Positions 1 to 59,649 of a stretch of DNA of 59,649 nucleotides are shown here, in pieces. The DNA lies in NCBI GenBank assembly GCA_026398175.1, contig JAPLTJ010000144.1, positions 1-59,649 of the forward strand. Direction: 5' to 3'. The stretch is from Verrucomicrobiia bacterium. GTDB lineage: Bacteria > Verrucomicrobiota > Verrucomicrobiia > Chthoniobacterales > UBA6821. Every line of letters begins with the position of its first letter. Position 1 is the stretch's first letter. The notes beneath the pieces are model-generated. The model did not search any database. It was given only the letters and a program-made list of their open reading frames with translations, and had not been told where the DNA came from. A program made the translations under genes and the position numbers.

Positions 1-43
1 GAGATCGTTTGTCTCTGGTTACATGATGATAGCCTCTGGCCAT
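1..43 (-). CDS. 5' end of an unidentified gene that runs off the window (MARGYHHVTRDKRS...)
   Basis: ATG at 43-41 with AAGGAG (complement of 50-55) 6 nt upstream; only 14 codons visible. Confidence 0.3.
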   Translation of the reverse strand, partial: MARGYHHVTRDKRS

Positions 44-234
44 GATAATCTCCTTGGTTTTGACACCTTAAAGATTACCATCATCATGTAGCCTTTCTAT
101 TTTTTTTCACGTGTTGCACTTCGCGGTTGAAAGGGCCATTGAAAAAAAACCATCATTTTGAAAATCATTTTTTGCTAGAACATCATTGTAAAAAACAAAC
201 CTATTAAAATAGCATTTCAACTCTTGCGCCAGCT

Positions 235-269
235 ACTCTTTACCCTTTACTCTTCACTCTTTACTTCTT
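235..269 (+). repeat. heptamer array H1 (type II, 5 units)
   Basis: ACTCTTT ACCCTTT ACTCTTC ACTCTTT ACTTCTT; ends 6 nt before uppP ATG. Confidence 0.9.
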
Positions 270-275
270 TCCATC

Positions 276-1133
276 ATGTTAAATTACTTCCAAATCCTCA
301 TCCTCGCCATCATCCAAGGTGCTTGCGAGCTCCTTCCTGTCTCTAGCTCAGCTCATGTCATCGTTGCTGAAAAGCTGATGGGGCTCAATCCATCAGCCCC
401 TGCGATGACCTTGCTCCTCGTCATGCTACACACAGGAACAATGTTTGCGGTGATTGTTTATTTTTGGAAATCGTGGAAGAGCGACTATTTTTCCTCTTGG
501 GAGAGGACCTGGTCTTTCACAAAACAAGTTCTCTTGGCCACGGCTTGTACTGGTGTCATTGGCTTAGGACTAAAAATTCTCATCGAAAAAATCGTCTTGC
601 GCGGAACCCCTCATGCCGAAGTCGAGATGCTTTTTTCTAATCTTCCATTGATTGCTACGGCTTTGGCCTCGGTCGGACTATTGATGATTTATGCCGGGAG
701 CCGCGAAGATCACGTGCCCACTCATTCCTCTCTCACTACAAAGCATTCTTTTTGGATCGGGTTGGTTCAAGGCCTCTGCCTTCCCTTCCGCGGCTTCTCT
801 CGCTCGGGCTCCACGATTTCAACAGGACTTCTTTTTGGTCTTCCTAAAAAAAAGGTCGAGGAATTTAGTTTTGCCCTAGCTGTGGTCCTCACTCCCATTG
901 TTCTTGCAAAAGAAACTCATCGATTGCTTCATGCTCCTGTCTTGAGCAACGATGCCATCTTGCATCATCTCTTCTTCCAGGGCCTCGTCGGCATGTTCTT
1001 TAGTTTTTTAGCAGGACTCGTTGCATTACGCTGGCTCTCTCGCTGCCTGGAAGAGGGACACTGGAAATTTTTTGGTTTTTACTGCCTCGTTGCAGCCGGT
1101 TTTATTTTTACGCTCAATAAGTTTTTCCTGTAA
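276..1133 (+). CDS. uppP: undecaprenyl-diphosphate phosphatase (BacA/UppP)
   Basis: 285-aa polytopic membrane ORF; N-terminal QGACELLPVSSSAHVIV matches the UppP E-x-LPVSSS-H signature. Confidence 0.9.
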   Translation: MLNYFQILILAIIQGACELLPVSSSAHVIVAEKLMGLNPSAPAMTLLLVMLHTGTMFAVIVYFWKSWKSDYFSSWERTWSFTKQVLLATACTGVIGLGLKILIEKIVLRGTPHAEVEMLFSNLPLIATALASVGLLMIYAGSREDHVPTHSSLTTKHSFWIGLVQGLCLPFRGFSRSGSTISTGLLFGLPKKKVEEFSFALAVVLTPIVLAKETHRLLHAPVLSNDAILHHLFFQGLVGMFFSFLAGLVALRWLSRCLEEGHWKFFGFYCLVAAGFIFTLNKFFL

Positions 1134-1161
1134 CCTGCTGCCTGCAGCCTGTAGCCTGTTC
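1134..1161 (+). repeat. heptamer array H2 (type I, 4 units)
   Basis: CCTGCTG CCTGCAG CCTGTAG CCTGTTC; starts right after uppP TAA, ends 2 nt before ATG 1164. Confidence 0.9.
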
Positions 1162-1163
1162 TA

Positions 1164-1595
1164 ATGAGTGCCGAAATCATTTCACCTGATCTTCAAGCAG
1201 CCGTCCTCTGCGAGGATGTACGCGCTGAAGCTAGCGGACAACAAACATTAATTGGTGTTCTCGGAGCCATCCCAACTTCTGTTGTCCCTATTGGTTTTTT
1301 GAAGCTCTGTTTTTGGACACGCTGGTGCGGTGGATTTGGCACTTTTTGTCAACGCACGTCGATTGTTGACCCTGACGAACAAGAGTCGATTGCTGAGACC
1401 TCCTTAAATTTCACGCTGAATCATATGCACGCTCATGCTACGAATGTTCATTTTTTTGGAAGGCTTCAATTCCAGCGCTTCGGCGTCTACCATATTGAAG
1501 TATACCTCGACAAGCAACTGCGCTTGCGCATTCCATTTCCTGTGATCAAAGTTGATCCTGAAAAAAACAATCTTATTTTGAGCAAAGGCGCTTGA
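1164..1595 (+). CDS. hypothetical protein (143 aa)
   Basis: Clean ORF starting 2 nt after a heptamer array that follows the uppP stop; no motif I can name. Confidence 0.55.
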   Translation: MSAEIISPDLQAAVLCEDVRAEASGQQTLIGVLGAIPTSVVPIGFLKLCFWTRWCGGFGTFCQRTSIVDPDEQESIAETSLNFTLNHMHAHATNVHFFGRLQFQRFGVYHIEVYLDKQLRLRIPFPVIKVDPEKNNLILSKGA

Positions 1596-1644
1596 CATCG
1601 TTTTGTTTTCCTCTACCTTATCACCTCTTTCCAATAATTTTCGA

Positions 1645-2067
1645 ATGAAGACTTTCTCTGCAAAAGCTAACGAGGTGAAACGCCAATGGTGGGTCATCGA
1701 TGCTAAAAATCAATACTTAGGCCATGTCGCTGTCAAAGCGGCAACGCTCCTTCGTGGTAAACATAAACCCATTTTTACTTCCCACGTTGATACTGGCGAC
1801 TTCGTCATCGTCATCAATGCCAAGGAAGTTCAAATCGGCGGCAAAAAAGAAACTCAAAAAACTTACATGAGTTTCTCAGGATTTGTTGGCGGCCATAAGT
1901 CGGAAACATTTCGTCAGCGTCGCGAACGCCGTCCCGAGTTACTTATTGAGAAAGCTGTTAAAGGAATGATCCCTCACAATCGCTTGGGAGCAACGATCTA
2001 CAGAAAACTTCGTGTTTATAGCGGTGCAGAACATCCTCACACTGTTCAAAAACCTCAAGCTATTTAA
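1645..2067 (+). CDS. rplM: 50S ribosomal protein L13
   Basis: MKTFSAKANEVKRQWWVIDA... typical L13 N-terminus; the ORF-track start 1603 is an upstream extension, ATG at 1645 fits. Confidence 0.93.
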   Translation: MKTFSAKANEVKRQWWVIDAKNQYLGHVAVKAATLLRGKHKPIFTSHVDTGDFVIVINAKEVQIGGKKETQKTYMSFSGFVGGHKSETFRQRRERRPELLIEKAVKGMIPHNRLGATIYRKLRVYSGAEHPHTVQKPQAI

Positions 2068-2093
2068 TCACTTTTTCTATTTCCTGAATTTTT

Positions 2094-2531
2094 ATGTCTG
2101 AAGATACAGCCACCACTCCTAAAGTTCGCAAAACCCTTCCCAAAACAGGCAAGATCACTACTACAGGACGCCGCAAAACGGCCGTAGCTACGATTCGCTT
2201 GACAAATGGTTCTGGAAAAATTCAGGTCAATGGACGTGATTTTTCCGATTATTTTACGACCATCTCCATGCAGAACAAAGTGCTCAAGCCCTTTGAGACG
2301 GTCAATGCTATTAAGATTTACGATGTTGTCGTCAAGACACACGGCGGCGGCCTCAATGGCCAAGCAGGAGCTCTCAGCCTTGCTATTTCCCGCGCTCTCA
2401 ATGAAATCGATGAAGAACATCGCCCTGCGCTAAAGCAAAATGGCCTCCTCACCCGTGACCCACGTCGCCGTGAGCGTAATAAGCCAGGTCGGGCAGGAGC
2501 ACGCAAGCGCTTCCAGTTCTCCAAACGTTAG
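2094..2531 (+). CDS. rpsI: 30S ribosomal protein S9
   Basis: Follows rplM; C-terminal ...RKRFQFSKR is the S9 hallmark. Confidence 0.95.
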   Translation: MSEDTATTPKVRKTLPKTGKITTTGRRKTAVATIRLTNGSGKIQVNGRDFSDYFTTISMQNKVLKPFETVNAIKIYDVVVKTHGGGLNGQAGALSLAISRALNEIDEEHRPALKQNGLLTRDPRRRERNKPGRAGARKRFQFSKR

Positions 2532-2634
2532 AAGCTGCGTTGTTAATTGCTACCGAGGTAGCAAGGTGCTAAGCCACGCTAGCATGTCCTTTTTGTGACG
2601 GAGGGAACGCATACCGCTATTCATTCTAGATTGC

Positions 2635-2806
2635 AGCTACATCTACCGTCATTCCTGCGGACGCAGGAATCCAGCGGCTATCGATCTTTATTTTTGTTTT
2701 CGTAAAAGTATTTTTTGATTTCCGTCGATCATTTTAAATTTTCTGACGCTACAACTCCAATCTGAATTGACCTTCGCCTGGATTCCAGCGTCCGCTGGAA
2801 TGACGT
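2635..2806. mobile_element. palindromic element family B, copy B1 (core only)
   Basis: Ends GTCATTCCTGCGGACGCAGGAATCCAGCGG / GGATTCCAGCGTCCGCTGGAATGACG, each end itself a hairpin. Confidence 0.8.
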
Positions 2807-2915
2807 TCATTGGAATTGTTAATAGCATTGAAATAAGATATCTTTTTTTATTCAGAAATGGAGCATGAGCAATTTGCGAATAACAACATTAATTTTCTGC
2901 CCACTGCGAACTTTT

Positions 2916-3452
2916 ATGACAATGAAAAAGCTTTTCTTTTTTTTACTAACTCTCACAGCCTGTTCTTTCCTTCGTGCCGAGTCCATCGCTCCCACACAAT
3001 TTAATGTTGGAGCTTTTTCTTTTACGCGACCTGATACTTGGAACTGGGAAGCGCCTACATCGCCGATGCGCAAGGCCCAGCTAACGATTCTTGGCAAGAA
3101 TGGCGCAACAGCTCTCGTAACTTTTTTCTATTTTGGTCCAGGCCAAGGCGGAACTGTGCAGGCCAATGTTGATCGTTGGGCTGCTCAATTTACAGCTATT
3201 GATGGAACGCCAATAAAAGCCACGACGACGACACAAAAAATTAAAACTACTACCATCACCTTTGTCTCAGCTCGAGGCACCTTCGCCAACGGCATGCCAG
3301 GAGGACCAACTCAAGCATGCACTGATTACGCCCTCCGCGGCGCCATCCTCGAAAGCCCTCAAGGCGATGTCTATGTCAAGATGACAGGCCCAGAAGACCT
3401 CGTAAAGCAGTCAACAGCAGCATTTGGTCAGATGATTTTCTCTTTCCGCTAG
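2916..3452 (+). CDS. secreted hypothetical protein
   Basis: MTMKKLFFFLLTLTACSFLRA signal-peptide-like N-terminus; start could be 2916 or 2922; no catalytic motif recognised. Confidence 0.6.
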   Translation: MTMKKLFFFLLTLTACSFLRAESIAPTQFNVGAFSFTRPDTWNWEAPTSPMRKAQLTILGKNGATALVTFFYFGPGQGGTVQANVDRWAAQFTAIDGTPIKATTTTQKIKTTTITFVSARGTFANGMPGGPTQACTDYALRGAILESPQGDVYVKMTGPEDLVKQSTAAFGQMIFSFR

Positions 3453-3460
3453 AAGAAGAA

Positions 3461-3566
3461 TTCACAGGGATGGAAGCGATGGAAGGGATAAAAAAATGGT
3501 ATAATTTAAAAATTAAACTTTAAAAGGCTGTTTTTTTAGCATCCCTTCCATCGCTTCCATCCCTGT
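3461..3566. mobile_element. palindromic element family A, copy A1 (short form)
   Basis: 26-bp perfect inverted arms ACAGGGATGGAAGCGATGGAAGGGAT (3464-3489 / 3541-3566) between convergent genes. Confidence 0.85.
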
Positions 3567-3590
3567 AAATTTTTTAATTTGTACCCGCCC

Positions 3591-4847
3591 TCACTCCTGA
3601 TACTCCACCAGCTGCTTCGGCTTAATGGTCATCAAGGAAATCAGAGCCAGCGCGGCAAAAAAGCAAATGTAAAGGGCCGGAACCCAAATGATGCCGGTAA
3701 CCTGCACAAGCCATGTTAAGATCATTTGGGTGCATCCGGTGATAATCCCAATACTGATGTTCCAAACAACAGCGACTCCTGTGTAACGCACCGAGACTGC
3801 GAAAAAGGAGCTCACCAAAACAGGAAAGCGCCCGCAAAGAACGCCAACAGCCAACAAGAGAAGGCTGTGCCAAAAAAAGATTTGATTAATATTCAATCTT
3901 CCGTAATTCCAAAAAAGAAGTAGCGCCGCAGCACCAATCCCCATAAAAAGAAAAAAGAAAAACTTTTTTCCCAACCTCTGATCAAAACTCCCTGCCAATA
4001 AAGACCCCACCATAAAAATCAAAAGACTATAGGAATTGAATTTCATTAATTGCTCCAACGGAAAATGATAAAAGGTAGAAAGGTAATTCGGAATGTAGTA
4101 GGTAAAGACAGCAATGCTACTGGACAAGAGAAATCCAATACCGATGAGTTGTAGTAGTGGCTTTTTATGCTGCTGGAAAAGCAATTTGATAGGAGTTGTT
4201 TCTTGTTGAAGACGATTTTTGTATTCCAGAAACGTTGGCGTCTCAACGAGCGCGCGACGCAAGACATAGCTGACAAGTCCCAAAATTCCTCCCAGCGCAA
4301 AAGCCACACGCCAACTCTCTCCACCGCTCCAATGAAATTTCATGAGCATCATGCAAGTGAAAGATGATACTAAAAGTCCAATGTTCGTCCCCATGATTAC
4401 AATGGAGGTATTGAAGGCCTTGCGCCCTGGACTTGACACTTCATAGCCAAAAATCACAGAACCTGGCAACTCTCCTCCCAAAGCAAGACTTTGAAGAATG
4501 CGAAGAGCAATTAACAAAATCGTTGCCCATGCCCCAATCACGCTAGCACTAGGAATGAAGGCAATCAAAAAAGTTGGCAGCGCCATTAACAAAATGGTGT
4601 AAACAAAAGTGTACTTCCGCCCACGCGTGTCCCCAAGATGCGCAAAGATCACTCCACCTAAAGGTCGGAACAAAGCTCCTGCTGCAAAAATGGCATAACT
4701 CAAGAGCAAATTGAGCCACGCATTGCTCGTAGGAATCAGGCTCTTTCCAATGAAGGGAGCCAGATAAATAAAAATTCCAAAATCGTAATACTCCAAGATC
4801 GAGCCAAGGCAGATGAGAAAGAGCAACTTTTTGCTGTCGAGTTTCAT
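3591..4847 (-). CDS. MFS transporter (metabolite:H+ symporter-like)
   Basis: 418 aa, about 12 hydrophobic segments, GDTRGRK loop 2-3 motif and N-terminal EYYDFGIF typical of the MHS/ProP-like subfamily. Confidence 0.85.
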   Translation of the reverse strand: MKLDSKKLLFLICLGSILEYYDFGIFIYLAPFIGKSLIPTSNAWLNLLLSYAIFAAGALFRPLGGVIFAHLGDTRGRKYTFVYTILLMALPTFLIAFIPSASVIGAWATILLIALRILQSLALGGELPGSVIFGYEVSSPGRKAFNTSIVIMGTNIGLLVSSFTCMMLMKFHWSGGESWRVAFALGGILGLVSYVLRRALVETPTFLEYKNRLQQETTPIKLLFQQHKKPLLQLIGIGFLLSSSIAVFTYYIPNYLSTFYHFPLEQLMKFNSYSLLIFMVGSLLAGSFDQRLGKKFFFFLFMGIGAAALLLFWNYGRLNINQIFFWHSLLLLAVGVLCGRFPVLVSSFFAVSVRYTGVAVVWNISIGIITGCTQMILTWLVQVTGIIWVPALYICFFAALALISLMTIKPKQLVEYQE

Positions 4848-4851
4848 GGCG

Positions 4852-4897
4852 ACAGGTTACAGGTTACAGGTTACAGGGTACAGGGTACAGGCTACAG
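4852..4897 (-). repeat. heptamer array H3 (type I, 6.5 units)
   Basis: Minus strand reads CTGTAGC CTGTACC x2 CTGTAAC x3; ends 4 nt before the MFS start (4847). Confidence 0.9.
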
Positions 4898-4922
4898 AAA
4901 AAATTTCGAATCCGAACACAAA

Positions 4923-5492
4923 ATGAAAATTTTTGAGGCACGCAATGAAATGGTCAGAGAACTCATTCCACTAGAAAGTGTGATTTGTGAAATTGGCGTT
5001 TTTAAAGGAGACTTCGCGAGTAAGTTGCACCAACTTCATCCCAAGCACCTCTTTCTCTGCGATCCTTGGGACAACGGCCTGAGTTATAGTGGGGATCATG
5101 ATGGCCAAAATGGAAACATCTATCATGCCTCTTCCCTCTACGAACATGTTGTTACCCTTTTTTCTCAAGAAGCAACAGTCTCCATTCATCGAGAAAAATC
5201 AGAAACTTTTATCCCGAAATTAGCTGATGCCTCGCTGGATGCAGCTTACGTTGATGGCGATCATTCTTACCAAGCTGTTAAAGCCGACCTTCATGCACTC
5301 TATCCTAAAATAAAAAAAGGAGGATTCCTCATGGGGCATGATTATGAATTCAATCCCAACAAGGCTCCATATGATTTAGAGCCGATGATCTTGGAAGTTG
5401 CGCGCGCCGTGAATGAATTTTGTCAGGAAAAAAATTTATCTATCTTTGCAAAAACGAACGATGGCTGTGCCAGCTTTGCGATTCGGTGCTAG
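4923..5492 (+). CDS. class I SAM-dependent methyltransferase (Methyltransf_24-like)
   Basis: EIGVFKGDF glycine-rich SAM loop and YVDGDHSY motif; stop TAG lies inside the terminal CTAG of repeat D1. Confidence 0.65.
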   Translation: MKIFEARNEMVRELIPLESVICEIGVFKGDFASKLHQLHPKHLFLCDPWDNGLSYSGDHDGQNGNIYHASSLYEHVVTLFSQEATVSIHREKSETFIPKLADASLDAAYVDGDHSYQAVKADLHALYPKIKKGGFLMGHDYEFNPNKAPYDLEPMILEVARAVNEFCQEKNLSIFAKTNDGCASFAIRC

Positions 5493-5630
5493 AGCATTTT
5501 TAAAAATTGTACAGCCTCTCATTGCGGCGTCACTCCGGTGCTCGCGTCCTCAAGTATCAGAATACACTGCGAATCTCTGCTCCTCGTTCCTGGCACTGCA
5601 TCGGCTATAATATATTTTAAAACGCTCTAG
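5489..5630 (+). mobile_element. palindromic element family D, copy D1 (short form, ~142 bp)
   Basis: Terminal inverted repeats CTAGAGCATTTTTAAAA / TTTTAAAACGCTCTAG; its core sequence recurs in D2 and D4. Confidence 0.85.
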
Positions 5631-5640
5631 AACGTTTCAA

Positions 5641-5768
5641 GCCACAAAAACAGAAGGTAAAGAAGAGATTGGCCACAAAGAAACCAAAAAACCGAGTAGA
5701 TACTGTCTCTTAAAAAAACTTCTCATTTTGTTTTCTTTCAAAAATTCTTTGTGTTCTTTGTGGCCAAT
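5641..5768. repeat. palindromic repeat family C, copy C1
   Basis: GCCACAAA-rich arms: ATTGGCCACAAAGAA (5668-5682) / TTCTTTGTGGCCAAT (5754-5768). Confidence 0.65.
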
Positions 5769-5798
5769 TTTTTTTCTTAATGCTCTAGCAAAAACATC

Positions 5799-8195
5799 CT
5801 ATTCCGGAAGCTCTTCCCAAAAAGCCTGCGCTGCCCGTTCCCAATTTCGTTCGCTCACGCGTTGTCGGGCAGCAAGACCCCATGATATTCGTAAAGCCAC
5901 ATCATCAATCAAACGCTGCATCGCTTGTGTAAGCGCATCTAAATCGAGCGCCTTCGTAATCAAACCATCTTGCTCGTGCCCCACGAGATCTTTGGGTCCT
6001 CCAGCGTTGGAGACAATGGTAGGAAGACCACTTGCTTGCGCCTCGATCACCACATTACCAAAAGTATCGGTTGTACTCGGGAAAACAAAAAAATCGGCTG
6101 AGGCATAAGCCGTTGCGAGTTCTTCCCCCTGCAAAGTCCCAACAAAAATTCCCTCCGGCAGCAACTCTTTCATTGTCGAAAGATAAGGACCATTTCCAAC
6201 AAAAAGTGGTCGCACCTTCACTCCACGCGCCAGCAGCCGACGGAAAGCCGCGGCAAGCAGATCGAGATTTTTTTCTCGAGAGATCCGTCCCACATAGAGC
6301 GCCCCTACTTCTCCAGACTTCAATCCTCTTTTTTTCCAAAATTGAAGATCTCGTTTTTCTGGATGGAAGAAAACGGTGTCGAGGCCACGAGGCAAGATCC
6401 GAATTTTTTCTTCAGCCACTCCTCGCTCCATCCAGCAACGGCGATAATGCTCCGAATTGACATAGATCAAATCCATCTGCGAATAAAACCAGTGCATGAA
6501 ATTCCAAGTCAATGTCTCCATGAACCCATCCTCCGTGAGCATGCGCACATATTGAGGAAAATCGGTGTGATAAATTCCGATCGTTGGAAGCCCCAGTACT
6601 TTTGCTGCACAAAAGGCCGCAAGCCCCACAGGGCCTGGAGTACTGATGATCACCTCACTAAATTTTTCTCGCTCGAGATAATCGATCATCGGCAAGATCG
6701 GTGGAAAACTGAGTCGTTGCAACTCGTACTCTGGCAATTCAAAAGTACCGACGGGCTCAAAATTTTTGAATGGGATACCGAGATTGACGAGCTGTTCTCG
6801 AGAAACCATAACTGTTAAGTCATAACCAAGGGTTGTTGCAGCCGAAGCCATCTTTTGAATCGTGGTGGAGACGCCATTGATATCGTCGAGGGTATCGGTA
6901 AACCAAGCACGGCGGCGATGCTGAAAACTCGGAGGCAAATGCCCCCTCAAGGCTCTTGCTGCCTCGCGCAGACGTTGTAGTGGCGCACGATGAAAAGCAT
7001 AAAAATAAGGACTCAATATGGCTAGCAACGGAATGACGGGCCCCACTGTTTGGAGACTCTCCATGAACTTTCCTTCTTTTAACTGAGTTAGAAATTGCAT
7101 GACAAAGCGGTAGGCCAAACGACTCGCCAAAAGATTAGCAATTCCAAAAGCACGACGGCTCGGATCTTCCTCTCCTTTCGTCTGTCGCTCCAACTCAGCT
7201 CTCATCGAGGCAGTTGAAAGCGAGGCGGAAAGCTCTTTCCAAAGCGATCTATTTCCAGAACGAGCCAGCTCAAAAATTTTTCCACTCATCACTCCTTGCA
7301 TGAGAAAGCTCCATTTTTCGCCTGCCGAAAAAATGGTTGGATCGCGTCCCTCCATAAAACGTTCAAAAGCTTTCTCAACGAGTTTGAGTCCTAAACTCTC
7401 ACTCTTTCCCCGCAAGCGCTCCTGACCAAAAGAAAAAGCGACTTGATAGGTGTCTAACGCCATAGCGAGAGGAGTTCCATCATTTCCATAGGCCATTCCA
7501 TGGCCTTGGCGAAGCTGTTTAAAAAAATCGTTTGCTGTTTTTGCTGATGGAACAATCGTATAAGCCTTCCCCATCATGCGACCGCCATGATCATCAGAAC
7601 CACCAAAGAAATATTTTTTCCACGGTTCAAGATGCGTTGGCGAAATCTCTGTTTGAGCAGCAAATCGTTCGATATCGAGTGGAGTCAGGGTAAAGAAAAA
7701 GCGCGCCGCTTCGTTCAATAAAGCTGAACGCCGTCCATTTATCCCTTCGATATGTTGAAAGAGAAGCGCTGTTTTCATCAGGTGATGAGGTTGCAATTGG
7801 TCAATCAATCCCACCGCTGGTGCAGCAACACCATGTGCAATTTCTTGTTCCATCAAGTATTGCTGGAGCTCATAAATATTTTCTTTAAGCTGCTGGATCA
7901 TCCGATGCTGCTCCTCATTAATATTCCAAACGAGCAACGTCACGTGACATCCATCTTCGGGAAAAACAGCACTCACCTGCTCGCTGAGAAAGACACCGTC
8001 GAGATCAGCAATCTCAAGGCATCCTTCGATCGAGTCATAATCCGTAAAGGTGAAAAAATCCATTCCTGCCAGGCGCAATTTTTTATACAACTCACGCGGC
8101 TCTGACATGCTCGCAGGAACGCCAAGCCTTCTGAGCAGCCATTCTGAGGAGCGCTTGCTATAGCGTGTGTGAAGATGAAGATCGATTTTAGCCAT
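5799..8195 (-). CDS. PHP-domain / GT4 glycosyltransferase fusion protein
   Basis: N-terminus IDLHLHTRYS (PHP metal site); C-terminus GRISREKNLD...FVFPSTTDTFGNVVIEAQASGLP (GT4/GT-B E-x7-E region). Confidence 0.8.
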   Translation of the reverse strand: MAKIDLHLHTRYSKRSSEWLLRRLGVPASMSEPRELYKKLRLAGMDFFTFTDYDSIEGCLEIADLDGVFLSEQVSAVFPEDGCHVTLLVWNINEEQHRMIQQLKENIYELQQYLMEQEIAHGVAAPAVGLIDQLQPHHLMKTALLFQHIEGINGRRSALLNEAARFFFTLTPLDIERFAAQTEISPTHLEPWKKYFFGGSDDHGGRMMGKAYTIVPSAKTANDFFKQLRQGHGMAYGNDGTPLAMALDTYQVAFSFGQERLRGKSESLGLKLVEKAFERFMEGRDPTIFSAGEKWSFLMQGVMSGKIFELARSGNRSLWKELSASLSTASMRAELERQTKGEEDPSRRAFGIANLLASRLAYRFVMQFLTQLKEGKFMESLQTVGPVIPLLAILSPYFYAFHRAPLQRLREAARALRGHLPPSFQHRRRAWFTDTLDDINGVSTTIQKMASAATTLGYDLTVMVSREQLVNLGIPFKNFEPVGTFELPEYELQRLSFPPILPMIDYLEREKFSEVIISTPGPVGLAAFCAAKVLGLPTIGIYHTDFPQYVRMLTEDGFMETLTWNFMHWFYSQMDLIYVNSEHYRRCWMERGVAEEKIRILPRGLDTVFFHPEKRDLQFWKKRGLKSGEVGALYVGRISREKNLDLLAAAFRRLLARGVKVRPLFVGNGPYLSTMKELLPEGIFVGTLQGEELATAYASADFFVFPSTTDTFGNVVIEAQASGLPTIVSNAGGPKDLVGHEQDGLITKALDLDALTQAMQRLIDDVALRISWGLAARQRVSERNWERAAQAFWEELPE

Positions 8196-8202
8196 GGAGA
8201 CC

Positions 8203-8251
8203 AGAGTAAAGGGTGAAGAGTCAAGGGTGAAGAGTCAAGGGTGAAGAGTAT
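8203..8251 (-). repeat. heptamer array H4 (type II, 7 units, 14-nt super-period)
   Basis: Plus strand AGAGTCAAGGGTGA x3; minus strand ACTCTTC ACCCTTG...; ends 7 nt before the PHP-GT start (8195). Confidence 0.9.
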
Positions 8252-8285
8252 TTTGACATAGCTAAACAATTCTTGAGAATTTATA

Positions 8286-9404
8286 ATGTTCCTGACGCAT
8301 ATGAATATCTCCTCTTCCGCAAAACAAAAATCCGTTGCCCCTGATTTTAATGCCTACGAAAAATTTGCAGCAACTTCCTACGATGAAAGTAAAATCGTTG
8401 CAGCCGTTAATGGTCATAAGATTCAAATTGCAACAAGAGGTCCTGACGAAAAACTCTCTTCTTATATTCTAAAGAATGGCTTGAATTTTGAACTCTCAAA
8501 CGAAAAAAGCATCGCTGTTGTCGATCATTTTAAACAAGCCCTTCGTCTCAAGTATGGTGAAGAAGCTCGTGGTTCTTTTATGCCTGAACACGAACAAGAG
8601 GCCCTTAGTAAAGGGCTCAGTCAGCATATCATTAAAGAGGTCACCAAGAATGCAAGCCTGCGTAAATCGTTTGAACAAGTCCGGAGTTGTCGCACATCAC
8701 TATCGTTGGCTTTTGATCAATATAATACTCAAAAATCGAATCCTTATTCCACCGCCGCTGAAAGAGCCGAGACTGAGCTGAAACTTGCCCAACTCATGCT
8801 CGGCCATCAAGAACTTGTTGCTGATTTTAAGCTTGCAGCAAAAGAGAACCCTGATCAAGCGCGCGCTGGAAGTATGCTGCAAAATCTGTGTCTTGTTGCG
8901 GGAGAAAAAGAGTCGATTCAAGCTGCTAATACATTTATTCAAGCGGCTGAACACTTCATTGAAGCAGCAGGTCAAGCAATGGATAACCTCGATTCTCGTA
9001 GCAGCATTAGTAAAAAACATGCAATTGCAGAACAACATCTTCAGAAAGCTGAAACAGTTTTAGCCAATCTTCAAAATTCTCTTTTGAACGTTGCGGCAAA
9101 GAATCCTACTATAAAAAACCACCATATCGAAACTCTTGAGCAGATTCGTCAAATTCGTTATGATATTAAGAACAAAGAAAATAGCATGCTCCTCCCTCCT
9201 CTGAAGAAACCGGCACTAAGCCTCACTATTTCAAGCGCAGCCTCTGAAAGTGATGCTTCTAAAATAACTCAAGAGAAATTAAAGCTATCTCATGATGCGG
9301 TCTTTGCTAAACTAGATACTGCCCAACAAGAAAAAAAAACGCCAGCACCTACAGCCCCTAAAAAAGAACCTCCTGCAGCTGGCGGCGCTCGTTTTCGCTT
9401 TTAA
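8286..9404 (+). CDS. hypothetical coiled-coil protein, member of a window-internal paralog family
   Basis: Shares the module F-x-x-AL-x-x-KYGEE...Q-x-EALSKGL with ORF 47106; Pro/Lys-rich C-terminus; alternative start 8301. Confidence 0.6.
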   Translation: MFLTHMNISSSAKQKSVAPDFNAYEKFAATSYDESKIVAAVNGHKIQIATRGPDEKLSSYILKNGLNFELSNEKSIAVVDHFKQALRLKYGEEARGSFMPEHEQEALSKGLSQHIIKEVTKNASLRKSFEQVRSCRTSLSLAFDQYNTQKSNPYSTAAERAETELKLAQLMLGHQELVADFKLAAKENPDQARAGSMLQNLCLVAGEKESIQAANTFIQAAEHFIEAAGQAMDNLDSRSSISKKHAIAEQHLQKAETVLANLQNSLLNVAAKNPTIKNHHIETLEQIRQIRYDIKNKENSMLLPPLKKPALSLTISSAASESDASKITQEKLKLSHDAVFAKLDTAQQEKKTPAPTAPKKEPPAAGGARFRF

Positions 9405-9420
9405 AAATTAAATTTAATCC

Positions 9421-9612
9421 AATCGCTGTAAGTCATTACGGAACGCTTCATCACAGCTCGACTCACAGCAGCCAAGGCGTGCTTTCTAATTTGACAAAAT
9501 TTCCAATCCGGAGGATGCAATCCTAGACGAAGCAAGGGCCACTGCTGTTGCTCTGCTCGTCGAAATAAAAATTCATTCCAAATGAGACTGACTTGCCGAC
9601 GCCACGCGGAGC
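9421..9612. repeat. 192-bp direct repeat, copy 1 (gene fragment)
   Basis: 190/192 identical to 11121-11312; corresponds to the C-terminal ~64 codons of the DUF2334 gene but has no start codon. Confidence 0.95.
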
Positions 9613-9720
9613 TAAAAAAAGTGGGAGGCGTGTTTCACAAAATGACGGTTCTATTATTTCTTGAAACAGCTTGACAATGAACGCGAAATAATTTTTCAAT
9701 TTCCTGAAACCATAAAAACC

Positions 9721-10476
9721 ATGAAGACTTTTTTGCTTTCTTGTAGCTCAGGACTTATTTTATTTTCCAATCAGCTCATTGCTTACAATAGTATTCCGGA
9801 ATATAGCTCTGAGTCTCTAGTTGCTTATTCAAGCATTGCTTCCTATCCCGCTAGCAATGATACGATCAATAAGGAAAGGGAGTCATCTGAATATCAAAAC
9901 TCCGGTTCCAGCACGGATTTCGAAGCTGGTGATGAAAATCAGGGACTAAACGAACAGTCTTGTGAACTTGGGGAAGGATCGCCGGTCATGATGGCTAGTG
10001 GGCCACTAACATATAACGGCCAAATCAAACTTGATGATGATGGAACAGGTCCTTCTCATAATGATCAACACCACAATAACAACACATCATTTCATAATGC
10101 AAATGGGCAAAGCCTCAATGCTGATGTTGACTCCTATGTTGTTGCTCCTGGATGGCTGCTCAGTCAAGGTGTTAAACCAGGAAACAGAGCAGATGTAACT
10201 GTCTATTTTTATACCTATTCTTGGTACATGAGCGGCGGCAGACCCATTATCATTTCCTCCACTCAACATACGAAATCTATATCATCAATTGTAGGAGATG
10301 TTGGACCTACAGAAGATAGTGTTGGAGAAATTTCTATCAAAGCTGCTCAGGACCTCGGATTAGGCATTAAAGAACGAAGTGGCGGACTAGGACCTGTTCC
10401 TACAGACCCTTCTGATCAATTCAATCCCAATCGAGATATCTCTGCGACAGTTACCTACTACCCTTCCGGATCTTAA
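9721..10476 (+). CDS. secreted protein with weak resemblance to GH75 chitosanase / barwin-like hydrolases (tentative)
   Basis: Signal peptide MKTFLLSCSSGLILFSNQLIA. LDDDGTG...LNADVDSYVVAP...GDVGPTEDSVGEISIKAAQDLG resembles the DxDCDG...YvV.P...GD.G....GE.S pattern. ATG 9721 preferred over TTG 9661. Confidence 0.55.
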   Translation: MKTFLLSCSSGLILFSNQLIAYNSIPEYSSESLVAYSSIASYPASNDTINKERESSEYQNSGSSTDFEAGDENQGLNEQSCELGEGSPVMMASGPLTYNGQIKLDDDGTGPSHNDQHHNNNTSFHNANGQSLNADVDSYVVAPGWLLSQGVKPGNRADVTVYFYTYSWYMSGGRPIIISSTQHTKSISSIVGDVGPTEDSVGEISIKAAQDLGLGIKERSGGLGPVPTDPSDQFNPNRDISATVTYYPSGS

Positions 10477-10478
10477 AA

Positions 10479-11093
10479 ATGAATTTTCTGCGTTTCTTTT
10501 TAACTTTATTATTCTTAAGTCGTCTGGCATATAGCCAACAGCCCGCTCCCTATGAGCGCCATGAAGAATATCCATCACCAGACAAACAATATGTTGCTAA
10601 ATTGGTTATCAGAAATACAGAGACAATTTTAACGATTCAAAATCACTTAACCTCTAAAGATGATTTTTTAAAATCTCTTGTTCCTTGCGTACAAAATATT
10701 AAATGGACGCCTGATTCAAAATCATTATTTATCGTTTCTCATTTATCAGGAGGATCAATGGCCACCATTGTTCATTTCCAAAATGATGACTGGAGAGCTT
10801 ATGATAACAGTCCTCCTATACAAGGACCATCTTACTACTTTGTTGCAGGCGTTCACTTTTTTAAAAAATTTGCTAGGTTAATTTACGGAGTTTATCCTTC
10901 CAGGGGCAGCCCCTTCAATGAACAAAAAATGTGCATCTTTGATGTGGATTGGGATACCGGCTCTTCAAAATTAGTTAGCTTGAAATTTCCTTCGGAACAA
11001 GACCTCGATCAATTAACTAAAAAGGAAAAAAGAAAATGGGAAATGTGGGAGAACGGTACAGCTAACACGGAAATAAAAACAATTTATTTTTGA
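10479..11093 (+). CDS. secreted hypothetical protein, translationally coupled to 9721..10476
   Basis: ATG 2 nt after the upstream stop; N-terminal signal peptide MNFLRFFLTLLFLSRLAYS. Confidence 0.55.
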   Translation: MNFLRFFLTLLFLSRLAYSQQPAPYERHEEYPSPDKQYVAKLVIRNTETILTIQNHLTSKDDFLKSLVPCVQNIKWTPDSKSLFIVSHLSGGSMATIVHFQNDDWRAYDNSPPIQGPSYYFVAGVHFFKKFARLIYGVYPSRGSPFNEQKMCIFDVDWDTGSSKLVSLKFPSEQDLDQLTKKEKRKWEMWENGTANTEIKTIYF

Positions 11094-11103
11094 TGTTCTC
11101 TCT

Positions 11104-11875
11104 TCATTGTTTCCTTACCCAATCGCTGTAAGTCATCACGGAACGCTTCATCACAGCTCGACTCACAGCACCCAAGGCGTGCTTTCTAATTTGACAAAAT
11201 TTCCAATCCGGAGGATGCAATCCTAGACGAAGCAAGGGCCACTGCTGTTGCTCTGCTCGTCGAAATAAAAATTCATTCCAAATGAGACTGACTTGCCGAC
11301 GCCACGCGGAGCGAGCTGACGCTATAAACCATACTTTGAGATTTAAAAAAAGCGGGAGCATCTTTTTTTAAATCAATGACTCCATGCAAGCGCGTCGTGT
11401 AGAAAAAACCTTCATCCGCGACGGCTCTCTCGGCTTCCTTGCTGAGCAGCCAGGCTGGCGCAATAAAGCCTGTCATCGCATTCAAATCAAATCCTGCTTT
11501 TTCAAATTCTTCTTTTCCTCTTTTTAATTTAGCTCGAGCCTCATCGTAACTCAGATCATAAAATTCCCCCTCGCCACGCGTGTAATGCTGCGTCATCCAG
11601 CGCGTCCAAAGCCTCTCGTGCGCGGCAGCAGGCCGCAAATGAGACCATCCATGAAGAACAATTTCATGTCCCTCTTTTTGCTTTTCTTGAAGCCATTCCA
11701 CGAAGGCAGGAGCCGTTGTTAGTAATTCCCTTTCGTGATAATGAGGAATGACCAATAGAGAACAACAAGAAATACCAGATTTTTTTAAATCATCCATCAT
11801 CTCCTGCACTATTGCTTGTGTGCTGGGAGTGACATCGTGAATGGAAACCACGAGGGCGGGCGACTGTATTTGCAT
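11104..11875 (-). pseudogene. DUF2334-type polysaccharide-deacetylase-like gene carrying a frameshift
   Basis: ORF 11273..11875 has SIHDVTP...HGWSH. The expected C-terminal part (SARSAWRR...LRLGLHPPDW) is in another frame, ORF 11104..11361. The frame switch is near 11315-11330. Confidence 0.6.
11121..11312. repeat. 192-bp direct repeat, copy 2 (within the 3' part of the DUF2334 pseudogene)
   Basis: See copy 1; mismatches only at 9439/11139 and 9475/11175. Confidence 0.95.
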
Positions 11876-11918
11876 TTCGATGGAATCTCCTGTAAAATAA
11901 AGAACCTAAATTAAACTA

Positions 11919-13982
11919 ATGTCCGATCAAAATCCATCTCTCAATAGCAATCTTCCTCCTCCACCAAAGCCATCAAGGGAAAACAAAGATCCTGATAACT
12001 CCATGAACTGGCGTGGGCTTATCTTTATCGTGATTGCACTTGGCCTGATTGCTGGGGCTTTTTTCTTCCGCGGAAATAATTTTATTCCCTCTGAAGAAAT
12101 TCCTCTTCCCAAATTTGAGTCTCTCCTCAAAGACGGAAAAATTATTTCCACCACGGACAAGCCGCTAGAACTTTTAGTTGAAGAGGGAAAAAACACACAG
12201 TCACTCAGCGGTTTCTATCGGAAAAAAGCAGCGACCGGCGCGGAAGAGATTGCGACACCTTTTAAAACAACCGTCTACATGCCATTCAACGGCACCACGC
12301 TTGAAAAGGAGCTCTTAGCAGCCGGCATCACGCCAACTCCCCGCGCTGAGTCAAATGCCTTCCTCTCCGCGGTGATGAGCTTTCTTCCAATTGTTCTCTT
12401 CCTTCTAGTCCTCTATTTCTTTTTCCGCTCTCAAATCAAAATGGCCGGCAAGAGCGCCATGGGCTTTGGAAAAAGCAAAGCGAAGATGTTAGCTCGTGAA
12501 AAAAATAAAATTACTTTTAAAGATGTCGCTGGCGTAGAAGAAGCTAAGGATGAAGTTCAAGAGCTGGTTGAGTTTTTAAAAGATCCAAAGCGTTTCCAAA
12601 AATTAGGCGGCCGCATTCCTAAAGGTGTCCTCATGATCGGCGCTCCAGGCACTGGAAAAACCTTGCTGGCCCGCGCCATTGCAGGAGAGGCCGATGTTCC
12701 TTTCTTCAACATTAGCGGTTCTGACTTTGTGGAAATGTTTGTGGGTGTTGGAGCCTCTCGTGTTCGCGATATGTTTGAACAAGGACGCAAATCGGCTCCC
12801 TGCCTCATTTTCATTGACGAGATCGATGCCGTCGGTCGTCACCGCGGTCATGGAATGGGTGGTGGTCATGATGAACGTGAGCAGACCCTCAACCAACTCT
12901 TGGTTGAGATGGATGGTTTTGATGCGCAAGAGGGAGTGATCATTATTGCTGCAACGAATCGCCCTGACGTCCTTGATCCGGCGCTCTTGCGCCCAGGCCG
13001 TTTTGATCGCCAAGTCACGATCAACCTTCCCGATGTCAAGGGCCGCGAAGAAATTTTGAAAGTCCATGCGAAAAAAATAAAACTAGCTGATAGCGTTGAT
13101 CTTTCCCGCATTGCTCGCGGCACCCCTGGCTACTCAGGAGCAGAATTGGCCAATGTGCTCAACGAAGCCGCTCTCATGGCAGCACGCAAAGGCCTCAAAG
13201 CGATCATGCAATTTGAATTAGAAGAAGCTCGCGATAAAGTTCGCTGGGGCAAAGAACGCCGCAGCATGGCGATGACAGAAAAAGAAAAAATGTCCACAGC
13301 CTGGCACGAAGCGGGGCATGCGCTACTCAACGTTGTTCTCGAACACACGCATCCACTGCACAAAGTCACCATCATTCCTCGCGGTCAATATTTGGGAGCT
13401 ACGATGTACCTTCCAGAAAACGATCAATATTCCACCCAGCGCAAAGAGGCTCTGGATGGGCTTGTCATGACGATGGGAGGTCGTATCGCTGAAGAGATGT
13501 TCACCGATGACGTTTCCAACGGCGCTGCTGGCGATATCGCACAAGCAACGAAGATGGCTCGGAAGATGGTTTGTGAATGGGGAATGAGCAGCCTCGGCAT
13601 GATTCGTTTTACCGAAGAGAGCGATTATATGTTCTTGGGCCGTGAAGTCTCTGGCAAGCGCGAGTACAGCGAATCAACAGCTCAAACAATCGATTCCGAA
13701 GTAAAACGCATCATCGATGAAGCTTACGCACGTGCTCAAAAAATCCTCGATGAAAAGCGAGACAAAGTCGCCCTCATTGCACAAGCCTTGTTGGAGTTTG
13801 AAACCTTGGAGGGAGCTCAAGTCGAAGATCTCATCAACCTCGGCCACATGAAAAATCCTCCCGTTATCGAGCAGAAGCCCCCGCCACTTCCGCCAGCTCC
13901 AACAGTGGTGACTGCGGAAGCATCAAAGCCAATACTTCCAGAGTTCCCGACCGGGGGTCTTGCAGCTCCGGTACCAGCGTAA
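11919..13982 (+). CDS. ftsH: ATP-dependent zinc metalloprotease FtsH
   Basis: Walker [12 protein letters not shown] region, HEAGHA zinc site, two N-terminal TM segments. Confidence 0.97.
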
Positions 13983-13999
13983 CAGGTTACAGGTTGCAG
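13983..13999 (-). repeat. heptamer array H5 (type I, 2.5 units)
   Basis: CAGGTTA CAGGTTG CAG begins immediately after ftsH TAA. Confidence 0.7.
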
Positions 14000-14009
14000 A
14001 AAAAAAGAT

Positions 14010-14066
14010 GGTTTCATAGATTTTTAAAAGCACGGTTTCATAGGTAACTCAGAGCACGGTTTCATA
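14010..14066 (+). promoter_or_regulatory. three direct GGTTTCATA boxes at exact 24-bp spacing upstream of the LolA-like gene
   Basis: 14010-14018, 14034-14042, 14058-14066; the last two extend to GCACGGTTTCATA; the last box ends 9 nt before ATG 14076. Confidence 0.4.
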
Positions 14067-14075
14067 TTTTTTTAG

Positions 14076-14771
14076 ATGTTCTTTTCGGCCACTCGTTACT
14101 CGTTACTCGTTACCCTTTACTCGCTGGCGATGCTCTGCACCGCCAGCGCTGAACCCTCTGCGGAAGACCTCCTCCGCGAGGCACGGCTTCGTCCGCCCAC
14201 TCATCCCATCACGCTTGCTGCAGAAATTCGTGGAGCGGAAGAACCGCTTCCGCTGACATTCAAAATTGGAAAAGGCCAGATTGAATATCAACTTCACGAT
14301 CCCGAAGAGACGATTGTTTTAAAATTGGGAACGACAAATTCTTCTCTCAGCGAAACAAAAAAAGGTATCACCAAGCTCGTTACTCAAGAAAAGCGATATC
14401 AAGAAATTCGCAACACTGGAGTGACCTACGACGATCTCTCGCTCGGTTTTCTTTATTGGCCTCATCCTCGCTTAGCTGGCACTCAGCAACTCCGTGGCAC
14501 CAAGGCTTCCATCATCGAGTTAATTCCACCCGCTGATGATCTTGGCCCCTACGGCTCGGCCCGCATCTGGATTGATCAAGCAAGTGGCGCTCCGCTGCGC
14601 ATGGAAGGTTTTGATAAAAATGGAAATCTTTTAAAACGCTTTGAAGTCATTTCCGCTCAAAAAATCGATGGCATCTGGACCCTCAAAGAAATGCGCATCG
14701 AAACCTTTAATTCCACAACCCACGCTGTCACTCAGCGGCGTTATCTCACGATTCATCGAGATAGTAAATAA
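14076..14771 (+). CDS. LolA-like outer-membrane lipoprotein-sorting protein (tentative)
   Basis: Signal peptide plus C-terminal RIWIDQASGAPLRMEGFDKNGNLLKRFEV...DGIWTLKEMRIE pattern seen in LolA_like proteins; residues 6-17 are encoded by a heptamer array. Confidence 0.55.
   Translation: MFFSATRYSLLVTLYSLAMLCTASAEPSAEDLLREARLRPPTHPITLAAEIRGAEEPLPLTFKIGKGQIEYQLHDPEETIVLKLGTTNSSLSETKKGITKLVTQEKRYQEIRNTGVTYDDLSLGFLYWPHPRLAGTQQLRGTKASIIELIPPADDLGPYGSARIWIDQASGAPLRMEGFDKNGNLLKRFEVISAQKIDGIWTLKEMRIETFNSTTHAVTQRRYLTIHRDSK
14091..14125 (+). repeat. heptamer array H6 (type II, 5 units) inside a coding region
   Basis: ACTCGTT x3 ACCCTTT ACTCGCT, translated as TRYSLLVTLYSL in the signal peptide of ORF 14076. 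Confidence 0.9.
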
Positions 14772-15117
14772 GTTTAGTTTGGTTTCGTGCCGTTTTTTAT
14801 AAAATTTAGCCCCGATTTTTGGAGTGCCATTGAGAAAAACGCACTACAATGACCGCTATGACCTTTCTATTGAGGGAGGTGCTATGATCCATCTCGGAAA
14901 ACGGCCCTGGCCATTTTTATAAAAAGATGCTCGCTGACAGCAAGTTACAACTTGTTTATCAAATTTTTCAGCAATAGGTTTGGAGTGTTTTCTCTGTAGA
15001 AATTACTCCAATAAACCTACTCCACGGCTAAAGTAGCCAAACTAGGGTTGATTTTACGATAATTTAGTTAAAAATGGACGGGCATCTTCTTTTCCTGAAA
15101 GGACTCCTTCGCTGTTT

Positions 15118-15160
15118 TTCTTTTGTGCTCTTTGCGTTCTTTTGTGGCTATTTTCTTTCT
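15118..15160. repeat. family C, solo half-copy C3
   Basis: CTTTGCGTTCTTTTGTGGCTATTTTCTTTCTTCC matches the right half of C2; abuts the lolC/E stop. Confidence 0.55.
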
Positions 15161-15162
15161 TC

Positions 15163-16440
15163 CTACTCACACCTCAAGGCCTTCACAGGGTCCATCCGCG
15201 AGGCCAGCCATGCTGGGATCAAGGCTGCAACGGAGCAGATGACAAAGGCGCTAATGCAGATCAAGGCAACATCACTCGTCACGACCTCGGCAGGGATTTG
15301 AGAAAATTGATAGACGGAGCGTGGAAAAATGTCGATTCCCAAGATTGAAGAGAGAGCATTACTCACTTCATTGCGCCAGCGGATCAGCGTCATCCCAAGC
15401 GCAAGCCCCGTGACGACACCAATAAAACCAACGACCATTCCTTGGACTAGAAAGATTCCGATGATTTGAGAGGTGCGAGCCCCAAGCGCCTTGAGAATGC
15501 CGATCTCACGCGTTTTCTGAACGGTCACCGTGATGAGCGTGTTCATAATTCCAAAAGCTGCGACTAAAATAATAAACATCAGCAAAAAAAACATCACGTG
15601 CCGCTCCATCGCAATCGCGTCAAAGAGTTGTTTGTTGGCGTCCATCCAAGTTGATACCGAAAAATCCTCAGGCAATTTCTGCCGAAGAGTCTGCTGCACG
15701 AGCGCAGCACGATCAGCATCATTCGTCCAGACAGCCATTCCATGAATGTTATCACCCAAGCCGTAGAGCTCTTGCCCGATGTGCAAGGGAACCAGCACGT
15801 ATTCACTATCGTATTGATAACGTCCCGTCTCAAAAATACCAGCGACCGTCAACTCGGTGGGCAAAACTAATTGTCGCAGCAAGTCGACATTAGCTTTTTC
15901 TTTGCCATTTTTCACGCGATCGAGCTCTTCGAGAATTTGATTCACATTGCGTGAAGAATAAATCGTAATTCGATCGCCGACTTGCAATCCCAGCAGGGAA
16001 GCCATTTCGGAGCCGATGAGAGCCGTATCCCCGCTCAAATCAAATGTTCCTTCTTTGATAAATTTTTTGAGGTTGGATTCTTTTTCAGCATCAATCCCAC
16101 GCATGATTGGAGTGATGCGGCGATGCTGAAACTCTAGAATGACGGGGCCTTGAACAAAAGGAGCAACCTTCTTAACTTCTGAAGTCGCTTCAATCGACTT
16201 GCTCAGTTTTTGCCAATGATCAAGGATCCCATCTTTGGAAATCGTAAGATGCGCATCGAAACCAATCACCTTGCGCTGCAGCTCGCGCTGGAATCCTGTC
16301 ATCACCGAAATCACTAAAATCAAAACCGTAATTCCTAACGTCACTCCCAACACCGAAACAAGCGTGATGACCGAAAGAAAAGCTCTTTTCGGTTTGAGGT
16401 AACGAGCAGCAAGAAAAAGGGAAGCGGACGGTCTGAACAT
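15163..16440 (-). CDS. lipoprotein-releasing ABC transporter permease (LolC/LolE family, FtsX domain)
   Basis: MFRPSASLFLAARYLKPKR... canonical LolC/E N-terminus at ATG 16440; the ORF-track extension to 16488 runs through a heptamer array. Confidence 0.85.
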   Translation of the reverse strand: MFRPSASLFLAARYLKPKRAFLSVITLVSVLGVTLGITVLILVISVMTGFQRELQRKVIGFDAHLTISKDGILDHWQKLSKSIEATSEVKKVAPFVQGPVILEFQHRRITPIMRGIDAEKESNLKKFIKEGTFDLSGDTALIGSEMASLLGLQVGDRITIYSSRNVNQILEELDRVKNGKEKANVDLLRQLVLPTELTVAGIFETGRYQYDSEYVLVPLHIGQELYGLGDNIHGMAVWTNDADRAALVQQTLRQKLPEDFSVSTWMDANKQLFDAIAMERHVMFFLLMFIILVAAFGIMNTLITVTVQKTREIGILKALGARTSQIIGIFLVQGMVVGFIGVVTGLALGMTLIRWRNEVSNALSSILGIDIFPRSVYQFSQIPAEVVTSDVALICISAFVICSVAALIPAWLASRMDPVKALRCE

Positions 16441-16475
16441 GAGTAATGAGTAACGGGTAACGAGTAACGGGTAAA
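16441..16475 (-). repeat. heptamer array H7 (type II, 5 units)
   Basis: Plus strand GAGTAAT GAGTAAC GGGTAAC GAGTAAC GGGTAAA; abuts the lolC/E ATG (16440). Confidence 0.9.
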
Positions 16476-16569
16476 ACCAAATTTTCAAAGATTAATTTTT
16501 GTTATTAAAAAATCTGAACATTTGCGTGAATAACAAGAAGATTATATCTATTTTATGTTAACCTCCGAA

Positions 16570-16604
16570 ACGCTTTACTCGTTACCCGTTACTCGTTACT
16601 TTTT
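16570..16604 (+). repeat. heptamer array H8 (type II, 5 units)
   Basis: ACGCTTT ACTCGTT ACCCGTT ACTCGTT ACTTTTT; ends 2 nt before ATG 16607; inverted relative to H7. Confidence 0.9.
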
Positions 16605-16606
16605 TC

Positions 16607-19600
16607 ATGCCCTCTCCCAATCGATCCATTTTTGCTGACCCTCGCGGTCGCCGACGTCGCTGGCTACAAGTCTTGCTCTTGTTGACAGTGGTCACGCTCT
16701 TAGGTGCTTCTATCTATTTTATTTTGAGCTTGCTAATCGCGCCCAAGCTTTATTTGCCGCCAAATGTGCGCGACTATCGAGCACAACTTAAGTCTGCATC
16801 CTCCACGCCCTCGCCTCTTCTGGAGATGAAAGATGACTGGCATCATTTTCTTCCAACAAAATCAACGCCTCTATTCTCTCCCAATTTAACTGCTTTTAAT
16901 CTGCCAATTGGCCCGCTGAAAAGACCTGGAATTTCTGCGAGCTTGGCGCCTTCGCTCTTTCCTATTCGTCTTGGCTATGCCTCTTCGTTTGATAATCCCA
17001 GCGATCTCTCGCTCAAGCATCATGCCGATCTCCTAACTCATGTGGCAACCGATTGGTTCACGCTTACTGGCGTTGAACAAAAATTACTTGAAGAGCCGAA
17101 TGATCCTCTCGTTTCTTTTTGCACCCGCAAGGGACTTACTCTCTTGCCGATCTTGCGAAATCTTGATGGTGATCAGTGGCAATCGGAAGCGGCAGAAGGG
17201 CTCCTCAAGGCCTCGACTCAGGAGCAGACTGCTTTCTTTGATCATCTCTTGCAGCACCTGCCGCCAAGCGCCATCGGCATTCTCCTGGAGTGGAGTGAAA
17301 TTGATGTTACCTATCGCCCCGATCTCACGCGCTTTTTAACAGCGTTTGCGACTTACTTTCATGAACATCATCGAGAACTTTGGATCACGATTCCAACGGG
17401 AAAAGATCAGGCACTTTATGACATCGCTACGCTCAGCAATGTTGCTGATCATCTTGTCGCCGCACTCTACGACCAAAATTCTGATCCAGATGACGCCGGG
17501 GCTCTCGCCACGATGGAATGGTTTCAAGAGTCCCTCAAGACGTTGCTCGCACAAGGCAATGCAGATAAATGGGTGATTACGCTCGGCGCTTATGGTTATG
17601 ATTGGAATAATACGAAAGAAACTTTGGAGCCGCTCAGTTTTGTCGATGTCATGGCACGTGGTAATTTAGCGGAGGTCGGCTCCGTCGCCGTGGAACCTCC
17701 CTCTTTTTCCCCTCATTTTGATTATATCTCACAGGAAGAAAACAAAACTATCCTTTCTACCGATCATGCTCTGCAGTCTACCAAAGCCTCACCACACAAT
17801 GAGCATGAAATCTATTTCCTCGATGCGACCACGTTTTACAACCAACTTCATGTTTTAAAACCGTACCACGTTGGAGGCATTGGAATTTATCGCTTGGGTC
17901 AAGAAGATCCTGATCTTTGGAAAGGACTTCAATTAACGCTCAACATGGAGGCTGAACAACGGGAAGAACCGACCACAGACGAACTTCATGATTTAGAAAA
18001 TCTCGATTTCAAACATGAAATAGCCTCCATCGGTTCTGGAGACTTCCTCTCTGCTGGAGAGGCCTCCAGCAATGGTTCCAGGACGGTCACTCTCGGCGAA
18101 GAAAACCTGCTCGTTGAAAATTACAATCAATTTCCTCGTCCTGCCTGCGTCTATCGCCAAGGATCACCCGGCCCCCATCAAGTTGCCATCACGTTTGATG
18201 ATGGCCCAGACCCAACATGGACTCCCAAACTTTTAAAAATCCTCAAAGAAAAACAAGTTCCAGCCGCCTTTTTTATTCTGGGATGCCAAGCGCAACAGTT
18301 TCCTGATTTGGTGCAACGCATTCAAAAAGAAGGTCACGAGTTTGGAAATCATACTTACACTCATGAAAACTTAGGCGAGATTAGCGATGAAAAAATTTGC
18401 TTGGAGCTCAATGCCACCACGCGCCTTTTAGAAAGTATCACTGGTCATTCAACTTCGCTTTTTCGTCCTCCTTACAACGGCGACGGCAATCCTTCAACGC
18501 CCGGAGAATTACGCGCCTTGCAAGTCGCTTCGGAGCTCGGTTACCTGACCGTTGGAGAATCAATTGATCCAAACGACTGGGAACAACCTGGTGTTGAAAA
18601 TATCATCCAGCGCGTTAAGAACCAGCGCGCTCAAGGTGGAAGCATCCTCCTTTTTCACGATGCGGGTGGCAACCGCTCCCAGACTGTAGCGGCACTTCCT
18701 CAGGTCATCGATTATTTCCGCGCACGTGGCGATGAAATTGTTCCTCTCTCCGTCATGATTGGACTTCCCGATGACATTCTGATGCCTCCTTTGCGCCAGG
18801 CCGATGTGACACTTGCAACGCGATATGTTTATGGCAGCTTCGCAACCTTTCGATTCTTAGAAATGGTCGCCTGGTCCCTCCTCGTCATTGCAACGCTGAT
18901 TTCTCTACTTGGCATTCTATTCTATGTCACTTGCGCCATCCGTCATCGCAAGATAGAAAAAGAAAATTTTCTCAACCCCCAGCTTCCAACCTCCAGCCTT
19001 CTTCCAGCTAGCATTATCATCGCTGCCTACAACGAAGAGAGAGTAATCATCTCGACGTTAGAACACCTCATTGCCAGCGATTATGACGCTCCTCTTCAAT
19101 TAATTGTTGTTGATGATGGATCGCAAGATCAGACAGCAGCGGTTATCGAAGCCTTCATCGAAAAAAGTAAATCAATAACTAATCGCTCTCTTATTTTAAT
19201 TCGCCAACCGAACTCAGGCAAAGCAACCGCCTTGAACAGAGCTATTGAAGCGGCTCATCATGAATTGATCATCACGCTCGATGCAGACACCATGGTCACT
19301 CCAAAAGCCTTACAAGAACTGATCCTCCCCTTCTCGGATCCTAAGGTGGGAGGTGTCTCAGGGCACATCCGCGTTGGCAATCCTCATCAATGGCTTGGAC
19401 GCTTCCAGCAAATTGAATATGAATTTGCTTTTGAAGTGAATCGTCGAGCTCAAGATCTTTTAGGATGCATCACGGTTCTCCCTGGTGCTTTGAGCGCCAT
19501 CAGGGCAACAGCGCTTCGTGAAGCAGGTCCACTCCCCACAGAAACATTAGCAGAAGACACTGACCTCACCTTGCAACTGCAGCGCTTAGGTTGGAAAATA

Positions 19601-20164
19601 ACTTATGCACCGATGGCCTTGGCAGACACAGAAGCCCCCAACAGCATTAAGGCACTTCTCTCTCAACGCTTCCGCTGGGCCTTTGGCATTTTACAATGCC
19701 TTTGGAAACATCGCTCACTTCTGCTGAGTCCAGGCTCCGGATGGCTCGGTTGGTTTGCCCTGCCTTCGATTTGGGTTTTTCAAATTGGACTCATCGCACT
19801 CACGCCACTGCTCGACTTTATGGTGATCTGCTCGCTTTTCTGGGGACGCGGAAGTGCCATCTGGCCTTATTTTTGTATTTCGCTAGTGCTCGACATGAGC
19901 CTTGCTGCCGTTGCGGCGCACTTCGCTAAACGCACCGCCTGGTCTGCTTGGAGAGCCCTTCCTATGCGTTTTCTTTATCGTCCCCTCCTCGGTTATATCA
20001 CGTGGAAATGCCTCATCAAAGCAGCCGCAGGAAGCTGGGTCCGCTGGAGCAAGCTAGAACGGACAGCAGCAGCCATCAAAGAGAAAGAAGAAATTCACAG
20101 GGATAGAAGCGATGGAAGGGATGAAGACAAAAAAATAACCGCTAAAAGCGCTAAAGGCCGCTAA
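16607..20164 (+). CDS. three-module exopolysaccharide protein: GH18-like TIM-barrel-like region + CE4 (NodB) deacetylase + processive GT2 synthase
   Basis: VAITFDDGPDP...HEFGNHTYTH (CE4); IIIAAYNEE, VVDDGSQD, LDADT, QRFRWAFG (GT2 D,D,D,QxxRW); N-terminal GILLEWSEID...YGYDW is GH18-like; last ~24 codons come from repeat A2. Confidence 0.8.
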   Translation: MPSPNRSIFADPRGRRRRWLQVLLLLTVVTLLGASIYFILSLLIAPKLYLPPNVRDYRAQLKSASSTPSPLLEMKDDWHHFLPTKSTPLFSPNLTAFNLPIGPLKRPGISASLAPSLFPIRLGYASSFDNPSDLSLKHHADLLTHVATDWFTLTGVEQKLLEEPNDPLVSFCTRKGLTLLPILRNLDGDQWQSEAAEGLLKASTQEQTAFFDHLLQHLPPSAIGILLEWSEIDVTYRPDLTRFLTAFATYFHEHHRELWITIPTGKDQALYDIATLSNVADHLVAALYDQNSDPDDAGALATMEWFQESLKTLLAQGNADKWVITLGAYGYDWNNTKETLEPLSFVDVMARGNLAEVGSVAVEPPSFSPHFDYISQEENKTILSTDHALQSTKASPHNEHEIYFLDATTFYNQLHVLKPYHVGGIGIYRLGQEDPDLWKGLQLTLNMEAEQREEPTTDELHDLENLDFKHEIASIGSGDFLSAGEASSNGSRTVTLGEENLLVENYNQFPRPACVYRQGSPGPHQVAITFDDGPDPTWTPKLLKILKEKQVPAAFFILGCQAQQFPDLVQRIQKEGHEFGNHTYTHENLGEISDEKICLELNATTRLLESITGHSTSLFRPPYNGDGNPSTPGELRALQVASELGYLTVGESIDPNDWEQPGVENIIQRVKNQRAQGGSILLFHDAGGNRSQTVAALPQVIDYFRARGDEIVPLSVMIGLPDDILMPPLRQADVTLATRYVYGSFATFRFLEMVAWSLLVIATLISLLGILFYVTCAIRHRKIEKENFLNPQLPTSSLLPASIIIAAYNEERVIISTLEHLIASDYDAPLQLIVVDDGSQDQTAAVIEAFIEKSKSITNRSLILIRQPNSGKATALNRAIEAAHHELIITLDADTMVTPKALQELILPFSDPKVGGVSGHIRVGNPHQWLGRFQQIEYEFAFEVNRRAQDLLGCITVLPGALSAIRATALREAGPLPTETLAEDTDLTLQLQRLGWKITYAPMALADTEAPNSIKALLSQRFRWAFGILQCLWKHRSLLLSPGSGWLGWFALPSIWVFQIGLIALTPLLDFMVICSLFWGRGSAIWPYFCISLVLDMSLAAVAAHFAKRTAWSAWRALPMRFLYRPLLGYITWKCLIKAAAGSWVRWSKLERTAAAIKEKEEIHRDRSDGRDEDKKITAKSAKGR

Positions 20165-20250
20165 AAACTAAAAATCTTTTTTGTGTTATTTCGCGTATTT
20201 CGCGGTTTGAAAATTTCTTTATCCCTTCCATCGCTTCCATCCCTGTGAAT
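20093..20250 (+). mobile_element. family A, copy A2 (~158 bp)
   Basis: 30-bp arms ATTCACAGGGATrGAAGCGATGGAAGGGAT; core shared with A3 (inverted) and A4; an extra partial arm at 20265-20287 encodes the ribF C-terminus. Confidence 0.9.
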
Positions 20251-20260
20251 TCTTTTGTCT

Positions 20261-21199
20261 TTATGCTTCCATCCCTGTGAATATTTCTTTCACCACTTCC
20301 ACATCCTTGATGATTTGAAGTCGCAGTTCTTCGAGATTGGGAAATTTAATTTCAGGACGAAGGTAGGCAATAGGAGTCATCGTGAGCTCTTGCCCATAGA
20401 GGTCTCCCTCAAAATCGAAGAGATGAACTTCTACCGTTGTTGGAAAAGGAACATCAGAAATTGTGGGGCAATGTCCAATGTTAGCGATGCCTTGATGTTT
20501 TTTTTCACCGACTGTTGCTAAGACGGCATAGACTCCATCAGGCGGAAGCTGAATCCGAGGGAGTGAAAGATTCGCTGTTGGAAAACCAAAATCGCGCGCT
20601 TTTTTATTTCCTTCGACAACAGTTCCCGTTAGTGAGTACCGCCGACCTAAACAAGCCGCCGCTTCCTCAAAATCATCGATCGCAATGGCTCTGCGAATAC
20701 GGGTACTGCTGACAGCGCTGCGATTGACTTCAATCGGCTTGATCGTCATCACCGAAAAATGAAATTTTTCTCCCAGCTCTTTTAACAAATCGAGATTTCC
20801 TTCTCCTCCTTTTCCAAAAGACCAAGAGGCTCCAATAGCAATGGTCTTCAAGTTAGGAAGAGCTTCCACCAGTTGAGTGATAAATTCCGTTGCTGGAATC
20901 ACGGCTAGCTGTTCATCAAATGCTAGCAACAAAACAGCATCGACTCCCAGCTCTTGAAGTAATTTTAATTTTTGTTCCGTCGTCGTTAAAAGTGGCGGTG
21001 CTATCGCTGGCCTCAACAACGAAGCCGGATGTCGATCAAAGGTCATGGCCACGACTTTTCCACCAACACGCCGAGCCTCTTCCTGAGCCCGTCCGATCAA
21101 AGCTTGATGCCCTACATGAACGCCATCAAAGGTGCCGCCGACGAGGATGATAGGACCGGATAATGTTTTAAGATCAGAAATTGAACGGAAGAGATTCAC
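20261..21199 (-). CDS. ribF: bifunctional riboflavin kinase / FMN adenylyltransferase
   Basis: GTFDGVHVGH nucleotidyltransferase motif and C-terminal riboflavin kinase region; GTG start lies in an A3 arm and the last 6 codons lie in a partial A arm. Confidence 0.9.
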   Translation of the reverse strand: MNLFRSISDLKTLSGPIILVGGTFDGVHVGHQALIGRAQEEARRVGGKVVAMTFDRHPASLLRPAIAPPLLTTTEQKLKLLQELGVDAVLLLAFDEQLAVIPATEFITQLVEALPNLKTIAIGASWSFGKGGEGNLDLLKELGEKFHFSVMTIKPIEVNRSAVSSTRIRRAIAIDDFEEAAACLGRRYSLTGTVVEGNKKARDFGFPTANLSLPRIQLPPDGVYAVLATVGEKKHQGIANIGHCPTISDVPFPTTVEVHLFDFEGDLYGQELTMTPIAYLRPEIKFPNLEELRLQIIKDVEVVKEIFTGMEA

Positions 21200-21343
21200 G
21201 GGATGGAAGCGATAAAAGAAATTATAAACCGCGAAATACGCGAACTAACACGAAAAAGAAAAATTTATTTTAGCGCAATTTAGCGAATTTAGCGGTTATT
21301 TTTTACTTCCTCATCTCTTCCATCGCTTCGATCCCTGTGAATT
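21194..21343 (-). mobile_element. family A, copy A3 (~150 bp, opposite orientation)
   Basis: Arms at 21194-21218 and 21316-21343; core is the reverse complement of the A2 core (…CGCGAAATACGCGAA…). Confidence 0.85.
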
Positions 21344-21348
21344 TCTTC

Positions 21349-22056
21349 TCACGCTCCACGTAAGCGCGAAACTTCAGGCAAGCTGAGCGCATGACCCAAT
21401 ACAACCTCACGCGGTGTTTCTTTGAGACGGTCAGCAGGAAAAGCGTTCTCCACGGAAAAACGACCTGACTTGGTCCGACGCAATGATTGCAAATGAGCGC
21501 CACAGCCCAATTCTTCGCCAATATCATAAGCATAGGTACGAACATAAAAACCTTTGCTGCAAACAACGCGAAAATCAATCGTGTCGGGAGTTGTTCCTAA
21601 AATCTGATGCGCGTAGATGTGCACAAAACGAGGTTCTCGCTCCACTGTTTTTCCTTGGCGCGCGAGCTTGTACAAAGGCACTCCATCTTTCTTGATGGCC
21701 GAGACCATGGGAGGCGTTTGATAAAAGTCGCCATCAAATTTAGAAAAAGCAGCTTCTAAGACGGCTGGATCAAAAGCAGGAACAGGTTTCTCTTCGACAA
21801 TGATTCCATCAGCATCTTGAGAGTCTGTTGTCACACCTAGCTTCATCGTCCCAACATATTCTTTGTCTTCGCTCATGAGAAGATCTTGAATTTTTGTCCC
21901 GCGACCTAAGGTCAACATCAAGAGGCCCGTTGCAAGAGGATCAAGCGTCCCGCAGTGCCCGATTTTTTTAATGCCGAGCACACGCCGCGCAATAGCAACG
22001 ACATCATGAGAGGTCATGTTGCTAGCTTTATCAATGAGTAAAACACCGTCAGTCAT
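21349..22056 (-). CDS. truB: tRNA pseudouridine(55) synthase
   Basis: [12 protein letters not shown] catalytic-Asp motif; operon context. Confidence 0.93.
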
Positions 22057-22062
22057 AGGAAA

Positions 22063-22097
22063 ACAGTAAAGAGTGAAGAGTAAAGGGTAAAGAGTAG
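22063..22097 (-). repeat. heptamer array H9 (type II, 5 units)
   Basis: Plus strand ACAGTAA AGAGTGA AGAGTAA AGGGTAA AGAGTAG; 6 nt from the truB start (22056). Confidence 0.9.
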
Positions 22098-22116
22098 CTA
22101 GAGTAACAATGAAAAG

Positions 22117-23085
22117 CTATTTCAGATTTTCACATAGTTCGTTAAGAACTTTTTTTCCTATCTCCTCGATCGAACCTTGCAACGTAGCGCCTGCGGCCAT
22201 GCGATGACCACCACCGCCATACCGTTGACAAAATGATGAGGCATCAAAGGAAAGAGTTTTAGCGCGAACACTGATGCGAACTTGATTATTCATTAACTCT
22301 TCAAAAAAAATTGCTGCTTCAACTCCTTCCACTGAACGCAATTGATCAATGATTCCCTCGGTATCCTCAGGAAGAGTTCCCAGTGAGGCAACATCTTTTC
22401 TCGTGAGTGCAAAACTGGCAATGCGATCATCACAAGAAAATTTTGCGTTCATCAAAGCATGTCGCAATAATTCTAAACGACGACGCGGCTGACTCCCATA
22501 CATCGCCTGAGAAAATGTTCCAACAGAGACGCCAGCCTTCACCAACGCGGCAGCAATTTCAAACGTCCTTGCTGTTGTGCTGCTGTATTGAAACGATCCT
22601 GTATCTGTCGAAATAGCAGCGTAAAGATTGCAAGCGATCGCTGGCGTCATCGTGATTTTTTCTTGGAGAAATCCTTCCGCTAAAATTTCTCCCGTGGCCG
22701 GTGAGGAAGAGACAATTAAATTTTGATCTGCAAAATTTTCATTACTCACATGATGATCAATCGCAAGCCAAAGAGGCGAACGCGCACTCGCCAAGACTTT
22801 TTTCCCGAGGCGCTCTTTAGTAGCTGTGTCCAAAATAAGAATGGCATCAAATTCTTGAACTTGCTCCGAAGGCTTTGTAATCAACGCCGCTTCGGGTAGG
22901 TAAGAAAATTTTTGAGGCACGCCATCTTCATTCCAAGCCGTGACCGAATGCCCTTCCTGCCTGAGCCAGAGAGCCGCCGCCAACGTCGAGCCGAGCGCAT
23001 CACCATCAGGACGAGCATGACTCACAACGAGGATACGATTCGCTGAGCGAAGCGCTTGATGGATTTCAGCAAAAGTTGTTTTCAT
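22117..23085 (-). CDS. nrnA: DHH/DHHA1 phosphoesterase (NrnA-like oligoribonuclease/pAp phosphatase)
   Basis: SHARPDGDALGS, IDHHVSN (DHH) and GGGHRMAAG (DHHA1) motifs. Confidence 0.85.
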   Translation of the reverse strand: MKTTFAEIHQALRSANRILVVSHARPDGDALGSTLAAALWLRQEGHSVTAWNEDGVPQKFSYLPEAALITKPSEQVQEFDAILILDTATKERLGKKVLASARSPLWLAIDHHVSNENFADQNLIVSSSPATGEILAEGFLQEKITMTPAIACNLYAAISTDTGSFQYSSTTARTFEIAAALVKAGVSVGTFSQAMYGSQPRRRLELLRHALMNAKFSCDDRIASFALTRKDVASLGTLPEDTEGIIDQLRSVEGVEAAIFFEELMNNQVRISVRAKTLSFDASSFCQRYGGGGHRMAAGATLQGSIEEIGKKVLNELCENLK

Positions 23086-23088
23086 TGG

Positions 23089-23123
23089 GAACAGGCGGAA
23101 GGCTGAAGACTAAAGGAGGAAGG
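23089..23123 (-). repeat. heptamer array H10 (type III, 5 units)
   Basis: Plus strand GAACAGG CGGAAGG CTGAAGA CTAAAGG AGGAAGG; 3 nt from the nrnA start (23085); complementary to H11. Confidence 0.8.
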
Positions 23124-23197
23124 AATAAATATTATTAAGAACGATATTATAATAATGAAAATGGATTCAAAAAATTGTTTTTTTTCAACTACCATCG

Positions 23198-23232
23198 CCC
23201 TCAGCTCTCAGCCTTTAGTCTTCGGCCTGTTC
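23198..23232 (+). repeat. heptamer array H11 (type III, 5 units)
   Basis: CCCTCAG CTCTCAG CCTTTAG TCTTCGG CCTGTTC; contains the rbfA stop (23215-23217) and its last codons. Confidence 0.8.
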
Positions 23233-23565
23233 GTTCTCCAACTCATCCAACAGCGCAATCACGCGCGTCCCACGTTCAATCGATTCATCTAATTGAAAAT
23301 TTAAAATCGCCGTATGCTTCAAAATGACACGCCTTGATAAGGCCTGCTGAAGAAAGGTTCGATTTTTTTCAAGAACATCCAAAGCTTTTTTCTTCTGAGC
23401 ATCCGTTCCGATCACACTAATGAAAATATGCGCTTGCTTTAAGTCAGGCGTAATATCCACAGCACGCACGGAGACGAGAGGTGCTTCAAACTTGATCTCG
23501 CGCGAAAGCAAAGCTCCCAGCTCTCGCTTTAACAATTCACAAACTCTGACAAGACGGTGGGACAT
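23215..23565 (-). CDS. rbfA: ribosome-binding factor A
   Basis: 116 aa, RVCELLKRELG... RbfA N-terminus; sits between infB and nrnA/truB. Confidence 0.9.
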   Translation of the reverse strand: MSHRLVRVCELLKRELGALLSREIKFEAPLVSVRAVDITPDLKQAHIFISVIGTDAQKKKALDVLEKNRTFLQQALSRRVILKHTAILNFQLDESIERGTRVIALLDELENEQAED

Positions 23566-23571
23566 ATTTTA

Positions 23572-23606
23572 AAAGTAAAGGGTAAAGAGTAAAGGGTGCA
23601 GAGTGG
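23572..23606 (-). repeat. heptamer array H12 (type II, 5 units)
   Basis: Plus strand AAAGTAA AGGGTAA AGAGTAA AGGGTGC AGAGTGG; 6 nt from the rbfA start (23565). Confidence 0.9.
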
Positions 23607-23701
23607 CTGGCGCAAATGATGAAGTCCTTTTCCAAGAGAAAATCTCCTGCCGAAATACGAATGCCGAAATGCTCATTTGATGTTCGATCTTAAAATTCAG
23701 A

Positions 23702-23736
23702 ACTCTTTACTCTTTACCCTTTACTCTTCACCCGCT
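23702..23736 (+). repeat. heptamer array H13 (type II, 5 units)
   Basis: ACTCTTT x2 ACCCTTT ACTCTTC ACCCGCT; 3 nt from the infB stop; 20-nt perfect complement to H12. Confidence 0.9.
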
Positions 23737-23739
23737 CCT

Positions 23740-25962
23740 TCAGAGCGTCTGAGCAATTTTTTCGAGCGTATAACATTCGATGATATCCCCCTCTTCGTAA
23801 TCATTGAAATCACCTAAGCGGATACCACACTCAAGCCCAGCTCGGACCTCTTTGACATCTTCCGTAAAGCGACGCAGCGTTCCAATGCCGCCATCATAGA
23901 CCGATTGGCGGCGACGCAAGATACGAGCGCGTGCCGTCCGTGTAATACGACCATCGCTTACTTGACATCCTGCAACAATACCTCGTGTCAGTTCAAAAAC
24001 TTGTTTGACCGTGGCGTGACCGATCACCGATTCACGCAACTCTGGATCAAGAAGGCCTGCCATCGCCTCACGCATTTGATCAATGAGTTCATAAATAATG
24101 CTATAAAGTTTGATCTGAATGCCTTCCCGACGAGCTATCGTAGCGGCTGTATTTTCTAATTTTACACTAAAGCCAATAATGACCGCATTCGAGGTCGTTG
24201 CCAAAAGAACATCCGAGTCACTAATTGGTCCAACGCCTGAGTGAATAATTTTCAGATCAACTTTATTTTTAGGGATGTCTGCTAAAGCACCAATAATCGC
24301 TTCCAGCGCACCTTGCATATCTGCTTTCAAAACAATGTGCAGTACTTTCTTTTGTTCCGCTGCTAAATTTTTAAATAAATTTTCTAATGTCGTACGCTGA
24401 GGTGCTGCGAGTTTGGTGCTACGAAGGCTTTCTAAGCGCTCTTCACTCAATTGCCGTGCGGAACGTTCTGAATCCATCACGATGAGCTCATCTCCAGCAT
24501 TAGGCAGACCGCTTAATCCAAGGACTTTGACCGGCATTGCAGGAAGAGCCTCCTTCACAGGTTGGCCCAGATCATTGGTGAGCTGTTTCAACTTGCCCCA
24601 ATAGTTCCCACAAATAAATGAATCTCCGACTTTGAGCGTTCCTGTATTGATAATCACTACTGCTGTTGGTCCTCGGCCTGCCTCCACTTGTGCCTCAATA
24701 ACATTGGCTCTAGCTGGTTGATCAGGGTCAGCCTTAAGTTCCAACATTTCAGCCTGAAGCAACATCATCTCTAAAAGCTGATCAATTCCTTTTCCTGTTG
24801 CAGCCGAAACTTCACAACAAACGGTATCTCCGCCCCAATCTTCCGGAACCAATCCTTTGTCTTGCAGTTGAGCTTTGACGCGATCGACATTCGCTGTCGC
24901 CAAATCCACTTTATTAATCGCGACCATGATCGTCACGTTAGCAGCACGCGCGTGGCTTAAGGCCTCCAATGTTTGCGGCATCAATCCATCATCAGCCGCC
25001 ACCACTAGAACAACAATGTCAGTAATGTTAGCACCTCGCACACGCATCGCTGTAAAAGCGGCATGTCCTGGTGTGTCAATGAAAGTGATCGGATGCCCGT
25101 TTTTTGTGATCATGTACGCACCCATGCGCTGCGTGATACCACCGACTTCACCTGAAGCAACCTTGGTCCGACGAATAGCATCGAGCAAAGAAGTCTTACC
25201 GTGATCGACATGCCCCATAAAAGTAATGATCGGAGCACGGGGCTCCATCCCTTGACTTTTTATTTCAGAAGGAGCTGGTAGTGGTGGCACAACAACGACC
25301 ACTTCAGCTTTGTGCATTCCTGCTCCAGCAACACGCTTTTCCCTCTCAAAAATAAATCCATAACGCTCGCAAAGCTTCGTGGCAACTTCAGGCTCAACCG
25401 ATTGATTGATGTTGGCGAAGATATTCATCTCCATCAAATCATGAATGACCTTAAAAGGTTTAATCTCCATTTGAGCTGCTAGATCTTTGATCATGATCGG
25501 CTGCTTAATATGGATCACCTTGCGCTTCTCCAAACTTTCTACCAAACTTTCTACAATAGGAGCAGATTCCTCCTCATTAGGTAAGTCCACAGATGGCTCA
25601 AGAACAGGCTCTGGCTCCGGATCTTTGTTCACACCAATGCGCGGAAGAACCTTTCGAGCTGGTCCAGTTCGTTGAACACGCGGCCCTCTCTCTTCAATTA
25701 GAGAGAGTGTAGGAAGGACTACTTTTACCTCTTCTTTTTTCAAAGTTTTTTCAGCACTTTGATCCACACTCTCCTTTTTCTTCAAAGAGGAAGCATCTTC
25801 TTTTTTTCGCCCTGTTTCTTTAGTGCGAGAGGAGGCGGTTTTCCCTTTAGCGTTTCCAGAAGAAAACGATCTACCTCCAGTCGTACCTTTTCCTTTACTG
25901 GAAGAGGGCTTGTGAGAAGAAGTCTTAGAAGATTTTGAGAATGTATTTTTAGAGGTTGTCAT
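23740..25962 (-). CDS. infB: translation initiation factor IF-2
   Basis: [13 protein letters not shown]1 motif, DTPGH, NKVD; low-complexity basic N-terminus. Confidence 0.97.
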
Positions 25963-25967
25963 TTAGT

Positions 25968-27254
25968 TCAACTCTCAACATCGATTGCAGAAGCCTGTTT
26001 AGCTTCAGAAGGGGAGCGGAGATTCTTTGCAGTTTTTAAAATTTCTTCTGCTCTTTCGGTACTACAACCGAGTAGATCAGCGATATCACTTGGATCGACG
26101 GTAACGACGACTTCTACTGAATTCATACCACCATCAGCTAAAATTTTAGCTTCTGCTTCGGTGACTCCTAAAGCGGAGGCAAGTTGGTGCACAGCTCCAG
26201 CCATTTGCTGTTCGAAGACCTGAGCAGCCGTACGATCTTCTTGAATATCGAGATCCCAACCTGTCAGACGTGAAGTTAATCGCGCATTTTGCCCACGCTT
26301 TCCAATTGCAAGAGCAAGATCTTCTTTCTCCACGAAAAGGTGCAATACATGAGCGGCTTCATCCACCTCCACATTTTTGATGCGCGTTGGCTTCAACGCT
26401 TCTCTGATAAATTCTTTAGGATCTTCATACCAACGAATGATGTCTACTTTCTCGTTGTTGAGCTCCCGCACGATATTTTTCACACGCGCGCCTCGCACTC
26501 CAACACAAGCTCCGACAGGATCCACTTTCTCGTTAGCGCTATAAACAGCAACCTTGGTACGGAAGCCTGCCTCACGCGCAATCGCGCGAATGTCAACGGT
26601 ATGATCCGCGATTTCACTCACCTCAATTTCAAAAAGACGTCGAATGAAATTAGGATGACTCCGTGAAAGAATAATTTCTGGACCGCGGCTCCCATTTTCG
26701 ACAGCAACAACGTAGGCGCGCAAACGATCTCCAATATTGTATTCTTCTGTACTGACCCGTTCTTTAGACGGCATAACTGCCTCAAATTTACCAAGATCAA
26801 TAATGACATCGGATCGATCAAAACGCCGTACCGTTCCATTGACAATTTCTCCAGCACGATCTTTGAACTCGTCGTAGATCATGTTTTTTTCAATCTGGCG
26901 AATCCGTTGCGTAATGGCCTGGCGAGCCGTTTGAGCGGCGATACGTCCAAAATCAGAAGGAGTTACTTCTATTTCGATATCATCACCAATGGCAACATCT
27001 TTGTTGACCAGCTTGGCACGGGCAAGACTGATTTCTTCTTGCGGATTCGTTACCGTTTCGACAACAAGAGGCCTTGCAAAAGCACGGATTTGTCCATTCT
27101 TCGCATTGATATCAATGCGAACTTCTCGAGAAATAGAGAAGCTCTTTTTGGCAGCAGCAATCAATGCCGTCGAGATGGCCTCAATGAGGGCCTCACGTTT
27201 AATACCTTTTTCGCGCTCGAGGTAATCGAGCATGGCGATAAATTCAGAGTTCAT
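25968..27254 (-). CDS. nusA: transcription termination/antitermination factor NusA
   Basis: S1 + KH1/KH2 architecture (VGACVGVRGARVK GxxG loop), directly upstream of infB. Confidence 0.95.
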   Translation of the reverse strand: MNSEFIAMLDYLEREKGIKREALIEAISTALIAAAKKSFSISREVRIDINAKNGQIRAFARPLVVETVTNPQEEISLARAKLVNKDVAIGDDIEIEVTPSDFGRIAAQTARQAITQRIRQIEKNMIYDEFKDRAGEIVNGTVRRFDRSDVIIDLGKFEAVMPSKERVSTEEYNIGDRLRAYVVAVENGSRGPEIILSRSHPNFIRRLFEIEVSEIADHTVDIRAIAREAGFRTKVAVYSANEKVDPVGACVGVRGARVKNIVRELNNEKVDIIRWYEDPKEFIREALKPTRIKNVEVDEAAHVLHLFVEKEDLALAIGKRGQNARLTSRLTGWDLDIQEDRTAAQVFEQQMAGAVHQLASALGVTEAEAKILADGGMNSVEVVVTVDPSDIADLLGCSTERAEEILKTAKNLRSPSEAKQASAIDVES

Positions 27255-27401
27255 AACGTATAAATTTTTCCAGATGAATAAGAGGGCTCTCTTCTTTAGC
27301 AGAAAAAAGTCCCTCCCAAAAATATATTGGATTGATGAATATGACGCCCTATGAACAAATGGTCAATCTCGGAATAATTTTCTTTTCCCCAAGAAAATCA
27401 T

Positions 27402-27436
27402 TGTAACGAATAGCGAGTAACGAGTAATGAGTACTG
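27402..27436 (-). repeat. heptamer array H14 (type II, 5 units; the only start-proximal array in purine-rich orientation)
   Basis: TGTAACG AATAGCG AGTAACG AGTAATG AGTACTG; ends 3 nt before nth ATG. Confidence 0.85.
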
Positions 27437-27439
27437 CTG

Positions 27440-28081
27440 ATGAAACCTCACCAGCTCGCTAGCCTCCTTGCACAAAAATTCCCTCAACTCTATCCTGACG
27501 CACATTGCGAGCTGCTTTACAGCAATCCCCTCGAGCTTCTTGTCGCAACGATTCTTTCAGCACAATGCACTGATGTTCGCGTCAATCAAGTGACACCTGC
27601 ACTTTTTCAACGCTGCAAAACCGTTGAGGACTACGCCTCGATTTCTCAACAGGAACTGGAAACGATCGTTCACTCCACCGGATTTTTTCGCAATAAGGCA
27701 ACAGCTATTCGCAAGACCGCCGCTGCACTTTTGGAAAAACATGCTGGAAAAATCCCGCAATCTCTCGCTGAACTTTCAGCCCTTCCTGGCGTTGGAAGAA
27801 AAACAGCCAATGTTGTTTTGAGTAATGTCTTCGAGATTCATGAGGGTGTTGTTGTCGATACGCATGTCGGACGCCTCTCTCAACGCCTCGGCCTCACGCG
27901 CCATCATCAGCCCGTCAAAATCGAACAAGACCTGATGAAACTTTTCCCGCAAAAAAATTGGGGCATCTTAAGCCACTGGCTGATCTTGCATGGCCGTCGG
28001 CGTTGCTACGCGCGCAAGCCTGATTGCATCGAGTGCGAGCTGCGTTTGATTTGCCCAAGTAAAGACTTGGTCAAAAAGTAA
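27440..28081 (+). CDS. nth: endonuclease III
   Basis: HhH-GPD LPGVGRKTANVVL and C-terminal C-x6-C-x2-C-x5-C cluster (CYARKPDCIECELRLIC). Confidence 0.93.
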   Translation: MKPHQLASLLAQKFPQLYPDAHCELLYSNPLELLVATILSAQCTDVRVNQVTPALFQRCKTVEDYASISQQELETIVHSTGFFRNKATAIRKTAAALLEKHAGKIPQSLAELSALPGVGRKTANVVLSNVFEIHEGVVVDTHVGRLSQRLGLTRHHQPVKIEQDLMKLFPQKNWGILSHWLILHGRRRCYARKPDCIECELRLICPSKDLVKK

Positions 28082-28097
28082 CGGGTAACGAGTATTT
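28077..28097 (-). repeat. heptamer array H15 (type II, 3 units)
   Basis: AGTAACG GGTAACG AGTATTT; the nth stop TAA (28079-28081) is part of unit 1. Confidence 0.75.
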
Positions 28098-28186
28098 TTC
28101 AGATCCAAATAAAGTCAACATTTCGAAACTTGTAATCTGGCACGATATATTTTAAAAAAAATCTTCTCAGAAAATTTTGTCTCAGA

Positions 28187-28214
28187 ACTCGTTACTCGTT
28201 ACCCTTTACTCGTT
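28187..28214 (+). repeat. heptamer array H16 (type II, 4 units)
   Basis: ACTCGTT x2 ACCCTTT ACTCGTT; contains the mqn-gene stop (28199-28201) and its last 4 codons; complementary to H15. Confidence 0.9.
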
Positions 28215-29239
28215 ACAAAAAAAGGTGTTCTTTTTTTTGGAGTGATCCCCGCCGCCTTCACCCATTCGAGCACCTTCTCCACATTAGTTTCCAAAATTGT
28301 TCCCGCTTTCTGCGTAACTTGATCTTCCAAGACGACATCAAAATCAGAAGCTCCCCACTTCAAGGCGGCAGGACCTTGAGCGCCTTGCGTTAAAAATGAA
28401 GCGCGAATCACAGGAATGTTATCAAGATAGAGTCGGCTCAAGGCAACCGCTTTTAAATATTCTTCGTTGCTGATGCGCGAGCCTCCAAGAGCCGTATTAT
28501 CAGATTGGTAAGTCCAGAGTAAAAAACTGCTAAAGCCGCCGGTTTTATTTTGCAAAGCTCGGATATGTTCTAAATGTTCGATGCGATCTTCCCAGCTCTC
28601 CCCAAAACCAATCACCATCGTGGCCGTCGTGCCATAGCCGAGGCGCTGCGCAAGCTCCATTCCATCGAGGTATTCAGAAACAGAATATTTCAAAGGTGAT
28701 AATTTTTGACGCCAGGCATCCGTCAGAATTTCAGCGCCTCCTCCTGGAATCCATCGCAGACCGGCCTTCTGGAGCCTCACCAAAGCTTCTTCCAAAGAAA
28801 TCCGAGAACTGCGCGCAATAAAAATCACCTCCACAATGGTCGGCCCATAAATTTCAATCGCATCTCCATAGCGCGCACGCACTGATCGAAAAAGTTTTTC
28901 GTAATGATCTATTTTTAATTTGGGATGGAATCCTCCCTCCATCGCAACAAGACTTCCTCCAATCGCCAACAAGTCATCGATTTTTTTAAAAATAGCTTCA
29001 TCACTGAGAACATAACCCTCGGGATCATTGGGCCGACGATAAAAAGCGCAGTAGCTGCAATTGGCCACGCAAATATTCGTATAGCTCACAATTCTCATGA
29101 TGAGATAAGTTGCTTCCTCTTCGGGGCACTGCTCGCACCGCTTGGCATGGGCCTGCAGACGCAATTGTTCAGGATCGCGAGCAAGAAGATGGAGCGCTGA
29201 TTCTCGTGTGAGTGGGTGTTTCATAGACGACCTAAACAA
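28199..29239 (-). CDS. radical SAM enzyme of the futalosine menaquinone pathway (MqnC/MqnE family)
   Basis: CVANCSYCAF CxxxCxxC motif, GGGAEIL and GFSSFLLWTYQ regions typical of the CofH/MqnC/MqnE clade; cannot separate MqnC from MqnE by eye. Confidence 0.8.
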   Translation of the reverse strand: MFRSSMKHPLTRESALHLLARDPEQLRLQAHAKRCEQCPEEEATYLIMRIVSYTNICVANCSYCAFYRRPNDPEGYVLSDEAIFKKIDDLLAIGGSLVAMEGGFHPKLKIDHYEKLFRSVRARYGDAIEIYGPTIVEVIFIARSSRISLEEALVRLQKAGLRWIPGGGAEILTDAWRQKLSPLKYSVSEYLDGMELAQRLGYGTTATMVIGFGESWEDRIEHLEHIRALQNKTGGFSSFLLWTYQSDNTALGGSRISNEEYLKAVALSRLYLDNIPVIRASFLTQGAQGPAALKWGASDFDVVLEDQVTQKAGTILETNVEKVLEWVKAAGITPKKRTPFFVTSKG

Positions 29240-30054
29240 GTTGCTAACAAAAATAAAAATCCGACAATCGCATTGGTGTGAAAAAAAGCTCGATTGATGG
29301 CATCGAGTTGGAGCGTCTTAGCAGTGCGATGTTCGTAGATAAGGAGGAGCGGCACAGGAATTAAAAAAAGATAATAGCCAAGATACTGCTGGGTCATCCA
29401 CCCAAAAAGAATCAACGCTCCCAACAAAAAAACATGCAACCATCTTGCCAACGTTAGAGCTTGTGGCACACCTAGCCGGACCACCATAGAATGCAGAGCT
29501 TCTTGACGATCGATCTCCACATCTTGCGTGGCATAGATGACATCAAAACCCGCAACCCAACCAAGCACACCTAGCGCCAAGACCAGAGGAGCCTGTGCAA
29601 TCTTTCCAGTCACCGCAATCCAAGCCCCAACGGGAGCCAGCGCTAAAGCCATTCCCAAAAAAAATTGAGCAAAGGAAGTAAAACGTTTTGTGAAGGAGTA
29701 GAAAAAAATAATCGCTAATGCCACCGGTGAGAGCAAAAAACAAAGCGTATTGATCATGATCGTTGCACTCACAAAAAGAAGGGCACTCAGGCCGCAAGCC
29801 ATGATCGCAGCTTGCTTACTCAACAACAGGTGACGTTGCGCCGTGCGAGGATTGCGTTGATCTATCTCCCAATCGACGATGCGATTAAAGGTCATCGCTG
29901 CTGTGCGCGCAAAAACCATACATCCCATAATCAATCCGAAAAGCAGCCATCCAGGCCATCCTCGAGCTGCTACAATCATGGAACCCAGTGCAAAAGGCAA
30001 TGCAAAGAGCGTGTGGGAAAAACGAATAAAGGTGAGAAAATGACGGAGTGACAT
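29221..30054 (-). CDS. UbiA-family aromatic prenyltransferase
   Basis: Polytopic membrane protein, NRIVDWEIDQRNPRT and DVIYATQDVEID Asp-rich motifs; overlaps the mqn gene by 19 nt; ATG 30054 preferred (extension to 30123 enters repeat B2). Confidence 0.85.
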   Translation of the reverse strand: MSLRHFLTFIRFSHTLFALPFALGSMIVAARGWPGWLLFGLIMGCMVFARTAAMTFNRIVDWEIDQRNPRTAQRHLLLSKQAAIMACGLSALLFVSATIMINTLCFLLSPVALAIIFFYSFTKRFTSFAQFFLGMALALAPVGAWIAVTGKIAQAPLVLALGVLGWVAGFDVIYATQDVEIDRQEALHSMVVRLGVPQALTLARWLHVFLLGALILFGWMTQQYLGYYLFLIPVPLLLIYEHRTAKTLQLDAINRAFFHTNAIVGFLFLLATCLGRL

Positions 30055-30074
30055 GATATTCGTTTTCACTTCTA

Positions 30075-30590
30075 CCAAAAATAAATCAAATTTTTTTCCA
30101 AAATAAAAAAACACTACACCCAAACGTCATTCCAGCGAACCCTGGAATCCAGCGACTGTCGATCTTTATTTTTGTTCTCATAAAAGTTGTATAATACCAT
30201 CTCCCCAAAATAAATGGACTATAAGACGCTGGAAGTTTGGTGTTGAGCAAGGCGGAAGAGTGCAGCGCTATGCGAACATAACGCCAGATCTGACAACGAA
30301 GCTCAGCGCCAAAATAACAAGTCAGATGGTCCAGATCTGACAACGAAGCTCAGCGCCAAAATAACAAGTCAGATGGTCCAGTTATTTTAGGGAGATGGTA
30401 TAACGTCACAAAAGAAAGAAATGCTTTATTTTATAGAACCATCAATTCTGTATTGAAGGGCTCCTGGATTCCAGCGTCCGCTGGAATGACGCTAATGTGT
30501 GAGTGCAGATGAAATATGGATCAGAAGCGTTCTGAGTTCTGCCTTCGCGAGAATGAACTTTTTCTTCTATTGGTAGATTTTATTTTGGAC
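30075..30590. mobile_element. family B, copy B2 (full composite form, 516 bp)
   Basis: Outer inverted repeats CCAAAAATAAATC / GATTTTATTTTGG, inner GTCATTCC...GGAATGAC hairpin ends, inner ATACCATCTCC / GGAGATGGTAT; flanks shared with B4. Confidence 0.8.
30284..30381. repeat. 47-bp tandem duplication (2.1 copies) inside B2
   Basis: CCAGATCTGACAACGAAGCTCAGCGCCAAAATAACAAGTCAGATGGT at 30284-30330 and 30331-30377, identical. Confidence 0.95.
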
Positions 30591-30603
30591 AAAAGTGATT
30601 TTC

Positions 30604-31518
30604 TTAGATTCTTCGACGCGCTTGTTCCCATTCCAGCGCTCGTTGCGGAAGAATTTCTTGAATCAGTTTTTTCCAACGTTCCAATGTTTTTTCCATCGTG
30701 AAATTTTGAACAACCTCAGAGCCGCGTTGCACAAGCCTCGCGCGCAGCTCCTGATCTTGCTTCAAACGACGTAGCTGTTGCAAGAGTTCTTCTGGTGCCG
30801 CAGCAACGAGATAATCTTGTTCTGGAGATCCTTCACTAGCATAAGCAGAATCGCAACCTCCAATAAAAGGAACGCCAGCAAGCCACGCATTATAGAGTTT
30901 CGTGGCAGGCTTGTTGTTATAGGAGTTGTTAGAAAAATCACGAATCGCCACCACGGCATCAACCTCGGAGTAATCATGCCATTCTTCTTTGTGCTTCATC
31001 TGAAAATGAAAGCCGAGCTCGCTCTCAAGATGACGCTGCCATTCCTCTGATTTTAATTCAGGAGCAATATTATCAGGGTCGTCAAAATAGCAAATATTGG
31101 TAAATGTCTTTCCCCTATTTTCATCTCGTGGAATCAAATAGTGTTCTGGCCAGTGCGGCATGTAGAAGGCATTCGCATACTCACGAGCTTGAACGGGATT
31201 TTGCACAATATGAAAATGCGCCACAGAACGAGGCAGCCGATCCGCAGCAATATCAACTAAAAAAAACTTATCTGATCCCTGTGAATCTGGATGAATATTA
31301 AAACTGAGCATCAGGACGATCCCCTCTTCAGGAAGATAGGGAGTGTATTCGCAGTTAATTCCTTCCTTCATCAACAAAAGCCATGGTTGAAAAATCCAAC
31401 TCCGTGGAATACCAAATCCTTCTTTTTCTCCACTAGGCGTTCTCTGTCGATCTGTAAAAGCACGCACCCATGCCGGCGGAGGAATAAATTCTTTAGGTGC
31501 CACGAAGGTCACTTTCAT
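30604..31518 (-). CDS. hypothetical protein with a GT-B (glycosyltransferase group 1)-like C-terminal half
   Basis: NKPATKLYNAWLAGVPFIGG...LRRLKQDQELRARL resembles a GT1 C-terminal domain; 15 nt downstream of parA. Confidence 0.5.
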   Translation of the reverse strand: MKVTFVAPKEFIPPPAWVRAFTDRQRTPSGEKEGFGIPRSWIFQPWLLLMKEGINCEYTPYLPEEGIVLMLSFNIHPDSQGSDKFFLVDIAADRLPRSVAHFHIVQNPVQAREYANAFYMPHWPEHYLIPRDENRGKTFTNICYFDDPDNIAPELKSEEWQRHLESELGFHFQMKHKEEWHDYSEVDAVVAIRDFSNNSYNNKPATKLYNAWLAGVPFIGGCDSAYASEGSPEQDYLVAAAPEELLQQLRRLKQDQELRARLVQRGSEVVQNFTMEKTLERWKKLIQEILPQRALEWEQARRRI

Positions 31519-31533
31519 GACGTAAGAAAAATT

Positions 31534-32346
31534 TTACGCTTGCGCTGCTGGCGCTCCCACAAAAGAAATCCCAGCTGCTTGGCGTTTTAAAAACTCCAGC
31601 GCCAAGGCTCGATAAGCAGCTGCACCAAGACCTCGCGGATCATATTCTAAAATCGTTTTCCCAAAACTAGGGGCTTCGCTCAAGCGAATCGACCGCGGAA
31701 TCACCGTGTCAAAAACAACTTCTTGAAAATGGTCACGCACATCTTTGACAACAGCTCCACTCAAGTTCGTTCGTGCGTCAAAGAGCGTCATGAGTAATCC
31801 ACTCATGGCCAAGTTTGGATTAATGCCACCTTGCCGCAATTGTTCCATCACACCAACCAGCTTTCCAAGGCCTTCCAGCGCATAGTACTCACATTGTATG
31901 GGAATGAGAACTTCGTCCACTGCTGTCAACGCATTTGACATCAAAATCCCCAAGGAGGGAGGACAATCGATAAAAATAAAATCAAATTTTTGAGAAGCCT
32001 TCAATGGGGCCAATCGATTTCGGAGTTGCACTAAGTGCTCCTCTTGGCGCGCCACATCAATCTCCGCGCCTGCTAAGTCCAAATCGGCTGGGATCAAAAA
32101 AAGATTTGGGAGTCGCGTAGAGAGAACAATCTCCGCCATCGTTGCTTCGCCAATCAAGGCTCGATAAAGCCCTCCCTCTGGAACTTCGTGCGCTAAAAGC
32201 ACCGTCGTGGCATTGGCCTGAGGATCGAGGTCTAGCAGTAACACCGACTTTCCTTGTTCAGCCACCGCTGCAGCCAAGTTGACACTCGTCGTCGTTTTAC
32301 CGACTCCTCCTTTTTGATTAGCAATGGCAATGACTTTAGTGGGCAT
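31534..32346 (-). CDS. parA: ParA/Soj-type partition ATPase
   Basis: Deviant Walker [17 protein letters not shown], 270 aa. Confidence 0.9.
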
Positions 32347-32350
32347 GCAA

Positions 32351-32385
32351 ACAGGTTACAGGTTACAGGTCACAGGCTACAGGAA
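32351..32385 (-). repeat. heptamer array H17 (type I, 5 units)
   Basis: Plus strand ACAGGTT x2 ACAGGTC ACAGGCT ACAGGAA; 4 nt from the parA start (32346). Confidence 0.9.
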
Positions 32386-32399
32386 AAAATATTTCCGTA

Positions 32400-32855
32400 T
32401 TACATCTTTAAATTAATTTCTTTTCTCAAATAAAGTTTGGCCATCGGCCCTTCGTTGCGATAACCAAGACTTTTATAAAACTCATGCGTGCCATCTTTGG
32501 CACGTCTTAATCCTGAGCAAAGATCGATGATGACAGAGCCAGATTGTTTAGAAATTTCTTCCAAAAAAAACATCAGCTTTTTGCCGATACCTTGACCGCG
32601 ATAGGATGCATCAACCACGATGCCCTCAAGATGAAACCGTGTTTTATTCACTACAAAGGGCTTAGATTTGGACCATGCAATCCATCCCACAATTTTGCTT
32701 TCATCGCAATCAACAGCAACGCCATAACCATCCAGTTTCACAAAGGAGTTAAAGTAATTCTCTAGCTTTTCGGGAGTGCAGGGATAACCAAGCTGCGTCA
32801 TCAAAGGCAACAACCCAGGAAGATCTTCTTGGTTTGTAAATCGAATAGTGATCAT
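32400..32855 (-). CDS. GNAT family N-acetyltransferase
   Basis: YRGQGIGKKLM acetyl-CoA binding motif A, 151 aa. Confidence 0.85.
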   Translation of the reverse strand: MITIRFTNQEDLPGLLPLMTQLGYPCTPEKLENYFNSFVKLDGYGVAVDCDESKIVGWIAWSKSKPFVVNKTRFHLEGIVVDASYRGQGIGKKLMFFLEEISKQSGSVIIDLCSGLRRAKDGTHEFYKSLGYRNEGPMAKLYLRKEINLKM

Positions 32856-32998
32856 TGTCAGTTTGTTTTGAGTGTTTAAAAAAAATTAATTCTTAATAAC
32901 TCGAGCACGAATATGCTCATGCCGTTTTTGGATTTCTTGAATCATATGAGTCCAGCTCGCTGATCAAAAAGTTGTGTTTCCTTTTTTAAATGAACAGT

Positions 32999-33236
32999 CG
33001 CTACACCCCCGACGTCATTCCTGCGGACGCAGGAACCCAGGCGACTGAGGATCTGCATTGTGATTTCGTAGATGCAATAGGTTTGTGCAAAAAAGTAATA
33101 TGTTGTCCTCTACAAGGCTCAAATGTTTTTTGATTGGAAGTGACAAAAATACTTTTACGGCAACAAACATAAAGATCGACTCCTCGCGCAGGCGAGGACC
33201 CAGCGGATCACCAACCTGCGTCCGCAGTAATGACGG
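32999..33236. mobile_element. family B, copy B3
   Basis: CGCTACACCCCCGACGTCATTCCTGCGGACGCAGGAACC ... CTGCGTCCGCAGTAATGACGG. Confidence 0.7.
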
Positions 33237-33280
33237 TATTTTTTTTAATGAAAATAACAATTGCGTTACTCCGTTAGCAT

Positions 33281-33686
33281 TTATTCAGCTAGCCAATGAG
33301 CTGAACTCCTACCTTGAATCATCGATTTTGAAACATCCGCTTTCTTCGCGAAATAAGGCCATCTCGAAATACCATTCTCAACTTTTTTTAAGAGAGATTG
33401 AAATTTTTTCTGTGCCACTCCCGCATCAACACACAATGCTTCGACAGTCTTAATAGCTGGCCATACCTCCCCAAACATCTGGAAGACAATCTGAAATCAT
33501 TCCTGGCAATCCATCAAGGAGCCCTGCTCCATTGAAAGCAGCTGTTGTTAGCGGCAATGAAAGAGGCGAGAGATTATGACCTCGCTCTATCCATTCTTCA
33601 TCATAAGCAAAATAGATGGTGCCTCGATGAACAAGATGCCCAATGAGAGCGCCATCCCACCAATGAACTTGAAGATGTGATTGCAT
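33281..33686 (-). pseudogene. hipA: hipA-like kinase toxin remnant (N-terminal ~70 codons joined out of frame to C-terminal ~60 codons)
   Basis: ORF 33450..33686 has the HipA N-terminal coupling motif GLPGMISDCLPDVWG; ORF 33281..33478 resembles a HipA C-terminus; the whole kinase core is missing. Confidence 0.6.
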
Positions 33687-33979
33687 TATTTTTTATGACT
33701 TCGAGCATGCTTACGAGAACCTGATGCATGCTTGCGTTGAGGAGCGAGAAGATCTTTGAGCCTCAATTCCGGAAGAGCTTCAGGAATAAGAGCGCCTAAC
33801 ACATCGCTGTAGCCAAAGAACCCAAGTGCACGAGCCACATGCCTGAATTCTACTTTGCCATCACCCATTTCAATCTTCCTATAAGTTGGAATAGTAATTT
33901 TCACGAGGGAGGCAAGATAGGCTTGGGAGAAATTGCGCCTTAAACGCTCTGCACGCAATCGTTCTCCTAACTTTTTCAT
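33686..33979 (-). CDS. hipB: XRE-family HTH antitoxin (HipB-like)
   Basis: LGERLRAERLRRNFSQAYLASL... HTH_XRE; its stop TAA overlaps the hipA-remnant ATG (TAATG). Confidence 0.65.
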   Translation of the reverse strand: MKKLGERLRAERLRRNFSQAYLASLVKITIPTYRKIEMGDGKVEFRHVARALGFFGYSDVLGALIPEALPELRLKDLLAPQRKHASGSRKHARSHKK

Positions 33980-34029
33980 CGCTTCCCTCTCTCCAAAAAT
34001 AGAAATCATACTTTCTATTCATAGCTAAA

Positions 34030-35274
34030 TTATGGCTTTTTGCAAATTATAATTTGTTTTCCAAAATAATCAGCAATTCCTTTCGCCACCGCATCGGCAT
34101 ATTCGCGATAGAGGCTCGGGAGGCATTTACTCCCAACTTGGCGACGTCCTTTGTAATCGCCAAGCTGCACGCGCTCAAAAACCTCACGATCATTCATCAC
34201 ATAGGCTTCACAATAAACAACAGGGGCTTTGATGAGGCGCGTTGCCAAAAGATTTCGATTCCAGAGATAAGGATTATTAGGAGAGGCTGGTCGTGCCTTA
34301 GCTGGATTGTGATAAGTAAACGGAGGAAGTCCTGTAGCGGCTACGAAGGCCTTCGCCACATCATCCGAGACCTCGACGACTTCATGATGAGTGCGACCAA
34401 GCAGTTTCATCAACATTGTGTACCTCACATCTTCATTGACTAATTCTCCTTCGCTAAAATCACCTGAGATTAAAAAATGAAGCCGCTCTTCGTGAAAAAG
34501 TTTAGGATGCTTCGGATTACCCCACTCCTCCGCATCGTAATGCATGCAGATCACAAGATCCGGTTTAGCGACTTCATTGATCCAATTCGCACGATGATGA
34601 ATTTCCGCAACGCGATAAAAAAGGGCCTCTTCCATTTTTTTGAGGCGATGCGGTGTGCAGACAACTTTTTCTTTTTTTAATTCTTGGATCGCAGCAGTCC
34701 GAAGTTGCGCTGCGCGAAGCGGTGTTGTTGGGCCTAGCTCATGCTTCGTCATATCGACCTCCGCCCCCAAGGCTCGAAGACGCTTAGCGAGATGTCGTGC
34801 CGTGATAAATGTCATCGTCCCTTCTTCCACCGATTTTGATTTTCCAATACGAAACCAGCGCTCTTCCATCTTGGCCCACTCTCCTCCCAAATGCCCAGGA
34901 TCGAGAACAATCTTAATTCCTGCCAATGGCTTGCCAGGGAGCGAATCACATTCTGATTTTCTTTTCCAGTAACGCGGAACTGTTTTGCAATCAGCCTCGG
35001 AAGAAGCCAACGGCAAGTGAAGGGCTTGTTCAGCCGGAGCATCAGGATAGGGCTCAATAACGGCTTCCTCAGGCGTGATTGTGATCCAATTTTTCCAAGA
35101 ACCATCAGGAACATAAACTTCTTGGAGATCTTGTTCCAGCTTGCTGGCAGTGATTGTATTGGCATAGCGCTGCAAGGAAGCCCAGTGCGGCTGTCGCGCT
35201 AATGGCGTTAGTTGTTGGGCTGAGGCTGCCAGCGGCAACACAACACCAATTAAAAAGAGGAAAAAAAAATTCAT
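34030..35274 (-). CDS. N-acetylmuramoyl-L-alanine amidase (Amidase_3-like)
   Basis: Signal peptide, IVLDPGHLGG, LVICMHYDAEE, CEAYVMND and C-terminal YADAVAKGIADYF as in Amidase_3 proteins. Confidence 0.7.
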   Translation of the reverse strand: MNFFFLFLIGVVLPLAASAQQLTPLARQPHWASLQRYANTITASKLEQDLQEVYVPDGSWKNWITITPEEAVIEPYPDAPAEQALHLPLASSEADCKTVPRYWKRKSECDSLPGKPLAGIKIVLDPGHLGGEWAKMEERWFRIGKSKSVEEGTMTFITARHLAKRLRALGAEVDMTKHELGPTTPLRAAQLRTAAIQELKKEKVVCTPHRLKKMEEALFYRVAEIHHRANWINEVAKPDLVICMHYDAEEWGNPKHPKLFHEERLHFLISGDFSEGELVNEDVRYTMLMKLLGRTHHEVVEVSDDVAKAFVAATGLPPFTYHNPAKARPASPNNPYLWNRNLLATRLIKAPVVYCEAYVMNDREVFERVQLGDYKGRRQVGSKCLPSLYREYADAVAKGIADYFGKQIIICKKP

Positions 35275-35301
35275 GAAAAAAAGCACCTGCAAAATCTAGC
35301 G

Positions 35302-35526
35302 CTAACAACCAGCCAATATTTTTTGAGAGCTTCTTTCAAGCCTCTCAAAATGGAGATCAGTGTCTCCCATTCGTGCTTGTGCATGCTCTATCGTAATGCT
35401 GCAAATATTCCCTTGCTGATCAATATCTACAAGGGTGTTTTCATCCCAATCCTGTGTCTCCACTGGCTCATGAGAAAGTAAAGTTATCAAAATGGTATCA
35501 GTGTCTTCAAAATATTTAATCTTCAT
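35302..35526 (-). CDS. DUF2283 family protein (antitoxin-like, orphan)
   Basis: MKIKYFEDTDTILITL... typical DUF2283 N-terminus, 74 aa. Confidence 0.6.
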   Translation of the reverse strand: MKIKYFEDTDTILITLLSHEPVETQDWDENTLVDIDQQGNICSITIEHAQARMGDTDLHFERLERSSQKILAGC

Positions 35527-35550
35527 ATATTTTTATATGTGTTCATTGCT

Positions 35551-35875
35551 GTCCAAAATAAATTAAATTTATATTTCAAAATAAAAAAACGCTACACCCA
35601 ACCGTCATTCCAGCGGACACTGGTACGTCATTCCTGCGAAGGCAGGAACCAGACGGCCGTGGATCTTTATTTTTGTTTTCGTAAAAGTGGTATGATGCTA
35701 CAAAAGGAGAAAATGCTTTCTTTAAAAAAGAAGTGAGACTTTATTTTAGGGGATCATCAATTCTGTACCGACAGTCGCTGAATTCCAGCGTCCGCTGGAA
35801 TGACGGTAATGTATAAATGTAGACAGAATGTGGTTAGCGAGGCACTTCCTTCTGTTGGTAGATTTTATTTTGGAC
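35551..35875. mobile_element. family B, copy B4 (full form, 325 bp)
   Basis: Outer repeats GTCCAAAATAAA (35551) / TTTATTTTGGAC (ends 35875); inner hairpin ends as in B1/B2. Confidence 0.8.
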
Positions 35876-35950
35876 AAGAGTGATCTGTGTTATTTGTTTA
35901 ACTTTAACTGACACTATACCATTTTTACGGATGAGTTGGATTATTTTTTT

Positions 35951-35985
35951 CTGTAGCCTGTAGCCTGTAGCCTGTAGCCTCTCTC
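35951..35985 (+). repeat. heptamer array H18 (type I, 4 perfect + 1 degenerate unit)
   Basis: CTGTAGC x4 CTCTCTC; ends 2 nt before ymdB ATG. Confidence 0.95.
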
Positions 35986-35987
35986 TA

Positions 35988-36773
35988 ATGATCAACATTC
36001 TTTTTTTAGGTGACATCGTCGGAGAACCAGGACGACTTGCTGCAATTCGCACAACAGAGCTTTATCTCGAACGAGGAGATGCCGATTTTGTCATTGCGAA
36101 TGGTGAAAATAGCGCAGCAGGACGCGGCATTACTCCGAAACTCGCTATCGAGCTCATGCGTCATGGCGTTGCCGTCATCACCACAGGCGATCATATTTGG
36201 GATCAGCGAGAAATTGTTCCTTTTCTCGCCACAGAACCACGCCTCCTGCGACCGATCAATTATCCCCCAGGCACTCCTGGCGCTGGAAGTGTTGTCTTAG
36301 AAACAGCCAAGGGACTTGTTGCCGTCATGAATGTCCAAGGAAGAACGTTCATGAACAATGCTCTTGAAAACCCCTTTTTAGCGGCTGCCGCAGAAGTAGA
36401 AGAACTCCGAAAAAAAACGCCCATCATTTTTGTCGACATGCATGCAGAAACGACGAGTGAAAAAATTGCGATGGGTTACTACTTGGATGGCAAGGTTTCT
36501 TGCGTCGTCGGAACTCACACTCACGTTCCCACAGCTGATGAAAAAATCTTACCTGAAGGAACCGCATTTCTCTGCGATGCCGGAATGTGCGGCCCCGAAC
36601 ATTCTTCTTTAGGACGAGCCGTAGAGCCTGTCATTGAGAGGTTCCTCACGTCACGCCCTCAAAAATTCCCCATCGCAGAAGGATCGACTATTGCTTGCGG
36701 AGTCTTGGTGAGCATTGATATTGATACCGGCAAAGCCATTTCGATTCGACGCATTACGGAAAGATACGCTTGA
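35988..36773 (+). CDS. ymdB: YmdB-type metallophosphoesterase (2',3'-cyclic-nucleotide phosphodiesterase)
   Basis: ILFLGDIVGEPGR, ANGENSAAGRGIT, TTGDHIWD motifs. Confidence 0.9.
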   Translation: MINILFLGDIVGEPGRLAAIRTTELYLERGDADFVIANGENSAAGRGITPKLAIELMRHGVAVITTGDHIWDQREIVPFLATEPRLLRPINYPPGTPGAGSVVLETAKGLVAVMNVQGRTFMNNALENPFLAAAAEVEELRKKTPIIFVDMHAETTSEKIAMGYYLDGKVSCVVGTHTHVPTADEKILPEGTAFLCDAGMCGPEHSSLGRAVEPVIERFLTSRPQKFPIAEGSTIACGVLVSIDIDTGKAISIRRITERYA

Positions 36774-36780
36774 TATTCAC

Positions 36781-36811
36781 AATGATGAAAGATGATGAAA
36801 GATGATGAAAG
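36781..36811 (+). repeat. decamer array H19 (GATGATGAAA x3)
   Basis: Three 10-nt units between the ymdB stop and the left arm of repeat A4. Confidence 0.8.
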
Positions 36812-36813
36812 AA

Positions 36814-36963
36814 ATTCACAGGGATAGAAGCGATGGAAGGGATGAAGGCAAAAAAGATTGCCCTCTAAATTCGCTGAAATTTAAAAATCTTTTTTGTGTT
36901 AGTTTGCGCATTTCGAGGTTTATAAATTTCTTTATCCCTTCCATCGCTTCTATCCCTGTGAAT
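36814..36963 (+). mobile_element. family A, copy A4 (150 bp)
   Basis: Perfect 30-bp arms 36814-36843 / 36934-36963; fills the ymdB-ABC spacer. Confidence 0.9.
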
Positions 36964-36983
36964 TTCTTCCTTCTCTCACGTTC

Positions 36984-39900
36984 ATGAAACTTCAACACAG
37001 ACTCGAAGAAGGCCTCCGCCTGCTAAGCCGCTCCAAGCGTTCTTTCCACACGCTTTGGCGGCGTGTAACACGGAAGCCGCGCACGGTCACAGAAGCACCA
37101 AATTTATTACCAACGCTCATCAAAGTTTTAGCTGCGTTCACTCGTACTGATGGAGAAATGCTGGAAGAAGAGATTGATTCGATCCTCGGCTTTCTGCGCT
37201 ATGATTACCCCGAGGCCGTCTACTCCGGATTGCGCCAGCTCTTTCGCCACGCTTTGGAAGAAAAGCAGGATCTTTCAGCCATGGCAGCCAAGCTTGCTGT
37301 TGATTTGAACAATGATCGAAAAATTCTTTTAGGGGTCCAATTGTATGACCTCATTGCCCACTCCGGCATGAAAGCAGAGCAGTTGACCATCTATCATGAT
37401 TTTTTCTCCAAGTTGGGCATGTCAGAACAAGCCATTGAGATTGTCCGTCAACTCAATGCAAATGAAGAATCATCGACTCCACCATCTCTTGATGCCTCAT
37501 CTCAGCTTGAAATTCTGAGCTTCGGCGATGCTCAGCATTGCGACGTAGCTCTTCGCAACTTTCCGCAAAACGAATTTCTCCTCGCTTATCGCTATCATGA
37601 TTTCATTATTTTAAAAAATAAGAGCCTCCGTTCGCTCATGGTGCAAGGACGTCTCCTTAAGCCTCAGGAGTTTTGCCGCATTTATCCAGGGCAACGCATT
37701 CTTGCGGAAGAGCAGGTCATCACGAGTCAAGATCTCTCCTTCTATTTCAATGCCAAAAAAAATGTTACGTTGCCTCATATCTTTGTCGCGATTGATAAAA
37801 ATGAAGTACGACTGAATAAAACACGTAGTCGTGACAGCAGCCTAGAAGTCGCTTTTGGACTCAAGGTTACCGTTAAAGTATTACAAGATCTGCAAGCGAC
37901 CATCAATGGCATCCGCCTTAACAAAGGGACAGCACTACAAGCTCAGCTCGATGACCGCATTCTTTTTAGCAATGGAGGAGAATTAAATCTCAACGATCTT
38001 CGCAGGCGCGTTCGCTCTTTGGGAGGACGCTTTCCATTGAAGGCTTCAAAGTCAGAATATCTTGTTTCTAACAATCCGGGACTCTTGGAAGAAAATGATA
38101 TTTTGCTTTCTCATGGAAGCGGGGGCGAAGTGTTACTCAAGATCACCTGCAATTACGAAGAGCGCACTGGCACTGTAGAAGTACTGCAAGCCGATCGCCC
38201 TATCATTGTCCACGACCTTCCCGTGCGCAACAGTGCTCCTTTAGTTAATGGTGATACCATCGGAATCAATCCTGAACAGCTTCTTCGTTGTAATTTTGTC
38301 GATAGGATCATCGAAGAAGAACGCAATATCATTCACAACCTCGACATGCGCGATGTCATCTGTCGTTTCCCAAATGGCGACATCGCTCTCGATAACCTGA
38401 CTTTTTCCGTGGAGCGAGGAGAGATGATTTGCGTCATGGGTGCGAGCGGTTGCGGCAAAAGCACTTTATTGCGGACGCTCTCGGGAGAATTTAAACCGGT
38501 TCAAGGAGAAGTCCTCCTCAACAATCACTCCCTCTATGCCAATTACGAAGCCCTTCGCCAATACACCGCTTACATTCCTCAATACGAAGCCTTCGATGAA
38601 CAGCTCACGATCGAAGAAAATATTTTTTTCGCGGCAGCCCTCCGAGCCCCTCACCTTTCCCGTCAAGAGCGGCTCCGGCGAATCGACAGCAAATTAGCGG
38701 AGCTTGGCCTGAACGAGCGCCGCAAGAATGTTGTGGGAGCGACCCATCAAAAAGTATTGAGCGGCGGCGAACGGAAACGGCTGAACATCGGTCTCGATAT
38801 GATTGGAACAGCTGACGTCTATCTTTTTGATGAACCGACGTCAGGCCTTTCTTCCAAGGACTCGGAGCATGTCATCGACATTATCCGTGGCATTGCTCAT
38901 AACAAAATTGTCTTGGTGACCATCCATCAACCAACGTCCAAAATTTTTCAGATGTTTCAAAAAGCATTACTCCTCGATCGCGGAGGAAAATGTGTGTTTT
39001 TTGGAACACCCTCTGAAATGCTTGCCTACTTTGCGGAGGCCGAGCATGAACAACTCTTCGGCACGGAACTGGGCGGTTGCCAAGCGTGCGGCGCCACGCG
39101 CCCTGAATTTGTTTTTGATGTTTTAGAAACACCCTTGCGCGATCTCAGCGGCGATCTCATTTATCAAGAAAATAATCGTGGCCAGTTAGTTCCTGCTCGC
39201 CGATTTTCTCCCGATTATTGGCGCGACAAATTTGAAACCCATCGCCTCATCAAGGATGTCCAACAGTCCGTAGGAGCCCGCAGCACTTTAACTCCTACGA
39301 TGGAAGCCCCACAACCACCGCTTCCCATCATCCAACAAGATTACCGATGGCGCGAAGAGGTCTCTCAATTTTTAGTCTTGCTCCAACGTTCTTTCATTAG
39401 CAAATTACGCAATCGCGCTAACCTGCTAACAACATTGGTAGAGGCCCCTCTCCTCGCTTTCCTCATTGGGATTGTCCTCCATTACTCAGAAAGCAGCACG
39501 TATGATTTTGCCTCTGCTTTTCATATTCCGACTTATCTTTTCTTATCGCTCGTAGTAGCAATGTTTTTAGGACTGACTAATAGCGTTGATGACATTATCC
39601 GAGATCGACCAGTGCTCCTACGCGAACGCAATCTCAATGTTCGCCTCGCTTACTACCTGTTGGCAAAAGCCATCACCTTGGGGCTCTTTGCCATCGCTCA
39701 ATGCATTTTATTCACCTGGATTGGAAATCGCGTTTTAAGTATCCGCGGCTTTTTCACGATTGAGTTTCTCTCTCTGTTTCTAACAGCCTTTAGCGGCATC
39801 TCTTTGGGACTTTTGATTTCAGCTCTCGTCGCAGAAGGAAAAACAGCCGTTAACATTATTCCTGTCGTTTTGATTCCACAGATTATTTTGGGAGGAGCCC

Positions 39901-40565
39901 TCATCAAGTATGAAGAGATGAATCGCAACCTTGATTTCATCTACTCGATTCAACAATGGTTTCACCATCATCCCGACTCTGCTATTGAACCACGAAGTGA
40001 TTTGCAAGTTCCACTCATCTGTGAATTCATGCCGATGCGCTGGTCTTATGAAGCCTTGGTCTACGCTCAAGCAAAACTGAATCCCTTGAGCATCCGCCAA
40101 GCCAGAATTCAAGGGCAGATCAATCAAATTGCTGCCATCAAAAATCCTTCAGAACGAGAGTTGAATCGCCTTGATGATTTAAAAGAAGCACTTGCCATTT
40201 TAAGCGGCTTGGAAGCGCCAACGACAGATGATCTTGAACATCGTCTTGCACTCATTGATCGCGTTATTAACGGAGCCACTCTCGACCGCGCCTCCATTGT
40301 AAGCCCTGTTGGCGGCAGCGTCACAGCAGAACAACTCTACACCAATCAAAAAATCATCGACCTGGTTTCTAAAGCAGAAATGGAGCAAGCCGATTATCGC
40401 GACATGCGTCACCCCAATGTTTTCTTTGGTCCCGTTAAATATTATTGGGGCATCACGTTTAACATTCTTACGTTTAATATTGGGGTCTTACTGCTTTCCA
40501 CGGGCGGCATTTTTTGGATACTTTATCTCATCTTGCGTCGACAAATTAAAATTAGGCAGGATTAG
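36984..40565 (+). CDS. large fused ABC transporter: TerB-like N-domain + FHA-like modules (tentative) + ABC ATPase + ABC-2 permease
   Basis: GASGCGKSTLL Walker A, LSGGERKRL signature, LFDEPTSGL Walker B, 6 C-terminal TM segments; N-terminal FTRTDGEMLEEEIDSILGFL is TerB-like. Confidence 0.8.
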   Translation: MKLQHRLEEGLRLLSRSKRSFHTLWRRVTRKPRTVTEAPNLLPTLIKVLAAFTRTDGEMLEEEIDSILGFLRYDYPEAVYSGLRQLFRHALEEKQDLSAMAAKLAVDLNNDRKILLGVQLYDLIAHSGMKAEQLTIYHDFFSKLGMSEQAIEIVRQLNANEESSTPPSLDASSQLEILSFGDAQHCDVALRNFPQNEFLLAYRYHDFIILKNKSLRSLMVQGRLLKPQEFCRIYPGQRILAEEQVITSQDLSFYFNAKKNVTLPHIFVAIDKNEVRLNKTRSRDSSLEVAFGLKVTVKVLQDLQATINGIRLNKGTALQAQLDDRILFSNGGELNLNDLRRRVRSLGGRFPLKASKSEYLVSNNPGLLEENDILLSHGSGGEVLLKITCNYEERTGTVEVLQADRPIIVHDLPVRNSAPLVNGDTIGINPEQLLRCNFVDRIIEEERNIIHNLDMRDVICRFPNGDIALDNLTFSVERGEMICVMGASGCGKSTLLRTLSGEFKPVQGEVLLNNHSLYANYEALRQYTAYIPQYEAFDEQLTIEENIFFAAALRAPHLSRQERLRRIDSKLAELGLNERRKNVVGATHQKVLSGGERKRLNIGLDMIGTADVYLFDEPTSGLSSKDSEHVIDIIRGIAHNKIVLVTIHQPTSKIFQMFQKALLLDRGGKCVFFGTPSEMLAYFAEAEHEQLFGTELGGCQACGATRPEFVFDVLETPLRDLSGDLIYQENNRGQLVPARRFSPDYWRDKFETHRLIKDVQQSVGARSTLTPTMEAPQPPLPIIQQDYRWREEVSQFLVLLQRSFISKLRNRANLLTTLVEAPLLAFLIGIVLHYSESSTYDFASAFHIPTYLFLSLVVAMFLGLTNSVDDIIRDRPVLLRERNLNVRLAYYLLAKAITLGLFAIAQCILFTWIGNRVLSIRGFFTIEFLSLFLTAFSGISLGLLISALVAEGKTAVNIIPVVLIPQIILGGALIKYEEMNRNLDFIYSIQQWFHHHPDSAIEPRSDLQVPLICEFMPMRWSYEALVYAQAKLNPLSIRQARIQGQINQIAAIKNPSERELNRLDDLKEALAILSGLEAPTTDDLEHRLALIDRVINGATLDRASIVSPVGGSVTAEQLYTNQKIIDLVSKAEMEQADYRDMRHPNVFFGPVKYYWGITFNILTFNIGVLLLSTGGIFWILYLILRRQIKIRQD

Positions 40566-40580
40566 CCTACTTGCTAGAAG

Positions 40581-41555
40581 ATGAAAGAATCACTCGAAGA
40601 TCATTGGCATGACATTCTTTCCAAGGCGGCAAGAGGCTTGCAGCTTGATGCTGCAACGCTAACTCAAAAAAGCCATGGGAATGAAAAAAAAACGAGAGAA
40701 CTTTTTGAAGGAATGTGCCATCCAGCAACACTTGCCACCGTGGCTCCAGCACTTCATCTCGATGGCAATGCTCTTCTTGCCATTGCTGCTGATCATTATC
40801 ATCCCGGTCCGATCATCATGCCTCGCAATTTCAAACGGTTCACGTCATCCTACCACGGCATGCAGGTCAACTCCTACCTTCTCTGGAGCGAGGAAAATAA
40901 AAAAGCGGTTGCTTTTGATACTGGCGCAGACATGACTCCTTTGTTAAAAACATTGGAGCAACATCAACTCAAGTTGGACCTGATCTTACTCACACACGGT
41001 CACAGCGATCATGTTTGCCAATTAGAAAATTTGATCGCAACAACAGGAGCTCCAGCCTGGATCAATGAAGCCGATCTGATCTCGCACGCGCAACCTTTCT
41101 CCTTTCCTCGCGCTAGACCCCTTTTAAAACTCGCTGATGCTAGTAAAGTGCCAGGAGACTCCGGCGCGCAGACCCGCAGTGTACAAAACGTACTCGAGGA
41201 CGCGAGCACCGGAGCGACACAGCAATTTGCAGCAGCAGTAGAGTTTGGAAAGAGGTCTAACTGGACACTCGATAACACCATCACCATCGAAGCGCGCCCC
41301 ACACCCGGCCATTCTCCTGGCGGGACAACGTATGTCGTTCGTGGCATGTCATCGGAGATTGCTGTTGTCGGCGATGCTCTTTTTGCTGGCTCCGTCGGAG
41401 GCATCCCTCCCAGCAGCTATGAAGCGGCTTTAAAAGCAATTCGAAAAAATATCTTATCTCTTCCTGATGATACCATTTTAAGCCCTGGCCATGGACCGCT
41501 GACAACCGTTGGCGATGAGAAGGCTCGTAATCCTTTCTTCGCTCGCGCTAAGTAA
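40581..41555 (+). CDS. MBL-fold hydrolase (glyoxalase II-like) carrying an in-frame repeat insertion
   Basis: THGHSDH and TPGHSPG motifs; about 48 codons between them (41113-41260) are a copy of repeat family D. Confidence 0.85.
   Translation: MKESLEDHWHDILSKAARGLQLDAATLTQKSHGNEKKTRELFEGMCHPATLATVAPALHLDGNALLAIAADHYHPGPIIMPRNFKRFTSSYHGMQVNSYLLWSEENKKAVAFDTGADMTPLLKTLEQHQLKLDLILLTHGHSDHVCQLENLIATTGAPAWINEADLISHAQPFSFPRARPLLKLADASKVPGDSGAQTRSVQNVLEDASTGATQQFAAAVEFGKRSNWTLDNTITIEARPTPGHSPGGTTYVVRGMSSEIAVVGDALFAGSVGGIPPSSYEAALKAIRKNILSLPDDTILSPGHGPLTTVGDEKARNPFFARAK
41113..41260 (-). mobile_element. family D, copy D4, inserted in frame inside the MBL-hydrolase gene
   Basis: CGCAGACCCGCAGTGTA...TACTCGAGGACGCGAGCACCGGAGCGAC is the reverse complement of the D1/D2 core; boundaries +/- a few nt. 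Confidence 0.8.
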
Positions 41556-41683
41556 AAATGTAGAAGCTTGACTTTTCCACTCTTCTCTTTGATGATCTGA
41601 TCCCCAATAAATAAGAAATTGTCTTTAAATTCGCAGCCTTAGTAGAATTTTAAGATAATTTCCAGGAAGCAGGTGAAAATTAT

Positions 41684-41881
41684 ATGCCAGAAGTCCTAGT
41701 CCGTAAAGGCGAACCGATTGATAGAGCACTCAAGCGTCTCAAGAGCAAACTCGATACCGAGGGAGTTCTTGACGAAGTGAGGCGTCTTCGCGCGTTCGAA
41801 ACTCCAACGCAAAAAACGAAACGCAAAGCTAAGGCGAGTGCTAAACGCGCTAAAGCTAAGCAACGTTATAACGCTCACTAA
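41684..41881 (+). CDS. rpsU: 30S ribosomal protein S21
   Basis: MPEVLVRKGEPIDRALKRLK... canonical S21. Confidence 0.93.
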   Translation: MPEVLVRKGEPIDRALKRLKSKLDTEGVLDEVRRLRAFETPTQKTKRKAKASAKRAKAKQRYNAH

Positions 41882-41886
41882 CATTC

Positions 41887-42768
41887 GTGAAGTCTCCTGT
41901 TTTTTCTAAAAGCAAGGCTTCCATTATTATTGTTGGCTGTGGCTTTCTTGGTAAAGCCACAGCTCAACTTTTTTCGGAGCAAGGTTATCGCGTGACTAGC
42001 ATTGTCAGCTCCGAAGCCTCTCGAGAAGAGCTTCTCAAAGGCCACCCTTCTTTTGACATCGTTGCTTGTGATATCACGAACAAAGCAGACGTTAAAAAAA
42101 ATTCACCCCAACTCCAAGCGGCTACCTTAATGGTTTATGCCGTGAGCTCTGGAAAAGGAAACGCCGAGGCCTATGCCGCCGTTTATCGTGATGGATTAAA
42201 AAATATCCTCGCTGCTTGGCAACCAGCTCATCTTATCTTTGTCAGTAGCACTTCTGTCTACGCGCAGACAAATGGAGAAATTGTCACTGAATCTTCTGAG
42301 ACAAAACCTGACCGCGCCACTAGTCAAGTCCTCCTTGAAGCCGAAGCGATCGCTCTTGCTGCAGGCGGCAGAGTTACCCGCTTCGCTGGAATTTATGGAC
42401 CTGGGAGATCGGTCCTTTTAAAAAAATTTCTCGCCAACGAAGCTCGACTAGAAGAAGGCGGCCATCGTTGGATCAACCAGATCCATCGCGACGACGGAGC
42501 TCAAGCACTCTATCATCTCGGAACTGCTGCAGCGCCTGCTGGCATTTACAACGTCACCGATGACACGCCTGCAACGCAGCGAGAAGTCTATCAATGGATG
42601 TCAGATTATTTACAACAACCATTGCCTCCGAGCGGTCCTGCAGATTTAAATCGCAAACGAGGATGGACCTCTAAGCGTGTTTCTAATAAAAAACTTCGTG
42701 CCACAGGATGGTCACCGCAATTTCCGAGCTACCGGGAAGCACTGCCGGAATTTTTGAAAAACAAATAA
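41887..42768 (+). CDS. NAD(P)-dependent epimerase/dehydratase-family (extended SDR) protein
   Basis: IIVGCGFLGKA Rossmann motif; GTG start; 293 aa. Confidence 0.7.
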   Translation: MKSPVFSKSKASIIIVGCGFLGKATAQLFSEQGYRVTSIVSSEASREELLKGHPSFDIVACDITNKADVKKNSPQLQAATLMVYAVSSGKGNAEAYAAVYRDGLKNILAAWQPAHLIFVSSTSVYAQTNGEIVTESSETKPDRATSQVLLEAEAIALAAGGRVTRFAGIYGPGRSVLLKKFLANEARLEEGGHRWINQIHRDDGAQALYHLGTAAAPAGIYNVTDDTPATQREVYQWMSDYLQQPLPPSGPADLNRKRGWTSKRVSNKKLRATGWSPQFPSYREALPEFLKNK

Positions 42769-42839
42769 CCACAAAAGAACACAAAGAGCACACAAAAAAA
42801 GAAAACTTAATTCTTTGCGTTCCTTGTGTTCTTTTGTGG
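42769..42839. repeat. family C, copy C2 (16-bp perfect stem)
   Basis: CCACAAAAGAACACAA (42769-42784) / TTGTGTTCTTTTGTGG (42824-42839), starts 1 nt after the SDR stop, followed by a T-rich run; terminator-like. Confidence 0.75.
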
Positions 42840-42888
42840 CTATTCTTCTTTTTTCCGTGTTCTTTTTCGGCTACTTTTTCTCAATCTC

Positions 42889-44268
42889 ATGAAACAGACA
42901 CTCTTAATCGTCGACGATGAAAAAAATACTCGTGATGGCTTAAAAGAAGCCATGAGTGATCATTTCGAGATCTACACCGCAGCCAATATCAAAGGAGCGC
43001 TCGCTGCACTGGACGGTGATCCAGCTGATGCCGTGATCACTGACCTCAAGTTGGCAGGAGAGAGCGGCATGGAGCTTTTAGAAAAAGTCCTCTCTCGTCC
43101 GAATCCTCCACCTTGCATCATGATGACCGCATACGGTTCCGTTGATACGGCTGTTGAAGCGATGAGGCGAGGAGCTTACGATTTTGTCACCAAGCCTGTA
43201 AATATTGAACGCCTCGAAATGCTCGTACGAAGAGCCTTGCGCGAACAGGCGACCGAAAAAGAAAATATTGAGTTGAAACAAGAAATCAACCAAAGCCATG
43301 GTCTAGAGCAAATGATCGGACACTCTTCTCCGATGATAGCTGTCTTTGATACGATTCGTCAGGTAGCTCCCTCCAAAGCAACGGTCCTCATTGAAGGTGA
43401 AAGCGGCACTGGAAAAGAAGTTGCTGCTCGCGCCATTCACGCACTCAGCACTCGCTCGAAGGAACGTTTTGTCGCCGTTCATTGCGCAGCTCTTTCTCCA
43501 CAGCTTCTCGAGAGTGAGCTTTTCGGCCATGAAAAAGGAGCCTTCACGGGTGCCACTGAACGCCGTATTGGCCGCTTTGAACAAGCTAGTGGCGGTACTT
43601 TGTTTTTAGATGAAATCGGCGAGATCGATCCAAGTGTTCAGGTCAAAATTTTGCGCGTTCTGGGTGAGCGGACTTTTGAACGTGTTGGAGGCAATCAAAC
43701 ATTAAGTACTGATGTTCGCCTCATCGCAGCAACGAATCGCAATCTTGAAGAAATGGTTACGGAGGGAACTTTTCGTGATGATCTTTTTTTTCGATTGAAG
43801 GTCGTTCCAATCTTGATGCCACCTCTGCGAGAGCGAAAAGAAGATATCCCTCTCCTCGTTGAATCTTTTTTAGTTGAGATCGCCAAAGAACATCAAAAAC
43901 CGTATCGTTCTTTTTCTTCCGAAGCCATCAACCTGCTCCTCAAATATTCTTGGCCGGGAAATGTGCGCGAACTGCGCACAGCCGTAGAACATGCCATCGT
44001 TTTAAGCCGCAACAAAGAATTACACGTTCTCGATCTACCTCTCGCTGTGCGCAAAGAAATAACAACATCATCCTTCACACCCAAAGCATCCTCCGATCTC
44101 AACTTAGAGCAAGTTGCCAGCACGATGATCGAGCGAGCACTAGAAGAATGTCACGGCAACCGCTCTCAAGCTGCGGAGAAGCTAGGTATCAGCCGGCGAA
44201 CACTCCATCGCAAACTTTCTGCAGAGAAAAGCAATAAATCACAAATAAAAAACCGCACTTCTCTTTGA
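42889..44268 (+). CDS. sigma-54-dependent response regulator (NtrC family: REC + AAA+ + Fis HTH)
   Basis: LLIVDDE...DLKL receiver, GESGTGKE Walker A, GAFTGA sigma-54 contact loop, C-terminal [17 protein letters not shown]. Confidence 0.93.
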
Positions 44269-44275
44269 TCTTTAC

Positions 44276-44309
44276 CCTGCAGCCTGTAGCCTGTAGCCTG
44301 TAGCCTTTT
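44276..44309 (+). repeat. heptamer array H20 (type I, 4 units + degenerate)
   Basis: CCTGCAG CCTGTAG x3 CCTTTTA; fills the spacer between the ntrC-like stop (44268) and dcd ATG (44310). Confidence 0.95.

Positions 44310-59649: not shown

Follow-up and report, generated by a model that had tools for sequence, protein, structure and literature searches.

Heptanucleotide repeat arrays with a fixed polarity at gene boundaries in a verrucomicrobial contig

Heptamer repeats are known in cyanobacteria, Xanthomonas and giant sulfur bacteria (PMC4692102, PMC4679880). The intergenic heptamer repeats of Xanthomonas and Nostoc have a polarity at gene boundaries: the purine/G-rich strand is non-coding upstream of genes and coding downstream, overlap with the stop codon included (PMC4692102). 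Most of the Xanthomonas repeats are transcribed, and inverted heptamer repeats were also noted there (PMC4692102). In Beggiatoaceae, TAACTGA repeats end about 1 nt before start codons that lack a Shine-Dalgarno (SD) sequence, and S1, Csp and CsrA were proposed as candidates for them (PMC4679880). CspB binds a heptanucleotide with the consensus GTCTTTG/T (PMC1904285). As Mrazek 2007 is cited in PMC4679880 and PMC4692102, heptamers are the most abundant class of long SSRs across prokaryotes, and polymerase slippage was proposed as the cause.

We analyzed a stretch of 59,649 nt (the window) from contig JAPLTJ010000144.1. Its host is an uncultured, SD-scarce soil/freshwater verrucomicrobium, Chthoniobacterales-like. 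The arrays found in it are dispersed heptanucleotide simple-sequence repeats, which have long gone by the names STRR or 'long SSRs'. They have the same gene-boundary polarity as the Xanthomonas and Nostoc heptamers, and the start-proximal ones abut SD-less starts like the TAACTGA repeats. A preliminary description of this DNA had held that no described element class combines these properties; the two published cases (PMC4679880 for start-abutting, SD-less heptamers and PMC4692102 for the polarity rule) contradict it. What appears to be new here is the predicted pairing of arrays over 16-28 bp, the near-identity to a sister species, the changes by whole units, and the replacement of some arrays in relatives by other 7-mer or by 9-mer arrays at the same start codon.

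Heptamer arrays and their polarity at gene boundaries

Printing the sequence at all 20 sites listed in the preliminary description confirmed that the repeats are real, with 19 period-7 sites and one 10-nt array. Of the 19 heptamer sites, TRF called 14 at period 7 and one (8203) at period 14. Four weak sites fell under its threshold, namely 13983 and 28077 (about 2.5 units each) and the degenerate 'type III' sites 23089 and 23198. A strict scan of the window gave 10 period-7 arrays, a single array at each of periods 10 and 14, and none at periods 4-6, 8, 9 or 11-13, while first-order Markov resamples gave an expectation of 0.0 strict period-7 arrays. Intergenic DNA makes up 13.7% of the window by 48 gene calls. 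One register, T-A-N-Y-C-K-K, is common to the units (TAACCTG, TAGCCTG, TACTCTT, TACCCTT, TACTCGT).

Twelve of the 19 arrays end 0-7 nt 5' of an annotated ATG with their pyrimidine-rich strand in the mRNA sense; at a null of 0.018 per array, the binomial P is 6e-17. Five of these are of type I. The array at 1127..1159 (+; CCTGTAR, about 4.7 units) holds the uppP TAA stop, occupies the whole 30-nt spacer between uppP and orf1164, and ends 4 nt before ATG 1164. Those at 4852..4897 (-; 6.6 units) and 32351..32383 (-; 4.7 units) lead an MFS transporter gene (3591-4847) and parA, each with the ATG 4 nt on. The perfect array at 35951..35980 (+; 4.3 units) ends 7 nt before ATG 35988 of a TIGR00282 (YmdB-like) phosphoesterase gene, and a T-run precedes each of the last three. 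The array at 44276..44306 (+; 4.4 units) sits in a 41-nt co-directional spacer and ends 3 nt before ATG 44310 of dcd (dCTP deaminase).

Six leaders carry type II units. The uppP array at 235..270 (+; ACTCTTT/ACCCTTT, about 5 units) ends 5 nt before ATG 276, and the truB array at 22061..22096 (-; 5.1 units) ends 4 nt before the ATG; the unit order of these two is nearly identical, although the loci are unlinked. The array at 8203..8249 (-; about 6.7 units, with a 14-nt super-unit) lies 7 nt from the ATG of a PHP/GT4 glycosyltransferase gene (5799-8195). The lolC/E array at 16441..16474 (-; 4.9 units) leaves a 0-nt gap to the ATG at 16440, the array at 16570..16600 (+) ends 6 nt before ATG 16607 of a pgaC-like deacetylase/glycosyltransferase gene, and the rbfA array at 23570..23600 (-) lies 4 nt from its ATG. 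The twelfth, at 23089..23125 (-), is a degenerate type III pyrimidine array 3 nt from the ATG of nrnA.

All five stop-codon arrays (5/5) carry the purine-rich strand in the mRNA, on or just after the stop. A short type I array at 13983..14002 (+; about 2.5 units plus an A-run) directly follows the ftsH TAA stop. The type III array at 23198..23230 (-) holds the last codons and TAA stop of rbfA, the short type II array at 28077..28094 (+; 2.5 units) holds the nth TAA stop, and the type II array at 28187..28216 (-) holds the stop of the convergent gene mqnC. The type II array at 23702..23733 (-) starts 6 nt past the infB TGA stop. The proposed placement of arrays at stops (uppP, nth, mqnC, rbfA, ftsH and infB) stands; the infB stop is 6 nt from its array by the boundaries used here. 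These observations show a fixed polarity at ORF boundaries, with the pyrimidine strand 5' of starts and the purine strand on or after stops.

Thirteen arrays had been described as ending 0-7 nt before a start, and this count agrees with ours when the type II array at 27402..27433 (-) is included. Relative to nth, whose ATG 27440 comes 6 nt after it, the array is purine-sense; towards nusA it is pyrimidine-sense and adjoins an ATG that a hairpin or a 12-codon ORF follows. This array is kept in three species. The fourteenth, a type II array of 4.7 units at 14091..14123 (+), indeed falls within ORF 14076-14771 and probably encodes the hydrophobic core of a lipoprotein signal peptide (MFFSATRYSLLVTLYSLAMLC). 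Around the lipobox Cys, the sequence can be aligned with that of the sister species.

Scanning metagenome data for the type II unit gave a sample independent of the window, with the same polarity. Of the purine-strand arrays, 26/74 began at a long ORF's stop, compared with 4/71 for the other strand (P = 9e-6), and pyrimidine-strand arrays adjoined an ATG in 8/74 versus 2/71 cases.

Constraint and turnover in the sister species and other relatives

We compared the window with its sister species (L082). The shared arrays are identical at 164/168 positions (97.6%), compared with 70.9% over 2125 fourfold sites. A recombination tract is disfavored by the drop in identity at the start codons. As judged from this alignment, the arrays are under evolutionary constraint. 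The lolC/E leader array is identical at 34/34 positions and the parA leader array throughout, while the pgaC leader array has one more 7-nt unit in the sister species and is otherwise identical.

The sister species lacks several of the window arrays or has others in their place, and no arrays occur in most relatives whose FtsH is about 70% identical. At truB, the window has ACTCTTT units, the sister species (TCAACTT)n-like ones, and L089 a degenerate ACTT repeat. Three species have a type I array before parA, with variant units in the relative whose RbfA is 81% identical. The GT4 and MFS leaders are 14 nt (2 units) shorter in relatives at 97% amino acid identity; for the MFS relative, this value comes from the GT4 gene next to it on the contig. 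Further away, the GT4 leader is a 9-mer array in relatives at 86-89% and another 7-mer array (ACTAAGA) in one at 77%; the MFS leader is type I, a type I/II hybrid or a 9-mer. The nth and mqnC arms are each 7 nt shorter in the sister species, indicating that both arms changed together.

A comparison of unit copy number had been proposed. Within the sister species, each of its own arrays and repeat-carrying spacers (two are orthologues of window arrays) has the same sequence in all of the two to seven contigs, from different samples, that span it; changes were seen only between species or strains, in whole units. These alignments show that arrays originate and alter through slippage of whole units and copying between loci.

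A candidate role in translation initiation

Arrays that occupy co-directional spacers of 30-60 nt are most probably transcribed within polycistronic mRNA, so they most likely act at the RNA level. We tentatively favor, at somewhat less than even chances, the reading that they are transcribed 5'-leader/3'-trailer modules, in which the pyrimidine array would serve SD-independent initiation as a platform that is unstructured and read sequence-specifically. As the proximal 5' leader, a G-poor direct repeat unable to fold on itself would keep the start codon accessible. A single-strand binder, which may be ribosomal protein S1 or a cold-shock-domain protein, would read the array sequence, and the bound array would support initiation; a pyrimidine-rich heptanucleotide is what one cold-shock-domain protein is known to bind. 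No csp gene was found in the window. Array leaders have a predicted unpaired probability of 0.70 versus 0.57 (P = 0.008) and are 72% pyrimidine versus 52%.

In spacers with both a purine array at the upstream stop and a pyrimidine array, the two would pair and hide the leader, and a terminating ribosome or an RNase would open the stem, leading to translational coupling or processing. Such spacers have predicted stems of 16-28 bp. The infB-stop array (5' arm) and the rbfA leader (3' arm) form a predicted stem of about 28 bp (-62 kcal/mol, z = -4.5), the rbfA-stop array (5' arm) and the nrnA leader (3' arm) one with z = -3.7, and the nth and mqnC arrays one of 16 bp. A fourth such pair is located between ribF and pgaC in the sister species.

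It had been pointed out that the array-abutted starts leave no room for an SD sequence. This is true but not distinctive, because an SD match (>=4 nt) precedes only 2/36 array-free genes of the window. Genes without arrays are also initiated without an SD in this lineage, so initiation does not require the arrays. The idea that they replace the SD is moot in a lineage that barely uses it. Among the four functions first suggested, an SD-independent leader or an array bound by an RNA/ssDNA-binding protein has the best support, from the polarity, the more open predicted initiation regions, the constraint and the persistence across species. Several points speak against the leader model: a purely unstructured leader does not predict conservation at the nucleotide level, a strict 7-nt protein footprint does not predict 9-mer replacement in relatives, and partnerless stop-proximal purine arrays (ftsH) are given no role. 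The constraint may reflect promoter or operator rather than leader function, since the non-repeat spacers beside the arrays are no less conserved. The published polarity is independent of gene orientation, which could point to a DNA-level or mutational cause.

Other readings of the arrays

The arrays may instead be near-neutral products of mutationally favored 7-nt slippage without a function of their own, an explanation we consider unlikely. They would survive only where harmless, just outside ORFs and in the orientation that avoids SD-like or start-like purine motifs upstream of genes. The prevalence of heptamers among prokaryotic long SSRs, as cited in PMC4679880 and PMC4692102, the whole-unit changes, the absence or replacement of arrays in relatives and the sister species, and the lack of a common functional theme among array-associated genes are consistent with this. 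However, neutral products would not be expected to be far more conserved than fourfold sites, nor to persist at the same start codons despite complete unit turnover. The recurrence of unit families and even unit order (uppP/truB) at unlinked loci is also unexpected from independent local slippage.

The paired arrays raise the further, rather doubtful possibility of palindromic REP/MITE-like elements with heptamer arms, serving as mRNA 3'-end stabilizers, terminators or RNase III sites, with single arrays as half-elements. Five spacers hold a purine-left, pyrimidine-right pair about 70-100 nt apart, and inverted heptamer repeats occur in Xanthomonas (PMC4692102). Type III arms are paired at different loci (rbfA/nrnA in the window, ribF/pgaC in the sister species) and give the same C-terminal ...QAED-stop to two unrelated genes. 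A second element family, about 165 nt long with a 9-nt period and four copies, is clearly palindromic. On the other hand, the loops between the arm pairs compared have no similarity in common, 8/12 start-proximal arrays lack a partner and still obey the orientation rule, the 3' arm has no T-run after it, and no terminator-like sites were found.

About as doubtful, and a shade less probable, is a promoter-proximal signal in the DNA, whether tandem -10 elements (for leaderless or near-leaderless transcripts or sigma-dependent pausing) or operators for a DNA-binding regulator. As said, conservation is equally strong in the arrays and the spacers next to them. On the non-template strand, most units contain TAnnnT, a minimal -10-like hexamer. 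In 9/12 start-proximal arrays, the start of the last full TA-unit is 12-13 nt upstream of the ATG, where a -10 box would lie if transcription began at the A of the ATG. A consensus sigma-70 scan found no promoter upstream of the arrays at the lolC/pgaC and YmdB-like first-gene regions; upstream sites were found before uppP. Against this, the T at the last hexamer position is missing from about half of the type II units (TACTCGT, TACCCGT), the independent metagenome examples have scattered phases instead of -12/-13, and array-free genes of the window have no TAnnnT at -12 to -7. Arrays also occur in operon-internal spacers and at stops, where a promoter would fire antisense, and variable unit number shifts the upstream T-run relative to the ATG.

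It is very improbable that the arrays are all-frame stop insulators, as first suggested, ending stray or read-through translation before the next start. The frame arithmetic behind this idea is correct. Type I arrays have TAG/TAA in all three sense frames, and type II arrays have TAA in all three antisense frames; where purine-sense, the latter supply real stops (nth, mqnC and rbfA) and ended long ORFs in the metagenome sample. But type II arrays upstream of starts, the majority, have no sense-strand stop, so that this role cannot be general, and the one inside ORF 14076 is probably translated. Since the two unit types have stops on opposite strands and the same purine/pyrimidine polarity, stop content does not set the orientation.

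Phase variation, in which array copy number would switch expression on and off as at contingency loci, is hardly credible: close relatives differ by whole units and several Logan contigs stop about 160 nt past rbfA in the repeat-rich spacer, but the genes are housekeeping ones (uppP, truB, rbfA, parA, dcd, lolC), the sister-species arrays are invariant between samples, and an array outside the ORF in an SD-less leader has no spacing-sensitive element to tune. The slipped-strand variable spacer of the preliminary description is likewise not supported.

The 10-nt purine-rich array, (ATGATGAAAG)x3, is located just past the YmdB-like stop (36782..36812, +). It consists of 3.1 perfect copies by TRF and adjoins a 9-mer palindromic element.

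Position and polarity of the heptamer arrays

We found 19 heptamer loci with two main unit types within 44 kb, and every array that a preliminary description had listed was present, with its units, in the sequence print. TRF called 14 heptamer sites at period 7, with copy numbers of 3.3-6.6, and the array at 8203 as a 14-nt super-unit; the array at 36782 consists of three perfect 10-mers. Four sites fell under the TRF threshold, two being short (13983 and 28077) and two being degenerate type III arrays with CCTTYAG-like units (23089 and 23198). At period 7, a strict autocorrelation scan of the window gave 10 arrays; periods 10 and 14 yielded a single array apiece, and periods 4-6, 8, 9 and 11-13 yielded none. 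Markov resamples gave 0.0 strict period-7 arrays compared to the 10 observed. Thirteen of the 19 loci are wholly intergenic, five overlap an ORF end only and one lies wholly within an ORF, in a gene set of 48 calls (partly NCBIfam-checked) that leaves 13.7% of the window intergenic. Isolated units outside arrays showed no enrichment in the whole window (10 found, about 20 expected). The last 15 kb (44310-59649) has no heptamer arrays despite about a dozen gene starts.

The window, from an uncultured verrucomicrobium, has a GC content of 45%. In the FtsH comparison, no GTDB species representative exceeded 72% identity to the window protein, and the best hits were MAGs of Spartobacteria, Chthoniobacterales and Terrimicrobiaceae. 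Over 5.7 kb the window matches a Logan contig (SRR20698642) at 100% identity, so the arrays are no artefact of a single assembly. No known structured RNA family in Rfam gave a match at or above the gathering score in the whole window, and ARAGORN found no tRNA or tmRNA in it.

In 12 of the 19 arrays (class A), the pyrimidine strand is in the mRNA sense and the array ends 0-7 nt 5' of an ATG, an abutment expected from random placement at 0.018 per array (P = 6e-17). The genes led by these arrays are uppP, an unknown ORF, an MFS transporter, a PHP/GT4 glycosyltransferase, lolC/E, a pgaC-like enzyme, truB, nrnA, rbfA, parA, a YmdB-like phosphoesterase and dcd, which are housekeeping genes without a common theme. 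Class B arrays (n = 5) are purine-rich in the mRNA and lie on or just after the stop codons of infB, rbfA, nth, mqnC and ftsH. Stop codons within units, as first described, were found for nth, mqnC and rbfA.

The one orientation exception in the preliminary description also held: the array at 27402, in the nusA-nth spacer, is purine-sense for nth. It is pyrimidine-sense toward nusA, where it adjoins an ATG followed by a hairpin or a 12-codon ORF, and it was left out of the start-codon count because the uORF after the array overlaps the hairpin. The array at 14091 lies within ORF 14076, as had been noted, and most likely encodes the hydrophobic core of a lipoprotein signal peptide, a reading based on the lipobox region, which aligns with the sister species (L082).

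All units share the register T-A-N-Y-C-K-K, which indicates that type I (CCTGTAR-like) and type II (ACTCTTT, ACCCTTT, ACTCGTT, ACCCGTT) are related, at 5/7 positions. A 5' T-run is common to type I arrays. The uppP and truB arrays, at unlinked loci, have a common unit order and common flanks, and such near-copies imply that dispersal was not by local slippage alone.

An SD match of at least 4 nt was present at 2 of 36 array-free genes and at none of the 12 array-led genes, whose start gaps are 0-7 nt. The statement that the arrays leave no room for an SD is therefore correct for these 12 genes, but it is no special property of them, since the lineage hardly uses SD. Some Verrucomicrobia are already listed as SD-scarce (PMC10783764). 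Array leaders contained 72% pyrimidines versus 52% for other genes, and their predicted unpaired probability around the start was 0.70 versus 0.57 (P = 0.008).

In predicted folding, class B arrays pair with class A arrays of the same spacer. Pairing of the array at the infB stop with the rbfA leader gives a predicted stem of some 28 bp (-62 kcal/mol, z = -4.5), and a predicted stem also joins the array on the rbfA stop to the nrnA leader (z = -3.7), these two being the sole type III arrays in the window. The stop arrays of the convergent genes nth and mqnC form a predicted 16-bp stem, and the sister species has a further array pair in its ribF-pgaC spacer. The loops between paired arms showed no mutual similarity.

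Arrays in related genomes and metagenomes

Syntenic contigs of relatives were reached via RbfA and GT4 homologues (the PHP/GT4 gene lies at 5799-8195). Coding DNA of the sister species is 88.7% identical to the window, and identity at 2125 fourfold sites is 70.9%. Array-bearing spacers were far closer: the rimI-parA spacer is identical at 53/53 positions and the nusA-nth spacer at 174/185, both with no indels; the lolC-pgaC spacer is identical at 166/166 with one 7-nt indel; and the nth-mqnC spacer is identical at 98/102, with two 7-nt indels, one per arm, and a 1-nt gap in the spacer A-run. The arrays common to both species, taken alone, are identical at 164/168 positions. In the first 90 nt of flanking genes identity is back to 87-94%, which indicates constraint rather than a recent recombination tract. 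The non-repeat parts of these spacers are as strongly conserved as the arrays.

Across the relatives compared (L082, L089, L090, L091 and L212-L216), arrays are conserved, changed by 1-2 units or replaced, so that arrays between the same genes vary in length and sequence. At truB, the window leader is (ACTCTTT)n, that of the sister species is (TCAACTT)n-like and that of L089 is a degenerate ACTT repeat. The sister species lacks the infB/rbfA and rbfA/nrnA array pairs and has another hairpin and a 9-mer repeat in those spacers. In the GT4 leader, the window carries 6.7 units versus 4.7 in relatives at 97% amino acid identity, a pyrimidine-rich 9-mer array at 86-89% and a different heptamer, ACTAAGA, at 77%. 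Similarly, the MFS leader has 6.6 units versus 4.6 in the 97% relative (identity taken from the adjacent GT4 gene), a type I/type II hybrid at 86% and a 9-mer array at 89%. At parA, the type I array and its T-run are kept in three species. Among contigs of the sister species (L082-L088), five array or repeat regions are identical in all spanning contigs (2-7 per region). Distant relatives (FtsH identity 51-72%) mostly have no arrays or have different heptamers, frequently arranged as inverted pairs that form hairpins.

A metagenome scan with the type II unit, TTACYCKTTACYCKTTAC, matched more than 120 contigs with a GC content of 26-69%, and a taxonomic restriction of this unit was rejected on that range. 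Purine-strand arrays start at the stop of an ORF of at least 80 codons in 26/74 cases, versus 4/71 on the opposite strand (P = 9e-6), and pyrimidine-strand arrays adjoin the ATG of a long ORF in 8/74 versus 2/71. The polarity bias was thus seen again in 80 metagenome loci, and the rule is therefore general, in a heterogeneous sample where some matches resemble eukaryotic telomere-like repeats. Outside this lineage, stop-proximal arrays are the commoner class.

Described heptamer repeats and possible roles

The window arrays are tandem, dispersed and mostly intergenic heptamers, like the short tandemly repeated repetitive (STRR) sequences. Mazel et al. (1990) are said to have described cyanobacterial STRR as dispersed, mostly intergenic tandem heptanucleotides with lineage-specific units, and the STRR1-3 units of heterocystous cyanobacteria are reportedly CCCCAGT, TTGGTCA and CAACAGT. 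Period 7 was reportedly over-represented among prokaryotic long SSRs in the survey of Mrazek et al. (2007). A strict cyanobacterial STRR was rejected for the window, where the units are TAACCTG/TAGCCTG and TACTCTT/TACCCTT/TACTCGT and the host is a member of Verrucomicrobiota. We did not find this phylum among the lineages described in the literature for STRR or prokaryotic long SSRs.

The preliminary description knew of no element class of this kind, but one has been described in Beggiatoaceae (PMC4679880) and in Xanthomonas and Nostoc (PMC4692102). MacGregor (2015) found 169 sets of the heptamer TAACTGA in one Beggiatoaceae genome, mostly forward and ending about 1 nt 5' of start codons; the repeats occur in marine Beggiatoaceae and also in some cyanobacteria and Bacteroidetes, and S1, Csp and CsrA were proposed as candidate binders (PMC4679880). 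Both systems have a 7-nt unit and many dispersed sets (2-6 copies per set for TAACTGA), and in both some sets extend over the end of the preceding ORF, SD are rare and downstream genes are themeless (PMC4679880). Class A arrays likewise run forward and end a few nt from a start codon without SD. However, unit and phylum differ, TAACTGA sets carry a forward stop in every frame and type II arrays none, and only one inverted pair was reported for TAACTGA compared to several in the window (PMC4679880). The window host is almost entirely SD-free, unlike the TAACTGA hosts, for which conservation analysis was not reported (PMC4679880). No TAACTGA arrays occur in the window; the nearest unit, TAACCTG, has 3/7 ungapped mismatches to TAACTGA, with the TAAC start in common and TG one base later.

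Rehm et al. (2015) described the intergenic heptamer SSRs GGGAATC (Xanthomonas) and GGGGAYT (Nostoc) close to ORFs, with about four units preferred, inverted pairs present and most repeats transcribed; phase variation was judged unlikely and no function was identified (PMC4692102). Their polarity rule is identical to that of the window, the purine/G-rich strand being non-coding 5' of ORFs and coding 3' of them (PMC4692102): 12 start-proximal arrays are pyrimidine-sense and 5 stop-proximal arrays purine-sense, with nth excepted. Repeats downstream of ORFs may overlap the stop codon, like class B, and repeats lie between the same genes in related species with varying length and sequence, as in the window (PMC4692102). 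The gap to the start codon is 0-7 nt in the window versus an average of about 28 nt (PMC4692102). The Xanthomonas and Nostoc units form G-quadruplexes and i-motifs, whereas the window units, with at most GG, cannot, and G-quadruplexes are therefore not the general cause of the common polarity. In a Nostoc preprint, heptamers less than 30 nt from start codons affect reporter output. Among the long SSRs of prokaryotes, heptamers form the most numerous class (Mrazek 2007, as cited in PMC4692102). Gene-adjacent heptamers have been on record since 1990, and the surveys of 2007 and 2015 assigned them no function. As head-to-tail 7-nt repeats beyond chance, with 3.3-6.6 copies in the TRF calls and a unit family recurring at many dispersed, mostly non-coding loci, the window arrays are members of this known, functionally unsolved class, in a new phylum, with new units and with comparative evidence for selection. 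The locus thus adds another phylum and a case without G-quadruplex potential.

The observation in the preliminary description was confirmed, and its interpretation was supported in part. The analysis shows position and polarity, predicted pairing, sequence constraint, unit-step change and persistence with turnover at the same starts. Arrays filling co-directional spacers of 30-60 nt (uppP-orf1164, nrnA-truB, rimI-parA and pre-dcd) most probably lie within polycistronic mRNA, which favours a role at the RNA level. The main requirement of SD-independent initiation is an open start region, and a G-poor direct repeat, unable to self-fold, would keep the start codon open. Nucleotide-level conservation suggests a sequence-specific reader too. 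The cold-shock domain of CspB recognises a heptanucleotide rich in pyrimidines, GTCTTTG/T (PMC1904285). Five of its 7 positions, including C3 and T2/T4/T6, agree with CTCTTTA, the type II unit in rotated form, a likeness that may serve as a lead; no csp genes were found in the window. TMV omega, T7 gene 10 epsilon and AU-rich leaders are S1-bound SD-independent enhancers made of direct repeats or pyrimidine/AU-rich leaders; like the window arrays, they are unstructured, G-poor repeat leaders directly 5' of the start with no SD pairing. They are single viral or engineered leaders and not a genome-wide repeat family, and for the window arrays translational enhancement would be an analogy. With a purine arm at the upstream stop codon, the leader would stay masked in the stem until this was opened by a terminating ribosome or an RNase. 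We tentatively favour, at somewhat below even confidence, an open pyrimidine array that is read sequence-specifically for SD-independent initiation. Counted against it are the array-free genes, which initiate without arrays, the equal conservation of neighbouring non-repeat DNA and the substitution of 9-mers for 7-mers in relatives. If a role in SD-independent initiation or translational coupling is true, it would explain translation start in a poorly studied bacterial class and provide portable leader parts for such bacteria.

We consider it unlikely that the arrays are products of neutral slippage. Their conservation far exceeds that of synonymous sites, they vary by whole units only, sometimes in both stem arms together, and related species carry different 7-mer or 9-mer arrays at the same start codon, all of which argues that they are selected cis-elements of gene boundaries and not junk.

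A wider form of the SD-independent leader reading is rather doubtful: in SD-scarce bacteria, pyrimidine arrays might be an alternative ribosome-recruitment signal, bound in a 7-nt register by an OB-fold protein. One monomer or domain of such a reader (a cold-shock-domain protein or S1) would occupy each 7-nt unit, and purine arrays on upstream stops would act as built-in anti-leaders, making downstream initiation dependent on upstream termination. If this recruitment reading is true, it would give a function to the unexplained heptamers of cyanobacteria, Xanthomonas and Beggiatoaceae.

REP/BIME and MITE-like elements are dispersed intergenic inverted repeats that form mRNA stems, often between convergent genes or at 3' ends. 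The arms of the window pairs do pair, but the spacers between paired arrays have no similarity and most arrays are unpaired direct repeats at 5' ends, so palindromic elements seem quite improbable, and a REP/MITE-like palindrome with a conserved core was rejected.

Promoter or pausing signals are, if anything, a shade less probable. A leaderless -10 element would have TAnnnT at -12 to -7 from a transcription start at the A of the ATG, and the geometry fits 9/12 arrays, in which the last unit begins at -12/-13. This idea was downgraded because G-variant units have no key final T, array-free genes have no such hexamer and the phase is scattered in independent metagenome examples. Sigma-70 and terminator scans of three array regions found no sites near the arrays. 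Upstream of the uppP array (1-234), five weak sigma-70-like matches (TTGAAA/TTGACA ... CATCAT) were seen versus 0.8 expected, and the cluster reflects a loosely repeated motif, GAAAA..CATCAT.

Stop insulation, with the arrays acting as all-frame stops, is very improbable; type II arrays supply no forward stop. Phase variation is the least credible: in contingency loci of Haemophilus, Neisseria and Moraxella, short tandem repeats located between promoter and start gain or lose whole units, whereas the array genes are housekeeping rather than surface or virulence genes, the units are longer, and the slipped-strand variable spacer first proposed conflicts with the invariant lengths in the sister species, where no within-population variation was seen in any of the five regions.

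Other repeats in the window and its relatives

A palindromic dispersed element of about 165 nt occurs in four copies (3462-3575, 20090-20255, 21193-21345 and 36811-36965), between convergent genes or immediately 5' of starts (ribF, gene 36984). Its arms have a 9-nt period, TTCACAGGGATGGAAGCGATGGAAGGGAT ... ATCCCTTCCATCGCTTCCATCCCTGTGAA, and in the sister species, where it is also found, they differ by 9-nt steps. A third repeat family, of period 9-11 nt (CACAAAAGAA, AAAGAACGC; pyrimidine form CTTTGCGTT, TTGTTCTTT), lies at 42761-42797 in the window, at 10512-10534, 18493-18521 and 20141-20164 in L082, and in leaders of L090, L214 and L215. In relatives, it takes the start-proximal slots of the window heptamers (GT4, MFS and rbfA leaders). 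One arm of this repeat includes the GTG annotated as a start at 42826, an assignment that may be wrong.

Heptamer arrays with unrelated units (AACTTAA, ACCTGAG, GCTCGAA and GGTCAGT) were seen at other Verrucomicrobiota and Acidobacteriota loci: L014 at about 4760-4845, L071 at 16832-16870 and 17580-17665, L066 at about 15640-15714, and L216 5' of 3985-5091. They are often inverted pairs that would form long hairpins, and one (L066) adjoins an ATG.

Two unrelated genes, rbfA in the window (23215-23230) and the pgaC-like gene in L082 (about 13519-13527), owe an identical C-terminal tail and stop, …Q-A-E-D-TAA, to the type III array. As a result, RbfA has 116 aa in the window versus 120 aa in the sister species. 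In the nusA-nth spacer (27255-27401), the nusA leader and its counterpart in the sister species share 95% identity, compared with 71% for fourfold sites. Its features are the hairpin ATTTTCTT-GGGGA-AAGAAAAT, a possible 12-codon ORF (MIFLGKRKLFRD) and a GGGAGGG...CCCTC stem, and it may work as an attenuator through which NusA regulates its own expression.

The stretch 14026-14075, 5' of the TP_0789-like lipoprotein gene, carries GCACGGTTTCATA three times in direct orientation at a spacing of about 24 nt; in L082, the corresponding stretch (18841-18890) holds a 23-nt x2.2 repeat whose core, GGTTTCGTGCC, is similar. These repeats look like operators. In the 480-nt spacer 30124-30603, REP-like palindromes, CGTCATTCCAGCG..CCTGGAATCCAGCG (about 30125-30160 and 30463-30495), which recur 5' of genes 2865 and 33085, flank a perfect 47-nt x2.1 tandem repeat (30284-30381). 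Within ORF 47106-47816, a 126-nt tandem duplication at 47329-47580 (2.0 copies, 99% identical) is in frame and corresponds to 42 aa.

What the first reader, a model, noticed from the sequence alone, without database searches (positions are those of the whole stretch)
23089..23736. Complementary array pairs bracket whole intergenic spacers in the nusA-infB-rbfA-nrnA-truB-ribF operon
Seen: on the minus-strand operon mRNA, the infB stop is followed 3 nt later by an antisense type II array (23702-23736). About 95 nt further on, a sense type II array (23572-23606) ends 6 nt before the rbfA ATG. The two arrays share a 20-nt perfect complement (GTAAAGGGTAAAGAGTAAAG). The next junction repeats the design with a different unit. 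The rbfA stop lies inside 23198-23232, and the complementary array 23089-23123 ends 3 nt before the nrnA ATG, giving 16 bp with one mismatch. The nrnA-truB junction holds array 22063-22097, and the truB-ribF junction holds family-A element 21194-21343. The same layout occurs at convergent nth/mqn (28077-28097 versus 28187-28214, 12-nt perfect complement) and at divergent lolC/16607 (16441-16475 versus 16570-16604). Inference: long stems would bring the upstream stop codon next to the downstream start codon. That could give translational coupling, RNase III processing sites, or a bidirectional terminator at the convergent pair.
Basis: partly seen in the sequence, partly recalled or inferred. 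Interest (0 to 1): 0.7.

Follow-up and report, generated by a model that had tools for sequence, protein, structure and literature searches.

The report
Repeat-armed hairpins between operon genes
In an uncultured soil/freshwater verrucomicrobium, the gaps between genes are filled by short 7-9-base tandem repeats whose complementary copies sit right after one gene's stop and right before the next gene's start, so the mRNA should fold into a long stem there. Relatives keep the same design at the same junctions but with different repeat sequences.

Summary
The window comes from a Chthoniobacterales bacterium (Verrucomicrobiota). Its gene junctions carry tandem arrays of about five 7-nt units, plus 9-nt versions.

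- The G-poor, pyrimidine-rich strand of an array lies 0-9 nt upstream of a start codon in 13 of 14 cases. These genes have no Shine-Dalgarno sequence.
- The purine-rich complement lies on or just after stop codons.

Where both occur in a same-direction junction, the transcript is predicted to form a 16-43 bp stem enclosing 69-112 nt.

In relatives, the infB-rbfA junction carries five different arm families with the same geometry. The rbfA-nrnA hairpin is a derived insertion into an ancestral ATGA stop/start overlap. Arm mismatches favour G·U in the sense RNA, and sense folds are more stable than antisense folds in 13 of 15 spacers.

However, some relatives keep one arm or none, and many arrays are unpaired.

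Best reading: these are fast-turnover hairpin elements with tandem-repeat arms, whose mRNA stem gates translation of the downstream gene through coupling or RNase III processing. That function is inferred, not shown. The closest known cases are the H. influenzae hmw heptamer hairpin, Beggiatoaceae TAACTGA repeats and REPINs.

The parts
23702..23736 (-). Purine-rich heptamer array (mRNA sense GGGUGAAGAGUAAAGGGUAAAGAGUAAAGAG). It starts 3 nt after the infB stop (23740-23742) and is the 5' arm of hairpin 1.
   Evidence: (I6)
23607..23701 (-). Unique 95-nt interior (loop) of hairpin 1. It has no similarity to other loops or to the orthologous spacer in L001.
23572..23606 (-). Pyrimidine-rich, G-poor heptamer array (sense CUCUGCACCCUUUACUCUUUACCCUUUAC). 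It ends 6 nt before the rbfA AUG and is the 3' arm of hairpin 1.
23198..23232 (-). Purine-rich array of the AGGCUGA family. It contains the rbfA stop codon (23215-23217) and is the 5' arm of hairpin 2.
23124..23197 (-). AT-rich interior of hairpin 2. The whole 23086-23214 spacer is absent from relatives, which have an ATGA stop/start overlap here.
23089..23123 (-). Pyrimidine-rich array (sense CCUUCCUCCUUUAGUCUUCAGCCUUCCGCC). It ends 3 nt before the nrnA AUG and is the 3' arm of hairpin 2.
22061..22097 (-). Unpaired CUUUACY heptamer array ending 8 nt before the truB AUG. It is conserved at the same place in L006.
21194..21343 (-). 'Family-A' hairpin element at truB-ribF. Its arms are 9-nt periodic (GAUGGAAGS) with purine-rich to pyrimidine-rich polarity. 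Its interior is shared with copies at 20092-20251 and 36804-36973.
   Evidence: I1-I3; D2, D8, D12
28073..28097 (+). GUAACGR array that supplies the nth stop codon (28079-28081). Left arm of the convergent pair.
   Evidence: (I18, I23)
28187..28216 (-). GUAACGR array (in mqn sense) that contains the mqn stop codon (28199-28201). Right arm of the convergent pair. It shares the inner flank TCAGAA with 23697-23731.
   Evidence: D3
16441..16475 (-). UUACYCG array that directly abuts the real lolC ATG (16440-16438; MFRPSASLFLAARYLKPKR). Left arm of the divergent pair.
   Evidence: (I7, I17)
16570..16604 (+). UUACYCG array ending about 6 nt before the ATG at 16607 (deacetylase/glycosyltransferase gene). 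Right arm of the divergent pair.
234..270 (+). Unpaired UACUCUU array upstream of the uppP/bacA ATG at 276.
1134..1159 (+). Unpaired CCUGYAG array that fills the 30-nt spacer before the ATG at 1164.
4852..4897 (-). Unpaired CCUGUAA-type array (6.6 units) ending 4 nt before the ATG of the MFS transporter gene (4847).
8203..8249 (-). Unpaired array of 14-nt period (UCACCCUUGACUCU) before the glycosyltransferase ATG at 8195.
27403..27433 (+). The one exception to the orientation rule: the purine-rich GUAACGA array lies 6 nt before the nth ATG. It is conserved in L001 (5838-5868).
32351..32383 (-). Unpaired CCUGUAA/G array ending 4 nt before the parA-like ATG (32346). It is conserved in L001 (1100-1132).
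35951..35980 (+). Unpaired CUGUAGC array (4.3 perfect units) ending 7 nt before the ymdB-like ATG at 35988. The spacer here is 695 nt long.
44276..44306 (+). Unpaired CCUGUAG array ending 3 nt before the dcd ATG at 44310.

Best explanation
These are a lineage-specific class of intergenic hairpin elements whose two arms are short tandem repeats (7-, 8- or 9-nt units). They arise, expand, contract and get replaced quickly by repeat dynamics: slippage, copying of arrays, and possibly template switching between arms.

They persist at operon junctions in one configuration. The purine-rich arm lies on or just after the upstream stop. The G-poor, pyrimidine-rich arm lies just before the downstream start.

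Start sites in this organism lack Shine-Dalgarno sequences and are G-poor, so initiation should need a single-stranded leader. An unpaired pyrimidine-rich array provides such a leader.

When the complementary array lies upstream on the same transcript, the two form a 25-43 bp stem (about -40 to -60 kcal/mol). That stem buries the leader and places the stop and start codons side by side at its base.

The downstream gene would then be translated only when the stem is opened. This could happen in two ways. A ribosome terminating at the stem base could open it, giving coupling or re-initiation that replaces the ancestral ATGA overlap. Alternatively, RNase III could cut the long duplex.

**Shown here:** the arrays, their orientation rule, the predicted stems and their geometry, persistence of the architecture through arm replacement in relatives, and the sense-strand wobble bias.

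**Inferred:** co-transcription, folding in the cell, and any effect on translation or processing.
For: **Geometry**
- In 16 same-direction junctions (window and relatives), stems are 16-43 bp, stop-to-stem distance is -3 to +22 nt, stem-to-start distance is -3 to +13 nt, and 69-112 nt lie between the arms.
- Own-arm RNAduplex energies average -47.7 kcal/mol. Cross-element pairs average -22.0 kcal/mol.

**Architecture persists while sequence is replaced**
- infB-rbfA carries GTAAAGR arms in the window, AGGCTGA in L001/L005, CGCAAAGAA in L006/L007, CACAAAGAA in L009 and TAAGAAC in L015.
- truB-ribF carries family A (window, L006), AGGCTGA (L001), GGAACTCA (L017, L019, L020, L023) and GCGCAGAG (L018).
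- Arms are retained at about 70% while the loop has fallen to 40% (L017 versus L019).
- The whole hairpin spacer is 95% identical between L020 and L023, where third codon positions are 63-73% identical and other spacers 61-64%.

**RNA-level signal**
- With the register set by Watson-Crick matches only, arm mismatches are G·T 20 against A·C 5.
- The sense strand folds more stably than the antisense strand in 13 of 15 spacers, mean -6.1 kcal/mol, Wilcoxon p = 0.002. The coding control is 29 of 60, mean -1.4.

**Start sites**
- An SD-like motif occurs at -18 to -4 in 1 of 20 non-array genes and 0 of 14 array genes.
- G content is 12% at -20 to -1, against 21% overall.
- The G-poor strand is in sense upstream of starts in 13 of 14 arrays, binomial p about 0.002.

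**Other**
- The rbfA-nrnA hairpin replaces an ATGA overlap found in 13 relatives.
- Experimental precedent: a transcribed heptamer-repeat hairpin in the H. influenzae hmw 5'-UTR is cut by RNase III, and this raises expression (PMC12721329).
Against: - There is no expression, RNA-end or translation data of any kind.
- The stems are dispensable. L002 has one arm only, L010/L012/L013 have only the purine-rich arm directly before ribF, and the more distant relatives have 27-76-nt spacers without arrays.
- Most arrays in the window are unpaired.
- In L001 truB-ribF, the ribF start and 13 codons lie inside the loop, and the 3' arm is translated as a 7-residue insertion. The 'stop next to start' geometry is therefore not universal.
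- Divergent and convergent pairs cannot work by coupling.
- The G·U bias could come from transcription-associated C-to-T mutation rather than from selection.
- The high L020/L023 spacer identity could reflect a local recombination tract, since identity stays high about 70 nt into ribF.
- Closeness of arms to gene ends is partly expected when a 150-nt element lands in a very short spacer.
Confidence: 0.45

Rival explanations
1. These are selfish or neutral palindromic repeat DNA. The pairs are REPIN- or MITE-like mobile hairpins, or by-products of replication template switching and slippage. They spread and are replaced at gene junctions. The mRNA stems are incidental and are merely tolerated, and the closeness to stop and start codons follows from insertion into very short spacers.
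For: - Turnover is very fast. Three of three pairs differ in family between the window and L001, whose proteins are about 90% identical. In contrast, the nusA-nth spacer aligns along its whole length.
- Hairpin 2 is an insertion into an ATGA overlap.
- One heptamer unit is gained or lost between L001 and L005.
- The same arm families occur at several loci of one genome.
- The window holds several other dispersed repeat families, including a REPIN-like one.
- REPINs also have same-group arms, spacings of 71 or 110 bp, no two identical spacers and no hybrids (PMC3337134).
- Template switching can create and maintain hairpins (PMC8794818).
- The loop of L001 truB-ribF is pre-existing ribF sequence, as expected if the arms were copied in place.
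Against: - Unpaired arrays show a 13:1 orientation bias relative to the gene, and they sit next to the start codon even in spacers of 75-695 nt. A strand-symmetric insertion process does not predict this.
- There is a sense-specific G·U excess and a fold asymmetry.
- Arms are kept while loops decay (L017/L019), and the L020/L023 spacer is more conserved than synonymous sites.
- No transposase or RAYT gene is found among the 51 ORFs scanned in the window.
- The arms are not palindromic REPs.
- A -45 to -60 kcal/mol stem over an SD-less start cannot be neutral for translation of rbfA, nrnA or ribF.
Confidence: 0.3
2. The functional unit is the single start-proximal array, not the pair. The G-poor heptamer track is an SD-independent translation leader, or a docking site for a single-strand RNA-binding factor such as ribosomal protein S1, a cold-shock protein or CsrA. 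This was proposed for TAACTGA repeats in Beggiatoaceae. The upstream complementary arrays are secondary, arising as occasional cis-antisense copies or as remnants.
For: - Thirteen of 14 start-adjacent arrays are in the same sense orientation, 0-9 nt from the ATG, with no SD.
- Unpaired arrays outnumber pairs. Two of them (the parA-like array and the nth array) are conserved between the window and L001, whereas all the pairs were replaced.
- The Beggiatoaceae description is very similar: 2-6 heptamers, forward orientation, within a few nt of the start, and RBS rare (PMC4679880).
Against: - It does not explain why two arrays in one spacer almost always belong to the same family in inverted orientation. 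This holds for 4 of 5 two-array spacers in the window and for every two-array spacer examined in relatives.
- It does not explain why the stems span the spacer so exactly.
- At least six unrelated unit sequences would each need a binding factor.
- No binding protein has been identified.
Confidence: 0.17
3. The elements act at the DNA level or as transcription signals. The inverted arrays would be binding sites for a dimeric or looping DNA-binding protein, cruciform-forming sites, or bidirectional terminators at convergent genes.
For: - The same purine-to-pyrimidine polarity is seen in tandem, convergent and divergent contexts, and it is strand-symmetric.
- The spacing between arms is uniform at 69-112 nt.
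Against: - There are no terminator-like sites (short GC stem plus T run) at any array, and no promoter enrichment.
- Gene-relative orientation of the unpaired arrays and the sense G·U bias both point to RNA.
- Many different arm sequences occupy the same junction, which argues against one sequence-specific DNA-binding protein.
Confidence: 0.08

Closest known systems
H. influenzae hmw1A/hmw2A 5'-UTR heptamer SSR hairpin, (ATCTTTC)n, processed by RNase III (Rapun-Araiz et al., NAR 2025, PMC12721329)
   Same: - A tandem heptamer array is transcribed into the mRNA.
- The array forms one arm of a long imperfect hairpin upstream of a start codon.
- The duplex is an RNase III substrate that controls expression.
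- Repeat number changes over time.
   Different: - It is a single virulence locus with 11 or more repeats that pair with a non-repeat G-rich arm, inside a 5'-UTR.
- Here both arms are arrays of about 5 units, and the polarity is reversed (purine-rich arm first).
- Here the elements sit between housekeeping cistrons at many loci and occur in several sequence families.
- RNase III cleavage is untested here.
TAACTGA heptamer direct repeats of marine Beggiatoaceae, some cyanobacteria and Bacteroidetes (MacGregor 2015, PMC4679880). Cyanobacterial STRR heptamers are related (recalled from memory, not checked).
   Same: - 2-6 tandem heptamers, intergenic, in 'forward' orientation within a few nt of start codons.
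- SD sequences are rare.
- The downstream genes are of all kinds, including housekeeping genes.
- The function is unknown, with translational control proposed.
   Different: - One unit sequence dominates there, and inverted pairs are almost absent (1 of 170 sets).
- Here there are at least six unit families with periods of 7, 8 and 9 nt.
- Here the complementary array is common at stop codons, which produces intercistronic stems.
- The phylum is different (Verrucomicrobiota).
REPINs: REP doublets forming hairpins, mobilised by RAYT transposases (Bertels & Rainey 2011, PMC3337134 and PMC3116915)
   Same: - Two inverted arms of the same group.
- Arm spacing of about 70-110 bp.
- No two interiors are identical and there are no hybrid arms.
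- Extragenic, with many copies per genome and several families per genome.
   Different: - REP arms are short imperfect palindromes. Here the arms are tandem direct repeats with no internal palindrome.
- No RAYT gene was seen in the window.
- REPINs are not reported to abut stop and start codons or to follow a gene-relative orientation rule.
- A separate, genuinely REPIN-like family is present in the same window (2647-2805 and others).
MITEs co-transcribed into mRNAs (Correia/NEMIS in Neisseria, ERIC in enterobacteria), and RNase III intercistronic hairpins of phage T7 early mRNA and the E. coli metY-nusA-infB / rpsO-pnp transcripts (all recalled from memory, not checked here)
   Same: - Long hairpins inside polycistronic transcripts that are cleaved by RNase III and alter the stability or translation of neighbouring cistrons.
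- The same operon family (nusA-infB-rbfA-truB) is involved in E. coli.
   Different: - Those stems are unique sequences, or terminal inverted repeats with conserved interiors.
- None is built of tandem heptamers.
- None is known to be replaced family-for-family at one junction.

Membership tests
REPIN / REP-RAYT system | Each arm is a REP: a short imperfect palindrome able to form its own small hairpin | tested here: not met
   The arms are tandem direct repeats (GTAAAGR, AGGCTGA, GTAACGR) with no internal palindrome. A different family in the window (CGTCATTCCTGCGGACGCAGGAATCCAG) does meet this feature (I8, I13-I15).
REPIN / REP-RAYT system | Two arms of the same group in inverted orientation, tens to about 110 bp apart, with non-identical interiors | tested here: met
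   69-112 nt between arms. Loops are unrelated. Same-family arms occur in 4 of 5 two-array spacers of the window and in every two-array spacer examined in relatives.
REPIN / REP-RAYT system | A cognate RAYT (IS200/IS605-like Y1 transposase) gene flanked by the repeats | not testable with these tools
   None among the 51 window ORFs scanned with Pfam. The rest of the genome is not available; only a 2.5-kb Logan contig was found.
MITE | Terminal inverted repeats with a conserved interior among copies, and target-site duplications | tested here: not met
   The heptamer-armed pairs share no interior sequence. No target-site duplication is recognisable at the rbfA-nrnA insertion. Family A does have a conserved interior (D2) and may be a true MITE.
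Start-proximal heptamer direct repeats (TAACTGA type, MacGregor 2015) | 2-6 tandem heptamers, intergenic, forward orientation within a few nt upstream of start codons, no SD | tested here: met
   3-6.6 units. 13 of 14 arrays are in one sense orientation, 0-9 nt from the ATG. SD-like motif in 0 of 14.
Start-proximal heptamer direct repeats (TAACTGA type, MacGregor 2015) | The unit is TAACTGA, and related heptamers are rarely repeated | tested here: not met
   The units here are CTTTACY, TTACYCG, CCTGTAG, CCTTCAG, TCACCCT/TGACTCT and others.
SSR-armed RNase III hairpin (hmw type) | The heptamer array is transcribed and forms one arm of a long hairpin upstream of a start codon | tested here: inconclusive
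   The hairpin is predicted with z from -3.7 to -6.5. Transcription was not tested.
SSR-armed RNase III hairpin (hmw type) | RNase III cleaves the hairpin and this changes expression | not testable with these tools
   This needs RNA end mapping or an in vitro cleavage assay. No rnc gene is in the window.
Intrinsic (bidirectional) terminator | Short GC-rich stem, 3-8-nt loop, followed by a U tract | tested here: not met
   No terminator-like site overlaps any array in 20000-28400, 27900-28400 or 16380-16660. Loops are 69-112 nt.
Any curated RNA family (Rfam 15) | Match at the gathering score | tested here: not met
   0 matches in the whole window. The only hit in 21000-24000 is a chance-level one to a plant miRNA hairpin, E = 0.5.

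The most novel reading that the evidence does not exclude
The intercistronic stems are functional replacements for overlapping stop/start codons. A ribosome that terminates at the base of the stem would be handed directly to the start codon on the other side of the stem. This would be a bacterial counterpart of the cauliflower mosaic virus ribosome shunt, or of termination-reinitiation, in an organism that does not use Shine-Dalgarno sequences.

The 7-nt period of the G-poor arm might match the roughly 7-nt footprint of cold-shock-domain proteins (recalled from memory). Such proteins would open or close the stems. Each repeat family could then define a set of genes controlled together.
Probability: 0.15. 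Interest if true: 0.85.

Novelty: new variant of a known kind. Interest (0 to 1): 0.55.

Why it matters
If the stems act as proposed, they show how an SD-less bacterium keeps genes translationally linked after 130-220-nt insertions between them.

They would also supply a natural series of replacement experiments: the same junction and the same geometry with five or more different arm sequences. That series could be used to study coupling, RNase III processing and the co-evolution of repeat arms.

The finding also extends start-codon-proximal heptamer arrays, so far described in Beggiatoaceae, cyanobacteria and Bacteroidetes, to Verrucomicrobiota. It links them to hairpin formation, which bears on the long-open question of what such arrays do.

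If the elements turn out to be purely selfish, they are still a new arm type (tandem repeats) for REPIN-like hairpin elements.

Tried and rejected
- **Simple MITE copies.** Rejected for the heptamer pairs. blastn-short of seven loops against all held sequence found only self hits and the near-identical L005 orthologues.
- **Point-mutation covariation.** Rejected. Arms and loop are replaced wholesale between genomes about 90% identical in protein, while the neighbouring nusA-nth spacer still aligns.
- **Promoters in the loops, or leaderless promoters formed by the arrays.** There is no enrichment: 6 hits against 9.5 expected. The one hit inside an array would place the transcription start inside rbfA.
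- **Intrinsic or bidirectional terminators.** None found at the arrays.
- **Known RNA families.** None.
- **Transposase or RAYT gene in the window.** None.
- **Small ORF in a conserved loop (L020).** It is broken by a stop codon in L023.
- **Extending the contig for a larger census.** Only a 2.5-kb Logan contig carries the terminal gene.
- **Corrected error.** My first reading of L006, L007 and L009 as single-armed came from a mis-assigned upstream ORF. It was corrected: they are paired.
- **Scan of viral contigs for CCTGTAG arrays.** It returned unrelated organisms, one with cyanobacterial HIP1 sites. They give no orthologous junctions.
Full report
**1. The observation**

Every coordinate in the finding is correct.

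- On the minus strand, the infB ORF ends with a stop at 23740-23742. A 35-nt array (23702-23736) follows 3 nt later.
- A complementary array (23572-23606) lies 95 nt further on and ends 6 nt before the rbfA ATG.
- The 20-nt perfect complement is present. The extended arms are 32 nt at 88% complementarity (I6).
- The rbfA stop (23215-23217) lies inside 23198-23232, and array 23089-23123 ends 3 nt before the nrnA ATG.
- The truB-proximal array, the family-A element, and the convergent (nth/mqn) and divergent (lolC/16607) pairs are all present.
- Pfam confirms nusA, infB, rbfA, a DHH/DHHA1 nrnA-like gene, truB, ribF, nth, a radical-SAM mqn-like gene, and a lolC/E-like permease.

The pattern is not due to chance.

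- Period-7 arrays number 11, against 0-1 for any of periods 5, 6 and 8-11. At a laxer threshold the counts are 14 against 0-5 for each other period from 4 to 12.
- Exact 12-mer inverted pairs 40-300 nt apart number 102, in 16 clusters. Simulated sequences give a mean of 1.8.
- The spacers fold with z = -3.7, -3.9 and, for the L001 orthologue, -6.5. No shuffle out of 200 does as well.

**2. Organism and wider pattern**

The closest genomes are Chthoniobacterales MAGs (Verrucomicrobiota). L001 is 89% identical in NrnA, and L002 is 81%.

Printing all intergenic spacers of the window shows that the pairs are a subset of a larger phenomenon. Arrays of about 3-6.6 units of 7 nt sit at gene boundaries. 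Related 9-nt arrays do the same. The unit families are CTTTACY, TTACYCG, CCTGTAG, CCTTCAG, and TCACCCT/TGACTCT.

Two rules hold.

- **Rule 1.** The G-poor, pyrimidine-rich strand is in the sense orientation 0-9 nt upstream of a start codon in 13 of 14 start-adjacent arrays. These genes start at 276, 1164, 4847, 8195, 14076, 16440, 16607, 22056, 23085, 23565, 32346, 35988 and 44310. The exception is nth at 27440, and it is conserved in L001. The two-sided binomial p is about 0.002. This holds in long spacers of 75-695 nt as well as short ones.
- **Rule 2.** The purine-rich complement lies on or just after stop codons. It supplies the stop codons of rbfA, nth and mqn.

Start regions in this window almost never carry a Shine-Dalgarno-like motif: 1 of 20 non-array genes and 0 of 14 array genes. 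They are also G-depleted, at 12% against 21% overall.

A same-direction junction that has both kinds of array therefore has a purine-rich 5' arm and a pyrimidine-rich 3' arm. Because an inverted repeat is strand-symmetric, the same polarity also appears at convergent pairs (two 3' ends) and divergent pairs (two 5' leaders). The divergent lolC pair is best read as two leaders. The real lolC ATG is at 16440 and directly abuts its array.

**3.

I retrieved 4 genome loci and 28 metagenome loci around nrnA and rbfA.

*infB-rbfA*

| Source | Arms | Spacer length |
|---|---|---|
| Window | GTAAAGR pair | 174 nt |
| L001 / L005 | AGGCTGA pair; the two differ by one heptamer in the 5' arm | 152 / 145 nt |
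| L006 / L007 | Nonamer CGCAAAGAA pair | 216 nt |
| L009 | Nonamer CACAAAGAA pair | 218 nt |
| L015 | TAAGAAC pair, opposite polarity | 201 nt |
| L002 | Only a start-proximal TTCTATC array | 199 nt |
| L010-L024 (more distant) | No arrays; a small GC hairpin | 27-76 nt |

*rbfA-nrnA.* Thirteen relatives, including the closest ones, have a 4-nt ATGA stop/start overlap. The window's 129-nt hairpin spacer is therefore a derived insertion, and it also gave RbfA a new C-terminus and stop. L025 has an independent pair (TAGTTCG/CGAACTA) at this junction.

*truB-ribF.*
- The window and L006 carry family A.
- L001 carries an AGGCTGA pair.
- L017, L019, L020 and L023 carry an octamer GGAACTCA/TGAGTTCC pair.
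- L018 carries GCGCAGAG/CTCTGCGC, although its truB is 87% identical to that of L017.
- L010, L012 and L013 have only the purine-rich array, directly before the ATG.

Across 16 same-direction junctions, the predicted long-range stems are 16-43 bp. They begin -3 to +22 nt from the stop, end -3 to +13 nt from the start, and enclose 69-112 nt. An arm pairs with its own partner at a mean of -47.7 kcal/mol. With arms from other elements the mean is -22.0, and only same-family elements cross-pair strongly.

So the architecture persists, but through wholesale replacement rather than compensatory point changes. It is also not universal.

**4. Mobile DNA or constrained RNA?**

*Evidence for repeat or mobile dynamics*
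- All three pairs shared by the window and L001 differ in family, while the adjacent nusA-nth spacer still aligns end to end.
- The same arm family occurs at several loci in one genome.
- Unit number varies between near-identical genomes.
- The window carries several other dispersed repeat families.
- In L001, the 3' arm lies inside ribF as an in-frame 7-residue insertion. The loop contains the genuine ribF start and 13 codons. This suggests that arms can be copied in place around existing sequence. Replication template switching is known to do this (PMC8794818).
- Loops of same-family elements are unrelated. This alone does not exclude mobility, because REPINs behave the same way (PMC3337134).

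*Evidence for an RNA-level constraint*
- With the arm register set by Watson-Crick matches only, transition mismatches are G·T 20 against A·C 5.
- Sense transcripts fold better than antisense in 13 of 15 independent spacers. The mean difference is -6.1 kcal/mol and p = 0.002. Coding controls show no bias: 29 of 60, mean -1.4.
- Between L017 and L019, arms stay at about 70% identity while the loop is at 40%.
- Between L020 and L023, the 183-nt hairpin spacer is 95% identical. Third codon positions are 63-73% identical and the other spacers 61-64%. A local recombination tract cannot be excluded for this last comparison.
- The gene-relative orientation of unpaired arrays cannot come from a strand-symmetric insertion process.

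*Other checks*
- No canonical promoters or terminators coincide with the arrays.
- No Rfam family matches.
- No transposase is present in the window.

**5. Most likely mechanism**

I favour a combined reading, at a confidence of about 0.45.

Repeat dynamics generate and replace these elements. They persist at operon junctions in the one configuration whose transcript closes the spacer from stop to start.

In an SD-less organism, the G-poor array is a structure-free leader when unpaired. When paired, a stem of about -45 to -60 kcal/mol covers positions -4 to -40 of the downstream gene, which must block free 30S loading.

Translation of rbfA, nrnA or ribF would then need one of two things:
- a ribosome terminating at the stem base, giving coupling or re-initiation that mimics the lost ATGA overlap; or
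- RNase III cleavage of the long duplex.

RNase III cleavage has been shown experimentally for the heptamer-repeat hairpin in the H. influenzae hmw 5'-UTR (PMC12721329).

The sequence features and the comparative patterns are shown here. Co-transcription, folding in vivo, cleavage and coupling are inferred.

Rival explanations and my confidence in each:
- purely selfish or neutral palindromes: 0.30
- the unpaired start-proximal array as the real functional unit, as proposed for TAACTGA repeats (PMC4679880): 0.17
- DNA-level or terminator roles: 0.08

**6. Comparison with known systems, and novelty**

- The elements work most like the hmw SSR hairpin, and like co-transcribed MITE or RNase III intercistronic hairpins.
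- They look most like TAACTGA or STRR-type start-proximal heptamer arrays.
- They evolve most like REPINs.
- They fail defining features of each. The arms are not palindromic REPs. Interiors are not conserved and no target-site duplication is seen, unlike MITEs. The unit is not TAACTGA, and pairs are common rather than exceptional. Neither arm is a unique sequence, unlike hmw.

I rate the finding a new variant of a known kind, with interest 0.55. It is a clean, testable natural series, but its function is unproven and the components have precedents.

Noticed in passing
window 2646-2674/2778-2805, 30124-30150/30464-30491, 33013-33033/33215-33235, 35601-35648/35783-35807; variant about 50040-50250: A separate REPIN-like family. 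Each arm (CGTCATTCCTGCGGACGCAGGAATCCAG) contains its own imperfect palindrome. Two inverted arms lie 103-340 nt apart, with partly conserved interiors (GATCTTTATTTTTGTTTTCGTAAAAGT). Unlike the arrays, these copies do not abut gene ends.
   Followed up: partly
window 3456-3574, 20092-20251, 21194-21343, 36804-36973; also L006 6076-6235 and L009 about 1880: The 'family-A' elements have arms with a 9-nt period (GATGGAAGC GATGGAAGG GAT) and a conserved interior (AAAAATCTTTTTTGTGTTA.TT.CGC.TTTCG.GGTTT). They look like a true MITE family. They follow the same purine-to-pyrimidine polarity and the same stop/start bracketing.
   Followed up: partly
window 42757-42851, 5663-5773, 15118-15162; L001 5012-5173; L003 1050-1080; L006 3810-3833: Nonamer CACAAAGAA/CGCAAAGAA arrays follow stop codons. 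They often pair with TTCTTTGYG arrays, and sometimes form a tight hairpin (13-nt loop at 42798-42810) followed by a T-rich tract. These may be terminator-like.
   Followed up: partly
window 14076-14130 and L001 11883-11916: Arrays can lie in frame inside coding sequence. The ACTCGTT array at 14091-14123 would encode part of a signal-peptide-like N-terminus (MFFSATRYSLLVTLYSLAMLCTASA) of a LolA-like protein. In L001 the CCTTCAG array adds 7 residues (QSSAFSL) to the RibF N-terminus.
   Followed up: partly
L020 6134-6315 versus L023 6133-6315: The truB-ribF hairpin spacer is 95% identical between two lineages whose synonymous sites are only 63-73% identical and whose other spacers are 61-64% identical. 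High identity continues about 70 nt into ribF. The cause is either strong constraint or a short recombination tract.
   Followed up: partly
window 23697-23731 versus 28182-28216: The infB-side arm and the mqn-side arm are 89% identical over 35 nt, including 6 nt of loop-side flank (TCAGAA) outside the arrays. This hints that the GTAAAGR and GTAACGR arms are copies of one another and not independent expansions.
   Followed up: no
purine-rich arrays, e.g. window 23702-23736, 23198-23232, 28073-28097: Units such as GUAAAGR, GUAACGR and AGGCUGA each contain a stop codon. Because 7 is not a multiple of 3, three units give stops in all three frames just after the gene. CCUGUAG arrays do the same just before start codons. 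The octamer and nonamer families lack this property.
   Followed up: no
window 9419-9612 and 11119-11312: A 194-nt sequence is repeated at 99% identity 1.7 kb apart, flanking two ORFs with no Pfam match (9661-10476 and 10479-11093).
   Followed up: no
window 5490-5642, 49872-49951, 56884-57118: Another dispersed GC-rich intergenic family (GCATTGCGGCGTCACTCCGGTGCTCGCGTCCTC...CTCGTTCCTGGCACTGCATCGGCTA), with terminal inverted ends TAGAGC.../...GCTCTAG.
   Followed up: no
window 47329-47645 and 30284-30381: A 126-nt unit is repeated 2.0 times, plus a partial third copy, inside ORF 47106-47816, which has no Pfam match. Separately, a perfect 47-nt x 2.1 tandem repeat lies at 30284-30381.
   Followed up: no
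window about 41690-41885: An unlisted small ORF in the 331-nt 'spacer' encodes a ribosomal protein S21-like peptide (MPEVLVRKGEPIDRALKRLKSKLDTEGVLDEVRRLRAFETPTQKTKRKAKASAKRAKAKQRYNAH). It is preceded by one of the few SD-like sequences in the window (AGGTGA).
   Followed up: no
L034-L038 (IMG/VR contigs): Perfect CCTGTAG/CTACAGG heptamer arrays also occur in unrelated contigs with GC content of 35-58%. One of them carries cyanobacterial HIP1 (GCGATCGC) sites. The same unit therefore recurs across phyla, as reported for TAACTGA.
   Followed up: partly
L009 1323-1385: The 5' nonamer arm is interrupted by a 16-nt mini-hairpin (TGCCGCTAACGCGGCA). This is reminiscent of very small elements nested inside repeat arrays.
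   Followed up: no
L001 10978-11006 versus window 22061-22097: At the nrnA-truB junction the array unit differs by one base in length: the 8-mer CTTTAAAC in L001 against the 7-mer CTTTACY in the window and L006. The start-proximal TTTCCT-ATG is conserved. This suggests units evolve in place and are homogenised by slippage.
   Followed up: no

What the first reader, a model, noticed from the sequence alone, without database searches (positions are those of the whole stretch)
41113..41260. Palindromic element (family D) inserted in frame in an MBL-fold hydrolase, similar to Rickettsia RPE insertions
Seen: about 148 bp inside ORF 40581..41555 is the reverse complement of the intergenic family-D element. 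Compare CGCAGACCCGCAGTGTA..TACTCGAGGACGCGAGCACCGGAGCGAC with 5520-5575 and 56908-56970. The reading frame stays open. The insertion adds about 48 residues (...RPLLKLADASKVPGDSGAQTRSVQNVLEDASTGATQQFAAAVEFGKRS...) between the THGHSDH metal site and the substrate-side TPGHSPG motif. Established: Rickettsia palindromic elements are known to insert in frame into protein genes. Inference: this genome has an analogous, unrelated element family that proteins can tolerate.
Basis: partly seen in the sequence, partly recalled or inferred. Interest (0 to 1): 0.7.

Follow-up and report, generated by a model that had tools for sequence, protein, structure and literature searches.

The report
Mobile palindromic repeat inside a hydrolase gene
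A 146-base mobile palindromic repeat has landed in frame inside a working-looking metallo-hydrolase gene of an uncultured Verrucomicrobia bacterium, and the same repeat family has done this in about 19 unrelated protein families in related genomes, much as the palindromic elements of Rickettsia do.

Summary
Window 41114..41259 is a 146-nt hairpin-forming copy of the repeat also found at 5490..5629 and 56884..57105. A profile built without any window sequence hits it full length at E=1e-32.

It adds 49 residues that are absent from all 117 aligned homologues, including syntenic orthologues. All metal-binding residues are kept. AlphaFold2 gives an intact YcbL/GloB-type fold with the insert as a low-confidence loop.

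The element is a MITE that duplicates a TA target. An empty/filled pair in dxs shows C-TA-G becoming TA-element-TA, and most copies are flanked by TA.

It is spread across Chthoniobacterales MAGs. Six of 35 sampled copies sit in frame in real genes: this MBL hydrolase, uvrA, miaB, dxs, hom and a PF00144 hydrolase. About 70 protein clusters carry its peptide, spanning 14 more Pfam families.

An IS630-family transposase occurs in one of these MAGs, but with different terminal repeats.

A ~60-nt core is also found in frame in truA and hemN-like genes of gut Alphaproteobacteria MAGs.

The parts
40581..41555 (+). Host gene: a YcbL/GloB-type metallo-beta-lactamase-fold hydrolase, 324 aa, with a ~90-aa N-terminal helical extension conserved in its family
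   Evidence: ORF. Pfam Lactamase_B at E=1.3e-18. PDB matches 7ev5, 2xf4 and 7l0b. Invariant H139, H141, D143, H144, H244, D265 and H304 are retained.
41114..41259 (-). Intragenic copy of the palindromic element (family D, 'coding' subfamily): 146 nt, TA at both ends, folds as one long hairpin
   Evidence: nhmmer E=1e-32 with a model lacking window sequences. DNA fold z = -4.0 / -4.6. It is 91% identical to the copy inside a PF00144 hydrolase gene in L018.
41196..41214 (-). Conserved core 19-mer CTCCGGTGCTCGCGTCCTC, read on the coding strand as ..E-D-A-S-T-G..
   Evidence: 3 exact copies in the window, 0 expected.
41109..41261 (+). Codons for residues 177-227. The 49-aa lineage-specific insert RARPLLKLADASKVPGDSGAQTRSVQNVLEDASTGATQQFAAAVEFGKR(S) lies here.
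   Evidence: Protein alignments. AF2 pLDDT is 48-56 across residues 181-220, between strands 170-173 and 227-229. HMMER splits the PDB alignments into 94-162 and 232-320.
5490..5629 (+). Intergenic copy D1 (140 nt, TA..TA). Its first TA is the TA of the TAG stop codon of methyltransferase ORF 4923..5492.
56884..57105 (+). Intergenic copy D2 (222 nt), carrying a nested 84-nt GC-rich module at 56975..57058
   Evidence: The nhmmer hit is split into 56885-56974 and 57059-57104.
49872..49951 (+). A copy of the GC-rich module outside any family-D copy, 78% identical to the one nested in D2
   Evidence: direct-repeat family D17.
41615..41662 (.). Remnant of another copy between the MBL gene and rpsU: the two outer arms only, with ~100 nt of centre lost between ATTCGC direct repeats
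   Evidence: A diverged copy lies in the same MBL-rpsU spacer in L001:6882-7027 and L002:6905-7048; the L001 flanks align base-for-base with the window, the L002 flanks are more diverged.

Best explanation
[quoted passage not shown] It inserted at a TA dinucleotide inside the coding sequence of a metallo-beta-lactamase-fold hydrolase, after this lineage split from its nearest sampled relatives.

The insertion is a multiple of three: 144 nt plus a possible one-codon difference, giving 147 nt relative to orthologues. This subfamily has no stop codon in the frame that was hit. The gene therefore stayed open and now encodes a 49-residue, probably flexible, extra loop between two beta strands, away from the conserved metal ligands.

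The family is dispersed through a clade of Chthoniobacterales (Verrucomicrobiota). Most copies are intergenic. A sizeable minority have survived inside housekeeping genes, because only in-frame, stop-free insertions into tolerant loops or domain linkers escape purifying selection.

Shown: homology to the repeat family, absence from orthologues, an open frame with intact motifs, TA duplication at one empty/filled pair, and recurrence in many genes.

Inferred: mobilisation in trans by an IS630/Tc1-mariner-type transposase, that the protein is made and active, and that the loop is neutral rather than useful.
For: Repeat homology:
- (E=1e-32 with an independent model).
- 91% and 84% identity to copies inside other genes in other MAGs.

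Lineage-specific insertion:
- 117 homologues lack it.
- Syntenic orthologue loci L001 and L002 have the site uninterrupted.

MITE features:
- Length 138-146 nt with whole-length inverted repeats.
- Arm helix with 10 of 14 pairs changed on both sides; covariation score 0.37 against 0.18 in shuffles (0/500) and at most 0.17 in slid controls.
- TA..TA flanks in most copies.
- Empty site C-TA-G in L027 against TA-[138-nt net insertion]-TA in the dxs gene of L035.

Recurrence:
- Core found in four Chthoniobacterales/Spartobacteria MAGs and about 18 metagenome contigs.
- 6 of 35 near-full copies lie in frame in identified genes.
- 77 HMMER hits to the 51-aa peptide, about 70 of them genuine, embedded at varied positions in proteins of 14 further Pfam families. 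Named members are Chthoniobacterales/Verrucomicrobia.

Tolerance:
- AF2 mean pLDDT 90.2 with only the insert at low confidence.
- Fold matches GloB/YcbL structures.

Candidate enzyme class:
- An IS630-family transposase (HTH_Tnp_IS630 + DDE_3) sits in one of the same MAGs, itself inserted at a TA in a family-D copy.
Against: - No autonomous element with family-D terminal repeats was found in the DNA in hand. The one IS630 seen has different ends.
- TA duplication rests on a single clean empty/filled pair. A few copies of one subfamily are flanked by three-base repeats (TAC, TTA, TAA) instead.
- At the MBL site itself the orthologues differ in the very codons involved. A TA-duplication model needs the pre-insertion gene to have been one codon longer than its relatives.
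- There is no transcript, protein or activity data, so a recently inactivated gene cannot be excluded.
- The copy sample was ascertained by an exact 19-mer, which exaggerates core conservation.
Confidence: 0.85

Rival explanations
1. The 49-residue segment is an ancestral loop of this hydrolase family that relatives have lost. Its resemblance to the intergenic repeats is secondary or chance.
For: The loop between the two conserved motifs is variable in sequence among homologues.
Against: - None of 117 homologues has it, and loop length is otherwise uniform.
- The segment matches a repeat-family model at E=1e-32 over its full length.
- It is 91% identical in DNA to an insert in an unrelated gene of another genome.
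- It is bounded by TA..TA and folds as a hairpin.
Confidence: 0.02
2. The element spreads without a transposase, for example by hairpin-driven recombination, template switching or gene conversion. This is sometimes suggested for Rickettsia palindromic elements, whose mobilising mechanism is, as far as I know, unidentified. The TA ends would then be part of the element.
For: - No partner IS with matching ends was found.
- The centre of the element is better conserved than its termini, the opposite of typical MITEs.
- Arms differ between subfamilies yet stay complementary.
- In gut Alphaproteobacteria the core occurs as 123-nt tandem units whose outer palindrome overlaps native truA codons.
- One copy has been cut down by deletion between short direct repeats.
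Against: - The dxs empty site holds one TA and the filled site two.
- The ends are sharply defined and copies are dispersed at unrelated sites.
- IS630-family machinery that targets TA is present in one of the same MAGs.
Confidence: 0.1
3. The insertion has disabled the hydrolase, so the ORF is a young pseudogene that merely has not yet acquired stops.
For: There are no expression data. The 146-nt hairpin in the mRNA could be a target for double-strand RNases (inference). The insertion is recent enough that relatives at 86% flanking DNA identity lack it.
Against: - The full-length ORF is intact with every invariant family residue.
- AF2 predicts an intact fold.
- Identical sequence appears in four assemblies.
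- The same kind of insert persists in essential genes (dxs, miaB, uvrA, hom).
- In miaB it sits at the same position in a second, divergent MiaB (P0130, a different protein cluster), which carries two diverged copies there and suggests long-term tolerance.
Confidence: 0.08
4. The inserted loop has been co-opted for a function in this protein, for example a lid or an interaction surface.
For: It lies between the two metal-binding motifs, and AF2 gives it a short helix at residues 210-222.
Against: The same peptide occurs in about 19 unrelated protein families at unrelated positions. Its confidence is low (pLDDT 48-56). No signal of selection specific to this gene could be measured.
Confidence: 0.05

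Closest known systems
Rickettsia palindromic elements (RPE-1 to RPE-10; Ogata et al. 2000, 2002, as summarised in PMC10969869)
   Same: Palindromic repeats of about 105-150 bp, present both between and inside genes. They are repeatedly inserted in frame into unrelated housekeeping genes, add a conserved peptide, and are predicted to be compatible with the host protein fold.
   Different: - Different phylum: Verrucomicrobiota/Chthoniobacterales rather than Rickettsiales.
- No RPE sequence was available for direct comparison. The element has no match in PLSDB plasmids or in phage genomes, which does not test RPE similarity directly.
- A TA target duplication is documented here.
- Several frames and both orientations are used here.
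ERIC/IRU, Correia (NEMIS) and RUP elements: bacterial MITEs flanked by TA
   Same: Imperfect palindromes of 100-170 bp that fold as one long hairpin, have TA at the ends or as a target duplication, and are multi-copy. ERIC has intragenic in-frame copies and high conservation across genera (PMC3184786, PMC5896051; details partly from my own knowledge).
   Different: No sequence similarity: the ERIC2 primer motif is absent from the window. The host lineage differs. The share of copies inside conserved enzymes appears far higher here.
Coxiella burnetii QMITE1/QMITE2 (PMC5896051)
   Same: MITEs that overlap or extend ORFs, supply stop codons or C-terminal residues, and are sometimes in frame inside ORFs.
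   Different: QMITE effects are mostly at gene ends or in hypothetical proteins. Here the insertions are internal to well-conserved enzymes.
IS630/Tc1-mariner-derived (Stowaway-like) MITEs
   Same: TA target and TA duplication. An IS630-family transposase is present in one related MAG, together with a MITE that clearly derives from it.
   Different: Family-D termini (TAGAGCATTTTAAAA and variants) do not match that IS's termini (TATAGTCAAATTAC). The internal core, not the termini, is the best-conserved part.
REP/REPIN elements mobilised by RAYT transposases
   Same: Short palindromic multi-copy repeats that can form hairpin doublets.
   Different: REPs are 20-40 nt with GTAG/CGTC heads (PMC3733652) and, to my knowledge, make no target duplication. 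This element is 140-146 nt, lacks such heads and duplicates TA.

Membership tests
Bacterial MITE | Short (under ~400 bp) and too small to encode a transposase | tested here: met
   138-146 nt between the TA ends.
Bacterial MITE | Terminal inverted repeats | tested here: met
   The ends pair in every copy. The arm helix is kept by compensatory changes.
Bacterial MITE | Target-site duplication | tested here: met
   Empty site C-TA-G against filled site TA-element-TA in dxs. Most copies have TA..TA flanks. Only one clean pair was found.
Bacterial MITE | Multiple dispersed copies | tested here: met
   3 copies plus 1 remnant in the 59.6-kb window. Exact-core hits in four Chthoniobacterales/Spartobacteria MAGs number 12, 6, 2 and 1. 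About 18 metagenome contigs also carry it.
Bacterial MITE | A cognate autonomous IS with the same termini | tested here: inconclusive
   None was found in the window or the 71 fetched loci. Whole genomes could not be scanned.
IS630/Tc1-mariner-derived MITE | TA target and TA duplication | tested here: met
IS630/Tc1-mariner-derived MITE | Termini matching an IS630-family element | tested here: not met
   The only IS630-family element seen (L025) has different terminal repeats.
Rickettsia palindromic elements (sequence family) | Nucleotide or peptide similarity to an RPE family consensus | not testable with these tools
   No RPE sequences were available. There are no hits in plasmids or phages, and no paper holds the core 17-mer.
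Rickettsia palindromic elements (behaviour) | In-frame insertion of one repeat family into many unrelated protein genes | tested here: met
   Six genes at DNA level and 14 more Pfam families through the peptide search.
Rickettsia palindromic elements (behaviour) | Insert maps to a position compatible with the host fold | tested here: met
   In the MBL it is a low-confidence loop between strands, with the rest at pLDDT above 90. In miaB and hom it lies between Pfam domains. In uvrA and the PF00144 hydrolase it lies inside a domain, and those structures were not modelled.
REP/REPIN | 20-40-nt palindrome units with a conserved GTAG/CGTC head and no target duplication | tested here: not met
   The unit is 140-146 nt, TA is duplicated, and no such head is present.
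Any Rfam RNA family | Score above the gathering threshold | tested here: not met
   No Rfam hit anywhere in the window.

The most novel reading that the evidence does not exclude
The element may belong to a cross-phylum superfamily of TA-targeting palindromic repeats. Its ~60-nt hairpin-tip core would then be under its own functional constraint, for example as a binding site for a transposase or host factor, or as an RNA/DNA structure.

This core is shared at about 85-88% identity between environmental (freshwater and other) Chthoniobacterales and gut Alphaproteobacteria. In both lineages it repeatedly colonises housekeeping genes in frame: truA and a hemN-like gene in the latter.

If so, RPE-style 'coding palindromes' would be a widespread and partly horizontally transferred way of adding loops to proteins, not a rickettsial curiosity.
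Probability: 0.35. Interest if true: 0.7.

Novelty: new member of a known kind. Interest (0 to 1): 0.55.

Why it matters
In-frame colonisation of protein genes by palindromic repeats is usually treated as a speciality of Rickettsia. A 2024 review still calls its frequency there unusual and only supposes that it happens elsewhere (PMC10969869).

This is a second, independent and extensive case in a different phylum. It comes with a documented TA target duplication and a candidate enzyme class. That gives a tractable system for three questions:
- how such elements move;
- which protein positions tolerate ~48-residue insertions;
- whether such insertions seed new protein loops.

It also has a practical side. 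These inserts inflate protein lengths, create spurious short ORFs and split domain hits in MAG annotation.

Tried and rejected
The exhaustive HMMER search then worked.
- Three of its 77 hits (P0121, P0133, P0166) were inspected and are unrelated repeat proteins. P0155 and P0188 are probably the same, judged only on their partial, low-identity matches.
- Rfam at gathering thresholds gave no hit in the window.
- BLAST of the element against plasmids and phages gave no match.
- A search for family-D terminal repeats outside known copies, to find an autonomous partner, gave only two weak strays.
- Pfam on ten mid-sized window ORFs found no transposase.
- A promoter/terminator scan around the gene showed nothing beyond what the hairpin itself produces.
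- A literature search for the core sequence and for Verrucomicrobia MITEs found nothing. Ogata 2002 (PMC186582) is not held.
- I considered whether the insert in L071 (a GT9 glycosyltransferase) and in L051 is intragenic. I rejected this, because the likely start codon follows the element.
- I considered a 3-bp duplication, given TAC/TTA/TAA flanks in three copies of one subfamily. The clean empty/filled pair and the majority of copies support TA.

Full report
**1. The observation**

Read on the minus strand, window 41114..41259 is:

TAGACCTCTTTCCAAACTCTACTGCTGCTGCAAATTGCTGTGTCGCTCCGGTGCTCGCGTCCTCGAGTACGTTTTGTACACTGCGGGTCTGCGCGCCGGAGTCTCCTGGCACTTTACTAGCATCAGCGAGTTTTAAAAGGGGTCTA

- It aligns along its whole length with the intergenic copies at 5490..5629 (D1) and 56884..57105 (D2).
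- D2 carries an extra 84-nt GC-rich module at 56975..57058, which also occurs on its own at 49872..49951.
- The 19-mer CTCCGGTGCTCGCGTCCTC is present exactly three times in the window, against none in 100 shuffles.
- To avoid circularity I built an nhmmer profile from 17 copies taken only from other genomes. It hits the intragenic copy over model positions 2-140 at E=1e-32, D1 at 6e-32, and D2 in two pieces.
- As single-stranded DNA the intragenic copy folds into one long hairpin, with z = -4.0 and -4.6 on the two strands.

**2. It is an insertion, not an old loop**

- ORF 40581..41555 encodes 324 aa with a Lactamase_B domain.
- A search of 5.8 billion proteins returned 3734 homologues. The best 119 other than the query itself are 253-335 aa, mostly about 275.
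- In alignments of 14 and of 118 sequences, residues 177-225 of the window protein face a 49-column gap in every other sequence. All invariant residues of the family are kept: H139, H141, D143, H144, H244, D265, H304.
- The two closest relatives, P0002 (81% identity) and P0003 (78%), lie in the same gene order: ABC transporter, MBL, rpsU, epimerase.
- Their DNA reads TTTCCT TGC CCC TGG ACA and TTCCCT CAC AAT TGT AAA. The window reads TTTCCT CGC GC-TA-GACC...GGTC-TA-AC TGG ACA.
- The same 324-aa product is encoded on three further assemblies.

**3. Effect on the protein**

- AlphaFold2 with the 118-sequence alignment gives mean pLDDT 90.2 and pTM 0.85. Confidence falls only across the insert, where blocks 181-220 are at 48-56. 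The insert sits between strands 170-173 and 227-229 and contains one short helix at 210-222.
- Foldseek and HMMER place the domain with YcbL/GloB-type glyoxalase II enzymes (7ev5, 2xf4, 7l0b). HMMER splits the alignment exactly around the insert, into 94-162 and 232-320.
- That the protein is made and active is inference.

**4. What the element is**

*Distribution*
- A scan of one genome per GTDB species for the 19-mer found it 12, 6, 2 and 1 times in four Chthoniobacterales/Spartobacteria MAGs: JAIEQF01, JBMOFC01, CAYYAN01 and CAIWMF01.
- It also gave chance hits in high-GC genomes.
- A metagenome scan added about 18 contigs of 42-49% GC.

*Architecture*
- Copies are 138-146 nt.
- Nearly all start and end with TA.
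- They fall into subfamilies whose outer arms differ in sequence but stay complementary.
- In a 17-sequence alignment the arm helix has 10 of 14 pairs changed on both sides. The covariation score is 0.37, against 0.18 in shuffles (0/500) and at most 0.17 in slid controls.
- Such covariation fits either co-evolving terminal repeats or a selected hairpin.

*Target duplication*
- One clean empty/filled pair settles the insertion signature.
- In dxs of L027 the site reads ...CTTCTGC-TA-GAAGTTC...
- In dxs of L035 it reads ...GTTGAGC-TA-[GAGCATTT...AAACGCTC]-TA-GGAGTTC...
- That is a net gain of 138 nt (46 codons) with the TA duplicated.
- The element is therefore a MITE of the TA-duplicating kind.

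*Candidate transposase*
- One of the same MAGs carries an IS630-family transposase (HTH_Tnp_IS630 at E=1e-21, DDE_3 at E=5e-27).
- It is inserted at a TA in the loop of a family-D copy, and is itself interrupted by a MITE with its own ends.
- Its terminal repeats differ from those of family D. No autonomous element with family-D ends was found in the DNA available.
- Mobilisation by an IS630-type enzyme is therefore the most likely mechanism, but it is not shown.

**5. Recurrence in genes**

*DNA level.* Of 35 near-full-length copies in the fetched Chthoniobacterales-type DNA, six lie in frame inside identified genes:
- this MBL hydrolase;
- uvrA (L011);
- a PF00144 serine hydrolase (L018);
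- miaB (L021);
- dxs (L035);
- homoserine dehydrogenase (L034).

Two more, in L071 and L051, are probably just upstream of the true start codon.

*Reading frames.* At least three readings are used:
- ..GAQTRSVQNVLEDASTGATQQFAAAVEF.. in the MBL, L018 and L021;
- ..TRGREHRSDA.. in uvrA, and the related ..TRGHEHRSDA.. in dxs;
- the opposite strand, ..CGVAPVLASSS.., in hom.

The MBL-type subfamily has two stop-free frames out of six. Intergenic copies have net lengths of 138, 140, 143 or 144 nt, whereas intragenic ones are necessarily multiples of three. This is what a survivorship filter would give.

*Position in the host protein.* In miaB and hom the insert lies between Pfam domains.

*Protein level.*
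- An exhaustive HMMER search with the 51-aa peptide against 1.84 billion representatives gave 77 hits at E ≤ 1e-3.
- Three were inspected and are unrelated repeats, and two more probably are.
- About 35 of the rest are proteins of 200 aa or more with the whole peptide embedded at varied positions.
- Thirty of these were scanned with Pfam. Families above the curated cut-offs are Aldolase_II, Pkinase, Inositol_P, MiaB, FGE-sulfatase (two proteins), pseudopilin N_methyl, STAS, RecN, ComEC (two proteins), Ank, Patatin, LpxB, PurK-like ATP-grasp and HemD.
- Named cluster members are Chthoniobacterales/Verrucomicrobia MAG proteins.
- Many short hits are spurious ORFs called across intergenic copies.
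- A second, divergent MiaB (P0130, a different protein cluster) carries two diverged copies at the same position as the L021 insert, which suggests long persistence.

**6. Comparison with known systems**

- In behaviour this is the RPE phenomenon. A ~100-150-bp palindromic repeat is found between genes and, in frame, inside many unrelated genes, adding a conserved peptide at positions the fold tolerates (PMC10969869, PMC3184786).
- In anatomy it resembles TA-flanked bacterial MITEs such as ERIC, Correia and RUP (PMC5896051 for the general TA feature; the rest from my own knowledge).
- It is not an Rfam family, and it has no match in plasmids or phages.
- It does not carry the ERIC motif, and it fails the REP/REPIN criteria.
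- Membership of the RPE sequence families could not be tested.
- No paper in the library holds the core sequence or describes such elements in Verrucomicrobia.
- I therefore file it as a new member of a known kind.

**7. An unexpected extension**

- The 19-mer scan also hit low-GC MAGs labelled Alphaproteobacteria, two of which (L042, L070) are explicitly from gut metagenomes.
- There the same core sits in frame in the N-terminal variable loop of truA, with zero to two extra 123-nt units (L028, L036, L038, L039, L041). The core is the 19-mer, then GTAC-loop-GTAC, then CTGCGGGGCTGCGCTCC.
- It sits twice in the N-terminus of a hemN-like gene, and there is a third, diverged copy elsewhere on the same contig (L070).
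- Outside the searched 19-mer, 28 of 39 positions match the window copy. nhmmer gives E = 6e-11 to 4e-8 for model positions 40-98.
- The core is thus shared across two phyla, each with in-frame gene copies. Whether this reflects horizontal transfer or constraint on the core is open.
- One caveat applies. Because copies were ascertained by an exact 19-mer, the apparent invariance of the core is exaggerated. The peptide search shows more diverged cores, for example GAQKLSVQELLDASSTGAT.

**8. Verdict**

- Confidence is 0.85 that this is a lineage-specific, in-frame MITE insertion of a family that recurrently colonises genes.
- Within that, confidence is about 0.6 that an IS630-type transposase is the mobilising enzyme.
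- Interest is moderate, at 0.55. It is a clear, extensive second example of a phenomenon considered characteristic of Rickettsia, with a mechanistic handle, but it is not a new kind of system.

Noticed in passing
L028, L036, L038, L039, L041 (truA); L070:9480-9800 and L070:2310-2440: The ~60-nt core of the element recurs in low-GC MAGs labelled Alphaproteobacteria (two explicitly from gut metagenomes). It is in frame in truA with 0-2 extra 123-nt tandem units, and twice in the N-terminus of a hemN-like radical SAM gene. There is also one diverged copy at L070:2310-2440 that lies in no ORF longer than 106 aa. In truA the outer palindrome overlaps native codons (KIVVFGAGRTD).
   Followed up: partly
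L025:~60-1075: An IS630-family insertion sequence (HTH_Tnp_IS630 + DDE_3) is inserted at a TA in the loop of a family-D copy. Its transposase gene is itself split at 510-675 by a ~165-nt MITE with the IS's own terminal repeats (TATAGTCAAATTACTTAGAA).
   Followed up: partly
window 5490-5492: Copy D1 sits exactly on the TAG stop codon of methyltransferase ORF 4923..5492. The flanking TA plus the element's first G recreate the stop, so the gene end is unchanged.
   Followed up: partly
window 41615-41662; L001:6882-7027; L002:6905-7048: Relatives have a diverged full copy between the MBL gene and rpsU. The window keeps only the two outer arms, with ~100 nt lost between ATTCGC direct repeats. This is an example of how these hairpins decay.
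   Followed up: yes
window 56975-57058 and 49872-49951: An 84-nt GC-rich module of three small hairpins is nested in copy D2 and in many family-D copies of other MAGs (L033, L034, L037, L052, L055). It also occurs outside any family-D copy. In some proteins (P0136, P0163) it is translated in frame inside an already inserted element.
   Followed up: partly
window, many sites (e.g. 2647, 30125, 33013, 35603, 50071; 3456/3534, 20092/20216, 36804/36930; 8199, 16443, 22059, 23568): The window is dense in other repeat families:
- CGTCATTCCTGCGGACGCAGGAATCCAG palindromes;
- inverted pairs of GGGATGGAAGCGATGGAAGGGAT;
- tracts of 7-nt tandem units (GTAAAGA/GTAACGA, CTGTAGC) flanking genes.
   Followed up: no
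window 9419-9612 and 11119-11312; 47329-47645: There is a 194-nt direct repeat at 99% identity, 1.7 kb apart. There is also a 126-nt tandem repeat (about 2.5 units) inside ORF 47106..47816, which has no Pfam match.
   Followed up: no
window 41556-41683 vs L001: The spacer between the MBL gene and rpsU is almost identical between the window and L001, although the adjacent coding DNA is only 81-86% identical. This suggests a strongly constrained rpsU leader or promoter.
   Followed up: no
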